Source of the DNA: Acidimicrobiaceae bacterium | Lineage (GTDB): Bacteria > Actinomycetota > Acidimicrobiia > Acidimicrobiales > Bog-793 | Length of the DNA: 47,546 nucleotides | Assembly (NCBI GenBank): GCA_003136185.1 | Contig: PLDN01000135.1 | Span: 30,653-78,198, forward strand | Reading direction: 5' to 3' | Shown: positions 1 through 47,546 of the stretch, in pieces | Layout: each line of letters starts with the position of its first letter | Position numbering within the stretch: position 1 is the first letter of the stretch | Made by a program: the position numbers and the translations under genes | Notes under the pieces: model-generated | The model's input: only the letters and a program-made list of their open reading frames with translations | Told to the model about the DNA's origin: nothing | The model's database searches: none

Positions 1-569
<569 letters not shown>

Positions 570-1193
570 TCATCCGGCTCTCCTCGCGCGCGCTCGGCCG
601 GAACGGTGCTGGCCGAGTTGCGCGAGAGCGCGGTCCTTGAGATCGTCGATGCCCGTTGCAATGGCTGTCGCGAGCAGCCCGACGTCGGGCATGGTCGCAA
701 AATCGCCCGTCACGCAGAACGAGATGCTCCCGTTGCGGACCGCTCCCTGCGCAGTCTCGGGGGCGGAGTGGAGCGCGGCCGCCGGGTGGGTGACAGAGCC
801 GGGGACGTCTCTCGCGATGGCGAGCGTGTCCGACGCGAGCCCGCCCCAGGCGTCGAGCACTTTGAGCGCACCGCGCGGCTGGGACATGATCCGTCCGACC
901 AGTCGGCAGAACGCCGCGTCGTCACCGGGTGCGGGCAGCGCCGTGTGCCGGAGGTGGTAGCCGAGGTCGAAATGCGGGTCGTCGACCCACACCGGCCGGC
1001 CCAGCTCGAACGGCACCGAGCGGATGCGCTGGCGGTACCGCGGGATCACGTGCAGCTTGGACGTGATCAGCGTCTCGAGGTCGCGAAAGGGAGGTGCCGG
1101 GTTGCCTAACACGGCGATCCCAGCGATGTGCATGTGGACGATCCCGCCCTCGAGGTGGAGAAACTCCGCATCGAGGGCATTCAATCGCTCCAC
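570..1193 (-). pseudogene. Wax ester synthase/diacylglycerol acyltransferase (WS/DGAT) with in-frame internal deletions; lacks the catalytic HHxxxDG
   Basis: Typical N-terminus (ERLNALDAEFLHLE..HMHIAG..PRYRQR..GRPVWVDDPHFDLGYHLRHTALPAPG) and C-terminus (NGSISFCVTGD..PDVGLLA), but only 207 aa, about half the usual size. Confidence 0.75.
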
Positions 1194-1258
1194 CCGGGTA
1201 CCTCCCTTCGCGGCGACCTTGTCAAGCCACCTTAAGGCCGGGGCCGTCGCTTGGAACA

Positions 1259-1329
1259 GGGTCCTTTGGCACCAATCCCGGTCTTCGTCGGAGACACCGA
1301 GCCTGTTTCCGAAAGGTGACGTTCGGCCC
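1259..1329. promoter_or_regulatory. Two DosR/DevR-like boxes
   Basis: GGGTC-CTTT-GGCAC (1259-1272) and GTGAC-GTTC-GGCCC (1316-1329); each is one mismatch from the GGGnC-N4-GnCCC core and lies upstream of the WS/DGAT gene. Confidence 0.6.
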
Positions 1330-1350
1330 TGGGCTGGCGTGCACTTGTAC

Positions 1351-2424
1351 TCACGTCCAAGTCTTCAGGACCGGAATCACCTCACTCGCAAACAGTCGTA
1401 GGGATCGCTCGGCCACCTCCGGCGGCATTCCTCCAAACCGGAAGGTGCTGAGGAGGTCGAAGCTGCCGAGGATTGACCGACGCTCGTCCAGACGCTTCAG
1501 CACTTGATCAGGCGTACCGTAAGCGCTGGCAGCCAGCCAGCTCTTCAGAAATCCCTCTAGACCTACCGAGCGAAGCGCCTCCGCCGCCTTGGCATATGAC
1601 TCATAACCCGTAGTCGATTCGAAGTGGGTACCCGTAACCTCGTAGTGCTCCAGGAGGCTCGGCAGGTATTGGCTCAGGTACTTGCTACCGAGCTCCTCGG
1701 CCTCGTTGGGATCTGCCAAACAGACCGTGAAGTCGCCTGTTGCGAGCGGTGGTGGATCTTGTCCGAACTTCAACCGATAGCTCTTCTGGTAGCGCTCGAC
1801 ACCGGGGAGGCGTGCGGACCACGGCCGATCAGCGAACATCGTCAGCCTCGCCCCAAGTCCGGCTGCCGCTTCCACGGACTCGTCACTGGAAGCGACGGCG
1901 TAGAGTCGATCAGAGAACGAGCGTTGTGGCCTCGGTCTGATGGGTGTTTTCGGCTGAGGATAGAAGCGCCCGGATCCCTCGATGCTGCCGGTTCGGAGCG
2001 CTTCGACGATCATCGCCGCCGATTCGTCGAAACGCTCTCGGGATTCGGCCATGTCTACGTCGGGGAAGTGGGCGTACTCTCTTCTCGCGAGCCCCCTGCC
2101 CAGTCCGAGACGTAGGCGGCCACCACACAGCTGATCAAGGACGGCGACGCGCTCCGCGATTTCCAGCGGGTTGTGATAAGGAAGAATGATAGCTGCCGTA
2201 CCAACGTCTATTCCGTTGCATGCTCCGGCAAGATACGACAGGATAACTGTGTTATCGGGACAGATCGAATAGTCGTAAAAGTGGTGCTCCGCTGACCAAA
2301 TGACGTCAAATCCTACGTCGGCGGCTATTTTCGCCAACGCAATCTCTTCCTCATAGACCTGCGCGTCGGAGATACCCTGTGACCATCCGTATGCTGTAAA
2401 GGTCATTTGAATGCCGACGTCCAT
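1351..2424 (-). CDS. LLM-class (luciferase-like) flavin-dependent oxidoreductase
   Basis: GFDVIWSAEHHF, VGTAAIILPYHNPLEIAERVAVLDQL..GRLRLGLGRG, GTPDQV, SLRLFASEVIP. Confidence 0.9.
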   Translation of the reverse strand: MDVGIQMTFTAYGWSQGISDAQVYEEEIALAKIAADVGFDVIWSAEHHFYDYSICPDNTVILSYLAGACNGIDVGTAAIILPYHNPLEIAERVAVLDQLCGGRLRLGLGRGLARREYAHFPDVDMAESRERFDESAAMIVEALRTGSIEGSGRFYPQPKTPIRPRPQRSFSDRLYAVASSDESVEAAAGLGARLTMFADRPWSARLPGVERYQKSYRLKFGQDPPPLATGDFTVCLADPNEAEELGSKYLSQYLPSLLEHYEVTGTHFESTTGYESYAKAAEALRSVGLEGFLKSWLAASAYGTPDQVLKRLDERRSILGSFDLLSTFRFGGMPPEVAERSLRLFASEVIPVLKTWT

Positions 2425-2475
2425 GGCATGCCTTCCTTCCTATCGAGTCGTTGGATGTCTGCCCCGTATGGTGTT

Positions 2476-3210
2476 TCACGTGCGCTCGGCGGGACGCCGA
2501 GCAAAGTGGCTGCCTCCGTCGATCGGCACGACGGTCCCGGTCACATGACTGGCATCATCGCCTACAAGGAAGGCGATCACGCCCGCGACCTCGTCGGCCG
2601 AACCGATTGTTTCCGTGGCCAGGTCTGCTTGCTGGCGGCGCAAGATGCGCGTACGGGGAGTGTCGATGACCCCGGGTGCGACGGCGTTGACGCGAACGTT
2701 GTGAGAGCTGAGCTCTCCAGCCAGGTGGATGGTCAGCCCGACAATCCCGGCCTTCGCCGCGCTGTACCAGTCCGATCCGCCCCCGACCATTGCCGCAATT
2801 GACGCCACGTTTACGATGCTGCCTTGATTCTGGCTCACCATTATCGGGCTGACCAACCTGCATAGCTCCCCGGTCATCCCGAGAGATTGGCTGATCCCGA
2901 CTGTGAAGCTCGCCTGTCCGGCCGGGGAGATCGCAGCCGGGCCGGCATTGTTGACCAGGATGTCTATCCGCTCACATTCCCGCACGATGTGGGCGATGAC
3001 TCTCTGTCGATTGTCCGAGCCGCCAAGGTCGGCGATGAAGGTGTGAACGCGCCCCAACGGTCCGAGCGAGTCAGCCGCTTGAGCGGTTGACTCCTTGTCC
3101 ATGTCGACGATCCAGACGGAGGCACCGGCAAGTATGAGCCTACGGCTCGTCGCATAGCCGATCCCGCTGGCTCCTCCTGTAACGATGGCGATTCGGCCCT
3201 CAAGCTCCAT
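2476..3210 (-). CDS. Short-chain dehydrogenase/reductase
   Basis: TGGASGIG, LVNNAG, IVNVAS, YSAAK, VRVNAVAPG, IDGG. Confidence 0.92.
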   Translation of the reverse strand: MELEGRIAIVTGGASGIGYATSRRLILAGASVWIVDMDKESTAQAADSLGPLGRVHTFIADLGGSDNRQRVIAHIVRECERIDILVNNAGPAAISPAGQASFTVGISQSLGMTGELCRLVSPIMVSQNQGSIVNVASIAAMVGGGSDWYSAAKAGIVGLTIHLAGELSSHNVRVNAVAPGVIDTPRTRILRRQQADLATETIGSADEVAGVIAFLVGDDASHVTGTVVPIDGGSHFARRPAERT

Positions 3211-3288
3211 GGGGCTCCCAAGATTTCAGTTGGTCGCAGCGCCCTGCGGGGTAGATGCGCGGCCCTCGCATGACGCCAGCCGCGCCGA

Positions 3289-4464
3289 TCAGATGACCGG
3301 CGCGGGCATGCCGGGGTCGTAGGGGAGGCCGAGTACGCGCTCGGCGATGAGGTTGCGCTGGACTTCTGCCGTGCCTGCTCCGATGGTCGAGCCTCTCGTC
3401 CGGAGGAATCCCCATGCCCACCGACCGCGCTGCACCGCCAGCCGGTCGCTGCCGCCGATGAGCCCGTTCGGGCCGATGATCTCGATTGCGAGCTCATGGA
3501 GACGCTTCTCGAAGAGGCTGTGCATGAGGCGGGTCACGGAGGACTCGGCCCCTGGATCCTCGCCCTTGAGCACGGCTGAGAGGATGCGCAGGTTGTTCAG
3601 ATGCAAGAGCCGGACCGAGGTCTCCATCTTCGCCAGCTCCTGTCGGATGATGGGGTCGCTCAACCTGCCGAGCTCGCCTGCGAGCTTCTCGAGGTCATCG
3701 AGGATGCGCCGGTACCCCATGTCGCGTGCGGTGTTGGCGGTGGAGCGCTCGAATCCGAGCGCGGTGCGTGCCACCTTCCACCCGTTGTTCTCTGCGCCCA
3801 CGACCTGAGTGACCGGTACCCGGACGTCCTCGAAGAAGACCTCTGAGAATCTGGTGTCTCCGGTCATGTCCTTTAGCGGCCGGATCGTGATGCCGTCGGT
3901 GCGCATGTCGATGATTAGGTAGGTGATGCCGTTGGCGCGGGATTCGTCAGAGCCCGTGCGCACGAGGGCTGCCATGAAGTCGGACGTCATGCTGTGGGAC
4001 GTCCACACCTTCTGGCCGTTCACCATGTACTCGTCGCCGTCCCGCACCGCCTTGGTTCGCAGCGAGGGAAGGTCCGAGCCAGCCTCGGGCTCGGAATAAC
4101 CGAGGCACCAGTCCTCGTCTCCCCGCACGATGGGAGGCAGGTAGCGATCGCGTTGCTCGGCATTCCCGAAGCGAAGGATCGTCGGGCCGACGATGCCGAG
4201 ACCGCCCGGCTGACGCGGGACGCGGGCCTTTGTCATCTCCTCGTGGTAGGCGACCTGCTCGGTGAGGCACAGCTCCATCCCGCCCCACGCCTTCGGCCAG
4301 GACGGGCCCGCGAAGCCCTTGTCGGCGAGCAATCTCGCCCACGCCTTTTGCCATTGCCGGCGCTCTTCTTGGTCCTTCGGGGGCCGCCCCGGGTTGTTCT
4401 CCTCGAGGAACGCCCGCAAGCGGGACCTGAGGTCTTCCGCCTTGTCGTCCAGGGCAAAGTCCAT
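3289..4464 (-). CDS. Acyl-CoA dehydrogenase, alpha/catalytic subunit of the heteromeric FadE26/ChsE4-like type
   Basis: WPKAWGG, WCLGYSEPEAGSDL, NGQKVWTS, FSEVFFEDV, LGFER (catalytic Glu), IGAGTAEVQRNLIAERVLGLP. Confidence 0.92.
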   Translation of the reverse strand: MDFALDDKAEDLRSRLRAFLEENNPGRPPKDQEERRQWQKAWARLLADKGFAGPSWPKAWGGMELCLTEQVAYHEEMTKARVPRQPGGLGIVGPTILRFGNAEQRDRYLPPIVRGDEDWCLGYSEPEAGSDLPSLRTKAVRDGDEYMVNGQKVWTSHSMTSDFMAALVRTGSDESRANGITYLIIDMRTDGITIRPLKDMTGDTRFSEVFFEDVRVPVTQVVGAENNGWKVARTALGFERSTANTARDMGYRRILDDLEKLAGELGRLSDPIIRQELAKMETSVRLLHLNNLRILSAVLKGEDPGAESSVTRLMHSLFEKRLHELAIEIIGPNGLIGGSDRLAVQRGRWAWGFLRTRGSTIGAGTAEVQRNLIAERVLGLPYDPGMPAPVI

Positions 4465-6095
4465 CAGTCACCTCCGTTGCTGGGTGCCAGCGCGCCGAGC
4501 TGGTCGAGTGGGAGCGCTTCCCGCTCTGCCATGGCGGCGACCGCCTTCCGATCGAGCTTGCTGTTCGGCGTGACGGGAAGGTCCTCCAACGAGAACCAGC
4601 GCCGCGGCAGCTTGTAGGCAGCCAATTGCTCGCGTGCCTCAGCGGCGAGCGTTCTCGCCAGCTCTTGCTCGCCACGGGCCGAGAGCATCTCGGGGTCCCA
4701 GATGATGGCGGCGGCAGGGATCTCGCCGAGCCGGTCGTCGGAGACCGCTACGACGACTGCCTCACGCACGAGCGGCGACTTGCGTAGGGCGTCCTCCACC
4801 TCAGCGGGGAAGACATTGAAGCCGCCGACGATGAGCATCTCCTTCGCTCGTCCGGTGATGTAGAGGATTCCGTGCTCGTCAATCCGGCCGAGATCACCGG
4901 TGTGGTACCAGCCCTCGTCGTCGAGCGGGAGCGATGTCTCGCCGTCTGCCGTCACCACGCGCCTCTGGTCCGGGCGGCCGAGGATCTCGCCCGACTCACC
5001 GACGGCGACTTCGCGGCGGGCCTCGTCCACGATCCTCCACACGCTGTCGGACGTGATCCGCCCGACCGAGCCGGGCCCTCGCCGGCCGGCGATCACGTCG
5101 TCGTAGTGCTCGAGGGCGCTCACTCCGCCCTCGGTCGAGCCGTATGCCTGCAGCACCGGCACCCCGTAGCGAGCTTCGAAGGCCTCGCGGGTGGAGACGG
5201 GCAAGGGAGCCGTTCCCGAGTTGACGTACTTGAGCGACCCGAGATTCACCGTCGTCTCGGTGAACGCGAGCATGTGCACCATGGCGGGCGTCAGCTGGAG
5301 CGTGTCGAGCGCATAGGTGTCTGCCAACTTCGCCACGACCTCCACGTCGAACTTGCGGATCATGACGAGCGGCCGCCCGACGAAGAGCCGGAAGACGAGC
5401 CGCCCGAAGCTCGCCGACTGGCCGAACGGGTTGAATGACAGCCCTGGCGGCTTGTCGTCGAGCGCTGTGGCGCGTGGCCGGAAGCCAGCGTGGTTCGAGT
5501 ACGCCTCCGCCGTGCGGCGCGGATTCTGCGCTAGCGGCCCGTGGTTCTTCACGAGAGCCTTCGCGTCGCCTGTCGTGCCTGAGGTGAAGAAGATGCAGGC
5601 AGCATCATCCGGAGTCGGGCGAACGACGGGCCCCGCGCTCGCAGGCGCGTCTTGAGTGTTTGAGCTGGCAGAGCGGTCTCCGACTTCGCTCCCGTCGGCC
5701 GAGACGGTGATCAGCGGCCAGCCCTCGAGCGGGTCGCTTCCCTCGGCGGTGATGACGACGCGCGGGTTGACGAGCTCGAAGCGACGGACTGCTTCGATCG
5801 CGGGAGAGACCGCCCCGCAGAGTGCTGCGACGGCGCCGAGACCCCAGGTCGCGAGCACCGCTACGACCCATGCCGGGTCGTTCCAGAGGTACAGCCCGAC
5901 GACGTCGCCGGGACCCACACCGGACTCGGCCAACCGGGAGCGGAGCCGGTCTGCCAGCTCGGCAATCTCGCCGTAGGTGTAAGCCACGCCGTCCGGTAGG
6001 AGCAAGAAGGGCTTGTCCGCGTCGCGCGCGACACGGATCTCGAACATCTCCGGGACGGTCTCCGGGTCCGCCTCGGTCGTGGTGTCGCTCGTCAA
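4464..6095 (-). CDS. Acyl-CoA ligase (AMP-binding, class I adenylate-forming)
   Basis: FFTSGTTGDAK, QAYGSTE, YHTGDLG, GRAKEML..GGFNVFPAEVE, TPNSKLDRK. Confidence 0.92.
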   Translation of the reverse strand: MTSDTTTEADPETVPEMFEIRVARDADKPFLLLPDGVAYTYGEIAELADRLRSRLAESGVGPGDVVGLYLWNDPAWVVAVLATWGLGAVAALCGAVSPAIEAVRRFELVNPRVVITAEGSDPLEGWPLITVSADGSEVGDRSASSNTQDAPASAGPVVRPTPDDAACIFFTSGTTGDAKALVKNHGPLAQNPRRTAEAYSNHAGFRPRATALDDKPPGLSFNPFGQSASFGRLVFRLFVGRPLVMIRKFDVEVVAKLADTYALDTLQLTPAMVHMLAFTETTVNLGSLKYVNSGTAPLPVSTREAFEARYGVPVLQAYGSTEGGVSALEHYDDVIAGRRGPGSVGRITSDSVWRIVDEARREVAVGESGEILGRPDQRRVVTADGETSLPLDDEGWYHTGDLGRIDEHGILYITGRAKEMLIVGGFNVFPAEVEDALRKSPLVREAVVVAVSDDRLGEIPAAAIIWDPEMLSARGEQELARTLAAEAREQLAAYKLPRRWFSLEDLPVTPNSKLDRKAVAAMAEREALPLDQLGALAPSNGGD

Positions 6096-7330
6096 AACGC
6101 CGTCTCCCCCTTCAATAGGTGGCGCGCGATGTTGCGCCGCATGATCTCGCTGCTCCCGTCAGCCACTCGGATGGCACGTGACTGGTGCCAGCCGTCGTAC
6201 AGGCGGGTCTCGTTCGTGAGACCCATGCCGCCGAGGACCTGCATGCTCCGGTCGAAGACGCGAAAGCACATCTCGGTCGAGTAGGCCTTCAAGATCGCCA
6301 TATCGCGCAGTGGCAGCTCGCCGCGCTCGAGTCGCCTGGCACAGTCGAGGGCCATCGACTTGGTGGCGTAAATGTCCATGGCGGACTCCGCCAGCTGGAA
6401 AGACACGCCCTGGTAGTCAGCAATGGGGTGCCCGAAAGCCTGGCGATCTTTCGAATAGTTGGTCGCCAGCTCGAGCGCCCAGCGCGCCAACCCGACGCAC
6501 CTGCCCGCGTTGTACATGCGGCCGAGGGAGACACCGTTGAGGGCGAGATCGAATCCCCGATGGAGCTCGCCGATCACGCTGTCGGCGGGAACGCGTACGT
6601 CCTTGAACGAGATGATTGCCTCATTGCCGCCGGGATGACCGAAGATCTTGATGATCGAGTCGATCGAGAACCCGGGGGAGTCGGTCGGGACGAGAAAGCA
6701 GCTGATCCCTCCTTTGTGGGTCAGCTTCATCTCTTCATCGGTCACGGCGAAGACGGTGGCGAACGCGGCATAGGGAGAGTTCGAGATCCATTGTTTCGTG
6801 CCGTTCAGGACCCAGCTGTCCCCGTCTTTCACAGCGTTCGTCCGCATCGACCACGCGTCAGACCCAGCATCGGGCTCGGACATTGCGAAGCACGTGGTCG
6901 CCTCACCGCTGACCAGACGCTCGAGTGCTCGCGTACGAAGCGCGGGCGTCATTTGCGTGAAAAGGAAGCTCGGTCCGTTCGTCCAGTGACCCAGCGCCTG
7001 ATACGGGAGGATACGGCCAGGCCCGTAGCGGCGGTACATGAATTCCCAGATCGAGACGTTGGCGATGGGGCCGAGTCCTCCTCCACCGATCTCCGTCGGG
7101 CACAAGATCGCGTAGTAGCCGGCCGCGGCCGACCTCATGCGCACCTGCCGCATGAGGGCTTGGAGCTCCTGGGAGTATCCGCCGGTCGGCCCGTATACCC
7201 ATGCCGGATCCTCGAGATGCTCGCGATGCTGCTCTTCGAGGGGCACGACCTCGCTGTCGATGAAGGCGCCGAGCCCTTGCTGGACTTCGGCCTCGAACGT
7301 GTCGGCGTCGAATGCGATGGTGGTGGTCAC
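6092..7330 (-). CDS. Acyl-CoA dehydrogenase (conventional fold, Asp at the MCAD catalytic position)
   Basis: FAMSEPDAGSD, LNGTKQWISN, RQAFGHPIADYQG, QVLGGMG, RVADGSSEI. Confidence 0.92.
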   Translation of the reverse strand: MTTTIAFDADTFEAEVQQGLGAFIDSEVVPLEEQHREHLEDPAWVYGPTGGYSQELQALMRQVRMRSAAAGYYAILCPTEIGGGGLGPIANVSIWEFMYRRYGPGRILPYQALGHWTNGPSFLFTQMTPALRTRALERLVSGEATTCFAMSEPDAGSDAWSMRTNAVKDGDSWVLNGTKQWISNSPYAAFATVFAVTDEEMKLTHKGGISCFLVPTDSPGFSIDSIIKIFGHPGGNEAIISFKDVRVPADSVIGELHRGFDLALNGVSLGRMYNAGRCVGLARWALELATNYSKDRQAFGHPIADYQGVSFQLAESAMDIYATKSMALDCARRLERGELPLRDMAILKAYSTEMCFRVFDRSMQVLGGMGLTNETRLYDGWHQSRAIRVADGSSEIMRRNIARHLLKGETAF

Positions 7331-7944
7331 GTGCTCGCCTTTCGTCTTTTATTCGTCCTGATCCCGTTCAAGAGCGCCTCGGCGATCGAGTTCGCGAGCT
7401 CCTCAGGTGTCAGCGCTCCGGCCGGGTCGTACCACTTGTAGACCCAGTTGGCGGCGCCGAGCATGGTGTTGACGACGATCTTCGGTGTCGTCGAGATCTG
7501 GAAAGAACCATCGACCACCGCGCTCTTGACAAGCTCGACGAGGGCGTCGGCGTACTCGCGGCGGTGGCGAAGCAAGGTCTCAGCCAAGGCCGCTGGCAGC
7601 TCAGCTTCCTCCTCGAAGAAGATCTGCAGCAGCCTGCGGTTCTCGCAGGTGTAGACGATCCTGTCGACGAGGATCTCTTTCAGGGCCGCTGCCGGCGCGA
7701 GGCCACGGGCGATGATGCCGCGCTCGGCAGCGAGGCTCTCTTTGAGAACGTTGTCGTAACACTCGACGAGCAGATCCTGCTTGCTCCGGATGTAGTGGTA
7801 GAGCGATGACTTCCCCACCCCGACACCTTCCGCCAGGTCGATTATCGACGTGCCGCGGTAACCGCGCTCGCTGAATATGCGGATCGCCACCTCGAGCACC
7901 TGTGCTTTGCGGAGCGCCCCGTTTGATGATTGAACCTTCGCCAT
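7327..7944 (-). CDS. TetR-family regulator (KstR2/PaaR-like C-terminal domain)
   Basis: N-terminal HTH FSERGYRGTSIIDLAEGVGVGKSSLYHYIRSKQDLL; C-terminal LGAANWVYKWYDPAG. Confidence 0.92.
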   Translation of the reverse strand: MAKVQSSNGALRKAQVLEVAIRIFSERGYRGTSIIDLAEGVGVGKSSLYHYIRSKQDLLVECYDNVLKESLAAERGIIARGLAPAAALKEILVDRIVYTCENRRLLQIFFEEEAELPAALAETLLRHRREYADALVELVKSAVVDGSFQISTTPKIVVNTMLGAANWVYKWYDPAGALTPEELANSIAEALLNGIRTNKRRKAST

Positions 7945-7962
7945 CTGATGTCCTCGGTTCCG

Positions 7963-9078
7963 TCAGAGTTGGGCGTGTTGGAGCAGTCGTTCACGGTGAT
8001 AGGCCGAGTCTCCGAACAGCAGTCCGGAGGAAGCAGCCCGTTTGAAGTACAGGTGGGCGTCGTCGTCCCAGGTGAACCCGATACCACCGTGGATCTGGAT
8101 GTTCTCCGCGGCCGCGTGGAAATAAGCGTCTGAACAGTAGGCCTTGGCCATGCTGGCAACCAGGGGCAGGTCGTCGGCGTCCTCGTCTGCAGCCCAGCTC
8201 GCGTAATAGGCAGCCGACTTCGCCGATTCGATCTCGAGCAACACGTCGGCACACTTGTGCTTGATCGCCTGGAAGCTGCCGATCGGGCGCCCGAACTGGT
8301 AACGGTTCTTTGCGTACTCGACGCTCATCTCGAGGCACCGCTGAGCACCGCCGACCTGCTCTGCCGCGAGCGCGACTGCAGCCAGGTCGAGGGTCTGCGT
8401 GAGGACCGGGCCAGCGCCGCCCTCGGTGCCGACGAGACGCGCGGGAGTCGACGAGAATTCGAGGCGTGCCTGACGACGTGTCAGGTCCATGGTCTGGAAC
8501 GGCGACCGGGCGAGACCCTCGGCAGAACCGTCAACGGCGAAAAGCGACAGGCCGTTCTGCGTGCGCGCCACGACGAGTATGAGCGAAGCGGTGCCACCGT
8601 CGAGGACGTACATCTTGTGCCCGTCGAGGTGCCACCGTCCGCCGGACTCGACCGCTTGCATCTCGACCCCGCTGTCGTCCCAGCGGCCGTTGTCCTCGGT
8701 GAAGGCGAGGGTGGCGATCGTTTCGCCCGACGCGATCGAAGGGAGGAGCTCCGCCTTGGCGTCGCCGTCGCCCGAGGCGAGGAGCGCGTTCGCAGCGAGC
8801 ACGACAGTGGCGAAGAACGGCGCGCACACAAGGGCCTTGCCCATCTCCTCCAGCACCACCGTGAGCTCGAGGGAGCCGAAGCCCTGCCCGCCGTACTCCT
8901 CGGGAATCGTCAGGGCCTGCAGGCCGAGTGGGTCGGCGAGCTGCGCCCATAGCTTGGGGTCGTAGCCGTCCTCGGTCTCGATCTGGCGCCGCACCTCGGA
9001 GATGGGGGAGTGCTCGGCGAAGAAACGCCGAATCGTCCGCCGCAGCTCTTCCTGCTCCTCGCTGAAGGCGAAGTCCAT
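7963..9078 (-). CDS. Acyl-CoA dehydrogenase, beta subunit of the heteromeric FadE27/ChsE5-like type
   Basis: MDFAFSEEQ, no SEPxxGSD motif, DLTRRQA, YQFGRPIGSFQAIKHKCAD, IQIHGGIGFTWDDDAHLYFKRA. Confidence 0.92.
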   Translation of the reverse strand: MDFAFSEEQEELRRTIRRFFAEHSPISEVRRQIETEDGYDPKLWAQLADPLGLQALTIPEEYGGQGFGSLELTVVLEEMGKALVCAPFFATVVLAANALLASGDGDAKAELLPSIASGETIATLAFTEDNGRWDDSGVEMQAVESGGRWHLDGHKMYVLDGGTASLILVVARTQNGLSLFAVDGSAEGLARSPFQTMDLTRRQARLEFSSTPARLVGTEGGAGPVLTQTLDLAAVALAAEQVGGAQRCLEMSVEYAKNRYQFGRPIGSFQAIKHKCADVLLEIESAKSAAYYASWAADEDADDLPLVASMAKAYCSDAYFHAAAENIQIHGGIGFTWDDDAHLYFKRAASSGLLFGDSAYHRERLLQHAQL

Positions 9079-9087
9079 GCAGCCTCC

Positions 9088-10302
9088 TCAGAGCTTCTCG
9101 GGCAGGTCGCCGATGCTGGACACTGTCGGCAGCTCTGGCACGACACCGTCGGCACTCGCGAGCAGTACCGTCGCCGTCCCCTGCAAGGTCGTCTCGCCCC
9201 GTTGGTTCACAGCTTCGAGTACCAAGTTGACCTCCGCCGGGACCGACGCCGCGTCGATGCTCTCGACGTGGCCCCGCAGCCACTGGGTGTCTCCGACGTA
9301 GTTGAAGCGGCGGATGCGAGTCGAGAGCCGGCTGATCCAGGCGTCGTCGCCCATCCAGTTCGTGATGAGGTGGCCGGTCCAGTTGGTGCGCATGGCCCCG
9401 TAGTCGTATGCCGCGGGATGGCCGAGCTCCTGCGCGAACTCCGCCTCCCAGTGGCAGCGCTGAGCCACGTCGTACACGTTGAGCGAGTTCTTGGTGTAGA
9501 AGCCCGGAACCCTCTTGCGGTTCTTGTAGGCGAGCTTGAGCGGTCCCGCTCCCATGCCACCCCAGCCGAGCCCGACGTGGTATCCCATGATGTCGCTCAC
9601 GGTGAGAGGGCCCTTCACGATCTCGGGCAGCTCGTCGCCGACCGAGACCTCGTCGATCCTCAGCCGCTCGGCCCCACGCCTGAACTCGTTCTCGTAGGCG
9701 GCGCCGATCGCTTCCATTTCCTCGTCGGAGTACGGGGCGATCTTTATGTCGCGGTACTTGCCCGTCTCGCCAGAGGCCTTGCGGTCGGCGTGGTGGTAAT
9801 CCCGTTCGTTGAGGGCGAAGATCTGCCCGTCGTCGTCGGTGTAGAGGATGCGGTGGGTGAGCACGACGACCCTGCCGCCCGCGAACTCGCTCTCACGGGC
9901 GTCGACGCGGTCGAGGTACTGGCTCTTCCAGAGGCGTATGCCGGGTGTGACCGGGCGGACGAAGGCCCACCGCTCGGAGGTCATGTACTGGCCGACTCCC
10001 CGGAGTGGATCGCCTCCCGCCATCGCCTCGGTCTGCTCGTCGGTCCAGGCGACCTTCCGGCGGTTGCCCGCCGACATGTAGTACAGCGGCGGTGCGAGCG
10101 GTGCCTGCCAGCGGGTGCCCTCGGCGTACTCGGAGTCGGTGAACAGCGGGTTGTCGTCTCCGTACCCGATGGCGAACTGCCGGATGGAGTCGGCAGACGA
10201 CGAGGTGTTGCGCGGCCGCTCCCCCCACTTGACAGGGATACCCCTACGCCGGTTGAGCCGTTCGATCGCCTCATCGGTGATGGTTGCGCTCTCCTCAGCC
10301 AT
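9088..10302 (-). CDS. Double hot-dog (MaoC/FAS1-like) acyl dehydratase, about 404 aa
   Basis: Start reassigned to ATG 10302 (MAEESATIT, overlapping the upstream gene end). SIRQFAIGYGDDNPLF.D.EYA..T....LAPP in domain 1; VGDELP.IVKGPLT, H(W)E..FAQ.LG.P..YDYG.MR, FNYVGDT in domain 2. Confidence 0.8.
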   Translation of the reverse strand: MAEESATITDEAIERLNRRRGIPVKWGERPRNTSSSADSIRQFAIGYGDDNPLFTDSEYAEGTRWQAPLAPPLYYMSAGNRRKVAWTDEQTEAMAGGDPLRGVGQYMTSERWAFVRPVTPGIRLWKSQYLDRVDARESEFAGGRVVVLTHRILYTDDDGQIFALNERDYHHADRKASGETGKYRDIKIAPYSDEEMEAIGAAYENEFRRGAERLRIDEVSVGDELPEIVKGPLTVSDIMGYHVGLGWGGMGAGPLKLAYKNRKRVPGFYTKNSLNVYDVAQRCHWEAEFAQELGHPAAYDYGAMRTNWTGHLITNWMGDDAWISRLSTRIRRFNYVGDTQWLRGHVESIDAASVPAEVNLVLEAVNQRGETTLQGTATVLLASADGVVPELPTVSSIGDLPEKL

Positions 10303-11125
10303 TGGTCGCCTCTGCGCCTGCGGGCTCGGCGTCGGGCATGACCCAGCGCGGCTCGCGTTTCTCGGCGAAGGCGAGCGGGCCCTCCTTGCAGTCTGGGTGG
10401 CTCCGGTGCTCGCGCAGCACGTCGAGGCCATACTGCAGAGCCTCGCCGAGCGGCTGTTCGACCGCATTCCAGATCGTCCGCTTGGACAGCTCGATCGTGG
10501 TGGGAGAGCCCTTGGCGGCAGCGTGCGCCAGCTCGATCGCACGCGACCTCAGGTCCTCGGGCTCCACGACCTCGTCGACGAGCGAGATCCGCAGCGCGTC
10601 CTCGGCCGACAACCGTCCCGCCTTGGCGAGGACCACGAGGCGCAGGGCGTTGCCGAGTCCGATCCGCGGTATGAGGCCGATCGGCTCGAGGGCCGACACC
10701 TGGCCGACGGTTGTGTGCGTATCGAAGAACGACGCGTTCCGCGAGGCAATGACGACGTCCGCGTCCGCCACGAAGTGCAAGCCGCCCGAGACGCACAGGC
10801 CGTTGACGGCCACGATCGTCGGGAGCCACACGTCGTTCTGGAGGGGCGTCATGCGCACGCCCTCTTTGTACGTCGTGGTGTCCGAGCTTTCGCGGTGGCC
10901 CCCGCGGGCGGCGTTCTCCTTCAGGTCCATCCCGGTGTTGAACGCCCGCGTGCCCTCGCCGGTGATCACGATGGCGCGGATAGTTCGGTCCTTCTTCACC
11001 GCTTGCCAGGTCTCTGGGAGGGCGGCGTGGACCTCCTCTCCCATTGAGTTCAAGCGGTCCTCGCGGTTGAACGAGACGACCAGGATCGGTCCATCCCGCT
11101 CTACGAGCAGCTGATCGGAGGGCAT
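10295..11125 (-). CDS. Enoyl-CoA hydratase/isomerase (crotonase) family, non-canonical active site
   Basis: FNREDRLN, ITGEGTRAFNTGMDL, AVNGLCVSGG, EGPLAFAEKREPRW. Confidence 0.9.
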   Translation of the reverse strand: MPSDQLLVERDGPILVVSFNREDRLNSMGEEVHAALPETWQAVKKDRTIRAIVITGEGTRAFNTGMDLKENAARGGHRESSDTTTYKEGVRMTPLQNDVWLPTIVAVNGLCVSGGLHFVADADVVIASRNASFFDTHTTVGQVSALEPIGLIPRIGLGNALRLVVLAKAGRLSAEDALRISLVDEVVEPEDLRSRAIELAHAAAKGSPTTIELSKRTIWNAVEQPLGEALQYGLDVLREHRSHPDCKEGPLAFAEKREPRWVMPDAEPAGAEATNG

Positions 11126-11162
11126 TGCTCGGTCACTTCCTTTCGTTCGCGGTGGTGCGCCT

Positions 11163-12074
11163 TTACGCTGGCGACGACAGGGCGTCGCGCAGCGCCGTCA
11201 AGTCATCGGTGAGCCCGAGTCCGGGGATGCTGTAGGTCGTTGGGTCCTCGATCTCGTCGAAGTGGTCGCGGACGTCGTCGATGTCGAGCACGCCGTCGCT
11301 GCGTGCCCAGCCGGAGGTCATCCCGATGAACAGCCGGGCAATGCGACCGCCCCCGACGGTGTAGATGTGACCCGTGGTGACGCAGTCCTCATGACAGAGC
11401 CACGCGACGAGGGGCGAGACGAATCGCGGGTCGACGATCTCGACGAGAGGGCCGAGCACCTCCTCGGTCATCCGGGTTCGGGCAACGGGAGCGATCGCGT
11501 TCACGTGGATGTTGTGCCGAGCACCCTCGAGCGCCAGCACGTGTGTCAGCCCCACCAGTCCCATCTTGGCGGCGCCGTAGTTCGCCTGGCCGAAGTTGCC
11601 GAAGATGCCGGCGCTGGAGGACGTGTTGACGACCCGTCCGTAACCCTGCTCGCGCATGAGTACCCATGCTGGCCGGGTAACGAAGAACGCGCCCTTCAGG
11701 TGGACGTCGAGGACTGGATCGACGAACTCGGCGCTCATGTTCTGGAACGACTTGTCGCGTAGGATCCCGGCGTTGTTGACCACGATGTCGACGCGTCCGA
11801 ACGCCTCGATGGCGGTGTCGATGATCGCCTTGCCACCAGCCTCTGTCGCCACCGAGTGGGTATCGGCCACCGCCTCGCCACCACGGCGACGGATCTCGTC
11901 CACAACCTCTGCTGCCGGTCCGATGCTCGTGCCCTCGCCGTGAACGTCGCCGCCGAGATCGTTGACGACGACGCAAGCACCGAGGCTTGCCAACAGGAGG
12001 GCGTGCTCACGCCCGAGCCCGCCGCCCGAGCCGGTGACGACTGCCACGCGTCCGTCAAAGCCGGAGCTGGCCAC
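11163..12074 (-). CDS. SDR, (3R)-hydroxyacyl-CoA dehydrogenase-like (MFE-2 N-terminal type)
   Basis: TGSGGGLG, VVVNDLGG, NNAGILRDKSF, VHLKGAF, GNFGQANYGAAK. Confidence 0.9.
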   Translation of the reverse strand: MASSGFDGRVAVVTGSGGGLGREHALLLASLGACVVVNDLGGDVHGEGTSIGPAAEVVDEIRRRGGEAVADTHSVATEAGGKAIIDTAIEAFGRVDIVVNNAGILRDKSFQNMSAEFVDPVLDVHLKGAFFVTRPAWVLMREQGYGRVVNTSSSAGIFGNFGQANYGAAKMGLVGLTHVLALEGARHNIHVNAIAPVARTRMTEEVLGPLVEIVDPRFVSPLVAWLCHEDCVTTGHIYTVGGGRIARLFIGMTSGWARSDGVLDIDDVRDHFDEIEDPTTYSIPGLGLTDDLTALRDALSSPA

Positions 12075-12188
12075 TAGGAGACCGTCCGATTACGCGCGTC
12101 GACTGCAGTTGAGCCGGAAGGGCATCGCCCCAGTCCCGTGTGCTCGCAGTGAGCGCGGTCAGTCACAAGGGCACTGTACCTGTATCCA

Positions 12189-12204
12189 ACTTGACTGGAC
12201 AAGT
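12189..12204. promoter_or_regulatory. Putative GntR/HutC-type operator, copy 1
   Basis: ACTTGACTGGACAAGT, near-palindromic, in the divergent SDR/SBP intergenic region. Confidence 0.75.
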
Positions 12205-12219
12205 GGCGCCTCCGAAGAG

Positions 12220-12235
12220 ACATGACTGGACAAGT
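12220..12235. promoter_or_regulatory. Putative GntR/HutC-type operator, copy 2
   Basis: ACATGACTGGACAAGT, starting 31 bp after copy 1. Confidence 0.75.
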
Positions 12236-12312
12236 TGCGAACCCTTCATTAACATCTCGTGACCAAGCCGACCGACTGGTCAGCTCTTGGTGATACGAGG
12301 AGGAGCGCAACG

Positions 12313-13557
12313 ATGGGATCTCGCTCGCGGATGGTCGTCATCGCAACAGCCTGTACTGCCGCCTGCCTGCTGGCGAGTTGTTCCTCGAACAGCAGCAGCC
12401 CGACCACGACCGGTGCGCCCGGCGCCACGTCGACGACAGTGAGCTCGACGCCGTTCAACGTCCTTGCGGTCGTCGCCGAGACCGGCCCGCTCGCCGCTAT
12501 CAACACGGCGGAGATGCAAGGTCTGAAGGGCGCGGCCGCGTACATCAACGCGAACGGGGGCATCATCGGTCACAAGGTCGTGGTGACGGAGGTCAACGAC
12601 AACCTCGACCCGACGACAGCTGCGAGTGACCTCGAGCAGGCGATCAGCAGCGGGACGCTGCCGAACCTCGTCTTCGCCGGGTCCACGAGCAACGAGACGC
12701 TTGCCATGGTGCCGATCCTCAATGCACACAAGCTTCTCTCGATCCAGTTGACGACCTCGGCACAGACGATCGACCCGTCGAAGTACCCCGACGCCTTCAC
12801 TGTCGCCTCCTCGACGGCGAACGAGTCCGCGACACTTGCCGCGGCCGTCAAGAGCGAGTACCCGAAGGCCAAGAAGGTCGGGATTCTGATCGGCAACGAC
12901 GTCAACGGCACGAGCCTGATGGACGGTGAGAAAGCGGCGCTCGAGGCCGACGGCTTCCAAGTCGTGGTCCAGACCTACGACCCGACGACCACCATCGACA
13001 TGACGCCGCAGCTCGAGGCCCTCAAGGCCGAGAGCCCACAGGTCCTAGTCGCGAGCGGCTTCGGCGCCGTGGCCGGCTACATCCTGGAGGGCCGGACGAA
13101 GATCGGATGGAACGTCCCGGTCGTCGGAGACGCCTCCTTCAGCGCCAACCCGATCGCCTCGATGGTCCCGAAGGCCGATCTGAACGGCGTCGTCGTCGCA
13201 ACCGACAAGACGGCGATCTACCAGCCACCGTCGACCTGGACTCCGGCGTTCAAGACCTTCATCCAGTACACCAAGGCGCAGGGCGCCAAGTTCACCCAAG
13301 GAATCGGGATCTACTCGCTCGCTTGGGACGTGCTGATCCTCGCCAAGATGGCAGGCACTCAGGCGAACAGCGTCGACTCTTCGGCGATGGTGTCGGCCCT
13401 CCAGAGCCTGAAGCAGCCCGCCCAGCCGCAGTACGTCAGCTTCCCTGTCGAGGCGTACAGCCCGACACTCCACTCGACGAACCCGAGCCCGTCGCTTGCC
13501 ACAGTCGCCAGCGTCTACCTGAAGATGGGCGAGTTCATGCCCGTCGGGTCCTCGTGA
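12313..13557 (+). CDS. ABC transporter substrate-binding lipoprotein (LivJ/HAAT family)
   Basis: ATG 12313 after GAGGAGGAG; lipobox LLASC; Ser/Thr linker; TGPLA, INANGGIIGHKV, DMTPQL. Confidence 0.88.
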   Translation: MGSRSRMVVIATACTAACLLASCSSNSSSPTTTGAPGATSTTVSSTPFNVLAVVAETGPLAAINTAEMQGLKGAAAYINANGGIIGHKVVVTEVNDNLDPTTAASDLEQAISSGTLPNLVFAGSTSNETLAMVPILNAHKLLSIQLTTSAQTIDPSKYPDAFTVASSTANESATLAAAVKSEYPKAKKVGILIGNDVNGTSLMDGEKAALEADGFQVVVQTYDPTTTIDMTPQLEALKAESPQVLVASGFGAVAGYILEGRTKIGWNVPVVGDASFSANPIASMVPKADLNGVVVATDKTAIYQPPSTWTPAFKTFIQYTKAQGAKFTQGIGIYSLAWDVLILAKMAGTQANSVDSSAMVSALQSLKQPAQPQYVSFPVEAYSPTLHSTNPSPSLATVASVYLKMGEFMPVGSS

Positions 13558-13587
13558 GCGCCGGCGGTCGCACTGGCCGCCAGTACA

Positions 13588-13603
13588 ACTCATCCTGACA
13601 AGT
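13588..13603. promoter_or_regulatory. Degenerate operator upstream of gntR (possible autoregulation)
   Basis: ACTCATCCTGACAAGT just before a TAGACT -10 element that lies 7 nt ahead of the ATG. Confidence 0.5.
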
Positions 13604-13620
13604 TCGGTAGACTTCACCGC

Positions 13621-14385
13621 ATGGCGACCGGAACGATGAGGAGTTCGCGGTTGCCCCAGCCGAGATACGCCGGTGTCGAAGCGACACTGCGCCGGCGCAT
13701 CACGCGGGGCACCTACAAGAGAGGGGACTGCCTCCCGAGCGAGAAGCACCTCGCGGAGGAGTTCAACGTCAGCCGGTTCACCGTACGAGAAGCGCTGCGT
13801 CGCCTCAACGATTCAGGGCTGATCTCCCGCCAGCAGGGCGCCAGGTCGAGCGTGACCGGTACCACGCAGGAGTCGACGTACAGCCTCTCTGTTGCCGCGG
13901 CAGAGGACCTCCAGCAGTATGCATACGACACCTATCTCGACATCAGCGACATCACCAAGTTCCAGGCGAAGGCACCGCTCGCGCGGTTCCTTCGCTGTCG
14001 CGAGAAGAAGGAATGGCTGCTCGTGAGTGGGGTGCGAAAGGATGCATCGACCGGGCGGGTCGTCGAGTACACGGAGGTGTACCTGTGGGCCGAGTTCGAG
14101 CCACACATCCCTGAGATCACCGCCCGAGGCCTCCCGATCCACCGGCAGATCGAGGACAAGCTGCACCTCAGTGCGTCGAACATCCGGCAGGAGATCAGCG
14201 CCATCGCCATGCCCGAGAACGCCGCGTCCGTGCTCGGGTGCGAGCCAGGTTCTGCTGGGCTCGAGATCGTGCGGAGATACTTCGGCACGAGAGGTCGCGC
14301 CTTCGAGGTCGCGCGCAACGTGCATCCCGCCGGCGCCTTCACCTACGCACAGGACTTCCAAAGGCGCGACGTCGCGACCGAGTAG
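13621..14385 (+). CDS. GntR-family regulator, HutC subfamily (UTRA domain)
   Basis: GDCLPSEKHLAEEFNVSRFTVREAL winged HTH; C-terminal QEISA..A..LG...GSAGLEIVRRY...FEVA.NVHP. Confidence 0.93.
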   Translation: MATGTMRSSRLPQPRYAGVEATLRRRITRGTYKRGDCLPSEKHLAEEFNVSRFTVREALRRLNDSGLISRQQGARSSVTGTTQESTYSLSVAAAEDLQQYAYDTYLDISDITKFQAKAPLARFLRCREKKEWLLVSGVRKDASTGRVVEYTEVYLWAEFEPHIPEITARGLPIHRQIEDKLHLSASNIRQEISAIAMPENAASVLGCEPGSAGLEIVRRYFGTRGRAFEVARNVHPAGAFTYAQDFQRRDVATE

Positions 14386-14530
14386 TCACCCAACGATCCG
14401 GGCGGCTCTCCGGGCGTTGACGGAGCGCGAGCTCTGGTCTGCGCGGCAGGAGTGCGGGACATCAGCGTCGGTTCGCGCCGGTTCGTTCCTGGGCAACGGC
14501 CGGGGGCTCTGCCTCGAGGTCGTTGGCACA

Positions 14531-14546
14531 ACGTGACTGGACAAGT
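14531..14546. promoter_or_regulatory. Putative GntR/HutC-type operator, copy 3
   Basis: ACGTGACTGGACAAGT upstream of the permease genes. Confidence 0.75.
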
Positions 14547-14614
14547 TGTTGTCACGTAGTTAAGCTCCGCTGGTCGTTTAATCAGCTCTTGACGAGGCGA
14601 GGAGGAACCCAACG

Positions 14615-14739
14615 ATGAGATCTCACTCGCGGATGGTCGTCGTCGAAGTGGCCTGCGTCAGTCCTTTGCCGACGCTGAATCAAGCAGCGTCACAAGCCCG
14701 GTGAACGTGCGTCAGCAAGTGCCGGTCGGCTCCTCCTAA
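14615..14739 (+). pseudogene. Collapsed remnant of a second substrate-binding protein gene
   Basis: Starts MRSHSRMVVVEVAC (cf. MGSRSRMVVIATAC at 12313) with matching upstream RBS DNA; ends in another frame with VPVGSS* (cf. MPVGSS* at 13557). Confidence 0.75.
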
Positions 14740-14781
14740 CTTGGTCGGAGCAGTAGTGCGCAAGATCGCGATCGAGCTGGC

Positions 14782-15639
14782 ATGACGCTTCTGTGGTCAG
14801 CGCTCTCAGTTGGCGCCATCTATGCGCTGTTGGCGATCACCTTGAACCTCATCTACACCTCCGTAGGTGTCTTCAACTTCGCCCAGGGTGCCATCCTCAC
14901 TCTGGGGGTCTACATCTCGTATACCGGGGTGGCCGACTGGCACTTGCCAACGTGGATCGCCGCCCTCGTCGGCGGAGTCGCCTGTGCCGTGGCCGGATTG
15001 GTCGAAGCGCGCATCTGCCTGCTCCCGCGGGCGCTCGGGCGCAACGAGTTGCTCACGACCGTAGGCGTCGCCACCCTGCTCGCAGGCGGCATCAGCTTGA
15101 TCTGGGGGGAGAACGACCGACTTGTCGCCTCCCCGGTGTCGACCCGCATCCTGACCGTCTTCGGAGGGCGAGTCGCGCCCGACCAGCTGCTGCTCATCGC
15201 TCTCGCGATCGTGTTCGCGGCCGGCATCTCGCTGTGGTACCGGTTCACCCTCGCAGGGCTCGCCTCGCTCGCCGTGGCTGAGGACCGAGACGCGGCGCGC
15301 ATCCGGGGCATAAACGTCTTGAGGAAGTCGATCGCCGCCTTCGTGATCGGTGGCGCCATCGCCGGCTTCATCGGCCTCGCGGTCGGAAGCCAGACCTACG
15401 CCTACCCGGAGCTGTCGAGCTCGCTCGTGCTCTATGCGTTCGTGGCCTTCGTGCTCGGCGGTGCCGGCAGCCTCGGCGGGAGCCTGCTCGGCGGGCTCAT
15501 CCTTGGCTGTGTGCAGCAGTACTCGGCGCGATATGTCTCGGTGAACTACAGCGACCTGATTGTCTTCGGCCTACTGCTCACGACACTCATGGTGTTCCCG
15601 AACGGGTTGTTCGCCCGGACGAACGTGAGGACGGTATGA
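14782..15639 (+). CDS. Branched-chain amino acid-type ABC permease (LivH-like)
   Basis: GAIYALLA, GVFNFAQG, AVAEDRDAARIRGIN, VLGGAGSLGG; hydrophobic. Confidence 0.92.
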   Translation: MTLLWSALSVGAIYALLAITLNLIYTSVGVFNFAQGAILTLGVYISYTGVADWHLPTWIAALVGGVACAVAGLVEARICLLPRALGRNELLTTVGVATLLAGGISLIWGENDRLVASPVSTRILTVFGGRVAPDQLLLIALAIVFAAGISLWYRFTLAGLASLAVAEDRDAARIRGINVLRKSIAAFVIGGAIAGFIGLAVGSQTYAYPELSSSLVLYAFVAFVLGGAGSLGGSLLGGLILGCVQQYSARYVSVNYSDLIVFGLLLTTLMVFPNGLFARTNVRTV

Positions 15640-17534
15640 GCGTGGGAGCCTCTGGCGCAGCCAGCCCGGCGACGTCGACCGAGCTGCGCGACGTAGCCCA
15701 CCGGCTGCGCAACCGAGCGCCGGTGATCGGCCCGCTTCTCGCGCTCGCGCTCGTGTTGCTGCTGCCGGTGATCGGGCTGAACGTCTTCTGGGAGGGCCAG
15801 ATCGTCCTGATGGCCGCGTACGTCCTCGTCGTCTCAGGTGTGAACGTGACCTTTGGCTATGCCGGGGAGCTTGCTCTCGGCCAAGTGGGCGTCTTCGCCG
15901 TCGGCGCTTACGTTGGGGGGTGGCTCGCTTCGAACGGCTTCAACGACGTAGTCCTCGATGTGCTGGCGGCCGCAGCAGCCGGGGCATTCGTTGGCCTTCT
16001 GTCCGGGCTGCCCGGCCTGCGCATCGGAGGCTGGGCTCTCGCGATGACGTCGTTCTTCCTCGTCATATTGATACCTGACCTGACCCAGATCATCCCCGGC
16101 ATCGGGGGCGATGTCGGGTTGAGCGCCATCCCGGTCCCCAAGTTCTTCGGTGCGACCTTGAGCAGCGGCGAGTTCATGATCGTGGCGGTTGCCATCCTCG
16201 CCCTCTGGCTCGGGGGCTTCCGCAACTTCATCGAGTCGCGCCACGGGATCGCCTTGAAGATGCTGCGCGAGAGCCGCGACCTCACCGCCGCGGTGGGCAG
16301 CTCGGTGTACCGGATGAAGCTCGTGGCGTACGTGGGCGGCGCCATCCCGGCTGCGATGGGCGGTGCGCTGTTCGCCTGGCAGATCCAGTTCGTCGGACCT
16401 GCGACGTTCGACTTCACACTCGCCATCGCCATGATCGCGGGCTCGATAGTCGGCGGGACCGACAGCGTCTACGGTGCCGTCGCCGGCGGGGCGCTCCTCG
16501 AGTACGTCAGCTTCAAGACGGCGTCGTTCGCCCAGTACTCCGTCGTCGTCTACGGCGCGATCCTCCTGATCGGCGGCGTGCTGATAAGTGGGGGTCTCGC
16601 CTCGGTCGGCCGGAAGGTCGTGACGAAGCTGCGGATCGCCACGGACGTTCCTTCCCGCGAGTCGTCCGCAATCGAGACTGGCCTCGACTTGAGCGACGAC
16701 GGTGAACGCATCGCAGGGACCCGCCTCGAGGTCTCCGACGTCTCCAAGTCCTTCGGGGCGGTGGAGGCGCTGAAGCACGTGTCGCTCACCGCCGAGCCCG
16801 GCCAGATCACTGGCATCATCGGCCCGAACGGCTCAGGCAAGACGACACTGCTGAACGTGATCGCCGGCGTCTACCCGCCCCAGAGCGGCTCTGTGTCGGT
16901 GAACGGGCAGCTCCTGCCTTCGACGGGGCCGCAACAACACGCACGGCAAGGCATCGCCCGGACGTTCCAGTCACCGATCATCCCGCGCGGGCTTCGCGCG
17001 TGGGAGGTCGTCGCGGCGGCCCGGTATCACGAGGTCTACTGCTCGATCGGCCGCACGATACTTAGGACCCCGCGGGCGAGGCGTCTCGAACGAGACGACT
17101 ACCGTCTCGCGCTCGCCACCTTGGAGCGCGTGGGGTTGCGTCACCTGGCGAACGCTCCGGCGACGACGCTCTCCCTCGGCCACCGCAGGCTGCTCGAAGT
17201 TGGCCGGACCCTCGTGCGTCGATCTGGAGTCGTCCTGCTCGACGAAGCTGCTTCCGGGCTCGATGAGCAGGACATCGAGGTCCTCGCCGGTGTGCTCAGG
17301 CGGTTGCGGGATGCTGGTGCCACCATCGTTCTCGTGGAGCACAACTTCCCGCTCGTGGTAGAGCTGGCGGACATCATCTACGTGCTCGAGTTCGGCCAGG
17401 TCATATCCTCCGGTGTGCCGGACGTGGTGCAACATGACCCGGTCGTCATCTCGAGCTACCTCGGAGAGGCAGTCTTCACCGACGAGCCGGCGAGCGTCCC
17501 AGTGCCGATGGACCCGATCGGATCCGAGCTGTGA
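15636..17534 (+). CDS. Fused ABC permease/ATPase (LivM-LivG)
   Basis: TM part with GYAGELALGQ; Walker A GPNGSGKT; GIARTFQ; LSLGHRRLLE; LLDEAASG; VEHN. Confidence 0.92.
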   Translation: MSVGASGAASPATSTELRDVAHRLRNRAPVIGPLLALALVLLLPVIGLNVFWEGQIVLMAAYVLVVSGVNVTFGYAGELALGQVGVFAVGAYVGGWLASNGFNDVVLDVLAAAAAGAFVGLLSGLPGLRIGGWALAMTSFFLVILIPDLTQIIPGIGGDVGLSAIPVPKFFGATLSSGEFMIVAVAILALWLGGFRNFIESRHGIALKMLRESRDLTAAVGSSVYRMKLVAYVGGAIPAAMGGALFAWQIQFVGPATFDFTLAIAMIAGSIVGGTDSVYGAVAGGALLEYVSFKTASFAQYSVVVYGAILLIGGVLISGGLASVGRKVVTKLRIATDVPSRESSAIETGLDLSDDGERIAGTRLEVSDVSKSFGAVEALKHVSLTAEPGQITGIIGPNGSGKTTLLNVIAGVYPPQSGSVSVNGQLLPSTGPQQHARQGIARTFQSPIIPRGLRAWEVVAAARYHEVYCSIGRTILRTPRARRLERDDYRLALATLERVGLRHLANAPATTLSLGHRRLLEVGRTLVRRSGVVLLDEAASGLDEQDIEVLAGVLRRLRDAGATIVLVEHNFPLVVELADIIYVLEFGQVISSGVPDVVQHDPVVISSYLGEAVFTDEPASVPVPMDPIGSEL

Positions 17535-18313
17535 TGAGCGAGCCTCAAGTGGGAGACGGGGCATTTCCGGCACCCGCCCTCGTGCCAGCCCTCCGGGTCG
17601 AGTCGCTGACAGCTGGCTACGGGGATCTCATGGCTGTCCGCCAAGTCAGCTTCGAAGTGGCACCTGGCAGCCTGCTCACCGTGCTCGGGCGCAACGGAGC
17701 GGGAAAGACCAGCACGCTCCTCGCGATCACCGGCTTCATGCGCGCGCGCGAGGGTCGAGTCGTGCTCCTCGGCGAGGACGTGACGGCACAACCCGTTCAG
17801 AAGAGGATCCTCGCCGGCCTGTCCTGTGTCCAAGAGGGGCGGCGGATCTTCCGCAAGCTGACTGTGGCCGAGAACCTGCTGATCGGCACGGTCCCGCTTC
17901 GCCTCCCACGCTCCGAGCGCAACTCGCGCCTGCAGGCGACCTACGAGCGCTTCCCGCTGCTCGCCGACAAGCGCAATGAGACGGCCGACCGCCTGTCCGG
18001 AGGCCAGCAGCAAGTGCTCGCCATTGCACAGGCGCTGATGTCCTCGCCGAAGGTGCTGCTGCTCGACGAACCGTCCGCGGGCCTTGCCCCTGCCGTCCTC
18101 GACTCGGTGATGGAGACCGTCCGTCATCTGAAAGATGAGGGCCTTGCCGTCGTGCTCGTCGAGCAGCTCGTTACGAGGGCGATGCGCGAGGCGGACAACG
18201 TGGCCATTCTCGAAGGTGGTCGGATCGTCCACTACGGGCCGGCGAGCGATGCCGCCGCCCTGCAGGTCGCGCGGGAGGTCTATCTCTCCGAGCGCCCTCA
18301 AGCCCCCGTCTGA
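17534..18313 (+). CDS. ABC ATPase (LivF-like)
   Basis: GRNGAGKT, QEGRRIF, LSGGQQQ, LLLDEPSAGLAP; TGATG overlap with the upstream gene. Confidence 0.93.
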   Translation: MSEPQVGDGAFPAPALVPALRVESLTAGYGDLMAVRQVSFEVAPGSLLTVLGRNGAGKTSTLLAITGFMRAREGRVVLLGEDVTAQPVQKRILAGLSCVQEGRRIFRKLTVAENLLIGTVPLRLPRSERNSRLQATYERFPLLADKRNETADRLSGGQQQVLAIAQALMSSPKVLLLDEPSAGLAPAVLDSVMETVRHLKDEGLAVVLVEQLVTRAMREADNVAILEGGRIVHYGPASDAAALQVAREVYLSERPQAPV

Positions 18314-18329
18314 CAGCCGGCGGGCTGTC

Positions 18330-19121
18330 TCAGTGCCCGGTCCAGCGAGGCGCCCGGTGCTCGACGAATGCCCGCGGCCCCTCTCTGAAATCGGACGTGC
18401 CGGCGAGCCTCCTGAGCGCCTCGCGTCCGAGCTGCTCTGCCGCGTCGTCGTCGAGGCCGAAGCTGTCACGCAACACGTGCAGTGACTCGCGCAGCGATCC
18501 TGGAGCATTCGCGGCGATCACTCGTGCCATCTCCACGCTGGCCGGGAGTGCCTCGCCCGGCTCGGTCAGAGCGGAGACGAGGCCGAGACCGAACGCCCGC
18601 TCCGCCCCGATGGGGTCGCCCGTGAGAGCGATCTGCGCAGCCACAGAGAACCCGATGTTACGAGGCAGACGGTACAGGCCGGTCCCCGCAAGCACGCCGC
18701 GCTTCACCTCGGGAAGGCCAAAGGTCGCATCGGAAGCAGCCACGACGATGTCACAGGAGAGCACGATCTCGAACCCGCCGGCGTAAGCCGCTCCCTCGAC
18801 AGCGGCGATCACCGGCTTGTTGCGGCGGCGGCGCGTGAGGCTGGCAAAGCCATGGGCGTCGTGAAGGTGCTCGCCTGCCGGGCCGGCGCGGAGATCTGCT
18901 CCCGAGCTGAAGCACCCACCGGCGCCCGTGAGGACGCCCACCCGCAGCGACTCGTCCGCCTCCAGTCGATCGAACGCGGCTGCGAGCTGGGTGGTGACAG
19001 CCCCATTGATCGCATTGCGCTTGTGCGGGCGAGAGAGCGTGACGATCAGGACGGGCCCCTCGGAGTCGACGGTCACCTCGGGCTCGGCGGGAGAGCCGCC
19101 AGCATCCTGCCGCGTCCCCAT
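18330..19121 (-). CDS. Enoyl-CoA hydratase (canonical two-Glu crotonase)
   Basis: RPHKRNAIN, FSSGADL, AYAGGFEI, FGLPEVKRG, EGPRAFVEHRAPRW. Confidence 0.92.
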   Translation of the reverse strand: MGTRQDAGGSPAEPEVTVDSEGPVLIVTLSRPHKRNAINGAVTTQLAAAFDRLEADESLRVGVLTGAGGCFSSGADLRAGPAGEHLHDAHGFASLTRRRRNKPVIAAVEGAAYAGGFEIVLSCDIVVAASDATFGLPEVKRGVLAGTGLYRLPRNIGFSVAAQIALTGDPIGAERAFGLGLVSALTEPGEALPASVEMARVIAANAPGSLRESLHVLRDSFGLDDDAAEQLGREALRRLAGTSDFREGPRAFVEHRAPRWTGH

Positions 19122-19210
19122 GTCAGCCCGGGGTCCGTTGCGAACAGCTCTCGCGTCCGCGCTCTTCCACCAGCCGGCGCCTCATCGGTGGCGATTCTAG
19201 TTCGGTGCAA

Positions 19211-19226
19211 ACCTGACTGGACAAGT
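19211..19226. promoter_or_regulatory. Putative GntR/HutC-type operator, copy 4
   Basis: ACCTGACTGGACAAGT between the divergent crotonase and CoA-transferase genes. Confidence 0.75.
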
Positions 19227-19305
19227 ATGCTCGGACCGACCAAGCAGTGCGCATAAGTTGACGTGTCTAGTGTCAGCCATCGGGCAGACAGGAGGTGAGT
19301 TGGCG

Positions 19306-21552
19306 ATGAAGGACCACGCGCCCAGAGATCTGATGGCTGTCGATTGGGACAGCCCGCCGCCGATCGAGTTCCTGAAGAGCATCTCGGTGCTCGAGCTCGG
19401 AGACGGTGTTGCCGGAGCGGCCGCAGGGGCAGTGCTCGCGTCGCTCGGGGCCGAGGTGACAACCGTCGGAGTTGCCGGGGCCGTGGCTCACGAGATGAGA
19501 CCGGAGCTCCCGGGCGGAGAGGACGTCTCGGACTCTCTCCTGTCGGTCGTCTTGAGAGCAGGCAAGGCGGTGGCTACGAGCCCGGAGGACGTGCGGGTGG
19601 CGGACTTCGATGTCGTCATCGTCGATCGCTGCGACTTGCCGGTGGTCGGTGTCGACGCGTATCTCGACTCGGTCGCCAACGACAACCGCAGCGTGTGGGT
19701 GACAGTGAGCCCGTTCGGGCTGTCGGGGCCGCAACGGGAGTGGCGGGCGACCGACTTCACCGTTGCGGCGGCGGGCGGCCTCCTCGGCTCGGTGTCGGAC
19801 AAGCGCACGGGAACACCGGTGCGCATGGCGGGTTGCCAGGCATTGCTCTCGGTCGGGCACGTGGCCGCCCTGGCTGCCTGCCACGGCATCGACGAGTGGC
19901 GCCGGACCGGACGAAGCGTCCACGTCGACGTGTCCGCCCAGGAGGCGGTTGCCGCGACAGGGCCGGTTCTTCGCCTTTCGCAGGAGCTCCTCGGCTGTGT
20001 GAGCCTCGGTGGCTCCGGCCGTTTTGGCGCGCCCGCCGGGCTGTACCGCTGCAAGGACGGGTTCGTGCACATCATGGCCATGGAGGATCACCAGTGGCGG
20101 GCCCTCGTGAAGGAGCTCGGAGAGCCGGACTGGGCGATGGAGTACATGGATCCGTCGAGGCGGATCGATGAACCGGCAGCTATCAACGCCCATCTCGAGG
20201 CGACGCTGTCCTCCTTCACCAAGGTCGAGGCGGAGCAGCGCCTGCAACGAGGCGGCGTTCCTGCCACGGCAATGTACAGCCCGGCCGAGTTGATCGATGT
20301 AGAGCAGTACGCCGCCCGCGGATCGATCGCCTCCCTGCACGCCGGCGCGAGCGAGACACGCGCCATCCGGTCACCTTTCGTCGTGGTGCCGCACGACGGC
20401 GACGCCACGGGTGGTCCCCGTGGAATTGGAGGCCTGCGAGTCGCTGAGGTAGGCCATGTGCTCGCGGTGCCACTCTGCGCAGCCCTCCTCGGCGCCATGG
20501 GGGCCGTCGTGACGAAGATCGAGGATCCTGCCCGGCTGGACATGTACCGTCGCAATGGCCCGTACATCGACGGGGAGCCCGGGCCCGACCGCTCGGCGTA
20601 CTTCGCAGTGATGAACCACTCGAAGACAAGCGCAGTGGTCGACCTCGAGGATGCCTCTGCCCGCAACGCTGTGTTGGATGACGCCGACGTCGTCATCGAG
20701 AACCTCGGGCCCCGCCGGGCGAGGCACCTCGGCCTCGATTGCCGGAGCGTGTCGGACGCCCGACCGACCTCGCTCGCCGTGAGCTCGTCAGGCTTCGGGC
20801 ACGAGGGACCCTGGTCGGGCTACCGCGCGTACGCATACAACCTTCACACCTCGACGGGCCTTGCACATCTCACGTGCATCGAGGGTGAGCCGGCTCAGAT
20901 CGACGTGGCTTGGGCGGACCTCATCAGCGGCATCGCCCTCGCGACCGTGGTGGCTGCCTGGGCAGTGGGTCCGACCAGCGCGAACGGCGCCGCGGTCGAC
21001 TTCTCGATGGCAGAGCTTGCAGTCGGCCGCTTCAACGAGTTCCTCGCCGCTGCCGCGCTGTATCTCGAAGATGATGGGGGCGATCGCGGGCTCGGTCTTC
21101 AACGCCAGGCGCCTTATGCGCCGCAACGCGCCTACCGAACCAGCCCCGACGGCCCCTGGCTCGCTGTCTCGGTGCGGACCGACGACGAGTGGATTGCCTT
21201 TTGCGCGGTGCTGGGCGACCCCGACTCGCTTCGTGGGACTCGATACTCGACTGCCCGCGGGCGACTGGACGATGCCGATGCGATCGATCGTGAGATCGAG
21301 CGCATCGTCGAGGGCAGGTCCGCGCCGAGCCTCGCGCGTGCGTTGCAGGGCGCAGGCGTTCCGGCGTCGGTCGTCCTTACTGCCGCCGATCTCGTCGCCG
21401 ACGAGCACTTGGCCGCGCGCGGGTTCTTCCCCGAGATCGAGCACCCCTTGTGGGGACGGCGCCGGCTCATCGGTGTCCCGTGGCGTTTCGTCGGCCGCGA
21501 GCCCTTCTCGCTCGCGCCACCGCCCCAGCTCGGAGGCGGCGTCACCGGCTAA
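19306..21552 (+). CDS. Double-domain class III (CaiB/BaiF) CoA-transferase, copy A
   Basis: Two CaiB repeats (VLELGDGVAG...; GLRVAEVGHVLAVP..KIED..NHSKTS..DVVIEN..WADLISG). Start after GGAGG is uncertain (TTG 19300 or ATG 19306). Confidence 0.88.
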   Translation: MKDHAPRDLMAVDWDSPPPIEFLKSISVLELGDGVAGAAAGAVLASLGAEVTTVGVAGAVAHEMRPELPGGEDVSDSLLSVVLRAGKAVATSPEDVRVADFDVVIVDRCDLPVVGVDAYLDSVANDNRSVWVTVSPFGLSGPQREWRATDFTVAAAGGLLGSVSDKRTGTPVRMAGCQALLSVGHVAALAACHGIDEWRRTGRSVHVDVSAQEAVAATGPVLRLSQELLGCVSLGGSGRFGAPAGLYRCKDGFVHIMAMEDHQWRALVKELGEPDWAMEYMDPSRRIDEPAAINAHLEATLSSFTKVEAEQRLQRGGVPATAMYSPAELIDVEQYAARGSIASLHAGASETRAIRSPFVVVPHDGDATGGPRGIGGLRVAEVGHVLAVPLCAALLGAMGAVVTKIEDPARLDMYRRNGPYIDGEPGPDRSAYFAVMNHSKTSAVVDLEDASARNAVLDDADVVIENLGPRRARHLGLDCRSVSDARPTSLAVSSSGFGHEGPWSGYRAYAYNLHTSTGLAHLTCIEGEPAQIDVAWADLISGIALATVVAAWAVGPTSANGAAVDFSMAELAVGRFNEFLAAAALYLEDDGGDRGLGLQRQAPYAPQRAYRTSPDGPWLAVSVRTDDEWIAFCAVLGDPDSLRGTRYSTARGRLDDADAIDREIERIVEGRSAPSLARALQGAGVPASVVLTAADLVADEHLAARGFFPEIEHPLWGRRRLIGVPWRFVGREPFSLAPPPQLGGGVTG

Positions 21553-21597
21553 CTCTCTCGCGCGGGATCAACCGATGGCGATGGCGGCCACCGTTGC

Positions 21598-22476
21598 TCA
21601 CAACGCTTCAGGCGCCTGGCGGAGGAGGGCCTCGGCGGTCCGCAGCATCGCACGGTCGACCATGCGCCCGCCCTGACGGCTGGCCGAACCGTCGCTCGCG
21701 GCGGCCACGATGGCCCGTGCTTCGCGCAGCGCCTGCTCGTCAGGAGCGAAGGTCGAGTTGACCGTCCCGACGTGGGACGGATGAATAATGTCCATCCCGA
21801 CATAGCCGAGGTCACGACCCTGGCGGGCGAATCCGGCGAGGCCGTCTTCGTCATCGAGCTCGGTCCATATGCCGGTCATCGGATTGCAGACGCCTGCCGC
21901 CCGTAGGGCCACCAAGGTGGTTGCCCGCATCGCCTCGGACTCCGAGCCCGATGGGCTCCACCTATACCCGATTGCACGCTCGACGTCGCCGCCGCGCGTG
22001 GCGATGCCTCCCGTGTACTCGACGCGAGGCGAGGCGACCGCGAGATCGTAGGCGTGGTAGATGGCCGCCGCCGTCTCGAGGATCGGCGACACAACGACAC
22101 TGCCCGGCTCCATCCCCGAACGCGCCTCGAGCCAGGTCAATACGAGGTCGAGCGCCGAGATCTCCGACGCAGTGGTCACCTTTGGGACGACGACGCCGAA
22201 GAGGCCGGGGCGAACGACGGCCTCCAGATCGTCGAGTGCGAGCGGCGAAGACGTCTCGTTCACGCGCACGAAGATCAGCGGGTGTTCGCGTCCGCGCGCG
22301 ACGGCTGCAGCGACGAAGGCGCGGGCACGTTCCTTGTCGACGTCGGCAACGGCGTCCTCGAGGTCGAAGATGACCGCGTCGGTCCCGGCGGCGATCGCCT
22401 TGTCGATCCACTCCGTCTTCGTGCCGGGCACGTACAAACGGCTGCGGATGCGGGGGCGATCCGGTCGCACGATCAT
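21598..22476 (-). CDS. CitE/HpcH-family CoA-ester lyase
   Basis: [45 protein letters not shown]; ATGA overlap with the MaoC gene. Confidence 0.9.
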
Positions 22477-22967
22477 TCCGTGCCGAGTGGGCGGCGACGC
22501 ATCATGGCAGTGCGCGTGCATCGAGCCACGAGCGCGCCGTGCTGGTTGAAGGCGCTGTGCTCGAAGCTGGCGATCCCTGCGTCCGGCCTGCTCTGCGAGG
22601 GTCTTGTCGACAGGATGCGTGTCGACGCTGTCAGCGTGTCGCCGACGAACACCGGCGCCGGAAAGACGATCTCCTCGAATCCGAGGTTGGCAACGGTGGT
22701 CCCAAGGCTGATCTCCCAGACGGACAGGCCCACGAGCAGTCCAAGGGTCAACAGGCTATTCACGAGCGGGCGCCCGAACTCGGTCGTGGCGGCGAACTCC
22801 TTGTCGAGGTGAAGGGGCTGAGGGTTCATCGTCATCGTGCAGAACAAGACGTTGTCGGACTCGGTGACCGTGCGCGTCACGGCATGTTGCACGGTGGCAC
22901 CTTCGACGAGGTCTTCGTACCACATTCCGGCCGCTCGCCGGTCGGGTTGGCCCTCGGTGGGTTCCAT
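22473..22967 (-). CDS. MaoC-family (R)-specific enoyl-CoA hydratase
   Basis: GMWYEDL..G....H...[48 protein letters not shown]. Confidence 0.92.
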
Positions 22968-22979
22968 GGCTGCTCCTCC

Positions 22980-24485
22980 TCAGACAGGCCAGACACCGTG
23001 GTAGCGCCGGCCGAACTCGCGTTGCCACGAAGAAGCGGCCGCGAGTCTCTCGATTAGCTCGTCACGGAGCCTGTCGGGTGCCACCACGGCGTCGATGTAG
23101 AGGTCCGATCCGAGGCGCAGTAGCCCGAGCGTCTGCTCGTACTCGTTCTGCTTCTCTTCGACGAAGCGCTCCCGCTCGCTCAAGTCCTCGATGGCCTCGA
23201 TCCTGTTGGTGTAGACGGCTCGCACCGCCGCGTCCGCACCCATGGCGGCAATCCGGGCGCTCGGGAGCGCGATCGTGGCCCGCGGCCCGAAGCCAGGAGA
23301 CGACATCGCGTAGTACCCGGCCGCATAGGCCTTGCGCAGCACGACGCAGATCCTCGGTACTTCGGCCGAGGACATGGCGGCGATCATCTTGGCGCCATGT
23401 CGGATGATCCCCTGGCGCTCGACCTCGGCTCCGACCATGAATCCTGGGACGTCGACAAGGAAGACGAGAGGAATGTTGAACGCGTCGCACCACGTGATGA
23501 ACCTCGCCGCCTTGTCCGCCGAATCGACGAAGATTGCGCCCGCGCGCACGCAGGGTTGGTTGGCGACGAGCCCGACCACCGCCCCGGCGAGACGGGCGAA
23601 GCCGACCACGATCTCGGCTGCGAAGGTGCGTTTGATCTCGAAGAATGAGCGGTGATCGACAAGTCGTTCGACCACGGAGCGGATGTCGTAACTCACATGA
23701 TCGTCCTCGGGGATGACCCCGTCGAGCGAACCGGTTGGCGGTGCGAAGGAGGCTGCCTCGGGCGCAAGTGAATGGAAGTGCGAGGGGAGGTAACTGAAGC
23801 AGTCGCGCAATGCCTCGATGGCGGAGGCGTCGTCAGGGCAGAGCAAGTCTCCGGACCCCGACACCGTTGTGTGCATCTCGGCGCCGCCCATGTCGTCAAG
23901 GGTCGTCCGCTCACCGGTGACAACCTCGACGATGCGCGAGGACGCGAGCGACATCGACGCGTTCTTTTCCACCATCGCCACCCAGTCACAGAACGCGGGC
24001 ATGTATGCGCCACCGGCGGCGGACGGGCCGAACAGGCAACACAGCTGTGGCACCCGGCCCGAGAGGCGCACTTGGAGGTCGAATATCCTCGCTGCTCCCC
24101 GGCGACCGGGAAAGAACTCCAGTTGGTCGGTGAGCCTCCCACCGGCCGAATCCACCAGGTAGATGACGGGCAAAAGGTCGGCATCGGCTCGTTCGAGGAT
24201 CCGGATCTGCTTCTCGACGGTCGCTCCTCCCCACGAGCCCGCCTTCACCGTGGGATCGTGCGCGATGACCGCGACTATCCGGCCATCGATCCGCCCGGTA
24301 CCTGTCAGAACGCCATCTGCGGGCAGTCCCGGCTCGAGCGCTCGGGCGAGCAGGCCGTCCTCGACGAACGAGCCCTCGTCGAGAAGGAGCTGCAGCCGCT
24401 CGCGCACCGGTAGCTTCGTTCCGAGCCGAGAGCGGTCGCCTCCGGCCAAGGCCTCCTTGATGGCCATCTCGATGTCGTCGGTCAT
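22980..24485 (-). CDS. Acyl-CoA carboxylase carboxyltransferase (beta) subunit, YngE/AccD1-like
   Basis: DPTVKAGSWG, LVDSAGGRLTDQ..FPGRRGA, GPSAAGGAY.PAFCD, DKAARFI, DVPGFMVG. Confidence 0.92.
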   Translation of the reverse strand: MTDDIEMAIKEALAGGDRSRLGTKLPVRERLQLLLDEGSFVEDGLLARALEPGLPADGVLTGTGRIDGRIVAVIAHDPTVKAGSWGGATVEKQIRILERADADLLPVIYLVDSAGGRLTDQLEFFPGRRGAARIFDLQVRLSGRVPQLCCLFGPSAAGGAYMPAFCDWVAMVEKNASMSLASSRIVEVVTGERTTLDDMGGAEMHTTVSGSGDLLCPDDASAIEALRDCFSYLPSHFHSLAPEAASFAPPTGSLDGVIPEDDHVSYDIRSVVERLVDHRSFFEIKRTFAAEIVVGFARLAGAVVGLVANQPCVRAGAIFVDSADKAARFITWCDAFNIPLVFLVDVPGFMVGAEVERQGIIRHGAKMIAAMSSAEVPRICVVLRKAYAAGYYAMSSPGFGPRATIALPSARIAAMGADAAVRAVYTNRIEAIEDLSERERFVEEKQNEYEQTLGLLRLGSDLYIDAVVAPDRLRDELIERLAAASSWQREFGRRYHGVWPV

Positions 24486-25639
24486 AGGCCCATCGTCTTG
24501 GCGAGGATTTGCAATTGGATCTCGTCGGTGCCTCCCCCGATCCGGAGGATGCGGGCGTCGCGGTAGTGAAGCGCGACGGGGCTGTCGGCCATGAAACCGT
24601 ACCCTCCGAAGACCTGCACGGCGCTGTCTGCAACCTCGTTGGCAACTCGGGCGCTGTAGAGCTTGGCCATCGCGACCGCCTTGGCTGCATCGGGGTGGTC
24701 CCGGTCGAGTCGTGAAGCTGCCTGATAGGTCATCAGGCGAGCCGCTGTGACGGCAGTCTCCATCTCGCCCAAGCGATGGCCGATCGCCTGGAAGGAGCCG
24801 ATGGGCACTCCGAAGGCCCGCCGATCCCGCGCCCAGACGCGGGCTTCGTCGAGAGCAGCCTGCGCCAATCCCACGCCCATCCCCGACAGAGCGATGCGCT
24901 CACCTTGAAACGCCATCATGATCTGGCGAAAGCCGGAGTCCACCGCCCCGACGACGCGATCGCTTGGCACGAAGCAATCCTGAAAGGAGACCTCGCGGGT
25001 GTCAGAAGCGTGCCACCCGAGCTTGGCGAGCGGAAGTGACAGCTCGATGCCGGGAGCGGAGCTCTCCACGCAGAACATGGTGATGCCAGCGCTGCCCGGC
25101 TGGCCGGTGCGTGCTGCCACGAGCACGACGTCAGCCACGCCGGCGTTGGTGATGAAGATCTTCCGGCCGTTAATCAGGTAGCCGCCGTCTACCTCGGTCC
25201 CTGTCGTCACCAGCCCGGCGACATCCGAGCCTGCCGACGGTTCGGTGACCGCGATCGCCGCGACGGCCTCACCCCGCAGGACCGGTCGCAGATATTGCTC
25301 CCTGAGCGTCGGCGAGCCGAATCTCGCGAGGTGCGGCGCCGCCATGTAGGAGCTCACGAGGATCGTTACGGCGATGCCGCCGGACACTTTGGCCAACTCT
25401 TCGGCGAGGATTGCCATCGCGAGGTAGTCGCCGCCCGTGCCGCCGTCCTCCTCCGGATGCCCGATGCCGAGCAGCCCAGCGGCGCCGAGCTGGCGCCACA
25501 ACGCGGAGGGGAACCCGTTGCGCTCTGCGTTGTCCCGCTCGGGCATGACGAGACGCTCCACGAAACCATGGCAGGTCTCCCGGAACGCCTCGTGCTCGTC
25601 GTCGAGCTCGAACAGGCCCGCCTCAGGGTTCTCTACCAT
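24482..25639 (-). CDS. Acyl-CoA dehydrogenase (LCAD/AtuD/IVD-type catalytic Glu)
   Basis: AVTEPSAGSDV, NGRKIFITN, KLGWHASDT, FQGER, QVFGGYG, RIGGGTDEI. Confidence 0.92.
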   Translation of the reverse strand: MVENPEAGLFELDDEHEAFRETCHGFVERLVMPERDNAERNGFPSALWRQLGAAGLLGIGHPEEDGGTGGDYLAMAILAEELAKVSGGIAVTILVSSYMAAPHLARFGSPTLREQYLRPVLRGEAVAAIAVTEPSAGSDVAGLVTTGTEVDGGYLINGRKIFITNAGVADVVLVAARTGQPGSAGITMFCVESSAPGIELSLPLAKLGWHASDTREVSFQDCFVPSDRVVGAVDSGFRQIMMAFQGERIALSGMGVGLAQAALDEARVWARDRRAFGVPIGSFQAIGHRLGEMETAVTAARLMTYQAASRLDRDHPDAAKAVAMAKLYSARVANEVADSAVQVFGGYGFMADSPVALHYRDARILRIGGGTDEIQLQILAKTMGL

Positions 25640-25690
25640 GATCCCTTGCCCAACGAGGCCATGACGGCCAGATCGAATGAGCCCATGCGT

Positions 25691-26803
25691 TCACATCCCG
25701 ACCTGACGGGCCAGCGATAGCCGGTGATACGACGCCGTGCCGAGCAGCATGCTCGCCGACTTGGCTCGCCGGAAGTAGAGGTGGGCGTCATGGTCCCAGG
25801 TGAAGCCGATGCCACCTTGCACCTGGATGTTCTGCGCCGCGCAGAAGAAGTACGCGTCCGAGCAATACGCCTTCGCCAGGCTGGCAGCCACCGGCAGCTC
25901 CTCTGGATCCGCAGCGGCCTTGCGCGCGTAGTAGGCGGCCGAGCGCGCGGTCTCTACCTGTACGAGCATGTCGGCGCACTTGTGCTTGATCGCTTGGAAG
26001 CTGCCGATCGGGCGCCCGAACTGGTAGCGGACCTTGGCATACTCGCTGCTCATCTCGAGCACTCGACCAGCGCCGCCGATCTGCTCACTCGCGAGCAGCA
26101 CGACGGCAAGGCGGAGGCAATGGAGCAAGAACTTCTCGGCCCCGCCCGCAGGACCGACCAGGGCGGCGGGGGTGCGGTCGAAGATCAGGTCAGCTTGGCG
26201 GCGCGTGAGGTCGAGGGTCACGAGTGGCGTGGCCGTGAGCGTCTCGTCCGGCGCATCGACCGCGAACAGCGAGAGGCCGGCGTCGGTCATCGCGGGGACG
26301 AGGACGAGATCAGCTGTCGCTCCGTCGATCACGAACCGTGCCTCGCCGCTGAGCTCGTACCGCTCCCCGTGCCGCTCCGCCGTCACCTCGGTGGCTCCTT
26401 CGTCGAGCCCGGACGCACCTTGTGTTAGCGCCAGCGTCGCGACGAGCTCGCCGGCTGCGATCCGCGGAAGGTATTTCTGCTGCGCTGGCTCATCGCCAGA
26501 CTCGACGAGCGCCGGTGTCGCGAGACCGCATGTGGACAGCAGCGGAAGGCTGGCGAGGCACTCACCAGCGGCCTCGAAGACCATCGCGAGCTCCTCGTAG
26601 CCGAACCCGGATCCACCGTGGCGTTCAGGTACGGCCAGACCCGGGGCGCCGAGCTCGTCAGCAAGGTTGCGCCAGGCTGTCCGCTCGTAGCCCTCTGGCG
26701 AATCGAACAATCGGCGCGCCTCGCTCACGGGGTGACGATCGGCGAAATACCTCCGCAGGTTGTCGGCAAACCGCGCATGCTCGTCCGAGATGGTGAAGTC
26801 CAC
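25691..26803 (-). CDS. Acyl-CoA dehydrogenase, beta subunit (FadE27-like); paralog of 7963..9078
   Basis: Start GTG 26803 (MDFTISDEH), DLTRRQA, YQFGRPIGSFQAIKHKCAD, GGIGFTWDHDAHLYFRRA. Confidence 0.9.
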   Translation of the reverse strand: MDFTISDEHARFADNLRRYFADRHPVSEARRLFDSPEGYERTAWRNLADELGAPGLAVPERHGGSGFGYEELAMVFEAAGECLASLPLLSTCGLATPALVESGDEPAQQKYLPRIAAGELVATLALTQGASGLDEGATEVTAERHGERYELSGEARFVIDGATADLVLVPAMTDAGLSLFAVDAPDETLTATPLVTLDLTRRQADLIFDRTPAALVGPAGGAEKFLLHCLRLAVVLLASEQIGGAGRVLEMSSEYAKVRYQFGRPIGSFQAIKHKCADMLVQVETARSAAYYARKAAADPEELPVAASLAKAYCSDAYFFCAAQNIQVQGGIGFTWDHDAHLYFRRAKSASMLLGTASYHRLSLARQVGM

Positions 26804-26807
26804 GGTC

Positions 26808-27992
26808 TCAGCCGATCCGCTCGAGGACAGTCCCGGTGCCGAGACCGCCTCCACAGCACATCGTCACGAGTGCGAGATCCTCGTCGAGGCGCTCGAGATT
26901 GTGCAGCGCCGTCGTGACGAGCCTCACGCCCGTCGCACCGAGGGGGTGGCCGAGCGCGATGGCACCTCCGTTGGGGTTCACCCGCTCCATGTCCACCCCA
27001 GCGGTCTCCCTCTCCCAGGCGAGCACGACCGAGGCGAAGGCCTCATTGATCTCGACGGTGCCGATGTCGTCCATTGTGGCGCCGCTGCGCTTCAGGCACG
27101 CCTGCGTTGCGTCGATAGGCCCGGTCAACATCAGCACCGGGTCGGTGCCGACGAGGCACTGCGCCCGCACGCGCGCCCTTTGGGGGGCGCCGAGCTCGGC
27201 TGCCCGTCGCGCCGTCATGAGGATCACCGCCGCCGCCCCGTCGGTGATCTGCGAGCTGCTCCCGGCAGTGTGTACACCGTCGTTGGCCACGACGGGCTTG
27301 AGCGTGGCGAGTGTTTCGAGGCTCGTCTCCCTCAGCCCTTCGTCGCGCGCGACGGTATGGGTCGTGCCGTCGGGCGCGCCCTCAGCGTCGAGGTTGGGCG
27401 CATCGAGCGGGACGACCTCACGATCGAACGCCCCTTCTGCCCAGGCAAGCGCGGCCCGCTGCTGGCTCTGCAGCCCGAAGCGATCGCAATCGTCGCGGGA
27501 GATTCCCCACTTGTTTGCGATCAGTTCAGCGCCTTCGAACTGGTTCGTGAACTGAAAGCGGGAGAAGTAACTGTCCGAGATCGCCCTTCCCGGCCCGTTC
27601 CGCACGTTCGAGCCCAGTGGGACCCGGCTCATGGACTCGACGCCGCAGGCCATCACCGCGTCGCAGGCACCCGAGCCGACAAGCGCTGCAGCAAGGTTGA
27701 ACGCCTGCTGACTGGACCCGCATTGGGCGTCGACAGTCGAGCCCGGAGTGGCGACGGGCAGCCCGGCCGCGAGCCAGGCCGTCCGCGCGATGTTCGAGCT
27801 CTGTTCGCCCACTTGGCCCACGCAGCCCGCGAGCACCTGCTCTATCTCGCCCGGATCGATGCCGGCTTGCTCGATGCAGGCGCGCTGGATTGTCCCGAGG
27901 AGGTCGGCCGGATGGATCGTCGAGAGGCCGCCATTTCGCTTTCCGAGAGGGCTCCGAAGTGCTGCGACCACTACCACGTCGTTGTCGTTCAT
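26808..27992 (-). CDS. Thiolase (FadA5/FadA6-like)
   Basis: Start MNDNDVVVV after AAGGAG; AQCGSS, EINEAF, NGGAIALGHPLGATG, TMCCGGG. Confidence 0.93.
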   Translation of the reverse strand: MNDNDVVVVAALRSPLGKRNGGLSTIHPADLLGTIQRACIEQAGIDPGEIEQVLAGCVGQVGEQSSNIARTAWLAAGLPVATPGSTVDAQCGSSQQAFNLAAALVGSGACDAVMACGVESMSRVPLGSNVRNGPGRAISDSYFSRFQFTNQFEGAELIANKWGISRDDCDRFGLQSQQRAALAWAEGAFDREVVPLDAPNLDAEGAPDGTTHTVARDEGLRETSLETLATLKPVVANDGVHTAGSSSQITDGAAAVILMTARRAAELGAPQRARVRAQCLVGTDPVLMLTGPIDATQACLKRSGATMDDIGTVEINEAFASVVLAWERETAGVDMERVNPNGGAIALGHPLGATGVRLVTTALHNLERLDEDLALVTMCCGGGLGTGTVLERIG

Positions 27993-30337
27993 GCTGTGCT
28001 CCTTCGTGCGGGACTGGGTACTCCACCAGTCGAGGGGGGGTCGAGGACCCGAAGACAAGGCGGCGGGGCGAGGGGTATAGCCCCGCCGCCTTCCGGCCGC
28101 CAGGGGATGCCGATGAGATTTCGGCTCCCCCACTCGGGATGGTCGACTCTTGTGAAAAAGCCTCGATCCACGAGGTGCTCGTCATCTGCGAGCCTGGCGG
28201 GAGGAATTGGAGCTTCTGCGTTCAGCCCTACGGAGCGGAGGGTCGCCACGAGGTCGGCAGCACCGAGGTCTCCGACGGCGCGATCGAGGGTGGCGTCGAG
28301 GTCGGTCCGGGCCAAAAAGCGGTCCTCAGCCGACGAGAAACGGGGGTCATCGAGCGACTCGGGTCCGCCGAGAGCTGCTCGCAGCCTCCGGAATGCCGAG
28401 TCATCGCCAATCGACAGCGCTACCCAGCCGTCCCGCGCGCGGTATATGCCGTTTGGTGCCGAGGGAGAGACCTCGTTCGCTCGGTCTACTTTCGCGTCGC
28501 TCTCAGCGTCGAGGGAGGCGGCCGCCAAGAACTCGTTGAAACGGGCCGCCACTGCTTCGGCCATCGCGAAGTCGATCCCAGCGGGCGCGTTCCCCTCAGG
28601 CCCGACGGCCCACGCAGCCACGATCGTCGCGATCGTGTATCCGCTGACGAGGTCTGCCCACGCGAGATCCATCTCAGCTGTCTCTCCCGCCTCGTTCCGG
28701 GTCAGGTGGAACAGGCCGAACGAGGTCTGGAGGTTGTAGGCATATGCCTTGTACTCCGCCTGCGGACCGTCGTGCCCGAACCCCGAGGAGCTGAGGCCGA
28801 GCAGATCCCGCCCTGAGCGCGCGAGCGCCGATGCCGAGATGCCGAGCCGTTCAGACCGGCGCCTCCCGAGGTTCTCTATGACGACGTCGCACTGATCGAC
28901 GAGGTCCCAGAGCGGCGCCGCATCCGCGTCCACATCGACCGTAATGCTGCGCTTCGAATGGTTGGCCATGGCGAAGTAGGCGGCCCGGTTCGTCCCCTCC
29001 TCGCCATCAATGAACGGGGCCCGCCTCCGGTACATGTCGATTCTGTTGACATCTTCGACCTTGGTCACGTCTGCGCCGATCGCCCCGAGTAGCGCCCCGG
29101 CGAGCGGGACGGCGAGGACGTGCCCCGCCTCGGCTACGCGAAGCCCCTTGAGGCCGTGGCGAGTGCGCCGGTTGGCTCCGTTACGAGGTTCGGATCTGAT
29201 CGTACGGAAGGGCCGGCCGACCGACTCGACGGCCAAGCCCGGAGAGAGCTCAGAGCGCTCGATCGCACGACGGTAGGCGAGCTGGGGGGAGCGTAGGATC
29301 TCCGCCGGCGAGTACAACGCAGTTGCGGGCACGCCTTCTCCTTGGAGGCGAGCCTCAGCCTCGGCCTTTGTCAGAGGGAGGGTCCACTCCGCCATCCGTG
29401 CATCGATCACGGAGGGATCCTCGATGCGGGCCGCAGTCGTCGAGAACTGCTCAGCCCACGCAGGAGATCCCATCGCAGCCACGACCCCGCGCCATTGGTG
29501 GTCCTCCATCGCCGAGACACGGATGACGCCGTCGGTGCAGGGATAGAAGCCGGACGGCGCGCCGTATCGTTTCGCCCCCATCTGTCCCCCCGCGTTCAGT
29601 AGCTGCTGGGCCAGTGCCAGCATCGGACCGGTTGCGATGGTCGCTTCTTGAGCGGAGAGGTCGAGGTGGACGCGGCCGCCGCCCGAGGCGAGGTCGAGCG
29701 CGTGACAGGAGGCGAGCGCAGCTGCCTGGCCGCTGCTCAACAGGCACTGGTAGCCCGCCAGCTTGAGCGGATGACCGGTTCGTGCGTCGCGCACCGAGTC
29801 GAGGATGCCCGAGACCGCTGCGATCGTGAGCTCGGTCGCAGCGTCATCGCGGCGTGGTCCTGACAGCCCGAAAGCTGAGATCGTGACCCAGGCACCCGGG
29901 TTGACTCGTCTCACGAACGCGCAGTAGTCGTCAGCTCCCCGGAGCGTCTCGAGGCCGCGGGGCATGCCGCGCACGCGGTCTGCGATGACGAGGTCGAACG
30001 AGGCAGCGCCACTGGGAGATCGGCGTTGCAGCAGGGCCTCGAGCGCGCCGGGTCCGGACTCGTCGTCGACTGCCAGCACCTCCTTGCCCCGCTGCAGCAG
30101 AAGGCTGAGCAGGCTCGCGCCCGCCTGGTCGCCGATGCCGGGGCGGCCGTGACGGTAAGGGGCCCCCGCGTCCACGACGGTCGCGACGCGGGCGCCGAAG
30201 GACCCGAGGATCGCTCCGGCGGCGGCGCCAGCGACGCCGTCGCCGAGCTCGAGGACCCTCAGGCCGTCGAGGAAGCCGGGAGGATCCGGTGCAGTGCTCA
30301 CGCCGCCGGAGATGTCCGGCGCATCTCTACTTTGCAC
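27989..30337 (-). CDS. Double-domain class III CoA-transferase, copy B
   Basis: Colinear with copy A (VLELGDGVAGAAAGA, AMEDHQWR, GHVLAVPL, DMYRR, NHSK, AWADL.SG, RFNEFLAAA); start GTG 30337 after GGAGG. Confidence 0.88.
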   Translation of the reverse strand: MQSRDAPDISGGVSTAPDPPGFLDGLRVLELGDGVAGAAAGAILGSFGARVATVVDAGAPYRHGRPGIGDQAGASLLSLLLQRGKEVLAVDDESGPGALEALLQRRSPSGAASFDLVIADRVRGMPRGLETLRGADDYCAFVRRVNPGAWVTISAFGLSGPRRDDAATELTIAAVSGILDSVRDARTGHPLKLAGYQCLLSSGQAAALASCHALDLASGGGRVHLDLSAQEATIATGPMLALAQQLLNAGGQMGAKRYGAPSGFYPCTDGVIRVSAMEDHQWRGVVAAMGSPAWAEQFSTTAARIEDPSVIDARMAEWTLPLTKAEAEARLQGEGVPATALYSPAEILRSPQLAYRRAIERSELSPGLAVESVGRPFRTIRSEPRNGANRRTRHGLKGLRVAEAGHVLAVPLAGALLGAIGADVTKVEDVNRIDMYRRRAPFIDGEEGTNRAAYFAMANHSKRSITVDVDADAAPLWDLVDQCDVVIENLGRRRSERLGISASALARSGRDLLGLSSSGFGHDGPQAEYKAYAYNLQTSFGLFHLTRNEAGETAEMDLAWADLVSGYTIATIVAAWAVGPEGNAPAGIDFAMAEAVAARFNEFLAAASLDAESDAKVDRANEVSPSAPNGIYRARDGWVALSIGDDSAFRRLRAALGGPESLDDPRFSSAEDRFLARTDLDATLDRAVGDLGAADLVATLRSVGLNAEAPIPPARLADDEHLVDRGFFTRVDHPEWGSRNLIGIPWRPEGGGAIPLAPPPCLRVLDPPSTGGVPSPARRSTA

Positions 30338-31124
30338 CTTCAGCCCTCCGCCGCGCTGCCCCGAGCCGCTGGCGCAGCGAGTCGAGATGGGACGCGAACT
30401 CCGGTCTCGCGAGCAGGTCGGCCTGCAACGAGAGACCCGTCGAGAGCGCCTCGTCGATCGAGCCACGCTCGGCGATGCGAACGAGCTTCTTCATCGCAGC
30501 GACCGCCTCGCGGTCGGCCGACGCAACGGCACGAGCCAGCTCCTCGACCTTCCCGTCGAGCTCGTCGGCCGGCACCGTCCAGTTGACGAGGCCCTCTTGT
30601 GCGGCTTCGGCCGCCGTTATCCGCCGCCCGGTGATGAGCAGCTCGAGGGCGCGATGGCGACCGAGGCTTCCCGAGAGGCTCAGGGCGCCGGCCAGAGCCG
30701 AGGTTGCCCCGATGCGTATCCATGACTCCTCGAACCATGCGTGCTCGCTCGCGACGACGAGGTCGCAGGCGAGCGCGACGTCACAACCCGCCCCGGCCGC
30801 ACCTCCTTGCACGCGGGCGATCACCGGCACGGGGCATTCGGTGATCGCCCGGATGAGTGCCTGGAAATTCCCGTAGACCGCGCTCGCAATCTGGTCGCGG
30901 GAAGCCCCGACCAGACCTTCGAGGAACGTCAGGTCGCCACCTGAGCAGAACACAAGACCCTCACTGCGGAGCACGACGCAGCCGGCGACTGTGCCGGCCT
31001 GTTCGATCGCATCGGCGAGGGCTCTTGCCACCTCGGGGGTGAGCGAGTTGCCACTTCCAGCGCGTTCGAGCACGACCTCGGCGACGTCGCCGTCAGCGTT
31101 CTGGCGGATGCTTACGTCGTTCAT
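30327..31124 (-). CDS. Enoyl-CoA hydratase/isomerase family (PaaG-like, non-canonical)
   Basis: Start MNDVSIRQ after GAGGAG; FCSGGDL, PVIARVQGGAAGAGCDVALACD, ITAAEA...GLVN. Confidence 0.88.
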   Translation of the reverse strand: MNDVSIRQNADGDVAEVVLERAGSGNSLTPEVARALADAIEQAGTVAGCVVLRSEGLVFCSGGDLTFLEGLVGASRDQIASAVYGNFQALIRAITECPVPVIARVQGGAAGAGCDVALACDLVVASEHAWFEESWIRIGATSALAGALSLSGSLGRHRALELLITGRRITAAEAAQEGLVNWTVPADELDGKVEELARAVASADREAVAAMKKLVRIAERGSIDEALSTGLSLQADLLARPEFASHLDSLRQRLGAARRRAEGAK

Positions 31125-31132
31125 CTGACTCC

Positions 31133-32269
31133 TCAACCGCCACGCGGCATGCCGAGTACGCGCTGGGCGACGATCGTCCGTTGGATCTGCTCTGTGCCGC
31201 CGTAGATGCTTGCCGCACGGGAGTGGAGGTACTCGAACAAGGCGTCGTCGTTCTCGCCGAGCACGAGCTCGGACGCCGAGGTCTCGAAGACGAGCGCCCC
31301 AAGGCATTGGGACGCCCGCGTCATGAGCAGCTTGTCCACCGACGTCTCGGGCCCGGGGGGCAAGCCTTGTGCGCGCAGCGAGAGGCTCTTGAGGACGTGG
31401 CGCCGGCAGGCTGCCACGGCGGTGTAGGCCTCTGCCACCCGAGGGGCTAGCTCTGCCCTTTCCTGCTCGGGCAGCTTTGCGAGGATTGCTTCGAGACGGG
31501 AGAGCATGACCTCGAACTTGGAGATCATGCCGATGTCGGCCGGGCCCCGCTCGTGCGCGAGCACGGTCGTCGCCAGGATCCATCCGTCCCCGTCTTCTCC
31601 GATCCTTTGGCTGACAGGGACCTCGAGGTCGTCGAAGAAGACCTCGTTGAACTCCGCCGTGCCCCACACCTGGCGAAGCGGCCTGACCGTGATGCCCGGG
31701 CTGTCCATCTTGAAGACGAGACAGGAGATCCCCTTGTGCTTGGGGAGGTCGGGCCGCGTGCGGCACAGCAAGAGGCACCAGTCCGAATATTGTGCTCGGC
31801 TCGTCCAGACCTTCTGGCCGTTCACGATGTAGCGGTCGCCGTCGAGCACCGCCCGCGTGCTGAGCGAGGCGAGGTCCGATCCGGCTCCTGGTTCGGAGAA
31901 GCCCTGGCACCACTGAAGCTCGCCTCGCAGCATCGGTGGCAGGTACTCGCCGCATTGCTCGGGCGTGCCGAAACGCAAGATCGGTCGGCCGAGGAACCCC
32001 ACCGACGGCACGGGTGGCGCACCGGAGGCCCCCACCTCGTCGTTGACGATCGCGTCGTACAGGGGACTGAGCCCACGGCCTCCGTACTCGACGGGCCAGC
32101 TGAGCCCGAGCCAGCCACCCGAGTACATCTTGCGATGCCAGGCCCTCGCGAAGACGTTTCCCTCCTTGCCGTGGTTCGATGGGTAGGGCGGCTCCGGCTT
32201 GTTGTCTGCAAGCCATGAGCGCAGACCCGATCGGAAGCTCGCCTCGTCGTTTCCATCCCTGAAGTTCAT
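31133..32269 (-). CDS. Acyl-CoA dehydrogenase, alpha subunit (FadE26/FadE33-like)
   Basis: WPVEYGGRG, WCQGFSEPGAGSDLASL, NGQKVWTS, FNEVFFDD, LAHER, SIYGGTEQIQR. Confidence 0.92.
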   Translation of the reverse strand: MNFRDGNDEASFRSGLRSWLADNKPEPPYPSNHGKEGNVFARAWHRKMYSGGWLGLSWPVEYGGRGLSPLYDAIVNDEVGASGAPPVPSVGFLGRPILRFGTPEQCGEYLPPMLRGELQWCQGFSEPGAGSDLASLSTRAVLDGDRYIVNGQKVWTSRAQYSDWCLLLCRTRPDLPKHKGISCLVFKMDSPGITVRPLRQVWGTAEFNEVFFDDLEVPVSQRIGEDGDGWILATTVLAHERGPADIGMISKFEVMLSRLEAILAKLPEQERAELAPRVAEAYTAVAACRRHVLKSLSLRAQGLPPGPETSVDKLLMTRASQCLGALVFETSASELVLGENDDALFEYLHSRAASIYGGTEQIQRTIVAQRVLGMPRGG

Positions 32270-33300
32270 GACGCCCTCCGTCCGCGCAGCTCTGCGAGAA
32301 GGGAGATGTTGTAGGCATGGTCTCCAAAGGCCAGCCCGTCCACGAGGGCTCTCTTCAGGTAGACGTGCGCCATGCAGTCCCACGTGATGCCCATCCCGCC
32401 GTGAATCTGAATCGCGGCCTCGCACAGGGTCCGCCCCGCCTTGGTGCAGTAGGCCTTGGCGCAGTAGGCGGCCTCGAGAGCGTCGTCGGTCTCGAGCTCG
32501 TCGGCTGCCCAGGCCGCATACTCGGCGAGGGATCGAGCACCCTCGAGCGAGACGAGTTGGTCAGCCGCAAGATGCTGGACCGCCTGGAACGTCCCGATGG
32601 CGACGCCGAACTGAACCCTGCCGGCGGCGTACGCGACTGCGGTGTCGAGAGCCGCCGACATGACGCCGACGAGGTCCGCAGCCACGAGCGAGAGAGCGCG
32701 GGCGTAAAAGCGGGCCGTGGCCTCGGCTGACAGCTCGCCGCCGAGGTGCCCGACGTCGACGGTCTGATTGGGCGAGCCCCTGAGCGACTCGCGCGTGATG
32801 TCGAGCCCGACGGCCCGCCGCCCGGGGGCCACTGCGGTCAGCCTCCTGCCCGCTCCGATCACCAGCACGCCATCGGCATCGGCTCCGTCGAACGAGACGA
32901 TGTCGCCAGGTTGGCCGAGCACGGCAAGTGACGAGAGGTCGGAGGTGAGCCCAACAGCCAGCCGGAGGTCGCCTGTCGCGAGCCGCTCCAGGACTTCAGC
33001 CGAAGCGCCAGCCGCGATCAGGAGCTCGCCAGCGAGCGCGGCTGTGCCGAGATACGGCACCGGCAGCAGGGAGCGGCCAAGCGCCTCGACAACGATCGAG
33101 GCATCGACAGTGCTCCCACCACCACCGCCGTAGTCCTCTGGCACCCGGAGGCCTAGAAAGCCGGCCGAGTAGAGCGCCTTCCAAGCCGCCTCGCGGTCAA
33201 AGGACTCAAAGTCGGCGACGGAGCTGCACGCGAGGGACTCGGCGAGACGTCGGGCAGTGTCTCGGAGCATCACCTCGGACTCGTCGAAAGTCACGTCCAT
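32266..33300 (-). CDS. Acyl-CoA dehydrogenase, beta subunit (FadE27/FadE32-like)
   Basis: RVQFGVAIGTFQAVQHLAAD, IQIHGGMGITWD...HVYLKRA; ATGA-coupled to the alpha subunit gene. Confidence 0.9.
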   Translation of the reverse strand: MDVTFDESEVMLRDTARRLAESLACSSVADFESFDREAAWKALYSAGFLGLRVPEDYGGGGGSTVDASIVVEALGRSLLPVPYLGTAALAGELLIAAGASAEVLERLATGDLRLAVGLTSDLSSLAVLGQPGDIVSFDGADADGVLVIGAGRRLTAVAPGRRAVGLDITRESLRGSPNQTVDVGHLGGELSAEATARFYARALSLVAADLVGVMSAALDTAVAYAAGRVQFGVAIGTFQAVQHLAADQLVSLEGARSLAEYAAWAADELETDDALEAAYCAKAYCTKAGRTLCEAAIQIHGGMGITWDCMAHVYLKRALVDGLAFGDHAYNISLLAELRGRRAS

Positions 33301-33355
33301 TCTCGCCTCCTCGGCGTGCGGAGCGCCCAGCTTCGCTGGTGCTTATGCTCCGATA

Positions 33356-33371
33356 ACTTATACGTACAAGC
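33356..33371. promoter_or_regulatory. HutC-type palindromic operator variant
   Basis: ACTTATACGTACAAGC in the divergent ACAD/AMACR intergenic region. Confidence 0.55.
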
Positions 33372-33429
33372 GCGCTGGGGCCAACTCTCGATTCGAGAAC
33401 GCCCAGAGGACGACGGGATGTGTGAGCCG

Positions 33430-33564
33430 ATGAGCAACACCGACAAGGCTGCTGGCCGACGAAGCGCCGGGGAACCCGTTGCGTACGAGCGATCGATTGC
33501 GGACGGGCCGCCTTTCGCACTGACTCGAGTGCAGTCGCGGGCGACTAGGCGAGGCTCGCTGTGA
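33430..33564 (+). pseudogene. Possible collapsed crotonase remnant (44 aa)
   Basis: GEPVAYER resembles a crotonase N-terminus and IADGPPFAL a crotonase C-terminal helix; its stop overlaps the AMACR start (GTGA). Confidence 0.35.
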
Positions 33565-34709
33565 GCGGCCCGCTCGCGGGCATCCGCGTCCTCGAGTTTG
33601 CCGGGATCGGACCCGGGCCATTTGCCGGGATGCTGCTCGCCGATCTCGGCGCGGACGTCGTCCGCCTCGAGCGGCCACAGCCGCCGTCGCCGGCGCACCG
33701 CAAGGCTCGATTCGACGTGATGCAGCGAGGCAAGCGCTCGTTCGTGCTCGACCTCAGGCAACCGGCGGGAGTAGAGCTGGCACTCGAACTGGTGGTGACG
33801 GCGGACGCAGTGATCGAGGGGTTCAGGCCGGGAGTGATGGAGCGTCTCGGCGTCGGGCCAGCGGAGTGCCTTGCCCGCAACCCACGTCTCGTCTTCGGGC
33901 GGATGACTGGTTGGGGCCAGAGTGGACCGCTCGCTGACCGAGCAGGTCACGACATCAACTATGTGGCGCTGTCCGGGGCCCTGTACGCGATCGGGCGGTC
34001 AGGCGAGAACCCAGTGCCGCCGCTCAATCTTGTCGGCGATTTCGGAGGAGGCGGCCTCCTTCTCGCGTTCGGCATCCTCGCCGCCCTGTGGGAGAGCCGT
34101 GGCTCTGGCGCTGGCCAGGTGGTGGACGCGGCCATGGTGGATGGTGCCGCACTGCTCACGACGCTCTTTCACGGGATGGCCGCCGATGGCCGCTGGAGCG
34201 ATGAGAGAGGCACCAACATGCTCGACTCCGGCGCTCCGTTCTACGAGGTGTACGCGTGCGCGGACGGCGCATTTGTCGCGGTCGGAGCGATCGAGCCCCA
34301 GTTCTACGCAGAGCTCCTAGGCGTGATGGGCCTCGACGAGGCTGCGCTCCCGCCAAATTCGGACCAGTCGGCGTGGCCCGAGCTGAAGGAGCGCTTCGCT
34401 TCGGTCTTCTCCACGAAGACGCGAGACGAGTGGATCGCGCTCGCGGCGGGAACAGATGCCTGTATCACTCCCGTGCTCTCGTTCGGCGAGGCGCCGCGGC
34501 ACCCGCACAATCTCGCGAGGGATGCTTTCGTGGAAGTCGGTGGCGTGGTTCAGCCCGCTCCGGCGCCGCGCTTCAGCCGTACCAACGGGGCCACGCCGGC
34601 GCCGCCGCTCGGCCCGGGAGGCGGTGGTCGGGCGGCGTTACTCGACTGGGGTCTGACGGCAGACCGCCTGGACGAATTGGCACGCGCCGGGGTGGCGATG
34701 TTCGAGTGA
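33561..34709 (+). CDS. CaiB/BaiF family, alpha-methylacyl-CoA racemase (Mcr/AMACR-like)
   Basis: [46 protein letters not shown] (catalytic His), [13 protein letters not shown] (catalytic Asp), [11 protein letters not shown]. Confidence 0.9.
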
Positions 34710-35431
34710 GCCAAGAGCCACCGTGCCTGTTGCTGGTACACGGCTTTGCCTCTTCAGCGCGAAAGTCATGGCACCGCTATGGATGGGTCGAGACGTTCGT
34801 GCAGCTGGGATTCGACGTGGTCGCGCCGGACCTTCCCGGCCACGGCGATGCTCCGAAATATGAGGATCCCGATGCCTACTCCACCCTGGAGACCGACCTC
34901 TACGACCTCGTCGCACACCGCGACGAGGTCCTGGCAGCCGGTTTCAGCGCAGGCGGGCTCATGATCCTCCGAATTGAAGCGGACCATCCGGGAACTTTCT
35001 CCCGGATGGCCGTCGGGGGAGTGGGCGCGAACGTGCTCGCCCACCCGCCTGCCGGAGCGCTCGCGAGGGCGCTCGAGAGTGGCGATCCCGAGGACGCGGC
35101 CGGCAACCCGCTTGCCGAGGTCCTAGTGAGGGTGGGGGAGCGGTCGGGTCATCACCAGAAGGCACTCGTGGCATTCCTGCGCCGGCCCAATCGGCGCCGC
35201 CTGTCTACCGAAGAGCTCTCTCGCATCGGATGCCCAATCCTTGCGGTGGTAGGCCGGGACGACGCCGCGGTCCAACCTGTCGAGCGATTCACCAACTTGC
35301 TAAAGGACCCGACGATCCTCGAGATCCCGGGCGCCGACCACTTCGGCACTATGCGCAGCCCGCTGTGGCTCGGGGCGGCGCGCGAGTTCCTCTGCAGGGA
35401 ACAAGGCCGTGAGGTAGCTCGCGACGGCTGA
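34706..35431 (+). CDS. Alpha/beta-fold hydrolase
   Basis: [21 protein letters not shown] nucleophile elbow, GRDD, ADHF; GTGA-coupled. Confidence 0.85.
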
Positions 35432-35761
35432 GGATCAGGCGCGGTCGGACGGGCCTGAGCGGGAGAGTTCCGAGAATCTGACAGGCAACGTCAGGTTCCG
35501 TGCCAGCTTGCTCCCGCGATGGCCGGCTTCGTCTAGTTGCGCGGCGTCCCAACCTTGCGAATATGACCGGCTCAGATCAGCGGACACCAAGGCAGTCGAG
35601 TTCTCACGTGGCAGGTGTGTGACCTCGGCGGCCCGCAGCATGCGCGCTCGGCGATCGGATCGCACCCACGAGACCGTCAGGCTGACACTAGACCAGAGCA
35701 CGGATTCCCCCTTGAAAGTGGCCGCCACCGGGTGCAGCGGGTTGGCAACTAGATCTGTTCT

Positions 35762-36994
35762 TCACGATCGACGGATGTCCCGCCATGGGATGCCGCCGTC
35801 GGCGGATGGTTCTCTCGGAAGGCCGAGCACCCGCTCACCGAGGATGTTGTGCTGCATCTCCGACGAGCCGCCCGCAATGGTTTGCGAGCGGACCCGCAAG
35901 AACGCGTACGCGCTCGCATCAGCCCAGCGGTCGTCCGGCCGGTGGGCGATCCCGTTCAGCCCTTCGAGGTCGAGCGAAAGAGTTTGAAGCGCCTGCGCGT
36001 TGTCGCTGTTGAAGAGCTTCAACAGCGAAGCCTCGAAGCCGGTTGCCCTTCCCTGCTTTCGAGCAGCATCGACTCGCTCGCGCGTCCATGCTGCTACACG
36101 CTCGCAGGAGTACGCATGAGCCATCCGCTCGAGCGTTATCGGATCCTCCACTCTCCCGTAGTGACGGCGGAGCGCGTCGACGCTGCGACCCATCTCCATC
36201 CCAGGCGGAGCCGTCCCGCCGCCCCCGCCGGTGCCTCGTTCGAAGGTGAGCAGCTGGCTGGCGATCTGCCATCCCTCGCCAAGCTCGCCGACCCGCATGG
36301 AGTCCGAGCAGACGACGTCGTCGAAGAAGACCTCGTTGAAGCGTGACTCGCCCGTCATCTGTCTGAGCGGTCGCACCGTGATTCCTGGCGTCGACATGTC
36401 GAGCAGCAGGACGCTCAATCCCTGACGCTTCGGCACGTCGGGATCGGTCCGGCACAACAGGAAGCCGAACTGCGCGCGGTGGGCGTGACTCGACCAGATC
36501 TTCTGGCCGTTGATGACCCAGAGGTCACCGTCCCTCACGGCTCGCGTCGAGAGGCCTGCGAGGTCGGAGCCGGCGCCAGGTTCACTGAAGAGCTGTACCC
36601 AGATCTCCTTCTGATTGCTGATCGGCGGGAGGAAGCGGGCCCGTTGCGCCTCGTTCCCCCACCGCAGTAGTGCGTGGGCGACGTTCAGGCCGAGCGGGTT
36701 ATCAGAACGGGGCACCTTGTAGGACCGGAGCACGTTGTTTACGTTCGCGGTCTGCTCGGGAGCGAGACCGAGACCCCCGTAGGCGACCGGCCAGTTGGAG
36801 AAGTACCAGCCTGCTTCTCCGAGGCGCTCCCACCAGTCGTCGACATCGAGGGCTTGGCGCGCCGCTGCGAGCGCTCCGGAGTCGCCCTCGTCGATGGCGG
36901 TGACCCAGGTCTTCGGAAGGTTCTCGCGGAGCCAGCCCGTTACGGCGTCGCGGATCTCGTCGTCGCTTCGTGTCGCGATGTCGGCTGCGGTCAC
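35762..36994 (-). CDS. Acyl-CoA dehydrogenase, alpha-type
   Basis: WPVAYGGLG, WVQLFSEPGAGSDLAGL, NGQKIWSS, FNEVFFDD, LTFER, TIAGGSSEMQHNILGERVLGLPREP. Confidence 0.92.
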   Translation of the reverse strand: MTAADIATRSDDEIRDAVTGWLRENLPKTWVTAIDEGDSGALAAARQALDVDDWWERLGEAGWYFSNWPVAYGGLGLAPEQTANVNNVLRSYKVPRSDNPLGLNVAHALLRWGNEAQRARFLPPISNQKEIWVQLFSEPGAGSDLAGLSTRAVRDGDLWVINGQKIWSSHAHRAQFGFLLCRTDPDVPKRQGLSVLLLDMSTPGITVRPLRQMTGESRFNEVFFDDVVCSDSMRVGELGEGWQIASQLLTFERGTGGGGGTAPPGMEMGRSVDALRRHYGRVEDPITLERMAHAYSCERVAAWTRERVDAARKQGRATGFEASLLKLFNSDNAQALQTLSLDLEGLNGIAHRPDDRWADASAYAFLRVRSQTIAGGSSEMQHNILGERVLGLPREPSADGGIPWRDIRRS

Positions 36995-37044
36995 TTTCGG
37001 TCCGGTTCCTCTTTTCGCTGAGTGGACTCGCCGAAGAAACTCTA

Positions 37045-37060
37045 GACCGACCGGTCGGTC
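37045..37060. promoter_or_regulatory. TetR-type operator palindrome
   Basis: Perfect 16-bp palindrome GACCGACCGGTCGGTC next to a minus-strand TAGAGT -10 upstream of the ACAD gene. Confidence 0.65.
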
Positions 37061-37160
37061 GGTCGCTCGGCCGGTGTCATTATGTCGGGCGCGTACACCG
37101 CTGTCAACGGAGGGTGAGGCCGCATCACCCTCCGCAGGTTTCAGCGCCGGGGCTCAGTCC

Positions 37161-38432
37161 TCAGGCTCTCGCCCGCCTTTGCGTCAGCGCCCGCAACGCG
37201 GCTTTTGCGACGGCTCGTGAGGGATGGAGCTCGGCGACGCCGCCGAGCACGAGGAGATCGTCCCTGCTGTCGTGCGCCGAGATACGACCGACGAGAGCAA
37301 TTTGCTGAGCGTGGTTGCCAGCGAGCGCAAGGGTATCGAGGAAGGAGTCGTCCGGATTCCCCACCAGCTGCACCGTGAGCACCTCGACGAAGAAGTCGAG
37401 ATTCTCTTCGCTGTAGAGGCCGCGGGCGTCCTCGAAATCGTGCTCGACGAGCCATGTTGCGGCAAATGCCCTCGTGCCGGGCTCGGTCGCGAGCTCTCGA
37501 ACCGCCGGCTCGGCCACTTCCAAGCCTGCCTCGGCAAGCATGGCCCCGGCCACGGCCCGCAAGCCGGGGTCCTCGCAGACGCGGATCGCCTCGACGAGCT
37601 CCTCGACAGCCTGTTCTTCTGACCGCGCTGCGATCCAGCTGCGGGCGTCACGTTCGAAGGCAACCCTCGCACCGTGCTCCAGCGACGCCAAGAGCTGAGT
37701 TGCGCTCGCTCCGATCATGGTCTCGGCGATCGGGGCGTCGTATCCGGCCTCGATGAGCCAGCGCCTCGTCGTATCGATGCCGGCTCCGGTGAGTGCGACC
37801 GTGCCGTCGACCCTGGCAGCGAGATTGCTTCCCTGCGGCGTCGTGCGCCGCTCTCTCCACTCGACGAGGCCAGCGAACGCGAGGCCGTCCATCATCGATC
37901 CGATATGCGGAAGGACATGGTGGAAGTCCCACTCGAGCGCCGAATCGACAGTGATCTCGGCATCCGCGGGATCGGTGGCAAGCCGTGCGAGCTCTTGAAC
38001 AGGAACGGCACCTCCAGCGGTGTAGAGCACGGCGAGAAGCGCCACGGTGTTCTGGTCGATGAGGCGCTCCACCTCATGCGGTCGCCGACCCATCGTGAGA
38101 GCCCTCAACGTGAGAGCTCCAGTGTCACGCACGACGTCGACGACGTCGTCGAAGGCACTGATTGGATCTGCGGCGAACAGCTTGCCCTTCGGTGTGGCCT
38201 TGAGGCCTACTCTTGAACGGCGCAGCAACCCGGCCTCACTCGCCCAAAGGATCAGGTGTGCCTCGGTCTCAGCCGAGCGGTCGAACTGTCGCCGTGCGGC
38301 GCGCGCCACCAGCGGAACGAGTTCGCGAATCACTGCAGCGTTTGCCCTCGAGCGCGTCAATTCCGCGGCGGACGGCAATACCACCGGCGGCAGTGGCGGC
38401 TCGCTTGTCGGCTTCTCGTAGTCCGCTGTCAT
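37161..38432 (-). CDS. Hypothetical protein (actinobacterial; PLPPVVLPS...AGYDAP motifs)
   Basis: 423-aa ORF with plausible composition filling the space between two clear genes; function not recognised. Confidence 0.7.
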   Translation of the reverse strand: MTADYEKPTSEPPLPPVVLPSAAELTRSRANAAVIRELVPLVARAARRQFDRSAETEAHLILWASEAGLLRRSRVGLKATPKGKLFAADPISAFDDVVDVVRDTGALTLRALTMGRRPHEVERLIDQNTVALLAVLYTAGGAVPVQELARLATDPADAEITVDSALEWDFHHVLPHIGSMMDGLAFAGLVEWRERRTTPQGSNLAARVDGTVALTGAGIDTTRRWLIEAGYDAPIAETMIGASATQLLASLEHGARVAFERDARSWIAARSEEQAVEELVEAIRVCEDPGLRAVAGAMLAEAGLEVAEPAVRELATEPGTRAFAATWLVEHDFEDARGLYSEENLDFFVEVLTVQLVGNPDDSFLDTLALAGNHAQQIALVGRISAHDSRDDLLVLGGVAELHPSRAVAKAALRALTQRRARA

Positions 38433-38455
38433 CGTCCGTATCCTTGCTCTGTGTA

Positions 38456-38471
38456 ACTTGTCCGCGCATGT
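38456..38471. promoter_or_regulatory. Operator variant in reverse orientation
   Basis: ACTTGTCCGCGCATGT, whose reverse complement ACATGCGCGGACAAGT matches copy 2 at 13 of 16 positions; lies between divergent genes. Confidence 0.5.
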
Positions 38472-38492
38472 CGCGCGTAGGCTGCAGCGTCA

Positions 38493-39527
38493 GTGACCTC
38501 TCCCAGACCCTCCGATGAATGGCTAGAGCCAGGCGTCTTCGAAGTCGTGAAGGACGTCTTCCGGATACCTTTGCCGCTGCCGAACGACGCTCTGCGCGCG
38601 GTCAACGTGTACCTATTGAAGGGCGCGAGCGGTCTCGTATGCATTGATTCCGGTTGGTCGCTGCCAGAGTCCCGAGAGCGTCTCGTGCGGTGCCTTACTT
38701 CTCTTGAGTGTGGTCCCGAGGATATCGAGAGATTCCTCGTGACCCACGTGCACCGGGACCACTACACCCAGGCCATCGCTCTCCGCCGGGAGCACCGGAC
38801 GAAGGTGAGTCTCGGGGCAGGGGAGCGGCCCGCGTTGGAAGAGCTTCGCCGCCCTGGCTACTCCGGCCTCCAGCGCCGGACGCAAGAACTCAGGCGGAAC
38901 GGCGCCCACGAGGTCGCCGATCGCTTCTACCGCGAGCGCGCCGGTCAGCCGGGCCCAACGGCCTCCGATTGGGAGTTACCTGACGACTGGCTGACCGGGG
39001 GTGACGTGGTGCGAGCTGCGGACAGGACGCTGGCCGTGATTGAGACTCCAGGCCACACCCGGGGACACGTGGTCTTCCACGACGCGGAACGATGCCTGCT
39101 GTTCGCCGGCGACCACGTTCTGCCGACGATAACCCCGTCGATCGGGTTCGAAGTCGTTCCCTCACCGGACCCTCTAGGGGACTTCCTCAGGTCGCTTGCT
39201 CGTGTGCGGCAACTGCCAGACGCGATGCTGCTGCCGGCGCACGGCCCCGTCGTGCCGAGCGCTCACGCTCGCATCGACGAGCTCGTGGACCACCACGGCA
39301 GGCGTTTGGACAACAGCCTCGCGGCGCTTCGCGCCGGGGCAGACACGGCCTATGAGGTGGCTCTGCAGCTCAAGTGGACGAGGCGGGAGCTGAGCTTCGA
39401 CGAGCTGGACCTGTTCAATCAATCACTTGCCGTCTCGGAGACGGCGGCCCACTTGGTCCTCCTCGAGGCACAAGGGCGCGCGCGCCTTAGCCATGAGGAT
39501 GAGGTCAACAAGTTCGCCGCCGTCTAG
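38493..39527 (+). CDS. MBL-fold metallo-hydrolase
   Basis: IPLPLP, VNVYL, IDSG, THVHRDH, TPGHTRGH, AGDHVLP.ITP, LPAHG. Confidence 0.92.
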   Translation: MTSPRPSDEWLEPGVFEVVKDVFRIPLPLPNDALRAVNVYLLKGASGLVCIDSGWSLPESRERLVRCLTSLECGPEDIERFLVTHVHRDHYTQAIALRREHRTKVSLGAGERPALEELRRPGYSGLQRRTQELRRNGAHEVADRFYRERAGQPGPTASDWELPDDWLTGGDVVRAADRTLAVIETPGHTRGHVVFHDAERCLLFAGDHVLPTITPSIGFEVVPSPDPLGDFLRSLARVRQLPDAMLLPAHGPVVPSAHARIDELVDHHGRRLDNSLAALRAGADTAYEVALQLKWTRRELSFDELDLFNQSLAVSETAAHLVLLEAQGRARLSHEDEVNKFAAV

Positions 39528-39547
39528 CTGACCGATAGGTTGCCACG

Positions 39548-40429
39548 ATGCAGACCGACGCCGACTTCCTCGGGATTACCGCCGCCGACGCTGGCCGTTC
39601 CCGCTTCACCGTGATCGAGCGCCTCGCGCGACTCGACGGCCGCCTCTACGGCGGCGCAGCAATTGCTGTCTCGATCGCGGAGGCCGAGCGGGTGACCGAG
39701 CGCCCCGCGCTGTGGGTCACGACACAGTTCGTGTCGACGGTCGAGAGCGGAGAAGAGGTCGATGTTCTCACCGAGGTGCTCGCTGTGGGCCGCCGCACGT
39801 GCCAGGTCCGGGTCACCGCGAGCAACCAGTCCGGTGAGGTGATCTTCGCCTCGTTGGGTGCCACCGGCAGCCATCGACCCGACGGTCTCACGGGCGTCTT
39901 CGAGAAGTGCCCGACAGTGACGCCGCCATCAGACGCGGATCCGTGGCTGAGTCCCTTCAGCGGCGTGGCGAAAGCGGCGGGCCTCGACCAACACAGGGCG
40001 CCGCTGCGCAAGGCAGGCTTCACTCTCGCAGTCGAGATGCGCGAGCCCGCCGTGCTGCTGCACCCCGAGCCTGGGCCGGGACGAATTTGCCTGTGGGTTC
40101 GCCGCGCTGACTGCGTCGCGGTCACACCGGCCGTCGCCGGCTATCTCGCGGACATGGTCCCCATGAGCGTCGGGTACGCCTTAGGCGTTGTCGCGGGTGG
40201 CACGAGTCTCGACAACACGATCCGCATCGGCTCGTTCGTTGACACCGAGTGGATCCTGCTCGACCTCCGACCGCACCTCGCCGCCGGCGGCTACGCCCAC
40301 GGCGTCGTGCACGTTTGGAGCGAGGACGGCCACTTGCTCGCGACCGCAAGCCAGACGGCCTCCATGATCCAGTTCGACCCATCGCACATCCCGGGTCTCG
40401 CCGAGGCTCCCGACGGTTCACCGACCTGA
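39548..40429 (+). CDS. Acyl-CoA thioesterase II-like (double hot-dog)
   Basis: LYGG, GRRTCQVRV, YLADMVP, GTSLDNTIR, WSEDGHLLATASQ. Confidence 0.85.
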   Translation: MQTDADFLGITAADAGRSRFTVIERLARLDGRLYGGAAIAVSIAEAERVTERPALWVTTQFVSTVESGEEVDVLTEVLAVGRRTCQVRVTASNQSGEVIFASLGATGSHRPDGLTGVFEKCPTVTPPSDADPWLSPFSGVAKAAGLDQHRAPLRKAGFTLAVEMREPAVLLHPEPGPGRICLWVRRADCVAVTPAVAGYLADMVPMSVGYALGVVAGGTSLDNTIRIGSFVDTEWILLDLRPHLAAGGYAHGVVHVWSEDGHLLATASQTASMIQFDPSHIPGLAEAPDGSPT

Positions 40430-40498
40430 AGAGGCGGTCGTGCCCGCCGATTTTGGAGTCTCTCCACCTGGTCGACGTGCCCGAGCCGGGTGCGACGG

Positions 40499-40960
40499 TC
40501 AGCCGTTGACGATCCGCCAGGTCTTCGAGATCACGCTCGGGACGTTCCGATCGTCACGACGCAGGCAGAGCAGGACGATCCATCCGGCGGCCGCTACCAG
40601 CCAGAAACTGACGATTCTTTAGAGCAGGATCGAGGCCAGGGCCTGACCAACGTGAAGCCCCGCTCCCACCAAGCCCACGCAAAGCGTGCCTTCGACCAAC
40701 CCGACTCCTCCGGGTGTGATGCCGCGGCTCCCCACGATGGCTGCGGATCCGTACACCAGAAGAAGGGCGTGCCAAGGAACAGGTGCGCCGATGGCATGGA
40801 TGCTCACCGCGAGGACTCCCGCGTCGGCTAGCCAGTTGGCGAGGGCGAGGCTGTCCCCCCGTATCCAGACCGACGCTGTCGGCCGAAGCGACACGAGGCG
40901 ATCGGCCCATGCACGAATCGCCTCGGTCGGGTCGTGCGCCGGGCGCCGGAGAAGCCGCCT
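40499..40960 (-). pseudogene. Lysylphosphatidylglycerol synthase TM / YbhN-like flippase fragment
   Basis: LANWLAD..L...ITPGGVGLVEG...ALASILL*RIVSFWL: in-frame TAA (40619-40621) where the conserved YR.xSFW motif is expected; no N-terminal part seen; 5' limit approximate. Confidence 0.75.
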
Positions 40961-41153
40961 CGGGCTGGACCTGGAGCCTTTGGCAAGAGCGCAGCTCGAC
41001 CTGCTTGCGCCGATCGCTGGTGGATTGCGGGGTCGGGCCGAGACGACGACTGGTTCCGACGGCCTACTCGCCAGATGGCGCTACGAGTCAGTCGAGGCCG
41101 CCATAGGAGTCCTGCAGGGATCATCGCCGAAGCGACGCAGCCGGCTTGACGGT

Positions 41154-41363
41154 TCAGTCCTTGCCGATCATGACCTCGGTGGCCTTGATCACTGCTTTCA
41201 CGGCGTCGCCTTCGTGCAACTCCAACGACTCGGCGGAGTCCTTCGTGATCGCCGAGATGATCTGCTGACCTCCGGCCAATTCGACGACCACGGTCGACAT
41301 GACGGCCCCGTGATCGACCTGAACTACGACGCCGTCGAGCTGGTTCCGCGCAGAGAGTCTCAT
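41154..41363 (-). CDS. Molybdate-binding Mop/TOBE protein
   Basis: MRLSARNQLDG.V..V..GAVMS.V.VEL.GGQ.I.SAITK.S...L.L..GD.V.AVIKATEVMI, 69 aa. Confidence 0.93.
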   Translation of the reverse strand: MRLSARNQLDGVVVQVDHGAVMSTVVVELAGGQQIISAITKDSAESLELHEGDAVKAVIKATEVMIGKD

Positions 41364-41467
41364 GGCTGGGACGCTAACGACGACCGGTTTGCGGAGAGGT
41401 TTGGTCTCTGCCGGCACGCCGATCGACGCCCTTGTCGTCATCGACTTCCGGGCGCCAGCCGAAAGGC

Positions 41468-41875
41468 TCAGACCCTGATGACCTCGAGGCCAGGTAGGCC
41501 GGCGTAGTCACCGTCCTGAGACGCGACGGGCATCCCGTTCGCGATGGCGGTGGCGGCGATCCAGGAGTCGTTGATCGGCATCCGCTTTCCTGCGTCACGC
41601 AGGGCGAGACGCAAGGTGGCCCAAGCGTGCGCCACTTGTGAATCGACCGGCAGCGGATCGAGTGCCTCTGCGAATGACAAGGTCTCCAGCCGGCGCGCCC
41701 GTGTCGGGCCGTCCTCGGCCGCAAGGACGCCGAGGCGCAGCTCGCCGATCGTGACAACCGACACCGAGACGCGCTCGGGCGGGCGTGCCGCGAGCGGACG
41801 TTCCTGCTCGAGGGCGATGAAGAGGGATGTGTCGGCGAGCGCCAACTCCGTGCTGTCGTCGCTCGGTGTGCTCAC
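41468..41875 (-). CDS. vapC: VapC PIN-domain toxin
   Basis: LADTSLFI, SVVTIGELRLG, NDSWIAATA, SQDGDY. Confidence 0.92.
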   Translation of the reverse strand: MSTPSDDSTELALADTSLFIALEQERPLAARPPERVSVSVVTIGELRLGVLAAEDGPTRARRLETLSFAEALDPLPVDSQVAHAWATLRLALRDAGKRMPINDSWIAATAIANGMPVASQDGDYAGLPGLEVIRV

Positions 41876-42126
41876 GCGATCGGCAGTTCGTCGGTCGTGC
41901 CCGGCAGCAGCTCTGCCAGCTCGGTCGCGAGGTCGGGGTCAGCCCGCCAGCTGTCGCTTCCCTTCATGAAAGCGTCCCAGGAGATCGAACGCGGTCGCGA
42001 CGGCAACGGCACGAGCTCGGCGACGAGCCGGCCGCTCACGGTGACTCGTAGGTGCTCGCCGGACTCGACGCGGCGGAGCACGGCACTGACGTCGTTTCGC
42101 AGCTCACGAGCGGGAATGTCGGCCAC
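41872..42126 (-). CDS. vapB: Phd/YefM-family antitoxin
   Basis: IPARELRN..SAVLRRVESGE...VT..GRLVAELVP; GTGA-coupled to vapC. Confidence 0.9.
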   Translation of the reverse strand: MADIPARELRNDVSAVLRRVESGEHLRVTVSGRLVAELVPLPSRPRSISWDAFMKGSDSWRADPDLATELAELLPGTTDELPIA

Positions 42127-42134
42127 CGCGCTAT

Positions 42135-42152
42135 CGTAGCAATTCTGCTACG
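42135..42152. promoter_or_regulatory. vapBC operator inverted repeat overlapping the -10
   Basis: CGTAGCA-N4-TGCTACG; minus-strand TACGAT 6 nt before the GTG start (leaderless). Confidence 0.7.
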
Positions 42153-42184
42153 CCTTAGGAACACTCTTGTGCAACGTCAGCTCT

Positions 42185-42517
42185 TCAGGATGCCGAAGCG
42201 ATTCCCAGAAACACAACGATCGCACGGTTGAGCCGCACAAGATCGGCGTCATCGAGGACGCCGATCTGCGCTCCCAGCTTGGAGCGGGACACCGTAGTGA
42301 TCTTGTCGACCATGAGCCGGCACGATTCCCGCACTCCGTTAGACGGGGTCGCTTGAATCTCCAAGCGGAACAGGGGGGCAGCGGTCGGATCTGTAGTGCA
42401 GGGGCAGATGATGACCGAATCAGTATCGAATCGGTCATCTTGGACTATCACTGCCGGCCGAGGCTTCCCCGCGTAGTCGGAACCGCCGGCAACAGTCCAG
42501 ATTTCAGCACGCCTCAT
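42185..42517 (-). CDS. mazF: PemK/MazF-family toxin
   Basis: MRRAEIWTV.G...YAGKPRPAVIVQDD, ICPCTT, NG....LMVDKITTV, IG.L. Confidence 0.92.
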   Translation of the reverse strand: MRRAEIWTVAGGSDYAGKPRPAVIVQDDRFDTDSVIICPCTTDPTAAPLFRLEIQATPSNGVRESCRLMVDKITTVSRSKLGAQIGVLDDADLVRLNRAIVVFLGIASAS

Positions 42518-42726
42518 TCATCTGGCCACGAAGAGACCGAATCGACGAACGCTTGGTCGTCAGCTGCGGCGGCACTGGTGGCGACGGCGCGGGACTGGCG
42601 GTGTGCTTCCTCGGCAAAACCGGGCGCGCGCACATCCGGCACCCATATCTGGACCGGGCGCATGCCCTGCGCTCGCAGTCGCGCACGATGCTCGCGGACC
42701 CGCTTTCGAGACCCTGTGTTCGGCAT
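42514..42726 (-). CDS. DUF3018-type antitoxin (MazE-like partner)
   Basis: RVREHRARLRAQGMRPVQIWVPDVRAPGFAEEAHRQS; ATGA-coupled to the toxin. Confidence 0.9.
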   Translation of the reverse strand: MPNTGSRKRVREHRARLRAQGMRPVQIWVPDVRAPGFAEEAHRQSRAVATSAAAADDQAFVDSVSSWPDE

Positions 42727-42740
42727 GACCTCACCTCTCT

Positions 42741-42752
42741 GTTACATGTAAC
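42741..42752. promoter_or_regulatory. TA operator palindrome
   Basis: Perfect palindrome GTTACATGTAAC 15 bp upstream of the antitoxin start. Confidence 0.7.
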
Positions 42753-42910
42753 GATAGCAATTTTCGAGCACCCCGCGGCCGTCGGCGACCAGGCCGTTGC
42801 CGTTCTGCTGGTGGCGACTTGCCAGCGGCGAGCGCTGGGCGAAATATGCAGGACAACGCGCGTCCACGCTGGCGGTCTCGCAGGCATCTCCCTCGGAACC
42901 CAGCAGAATT

Positions 42911-42927
42911 TCCCAGCAACGTCCCAG
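42911..42927 (+). promoter_or_regulatory. MprA/OmpR-like direct-repeat box
   Basis: TCCCAG-N5-TCCCAG (11-bp period) upstream of the yceI fragment. Confidence 0.4.
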
Positions 42928-42984
42928 GGGTGGCGGTCGCCCTGATGAACATGACGCTCCTCTCGTATCTCACGATCTCGACCA

Positions 42985-43395
42985 ATGTCTCCCACTAAGG
43001 CCCGGCGGCGTTGGCTCCGCGGGCTCTTGGCGGGAGTCGCCGAACTCGTCGTCATCGGCGTCGGCGGTCCCTTCGTCTACATCCACTTCATCGAGGGCCC
43101 AGCACCGGCGGCTTTCACGCTGCCGTCGCTCAAGACAACGACAACGACCCCAGGCTCCGGCCTGCCGCCCACGACGAAAACGAGCTCGTCAACCGTGGCT
43201 GGCGCGAGCGGCAAATGGGTCGTCGGGAGCAGCTCACAGGCTGGGTATCGAGTCCAGGAGGTGCTCGCCGGGCAGAACAACACAGCAGTAGGCAGAACGA
43301 GTCAGATCACCGGCACGATCTCGATCAGCGGCTCGACGGTCTCGAGCGCTTCGTTTCTCGTGGACCTCAGGAGGCGCCCCGGTCCACCACGATGA
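42985..43395 (+). pseudogene. Truncated YceI-family secreted protein
   Basis: Signal/TM segment, Thr/Ser linker, W.V...SQAGYRVQEVL.G....AVGRT..ITG.I.I.G..V....F.VDL, then loss of homology at about 43368. Confidence 0.75.
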
Positions 43396-43515
43396 GATGG
43401 TCCGCGATCTCTGTCACGAGGTCGATGTGATGCTCGACGCGAACGACGGTGGTGGTGCCTGTCCGGGTCGCCGCGCGCACGGCGTCGAGCAGCCTCGGAG
43501 GCGGCCTTCGGCGAG
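43367..43515 (-). pseudogene. ABC ATPase C-terminal fragment
   Basis: SPKAAS / RLLDAVRAAT..GTTTVVRVEHHIDLVTEIADHLIVVDRG (H-loop region), frameshifted. Confidence 0.55.
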
Positions 43516-44826
43516 GAGCCCTTTCCCCGTTCGCTAAGCGGCGGTAGCCTGACGGCACAAGGGATTACCACTTGTAAAGAGGGAGCCTAATGAGGACATT
43601 CCGCGTCCTACGCAGGGGTCTCGCGCCCGTTATCGTGCTGTGCGGGTTCTTCGGCACGCAGGTCGTCGGCACGGAGCTGTCGAGCGCTGCGTCGGGCTGG
43701 AAAATCGTCGCTAGCCCCGGCGTTCCGGACACCACGTACTCTGCTCTGCAAGGCATCTCGTGTCCTGCCACCAATGACTGCTTTGCAGTCGGGGAAGGCG
43801 GCACCGGCCTGGGCAAGTTGTCGGAGACGGCGCTGCCTCTCATCGACCACTGGGACGGATCACAGTGGTGGGCCCTCGACGCGCCTGTCAGATTGAACGA
43901 GAACCGGCTCTTAGGCGTGTCCTGCTCCTCGCGGACTTTCTGCGTCGCGGTCGGCTATGACTCGTCATTGAACGGGGACCTTGCCGATGCTGACGTGTGG
44001 AACGGACGGGGTTGGTCGGCGATGGCCTTTCCGAACCCCGATGGGATGAGCTTCGAACTGACCTCGGTGTCGTGCCTCTCGAGCAAGGACTGTGTTGCGG
44101 TGGGCCACGAGTACAACTCCACGGTCTCGACTGCCTTCGCCGCTCACTTCGACGGCAAGAGCTGGAAGGCGGCCGTCGTCACCGGGGTTGGCCCCGAAGC
44201 GCTCCTCGAAGGCGTGAGCTGCTCCTCGGCCACCTCATGTGTCGCCGTCGGCTATGACTTCACCAACGATATCGACACAACGTTGCTTGTCACGACAACC
44301 ACCCAGACAAAGTGGAAGACCGACACGAAGGTGAAGATCGCAGGACAGGATGCCTTGCTCACAGGCGTCAGCTGTGTCAAGGCGCAATCCTGCGTGGCTG
44401 TCGGGTACGAGACCATCTCGAGCTCGAGTTCGCAGATTTCGGGCGACGAGCTAGTCGAGACCGGCAAAGGGTCCTCTTGGAAGGAGACGACACGGGCCAC
44501 AAGCTTGTCGAAGGGCTTCGACGTGCCCGAGGGCGTCGCCTGTTCTTCCCCGACGGCGTGCTCGGTGAGCGGGATCGCCATCTCCCGGGCCGGCGGCGAT
44601 ACGACTATTCTGGCGCTTGTCCAATCCTGGAACGGCCACAGCATCGGCAGCGTGGCCAGCCAGACCGCTCGGGGGTGGACCTACCAGGAGTTGATCGGCG
44701 CTGCTTGCTCGGGCTCGGAGTGCTTTATGGTTGGGCTGCTCTCGAACTCCGCAGGCTCGGTTGAACAGCCTCTGATCGAGCGATCCTGACCTCTCGGTCC
44801 GGGTGGAGGGTGGCCTTCGGCGAGGA
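43503..44826 (+). repeat. 15-bp direct repeat GGCCTTCGGCGAGGA flanking the Cys-repeat gene (43503-43517 and 44812-44826)
   Basis: Exact match seen by eye; both copies are also preceded by GGAGG. Confidence 0.5.
43590..44789 (+). CDS. Secreted protein with 7 Cys-pair repeats (probable beta-propeller)
   Basis: Signal peptide; seven LxGVSC-x4/5-CxAVG units with W-D/N-G-x-x-W motifs. Confidence 0.85.
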   Translation: MRTFRVLRRGLAPVIVLCGFFGTQVVGTELSSAASGWKIVASPGVPDTTYSALQGISCPATNDCFAVGEGGTGLGKLSETALPLIDHWDGSQWWALDAPVRLNENRLLGVSCSSRTFCVAVGYDSSLNGDLADADVWNGRGWSAMAFPNPDGMSFELTSVSCLSSKDCVAVGHEYNSTVSTAFAAHFDGKSWKAAVVTGVGPEALLEGVSCSSATSCVAVGYDFTNDIDTTLLVTTTTQTKWKTDTKVKIAGQDALLTGVSCVKAQSCVAVGYETISSSSSQISGDELVETGKGSSWKETTRATSLSKGFDVPEGVACSSPTACSVSGIAISRAGGDTTILALVQSWNGHSIGSVASQTARGWTYQELIGAACSGSECFMVGLLSNSAGSVEQPLIERS

Positions 44827-45116
44827 AGTGACCGACTGGGGTTGGGATCACGTGACCAGCTTCACGAGTTGGTCGTCAGCCCATTTGTCTGAGTGGTCAT
44901 ATCCGCCGCCCGTGCGGACCTGCGAGCCAGCGGGCCGGTTGAGGGGCCGCCCATCGGCTCAGCCGACTTCAACCGTTCGACACGCGCGTCGGAACCAGCA
45001 ATCAGACCTGTTGTCCGGATCGAGCTGGTGTGCAACCATGACCACCCAGTGCGCTGACTTGCTGACCCGGCCCCAGCCCGGCGGAGTTGATCAGCCGGAG
45101 GACTAGGAGGCCGTCG

Positions 45117-47546
45117 ATGACCGGTGTCTCGGACTTGCCGCCACAAGGTCGTCGCGCGGCACGGCGCGGTCGTTGTGCCAAACCAGCTAGGCACGGCGCC
45201 ATCGGCGCCATCTTGGCTGCCGTGCTCATGGCGGGCGGGCTCGTGGTGTCGGTCGGCCTTGGCGCACCCCCGGCGGGCGCTGCCAGCAGCATCCTGCCGG
45301 TTCCCACCTGGACCGAGCTCTCGCCGGCGACCAGCCCGGCGGCGCGCCAACTCGGCACGATGGCCTACGACTCTGGGACCGGGCAGCTGGTGCTCTTCGG
45401 CGGCGCCGGCACCTCCTTTCCCGGGGGGCTCCGCAACGACACCTGGACCTTCAACGGCATGACCTGGACGCAGCTCTCGCCCGCCACGAGCCCTCCCGGC
45501 CGCGACGGCGCCGTCATGGCCTACGACCCGGCGACCGGGCAGATGGTGCTCTTCGGCGGCTACTCCGGCGGTGATCTCGACGACACCTGGATCTGGAACG
45601 GGACGAACTGGGCTGAAGCGAGCCCGTCGACCAGCCCGCCGGGGCTCGACGGGGCCGCCATGGCCTACGACGCCGGAACCGGCCAACTCGTTCTCTTCGG
45701 GGGCCAGGGCGATTCCGGCGGCCCGGGCAACGAGACCTGGACCTGGAACGGGACGACCTGGACGGAGCAGGCGCCGACTACGAGCCCGGTCGGCCGGTCG
45801 GACGCCGCCATGGCCTACGACCCCGCGATCGGCCAGCTCGTTCTCTTCGGCGGCCATGTATACAGCGCGACTTTCGGCGACACCTGGGCGTGGACCGGCA
45901 CCAACTGGACCGAGCAGTCGCCGACGACGAGCCCGTCAGGTCGGTCCGGCGCGTCGATGGCCTACGACCCCGGCACCGGACAGCTGATCCTGTTCGGTGG
46001 TGATGGCGGCAGCGGCGAGATGAGCGACACCTGGACGTTGAGCTCCACGACCTGGACCGAGCAGTCGCCGACAGCAAGCCCGCAGGGAACGGTGTCCGGA
46101 ATGATGGCCTATGACCCGGCGACGGGTCAGCTCGTGCTCTTCGGCGCCCCTTACTCCTACACCTGGTACTGGGGATACCCAAGCGGGCTCAGCGCGAGCT
46201 GGACACAGCTCTCACCTGCGACCAGCCCGCCGGGGCGGTCCTATGCCGTCATGGCCTTCGACGCCGCGACGGGCCAGACGGTCCTGTTCGGCGGCAACGA
46301 GGCCTCGGACCTGAACCAGGCCGACACTTGGACCTATCAAGGAGGCGCTTGGACCGAGCAGTCGCCGGCGACGAGCCCACCGGGCAGGGCAGGAGCGTCG
46401 ATGGCCTACGACCCCGCCACTGGCCAGTTGTTGCTCTTCGGTGGCGCGACCAACGCAGGAGCCGCGAGCGACACCTGGACCTGGACGGGCTCGACCTGGC
46501 AGGCGTTGACGCCGGCCACGAGCCCGCCCAAGCGATACGGCGCCGCCATGGCCTTCGACGCCGCCACAGGCCAACTCGTGCTCTTCGGCGGCTACGGCGG
46601 CACGGGGTCGTCGACCAACCTCAACGACACCTGGACCTGGAACGGCTCGAACTGGGTGGCGCAGACCCCTGCGACGAGTCCGCCCGCCCGAGCCTTCCCG
46701 ACGATGGCCTACGACGCCGGAACCGGCCAACTGGTGCTCTTCGGCGGCTACGGCGCTGCTGGCGACCTCAGCGACACCTGGACGTGGACCGGTTCGAACT
46801 GGGTGTCGCAGAGCCCGGCGACAATCCCGCTAGGCCGCGAGTTCCCATCGATGGTCTACGACCCCGCCCTTGGTGAGCTCGTGGTCTTCGGCGGGAAGGG
46901 ATCCTCTGGGGAGCTCAGCGACACGTTGGCGTGGGTGCCGAGTGGCGACACATACAACTGGACGGACCTGTCGCCGGCCGCGAACCCGTCGGCCCGCGAC
47001 TACGCGGCCATAGCCTACGACTCCGCCGACGGCCAGCTCATAATCTTCGGCGGCGAGAACACGACGAGCGGCGACCTAGGGGACACCTGGGACTACGGCC
47101 TCCTAGCGGCTGCGCCAGCGGCGCCGGAGGTCACCGAAGCAACGCCAGGGCCAGGGTCGGCCACGATCACCTGGATCGCTCCCAGCGCCGACGGCGGAAC
47201 GCCAATCACCGGCTACGACGTCTATGAGGCAAGCACTCCCGGTAGCGAGAGTGCGACACCGGTCAACGCCTCGCCGGTGGCGGCTGGAGCGACGAGCTAC
47301 ACGGCGACCGGTCTCACGAACGGCACTCCGTACTTCTTCAAGGTGCGGGCGCTAAATGCTGTCGGCAAGAGCGCCTTGTCGAACGAGGCGCCCGTCATTC
47401 CGGTGGCACCGCCGGGGGCGCCCAGTGGGCTCGGGGCCTTCTCCGGTCAGAACCAGACAGTGCAACTCGGCTGGACCGACCCGACTGTCGACGGTGGTAG
47501 CGCGATCACCGGCTACGACGTCTACGACGCGACGACGGCCGGTGGC
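45117..47546 (+). CDS. Large secreted protein with 12 Kelch-like repeats and FN3 domains; runs off the right edge and is absent from the ORF track
   Basis: ATG 45117 after AGGAGG; signal peptide; 12 x MAYDxxTGQLVLFGG..DTWTWxGxxW..SPxxR; FN3 motifs W..P..DGG.PITGYDVY and GLTNGTPYFFKVRA.N.VG; in frame with the window end. Confidence 0.9.
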   Translation, partial: MTGVSDLPPQGRRAARRGRCAKPARHGAIGAILAAVLMAGGLVVSVGLGAPPAGAASSILPVPTWTELSPATSPAARQLGTMAYDSGTGQLVLFGGAGTSFPGGLRNDTWTFNGMTWTQLSPATSPPGRDGAVMAYDPATGQMVLFGGYSGGDLDDTWIWNGTNWAEASPSTSPPGLDGAAMAYDAGTGQLVLFGGQGDSGGPGNETWTWNGTTWTEQAPTTSPVGRSDAAMAYDPAIGQLVLFGGHVYSATFGDTWAWTGTNWTEQSPTTSPSGRSGASMAYDPGTGQLILFGGDGGSGEMSDTWTLSSTTWTEQSPTASPQGTVSGMMAYDPATGQLVLFGAPYSYTWYWGYPSGLSASWTQLSPATSPPGRSYAVMAFDAATGQTVLFGGNEASDLNQADTWTYQGGAWTEQSPATSPPGRAGASMAYDPATGQLLLFGGATNAGAASDTWTWTGSTWQALTPATSPPKRYGAAMAFDAATGQLVLFGGYGGTGSSTNLNDTWTWNGSNWVAQTPATSPPARAFPTMAYDAGTGQLVLFGGYGAAGDLSDTWTWTGSNWVSQSPATIPLGREFPSMVYDPALGELVVFGGKGSSGELSDTLAWVPSGDTYNWTDLSPAANPSARDYAAIAYDSADGQLIIFGGENTTSGDLGDTWDYGLLAAAPAAPEVTEATPGPGSATITWIAPSADGGTPITGYDVYEASTPGSESATPVNASPVAAGATSYTATGLTNGTPYFFKVRALNAVGKSALSNEAPVIPVAPPGAPSGLGAFSGQNQTVQLGWTDPTVDGGSAITGYDVYDATTAGG

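What the first reader, a model, noticed from the sequence alone, without database searches (positions are those of the whole stretch)
1351..40429. A ~39-kb uncharacterised acyl-CoA catabolic regulon, probably for a branched or alicyclic carboxylic acid
About 30 genes cover uptake (Liv-type ABC), activation (ligase, two fused CoA-transferases), 8 ACADs, S- and R-type hydratases, dehydrogenases, thiolase, racemase (alpha-methyl branches), carboxyltransferase + MaoC + CitE lyase (beta-methyl branches) and thioesterase. Nearly every transcription unit carries a shared operator. Parts resemble the mycobacterial cholesterol, leucine/itaconate and Pseudomonas atu pathways, but KstD/Hsa/Ipd ring genes and AtuA were not seen, so it fits no pathway I recognise. 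The substrate class (isoprenoid, naphthenic or steroid side-chain acid) is inference. This is the best candidate for an undescribed system in the window.
Basis: partly seen in the sequence, partly recalled or inferred. Interest (0 to 1): 0.75.

Follow-up and report, generated by a model that had tools for sequence, protein, structure and literature searches.

The report
Branched-acid breakdown gene island
A 38-kb block of about 33 genes in a peat-type Acidimicrobiales bacterium that appears to import an unidentified methyl-branched organic acid and break it down as CoA esters; it is real and conserved, but it is a fairly ordinary kind of catabolic cluster and its substrate is still unknown.

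Summary
The gene inventory is real. 32 ORFs with Pfam families plus one conserved hypothetical lie in 1351-40429. They include 8 acyl-CoA dehydrogenases, an Mcr-type racemase, an MFE-2-type (3R)-hydroxyacyl-CoA dehydrogenase, a FadA5-type thiolase, two fused family-III CoA-transferases, an ACAD-carboxyltransferase-MaoC-CitE block and a Liv-type ABC importer.

32 of the 33 genes are colinear in one other Acidimicrobiales MAG (G041). 17 recur in a more distant metagenome contig (L033), 14 of them on one strand. A same-genus genome (G001) has an empty site, so this is an accessory island spanning about 1334-39528.

The "shared operator" is real but narrower than claimed. The 16-mer ACnTGACTGGACAAGT occurs four times, at 3 of 6 promoter regions around the GntR/UTRA gene, and all four copies are unchanged in G041.

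No characterised pathway matches one-to-one. Alpha-methyl handling is well supported. The beta-methyl (Atu-like) reading is not: the carboxyltransferase is PCC-like and has no adjacent biotin carboxylase. A separate AtuA/MCC-type cluster lies elsewhere in the genome.

A complete steroid pathway is unlikely, because no KshA or IpdAB family was found.

Verdict: a new variant of a known kind, substrate unresolved, moderate interest.

The parts
1351..2424 (-). Luciferase-like (LLM) flavin oxidoreductase; last gene of the left operon and the left end of the island.
   Evidence: Pfam Bac_luciferase 160 bits. 90% aa identity in G041. No DNA match in G001 beyond window 1333.
2476..3210 (-). SDR1, a FabG-like short-chain dehydrogenase.
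   Evidence: Pfam adh_short. All NCBIfam hits are below cut-off.
3289..4464 (-). ACAD_L1, the 'large' subunit type of heteromeric acyl-CoA dehydrogenases.
   Evidence: Pfam ACAD N/M/C domains. pimC_large 236 bits, below the 624 cut-off.
4464..6095 (-). Acyl-CoA ligase (AMP-binding).
   Evidence: Pfam AMP-binding plus AMP-binding_C. No NCBIfam model passes its cut-off. 45% orthologue next to the fused CoA-transferase in G341 and L027.
6092..7330 (-). ACAD_std1, a standard-type acyl-CoA dehydrogenase.
   Evidence: Pfam.
7327..7944 (-). TetR-family regulator (TetR_N + TetR_C_24) embedded in the left operon.
   Evidence: Pfam. 89% aa identity in G041.
7963..9078 (-). ACAD_S1, the 'small' subunit type.
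   Evidence: IpdE2 model 243 bits, below the 450 cut-off; pimD_small 204 bits.
9088..10302 (-). MaoC2x, a double-hotdog (R)-type enoyl-CoA hydratase. The start is refined to the ATG at 10302.
   Evidence: Pfam FAS1_DH_region and a weak MaoC hit. Start. 45-50% orthologues sit beside the fused CoA-transferase in G341, L029 and L033.
10295..11125 (-). ECH1, a crotonase-fold protein with a non-canonical active site (His/His at the two catalytic-Glu columns).
   Evidence: Pfam ECH_1. Alignment. 57-61% orthologues in G341, L027, L029 and L033.
11163..12074 (-). SDR2, an MFE-2/Hsd4A-type (3R)-hydroxyacyl-CoA dehydrogenase; first gene of the left operon.
   Evidence: 291 bits to 1gz6 and 283 bits to 1zbq.
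12189..12235 (+). Two operator copies (12189-12204 and 12220-12235) of ACnTGACTGGACAAGT in the divergent SDR2/SBP promoter region. The second copy contains a -35-like TGGACA, then 17 nt, then TAACAT.
   Evidence: Both copies are exact in G041.
12313..13557 (+). Lipoprotein substrate-binding protein (Peripla_BP_6, lipobox LLASC).
   Evidence: Pfam. Start and RBS. Translation. Only distant LivJ-type PDB hits (E 3e-8).
13621..14385 (+). GntR-family regulator of the HutC type (wHTH + UTRA); the presumed operator-binding repressor.
   Evidence: Pfam GntR + UTRA. 90% aa identity in G041.
14531..14546 (+). Third operator copy, upstream of livH. It is followed by a vestigial copy of the SBP leader and first codons.
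14782..18313 (+). ABC importer: LivH permease (14782-15639), LivM-LivG fusion (15636-17534) and LivF ATPase (17531-18313).
   Evidence: Pfam BPD_transp_2 and ABC_tran. 49-55% orthologues beside the L033 operon.
18330..19121 (-). ECH2, a canonical crotonase with both catalytic Glu columns kept.
   Evidence: EchA19 model 254 bits, below the 400 cut-off. Alignment.
19211..19226 (+). Fourth operator copy, 80 nt upstream of the CoAT2x_A start codon.
19306..21552 (+). CoAT2x_A, a fused tandem family-III CoA-transferase (748 aa). Only the C-terminal half keeps the catalytic Asp.
   Evidence: Pfam shows two stretches. C-half 114 bits to BbsF 9fn0_B and N-half 59 bits to BbsE 9fn0_A. Asp column is D in 23 of 23 C-halves and 0 of 23 N-halves.
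21598..22521 (-). CitE/HpcH-family acyl-CoA lyase (start uncertain; it overlaps the MaoC 3' end).
   Evidence: Pfam. Best PDB hit is malyl-CoA lyase 4l9y at 107 bits; M. tuberculosis CitE chains score 50-60 bits.
22473..22967 (-). Single-domain MaoC (R)-hydratase of the itaconyl-/mesaconyl-CoA hydratase kind.
   Evidence: RipB/Ich model 128 bits, below the 340 cut-off. Pfam MC_hydratase 55 bits.
22980..24485 (-). Carboxyltransferase (acyl-CoA carboxylase beta type) without an adjacent biotin carboxylase.
   Evidence: 76% orthologue in L033 in the same ACAD-CT-MaoC-CitE order.
24482..25639 (-). ACAD_std2, a standard short/branched-chain-type ACAD.
   Evidence: 286 bits to 3r7k; IVD and butyryl-CoA DH score 235-249 bits.
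25691..26803 (-). ACAD_S2, small subunit type.
26808..27992 (-). FadA5-type 3-ketoacyl-CoA thiolase, start-stop coupled to CoAT2x_B. In G041 a 1031-bp deletion removed it.
   Evidence: NF005889 539 bits, above the 515 cut-off. 432 bits to FadA5 4ubv. G041 remnant of 37 codons.
27989..30337 (-). CoAT2x_B, the second fused family-III CoA-transferase (about 782 aa), 46-50% identical to CoAT2x_A.
30327..31124 (-). ECH3, a crotonase-fold protein with Asp/Trp at the two catalytic-Glu columns.
   Evidence: 56% orthologue in L033.
31133..33300 (-). Adjacent ACAD_L2 (31133-32269) and ACAD_S3 (32266-33300): a ChsE4/ChsE5-like heteromeric pair. First genes of the right operon.
   Evidence: ACAD_L2 scores 177 bits to 4x28_A and to Tcur3483. 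4-nt start/stop overlap.
33347..33384 (.). 38-nt block identical in G041 within a diverged intergenic region. It contains the palindrome ACTTATACGTACAAGC (33356-33371): a second operator type or a weak GntR site.
33561..34709 (+). Alpha-methylacyl-CoA racemase (Mcr orthologue).
   Evidence: 455 bits, residues 1-363 to 1-358 of 1x74. 63% orthologue at the head of the L033 operon.
34706..35431 (+). Alpha/beta-hydrolase, start-stop coupled to Mcr here and in L033.
35762..36994 (-). ACAD_L3, large subunit type.
   Evidence: 46-52% orthologues next to ECH1 in G341, L027, L029 and L033.
37161..38432 (-). Conserved hypothetical (HEAT-repeat-like); no evident enzymatic role.
   Evidence: No Pfam family. 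Substitutions against G041 are biased to codon position 3. Atlas neighbours are actinobacterial hypotheticals.
38493..39527 (+). MBL-fold hydrolase; right end of the island relative to G001.
   Evidence: Pfam Lactamase_B. The G001 DNA match resumes at window 39529.
39548..40429 (+). Thioesterase II (TesB-like). It is adjacent to the cluster in G000 and G041 but also present in G001, which lacks the cluster.
   Evidence: Pfam 4HBT_3 and 4HBT_3C..

Best explanation
Window ~1334-39528 is an accessory catabolic island of an Acidimicrobiales bacterium. It imports an unidentified carboxylic acid that carries 2-methyl branches and is probably bulky and/or dicarboxylic, and degrades it as CoA thioesters. 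The proposed steps are as follows. (1) Uptake by a lipoprotein SBP with a LivH / LivM-G / LivF ABC importer. (2) Activation by one AMP-ligase and by two fused family-III CoA-transferases. Each is an intramolecular pseudo-heterodimer with a single active site in its C-terminal half. (3) Dehydrogenation by three ChsE4/5-like heteromeric ACAD pairs and two standard ACADs. (4) Hydration and oxidation along an (R)-specific branch (double-hotdog MaoC + MFE-2-type dehydrogenase) and an (S)-type crotonase (ECH2), with Mcr racemising 2-methylacyl-CoA. Two crotonase-fold proteins with non-canonical active sites (ECH1, ECH3) do some other step. (5) C-C cleavage by a FadA5-type thiolase where present, and by a CitE-type lyase. 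(6) A terminal block, ACAD - PCC-like carboxyltransferase - small MaoC - CitE, together with CoAT2x_A, disposes of a short branched or C5-dicarboxylic end product and/or propionyl-CoA. (7) Control by a HutC-type GntR repressor that binds ACnTGACTGGACAAGT over the -35 region of the SBP-gntR, livHMGF and CoAT2x_A promoters, and probably of the divergent left operon and ECH2. A TetR and a second palindrome act on the rest. Shown here: the gene families, four clear orthologies or close family matches (Mcr, FadA5, MFE-2 dehydrogenase, ChsE4-like ACAD), conserved linkage, island status and operator conservation. Inferred: every reaction assignment, the repressor-operator pairing and the substrate class.
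For: Families. Matches to solved structures: Mcr 455 bits, FadA5 432 bits, MFE-2 dehydrogenase 291 bits, ChsE4/Tcur3483 177 bits. Linkage: 32 of 33 genes are colinear in G041 at 75-95% aa identity, and 0 of 8 flank ORFs were found there. 17 of the genes recur in L033 at 46-76% identity; 14 form a one-strand run and 3 are convergent liv genes. A smaller core (ACAD_L, ACAD_S, MaoC2x, fused CoAT, ECH1, ACAD_L3, ligase) is seen in G341, L027 and L029. Purifying selection: 55-81% of G000/G041 differences fall at codon position 3 in all 31 genes tested. Island status: in G001 (RpoB 99.2% identical) window 1-1333 and 39529-43365 lie 4.3 kb apart on one contig. Operator. Single active site: the Asp column is D in 23 of 23 C-halves and 0 of 23 N-halves. 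PCC-like carboxyltransferase. RNA libraries labelled peat (X1, X2) and permafrost (X3) hold short contigs with 0 mismatches to at least 12 of the genes.
Against: No substrate is identified. The SBP has only distant LivJ-type relatives among solved structures (E 3e-8), so an amino-acid ligand is not excluded. Only the central third of the island carries the exact operator, so a single regulon is not shown. The thiolase is deleted in G041 and absent from the part of L033 that I could see, so the cleavage chemistry is unclear. The carboxyltransferase has no biotin carboxylase partner on its contig, and its clade was judged only from score differences, not from a tree. The dicarboxylate idea rests on weak similarity: 114 bits to BbsF, and 168-191 bits to the succinate-glutarate CoA-transferase model against a cut-off of 750. 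The RNA-library contigs may be DNA carry-over; no silent control stretch was laid.
Confidence: 0.6

Rival explanations
1. It is a sterol or bile-acid side-chain degradation cluster, possibly for C24-branched plant sterols. The carboxyltransferase, hydratase and lyase would remove the C24 branch, and the beta-oxidation genes would shorten the side chain.
For: The clearest matches are to cholesterol side-chain enzymes: FadA5 (NF005889 above cut-off; 432 bits), ChsE4-like ACAD, an EchA19-like crotonase (254 bits, below the 400 cut-off), a Hsd4A/MFE-2-type dehydrogenase and Mcr.
Against: No KshA_C (PF19298) and no class-I CoA-transferase (PF01144, the IpdAB fold) were found in the 90%-complete genome. 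The window has no P450, Mce, Ltp2/SCP-x or DUF35 family. FadA5 is deleted in G041 and absent from the visible part of L033. Uptake is by a soluble-ligand HAAT-type ABC system. The EchA19, IpdE2 and CasG models are all below cut-off.
Confidence: 0.12
2. It is not one pathway but a chance neighbourhood of housekeeping modules: branched-chain amino-acid uptake, a leucine/isovalerate block (ACAD-CT-MaoC-CitE, as in M. tuberculosis Rv2498c-Rv2502c) and generic fatty-acid beta-oxidation.
For: The ABC system is Liv-type and its nearest solved SBPs bind Leu/Ile/Val. The ACAD-CT-MaoC-CitE block recalls the mycobacterial leucine/itaconate operon (gene order recalled, not checked by any search). The exact operator covers only the central part.
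Against: All modules stay linked in G041 and in the more distant L033, where 14 genes lie on one strand. The island is missing from the syntenic site of a congener, so it is accessory, not housekeeping. M. tuberculosis CitE chains score only 50-60 bits against 107 bits for malyl-CoA lyase. No biotin carboxylase is adjacent. No branched-chain keto-acid dehydrogenase family is in the window.
Confidence: 0.1
3. It is an Atu/Liu-like acyclic-terpene pathway, in which the carboxyltransferase carboxylates the beta-methyl group and MaoC and CitE replace AtuE and LiuE.
For: An ACAD-carboxyltransferase-hydratase-lyase order is the logic of beta-decarboxymethylation. Geranyl-CoA carboxylase beta (5ikl_B) is a detectable homologue at 243 bits.
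Against: The carboxyltransferase scores higher to PCC-beta/12S/MMD chains (300-345 bits) than to MCC/GCC/AccD1 chains (243-272 bits). Against the mmdA/PccB model it groups with the C13 paralogue (376 and 411 bits), not with the carboxyltransferase that sits beside a biotin carboxylase (271 bits). A complete CT - BC/BCCP (BT_MCC_alpha domain) - AtuA (556 bits) - crotonase set lies elsewhere on contig C174. No AtuA or HMGL-like family is in the window.
Confidence: 0.07

Closest known systems
Actinobacterial cholesterol side-chain beta-oxidation (M. tuberculosis ChsE4-ChsE5, EchA19, Hsd4A, FadA5, Mcr)
   Same: A FadA5 orthologue, a ChsE4-like heteromeric ACAD, an MFE-2/Hsd4A-type (3R)-dehydrogenase, MaoC-type hydratases and an Mcr orthologue. 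The logic is the same: bulky, 2-methyl-branched acyl-CoA.
   Different: The window has no P450, Mce transporter, Ltp2 aldolase or DUF35. No KshA or IpdAB family was found in the genome. Uptake is by a Liv-type ABC system. It adds two fused CoA-transferases and a CT-MaoC-CitE block. Control is by GntR/TetR rather than KstR (the KstR comparison is recalled, not tested).
Peroxisomal branched-chain beta-oxidation (AMACR + MFE-2 + SCPx), from established knowledge
   Same: A racemase, an (R)-specific hydratase 2 and a (3R)-dehydrogenase. SDR2 scores 283-291 bits to human and rat MFE-2 dehydrogenase domains.
   Different: The bacterial genes are separate, dehydrogenases replace oxidases, and there is no SCP2 domain.
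C5-dicarboxylate CoA pathways: itaconate (Ict-Ich-Ccl / RipABC) and mesaconyl/beta-methylmalyl-CoA (Mct-Mch-Mcl)
   Same: A family-III CoA-transferase, a MaoC hydratase and a CitE-type lyase lie side by side. The lyase's best solved relatives are malyl-/beta-methylmalyl-CoA lyases. The hydratase hits the RipB/Ich and mesaconyl-CoA hydratase models.
   Different: All equivalog models are far below cut-off (128 vs 340, 115 vs 375, 142 vs 700). The CoA-transferase is a fused tandem. An ACAD and a carboxyltransferase are inserted in the block.
Benzylsuccinate CoA-transferase BbsEF (a heteromeric family-III enzyme)
   Same: The N-half of CoAT2x_A best matches the BbsE chain and the C-half best matches the BbsF chain of 9fn0. 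This is a two-different-halves architecture.
   Different: The similarity is weak (59 and 114 bits). The halves are fused into one chain. The rest of the bbs operon is absent, and the organism shows no glycyl-radical context in the window.
Rhodopseudomonas palustris pim operon (PimCD pimeloyl-CoA dehydrogenase with Liv-type SBPs for fatty and dicarboxylic acids), from recalled knowledge
   Same: Large and small ACAD subunits linked to a HAAT-type ABC importer. PimC and PimD are the top NCBIfam models for four of the ACADs.
   Different: Scores are 200-236 bits against cut-offs of 624-653, so these are not orthologues.
Pseudomonas Atu/Liu acyclic terpene utilisation
   Same: The carboxylase-hydratase-lyase idea.
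   Different: See the membership test. The true Atu-like set of this genome is on another contig.

Membership tests
Atu/Liu acyclic terpene utilisation | A gamma-carboxylating (MCC/GCC-clade) carboxyltransferase paired with an adjacent biotin carboxylase/BCCP subunit | tested here: not met
   PCC/12S chains score 300-345 bits against 243-272 bits for GCC/MCC/AccD1. The 3 biotin carboxylases of G000 lie on contigs C183, C174 and C137, none on C65.
Atu/Liu acyclic terpene utilisation | An AtuA protein in the cluster | tested here: not met
   No PF07287 among the 47 window ORFs scanned. AtuA (556 bits) lies on contig C174 beside an MCC-type alpha/beta pair and a crotonase.
Actinobacterial cholesterol side-chain pathway | A FadA5-type steroid 3-ketoacyl-CoA thiolase | tested here: met
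   NF005889 539 bits against a cut-off of 515. 432 bits to 4ubv; the next family scores 271 bits.
Actinobacterial cholesterol side-chain pathway | The ChsH1-ChsH2/Ltp2 aldolase system and terminal oxidation (Cyp125) with Mce4 uptake | tested here: not met
   No SCP-x/Ltp-type thiolase, DUF35, p450 or MCE family in the window.
Aerobic steroid nucleus degradation (needed for a complete steroid pathway) | KshA oxygenase and the IpdAB ring-D hydrolase | tested here: not met
   PF19298: 0 matches. PF01144: 0 matches. Both in G000, which is 90.2% complete. Absence in an incomplete genome is not proof.
Itaconate degradation (Ict/Ich/Ccl, RipABC) | Ich/RipB and Ccl/RipC at equivalog level | tested here: not met
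   RipB_Ich 127.8 bits against 340; RipC_Ccl 114.7 bits against 375.
M. tuberculosis leucine/itaconate operon (Rv2498c-Rv2502c) | A CitE orthologous to Rv2498c, and AccA1 adjacent to AccD1 | tested here: not met
   The chains named citE or citrate lyase beta-like (1u5h, 1z6k, 6aq4) score 50-60 bits, against 107 bits for malyl-CoA lyase. No biotin carboxylase is adjacent.
Alpha-methylacyl-CoA racemase (Mcr/AMACR) | Full-length close similarity to a solved racemase, and the catalytic Asp column kept | tested here: met
   455 bits, residues 1-363 to 1-358 of 1x74; generic CoA-transferases score <=129 bits. Asp is present at the shared catalytic column. Residue roles are recalled.
MFE-2 / Hsd4A-type (3R)-hydroxyacyl-CoA dehydrogenase | Close similarity to the MFE-2 dehydrogenase domain rather than to FabG-type SDRs | tested here: met
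   283-291 bits to 1zbq and 1gz6, against <=135 bits to FabG-type chains.
HutC-subfamily GntR repressor with local operator | An N-terminal GntR wHTH plus a C-terminal UTRA domain, and a palindromic site at its own promoter | tested here: met
   Pfam GntR 72 bits plus UTRA 53 bits. Two copies of the 5-N6-5 inverted repeat lie 78-124 nt upstream of the SBP-gntR operon. Binding itself is not testable with these tools.
Family-III CoA-transferase (active enzyme) | The catalytic Asp in each protomer of the interlocked dimer | tested here: inconclusive
   The C-halves keep Asp (23 of 23). The N-halves never have it (0 of 23: Leu 20, Trp 1, Tyr 1, Cys 1). This predicts one active site per chain. The column assignment relies on an alignment at 23-30% identity.
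PimCD pimeloyl-CoA dehydrogenase | pimC_large and pimD_small at equivalog level | tested here: not met
   Best scores are 236 against 624 and 204 against 653.

The most novel reading that the evidence does not exclude
The island encodes an undescribed route for methyl-branched dicarboxylic acids. Candidate substrates are ring-cleavage products of alicyclic or terpenoid acids, or branched membrane-spanning diacids of peat bacteria. Single-active-site fused family-III CoA-transferases would activate or re-position CoA on the two carboxyl ends. Non-canonical crotonases (ECH1 His/His, ECH3 Asp/Trp) would do a ring-opening or other non-hydratase step. The chain would leave through a thiolase-independent CitE-type lyase, with the propionyl-CoA produced carboxylated by the dedicated PCC-like subunit.
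Probability: 0.2. Interest if true: 0.65.

Novelty: new variant of a known kind. Interest (0 to 1): 0.4.

Why it matters
Acidimicrobiia are abundant but uncultured in peat and soils, and their carbon sources are poorly known. This is a conserved, transferable 38-kb island with its own importer and a sharply defined operator. Identical fragments of it occur in peat and permafrost RNA libraries. That makes it a tractable handle for ligand screens of the SBP and of the UTRA domain, to find out which recalcitrant branched, alicyclic or dicarboxylic lipids these bacteria consume. The fused family-III CoA-transferase, with a catalytically dead N-terminal half, represents a large unstudied family: at least 431 database homologues, all unnamed. 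Otherwise the enzymology is of familiar kinds.

Tried and rejected
1. Solved-structure searches gave nothing close for the SBP (best E 3e-8) or for MaoC2x (best E 2e-4), so no ligand inference was possible.
2. I tried to extend L033 beyond the 22 kb held, but the record is not held, so its SBP and regulator side is unseen.
3. The genome contigs pattern scan found only 2 loci. The metagenome scan found 9, of which 3 are long enough to read context.
4. Literature: four full-text searches found no paper describing this gene combination. They covered Rv1866 + CoA transferase; Acidimicrobiia + beta-oxidation terms; racemase + family-III CoA-transferase + MaoC terms; and racemase + carboxyltransferase + citrate lyase terms. 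I read search listings only. A search for the BbsEF structure paper returned three papers that only mention the enzyme, and I did not read them.
5. I used the CitE context in the one other Acidimicrobiia genome with a hit (G176) as a guide to module function. It shows only CitE next to a single-domain CoA-transferase, with no CT or MaoC.
6. Earlier-findings look-ups returned nothing.
7. orf159 (35508-35987) is rejected as a confident gene. It has no family, and its 3' half is antisense to ACAD_L3, which explains its apparent hit in L027.
8. The weak operator look-alike at 13588 is not counted, since it is not above chance.
9. Parts of the stretch without cover in RNA-library contigs are not interpreted.
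10. The control (the reversed pattern also gives 4 hits at <=1 mismatch) shows that the genome-wide count alone is not significant.

Full report
THE OBJECT

The window is G000:C65:30653-78198, part of a 3.81-Mb, 193-contig, 90%-complete genome. GC content is even at 62-69%. I sent 47 candidate ORFs to Pfam and 36 had a family. Within 1351-40429, 32 genes carry families and one more, orf423, is a conserved hypothetical. I refined start codons from RBS and overlap patterns.

The layout is ten inferred transcription units.
- Left operon, minus strand, 12074 to 1351: SDR2, ECH1, MaoC2x, ACAD_S1, TetR, ACAD_std1, ligase, ACAD_L1, SDR1, LLM.
- SBP-GntR (plus strand).
- livH, livM-G, livF (plus strand).
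- ECH2 (minus strand).
- CoAT2x_A (plus strand).
- Right operon, minus strand, 33300 to 21598: ACAD_S3, ACAD_L2, ECH3, CoAT2x_B, thiolase, ACAD_S2, ACAD_std2, CT, MaoC, CitE.
- Mcr-abH (plus strand).
- ACAD_L3.
- orf423.
- MBL-TE2.

WHAT THE PROTEINS ARE

Against NCBIfam, only one of the 38 proteins scanned passes an equivalog cut-off: the thiolase (steroid 3-ketoacyl-CoA thiolase NF005889, 539 bits against 515).

Comparison with solved structures gives four clear assignments.
- The single-domain CoA_transf_3 protein is an alpha-methylacyl-CoA racemase. It scores 455 bits, full length, to M. tuberculosis Mcr, while generic CoA-transferases score <=129 bits.
- The thiolase is FadA5-type: 432 bits, with the next family at 271 bits.
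- SDR2 is an MFE-2-type (3R)-hydroxyacyl-CoA dehydrogenase: 283-291 bits to the rat and human domains.
- ACAD_L2 is nearest to the steroid-type heteromeric ACADs ChsE4 and Tcur3483 at 177 bits.

The six 'large' and 'small' ACADs hit the PimC/PimD/IpdE2 models far below cut-off.

Of the three crotonases, only ECH2 keeps acidic residues at both columns where canonical hydratases have their catalytic glutamates (residue roles are recalled). ECH1 has His/His and ECH3 has Asp/Trp at those columns, and the same residues are kept in the L033 orthologues.

THE FUSED COA-TRANSFERASES

The two long proteins are 46-50% identical to each other. Each contains two family-III domains.

For CoAT2x_A, the C-half best matches the BbsF chain of benzylsuccinate CoA-transferase (114 bits) and the N-half best matches the BbsE chain (59 bits). 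I aligned the halves with the window's Mcr and a single-domain relative. At the column of the shared catalytic Asp, both C-halves have Asp and both N-halves have Leu.

In an alignment of 23 fused homologues, the C-half Asp is present in 23 of 23. The N-half column is never Asp: Leu 20, Trp 1, Tyr 1, Cys 1. Family-III enzymes are interlocked dimers (established knowledge). The fusion therefore predicts an intramolecular pseudo-heterodimer with one active site.

The family is large but unnamed. 431 proteins reach E<=1e-20 among the 8000 candidates scored, and the 120 listed are 45-99% identical and 620-795 aa long. It is rare in genome representatives:
- 3 of 401 Acidimicrobiia genomes at E<=1e-100, counting G000.
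- 1 of 401 Actinomycetota genomes, G000 alone, using CoAT2x_B as query.

THE ACAD-CT-MAOC-CITE BLOCK

The carboxyltransferase scores 300-345 bits to PCC-beta, transcarboxylase 12S and MMD-alpha chains. It scores 243-272 bits to AccD1, MCC-beta and GCC-beta.

G000 has six carboxyltransferase paralogues. Against the mmdA/PccB subfamily model they score as follows:
- the C113 copy, 739 bits (canonical);
- the window copy, 376 bits;
- its 63%-identical C13 paralogue, 411 bits;
- the C174 copy, 271 bits.

The C174 copy sits next to a biotin carboxylase/BCCP with a BT_MCC_alpha domain, an AtuA protein (556 bits) and a crotonase. The genome's Atu/MCC-type machinery is therefore elsewhere. No biotin carboxylase lies on C65. 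One lies beside methylmalonyl-CoA mutase on C183.

The CitE is nearest to malyl-/beta-methylmalyl-CoA lyases (98-107 bits) and far from the M. tuberculosis CitE chains (50-60 bits). The small MaoC hits the RipB/Ich and mesaconyl-CoA hydratase models below cut-off.

Together with the divergently transcribed CoAT2x_A, this block resembles C5-dicarboxylyl-CoA chemistry followed by propionyl-CoA carboxylation more than beta-methyl removal. This is inference from score differences, not from a tree.

CONSERVATION AND ISLAND STATUS

One genome-collection hit, G041 contig C10 (record title 'MAG: Acidimicrobiales bacterium isolate SPRUCE 675'), carries 32 of the 33 genes in the same order at 75-95% amino-acid identity. 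None of the 8 flanking ORFs of the window was found there. DNA identity is even at 82-91%, and 55-81% of differences fall at codon position 3 in all 31 genes tested.

The exception is the thiolase. G041 has a 1031-bp deletion that leaves its first 37 codons. The thiolase was therefore ancestral to both genomes and was lost in G041.

A metagenome contig (L033) at 46-76% identity has a one-strand run: Mcr, abH, ACAD_S, ACAD_L, ECH1, ECH3, ACAD_L3, MaoC2x, fused CoAT, ACAD_S, a second double-hotdog protein, ACAD_std2, CT, MaoC, CitE. It is followed by convergent livF, livM-G and livH. No thiolase is in view.

A smaller core (ACAD_L, ACAD_S, MaoC2x, fused CoAT, ECH1, ACAD_L3, ligase) occurs in G341, L027 and L029.

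RpoB is 99.2% identical to G001, 98.0% to G002 and 89.5% to G041. Yet G001 contig C282 has window 1-1333 and 39529-43365 only 4.3 kb apart. Two WS/DGAT genes, a patatin-like gene and a hypothetical lie there instead of the cluster. G002 shows no DNA match to the cluster.

The island proper is therefore about 1334-39528. Thioesterase II is a neighbour shared with G001. Non-cluster ORFs of G041 have best hits in G000 of 31-83% identity, some of them possibly paralogues. The cluster proteins are therefore more similar than the background, which is consistent with lateral exchange but does not prove it. I saw no integrase, tRNA or flanking repeat.

REGULATION

The 13-mer TGACTGGACAAGT occurs exactly four times in the window. 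At <=1 mismatch it occurs nowhere else in the genome, although the reversed control pattern also gives 4 hits at <=1 mismatch, so the count alone proves nothing.

All four copies are exact and on the + strand. They end 78-109 nt (SBP), 80 nt (CoAT2x_A) and 236 nt (livH) before the start codons. In the livH case the site ends about 70 nt before a vestigial copy of the SBP leader and first codons.

All four copies are kept letter for letter at the same places in G041, while the surrounding intergenic DNA has diverged. Extended, the site reads ACnTGACTGGACAAGT, a 5-N6-5 inverted repeat. It contains a -35-like TGGACA, followed after 17 nt by TAACAT at the SBP promoter.

Its position next to, and upstream of, the GntR/UTRA gene makes that protein the likely binder. 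This is inference.

Two other promoter regions carry 100%-conserved blocks with the half-site G[G/T]ACAAG: 33347-33384, with the palindrome ACTTATACGTACAAGC, and 38456-38492. They may be weaker sites for the same protein or sites for the TetR protein.

ALTERNATIVES

A complete steroid pathway is unlikely. No KshA_C family and no class-I CoA-transferase family were found in the genome. The window has no P450, Mce, Ltp2 or DUF35 family.

A chance assembly of housekeeping modules is contradicted by the conserved linkage and by the empty site in G001.

The Atu-like reading is contradicted by the carboxyltransferase comparisons and by the separate AtuA cluster.

The substrate remains open. The combination points to a bulky, 2-methyl-branched and possibly dicarboxylic or alicyclic-derived acid, which is all inference. 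The elements are:
- racemase and (R)-specific enzymes;
- ChsE-type ACADs;
- non-canonical crotonases;
- dicarboxylate-type CoA-transferases;
- a soluble-ligand importer.

IN SITU SIGNAL

Three RNA libraries labelled peat (X1, X2; two studies) and permafrost (X3) contain short assembled contigs of 150-386 nt. These have 0 mismatches to SDR2, GntR, livH, livM-G, livF, ECH2, CoAT2x_A, CT, ACAD_std2, ACAD_S2, thiolase, CoAT2x_B and ECH3. DNA carry-over is not excluded, I laid no silent control stretch, and contigs give no expression levels.

VERDICT

This is a real, conserved, accessory catabolic island with a well-defined local operator. It is a new variant of the familiar actinobacterial branched-lipid and CoA-ester catabolic clusters, and its substrate is unknown. 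The most distinctive molecular feature is the fused, single-active-site family-III CoA-transferase. Interest is moderate.

Noticed in passing
window 570-1193 (-): The WS/DGAT (wax-ester synthase) gene left of the island is an internally deleted 207-aa version. The G001 orthologue is 479 aa with both domains, and about 620 bp of it has no counterpart in the window.
   Followed up: partly
window 14560-14710 (+): The livH upstream region holds a copy of the SBP promoter, operator, RBS and first ~12 codons, followed by a short open frame. It is also present in G041. It looks like a relic of a duplicated SBP gene or a leader peptide.
   Followed up: partly
L009 17542-17652 (G041): G041 keeps only the first 37 codons of the FadA5-type thiolase, after a 1031-bp deletion between CoAT2x_B and ACAD_S2.
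   Followed up: yes
L056 5115-11333 (G000 contig C174:20114-26332): A separate Atu-like set: carboxyltransferase (545 aa), biotin carboxylase/BCCP with a BT_MCC_alpha domain, AtuA (556 bits) and a crotonase.
   Followed up: partly
window 10295-11125 and 30327-31124 (-): ECH1 and ECH3 lack the canonical catalytic Glu pair (His/His and Asp/Trp). The same residues are kept in the L033 orthologues, which suggests non-hydratase chemistry.
   Followed up: partly
window 41872-42147 (-): A small ORF with a sub-threshold Phd/YefM antitoxin match (25.9 bits against a cut-off of 29.8). It is 63% conserved in G001. I did not examine a partner toxin.
   Followed up: no
window 45087-47546 (+), running on to C65:79578: A large (1279-aa) Kelch-repeat beta-propeller protein with an fn3 domain. 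It has a paralogue on contig C81.
   Followed up: no
G000 C65:89614-91187 (outside the window): A second MBL-fold hydrolase (64% identical to the island's) lies next to a MaoC paralogue (39%), about 19 kb downstream on the same contig.
   Followed up: no
window 35508-35987 (+): orf159 has no family, and its 3' half is antisense to ACAD_L3. It is probably not a gene.
   Followed up: partly
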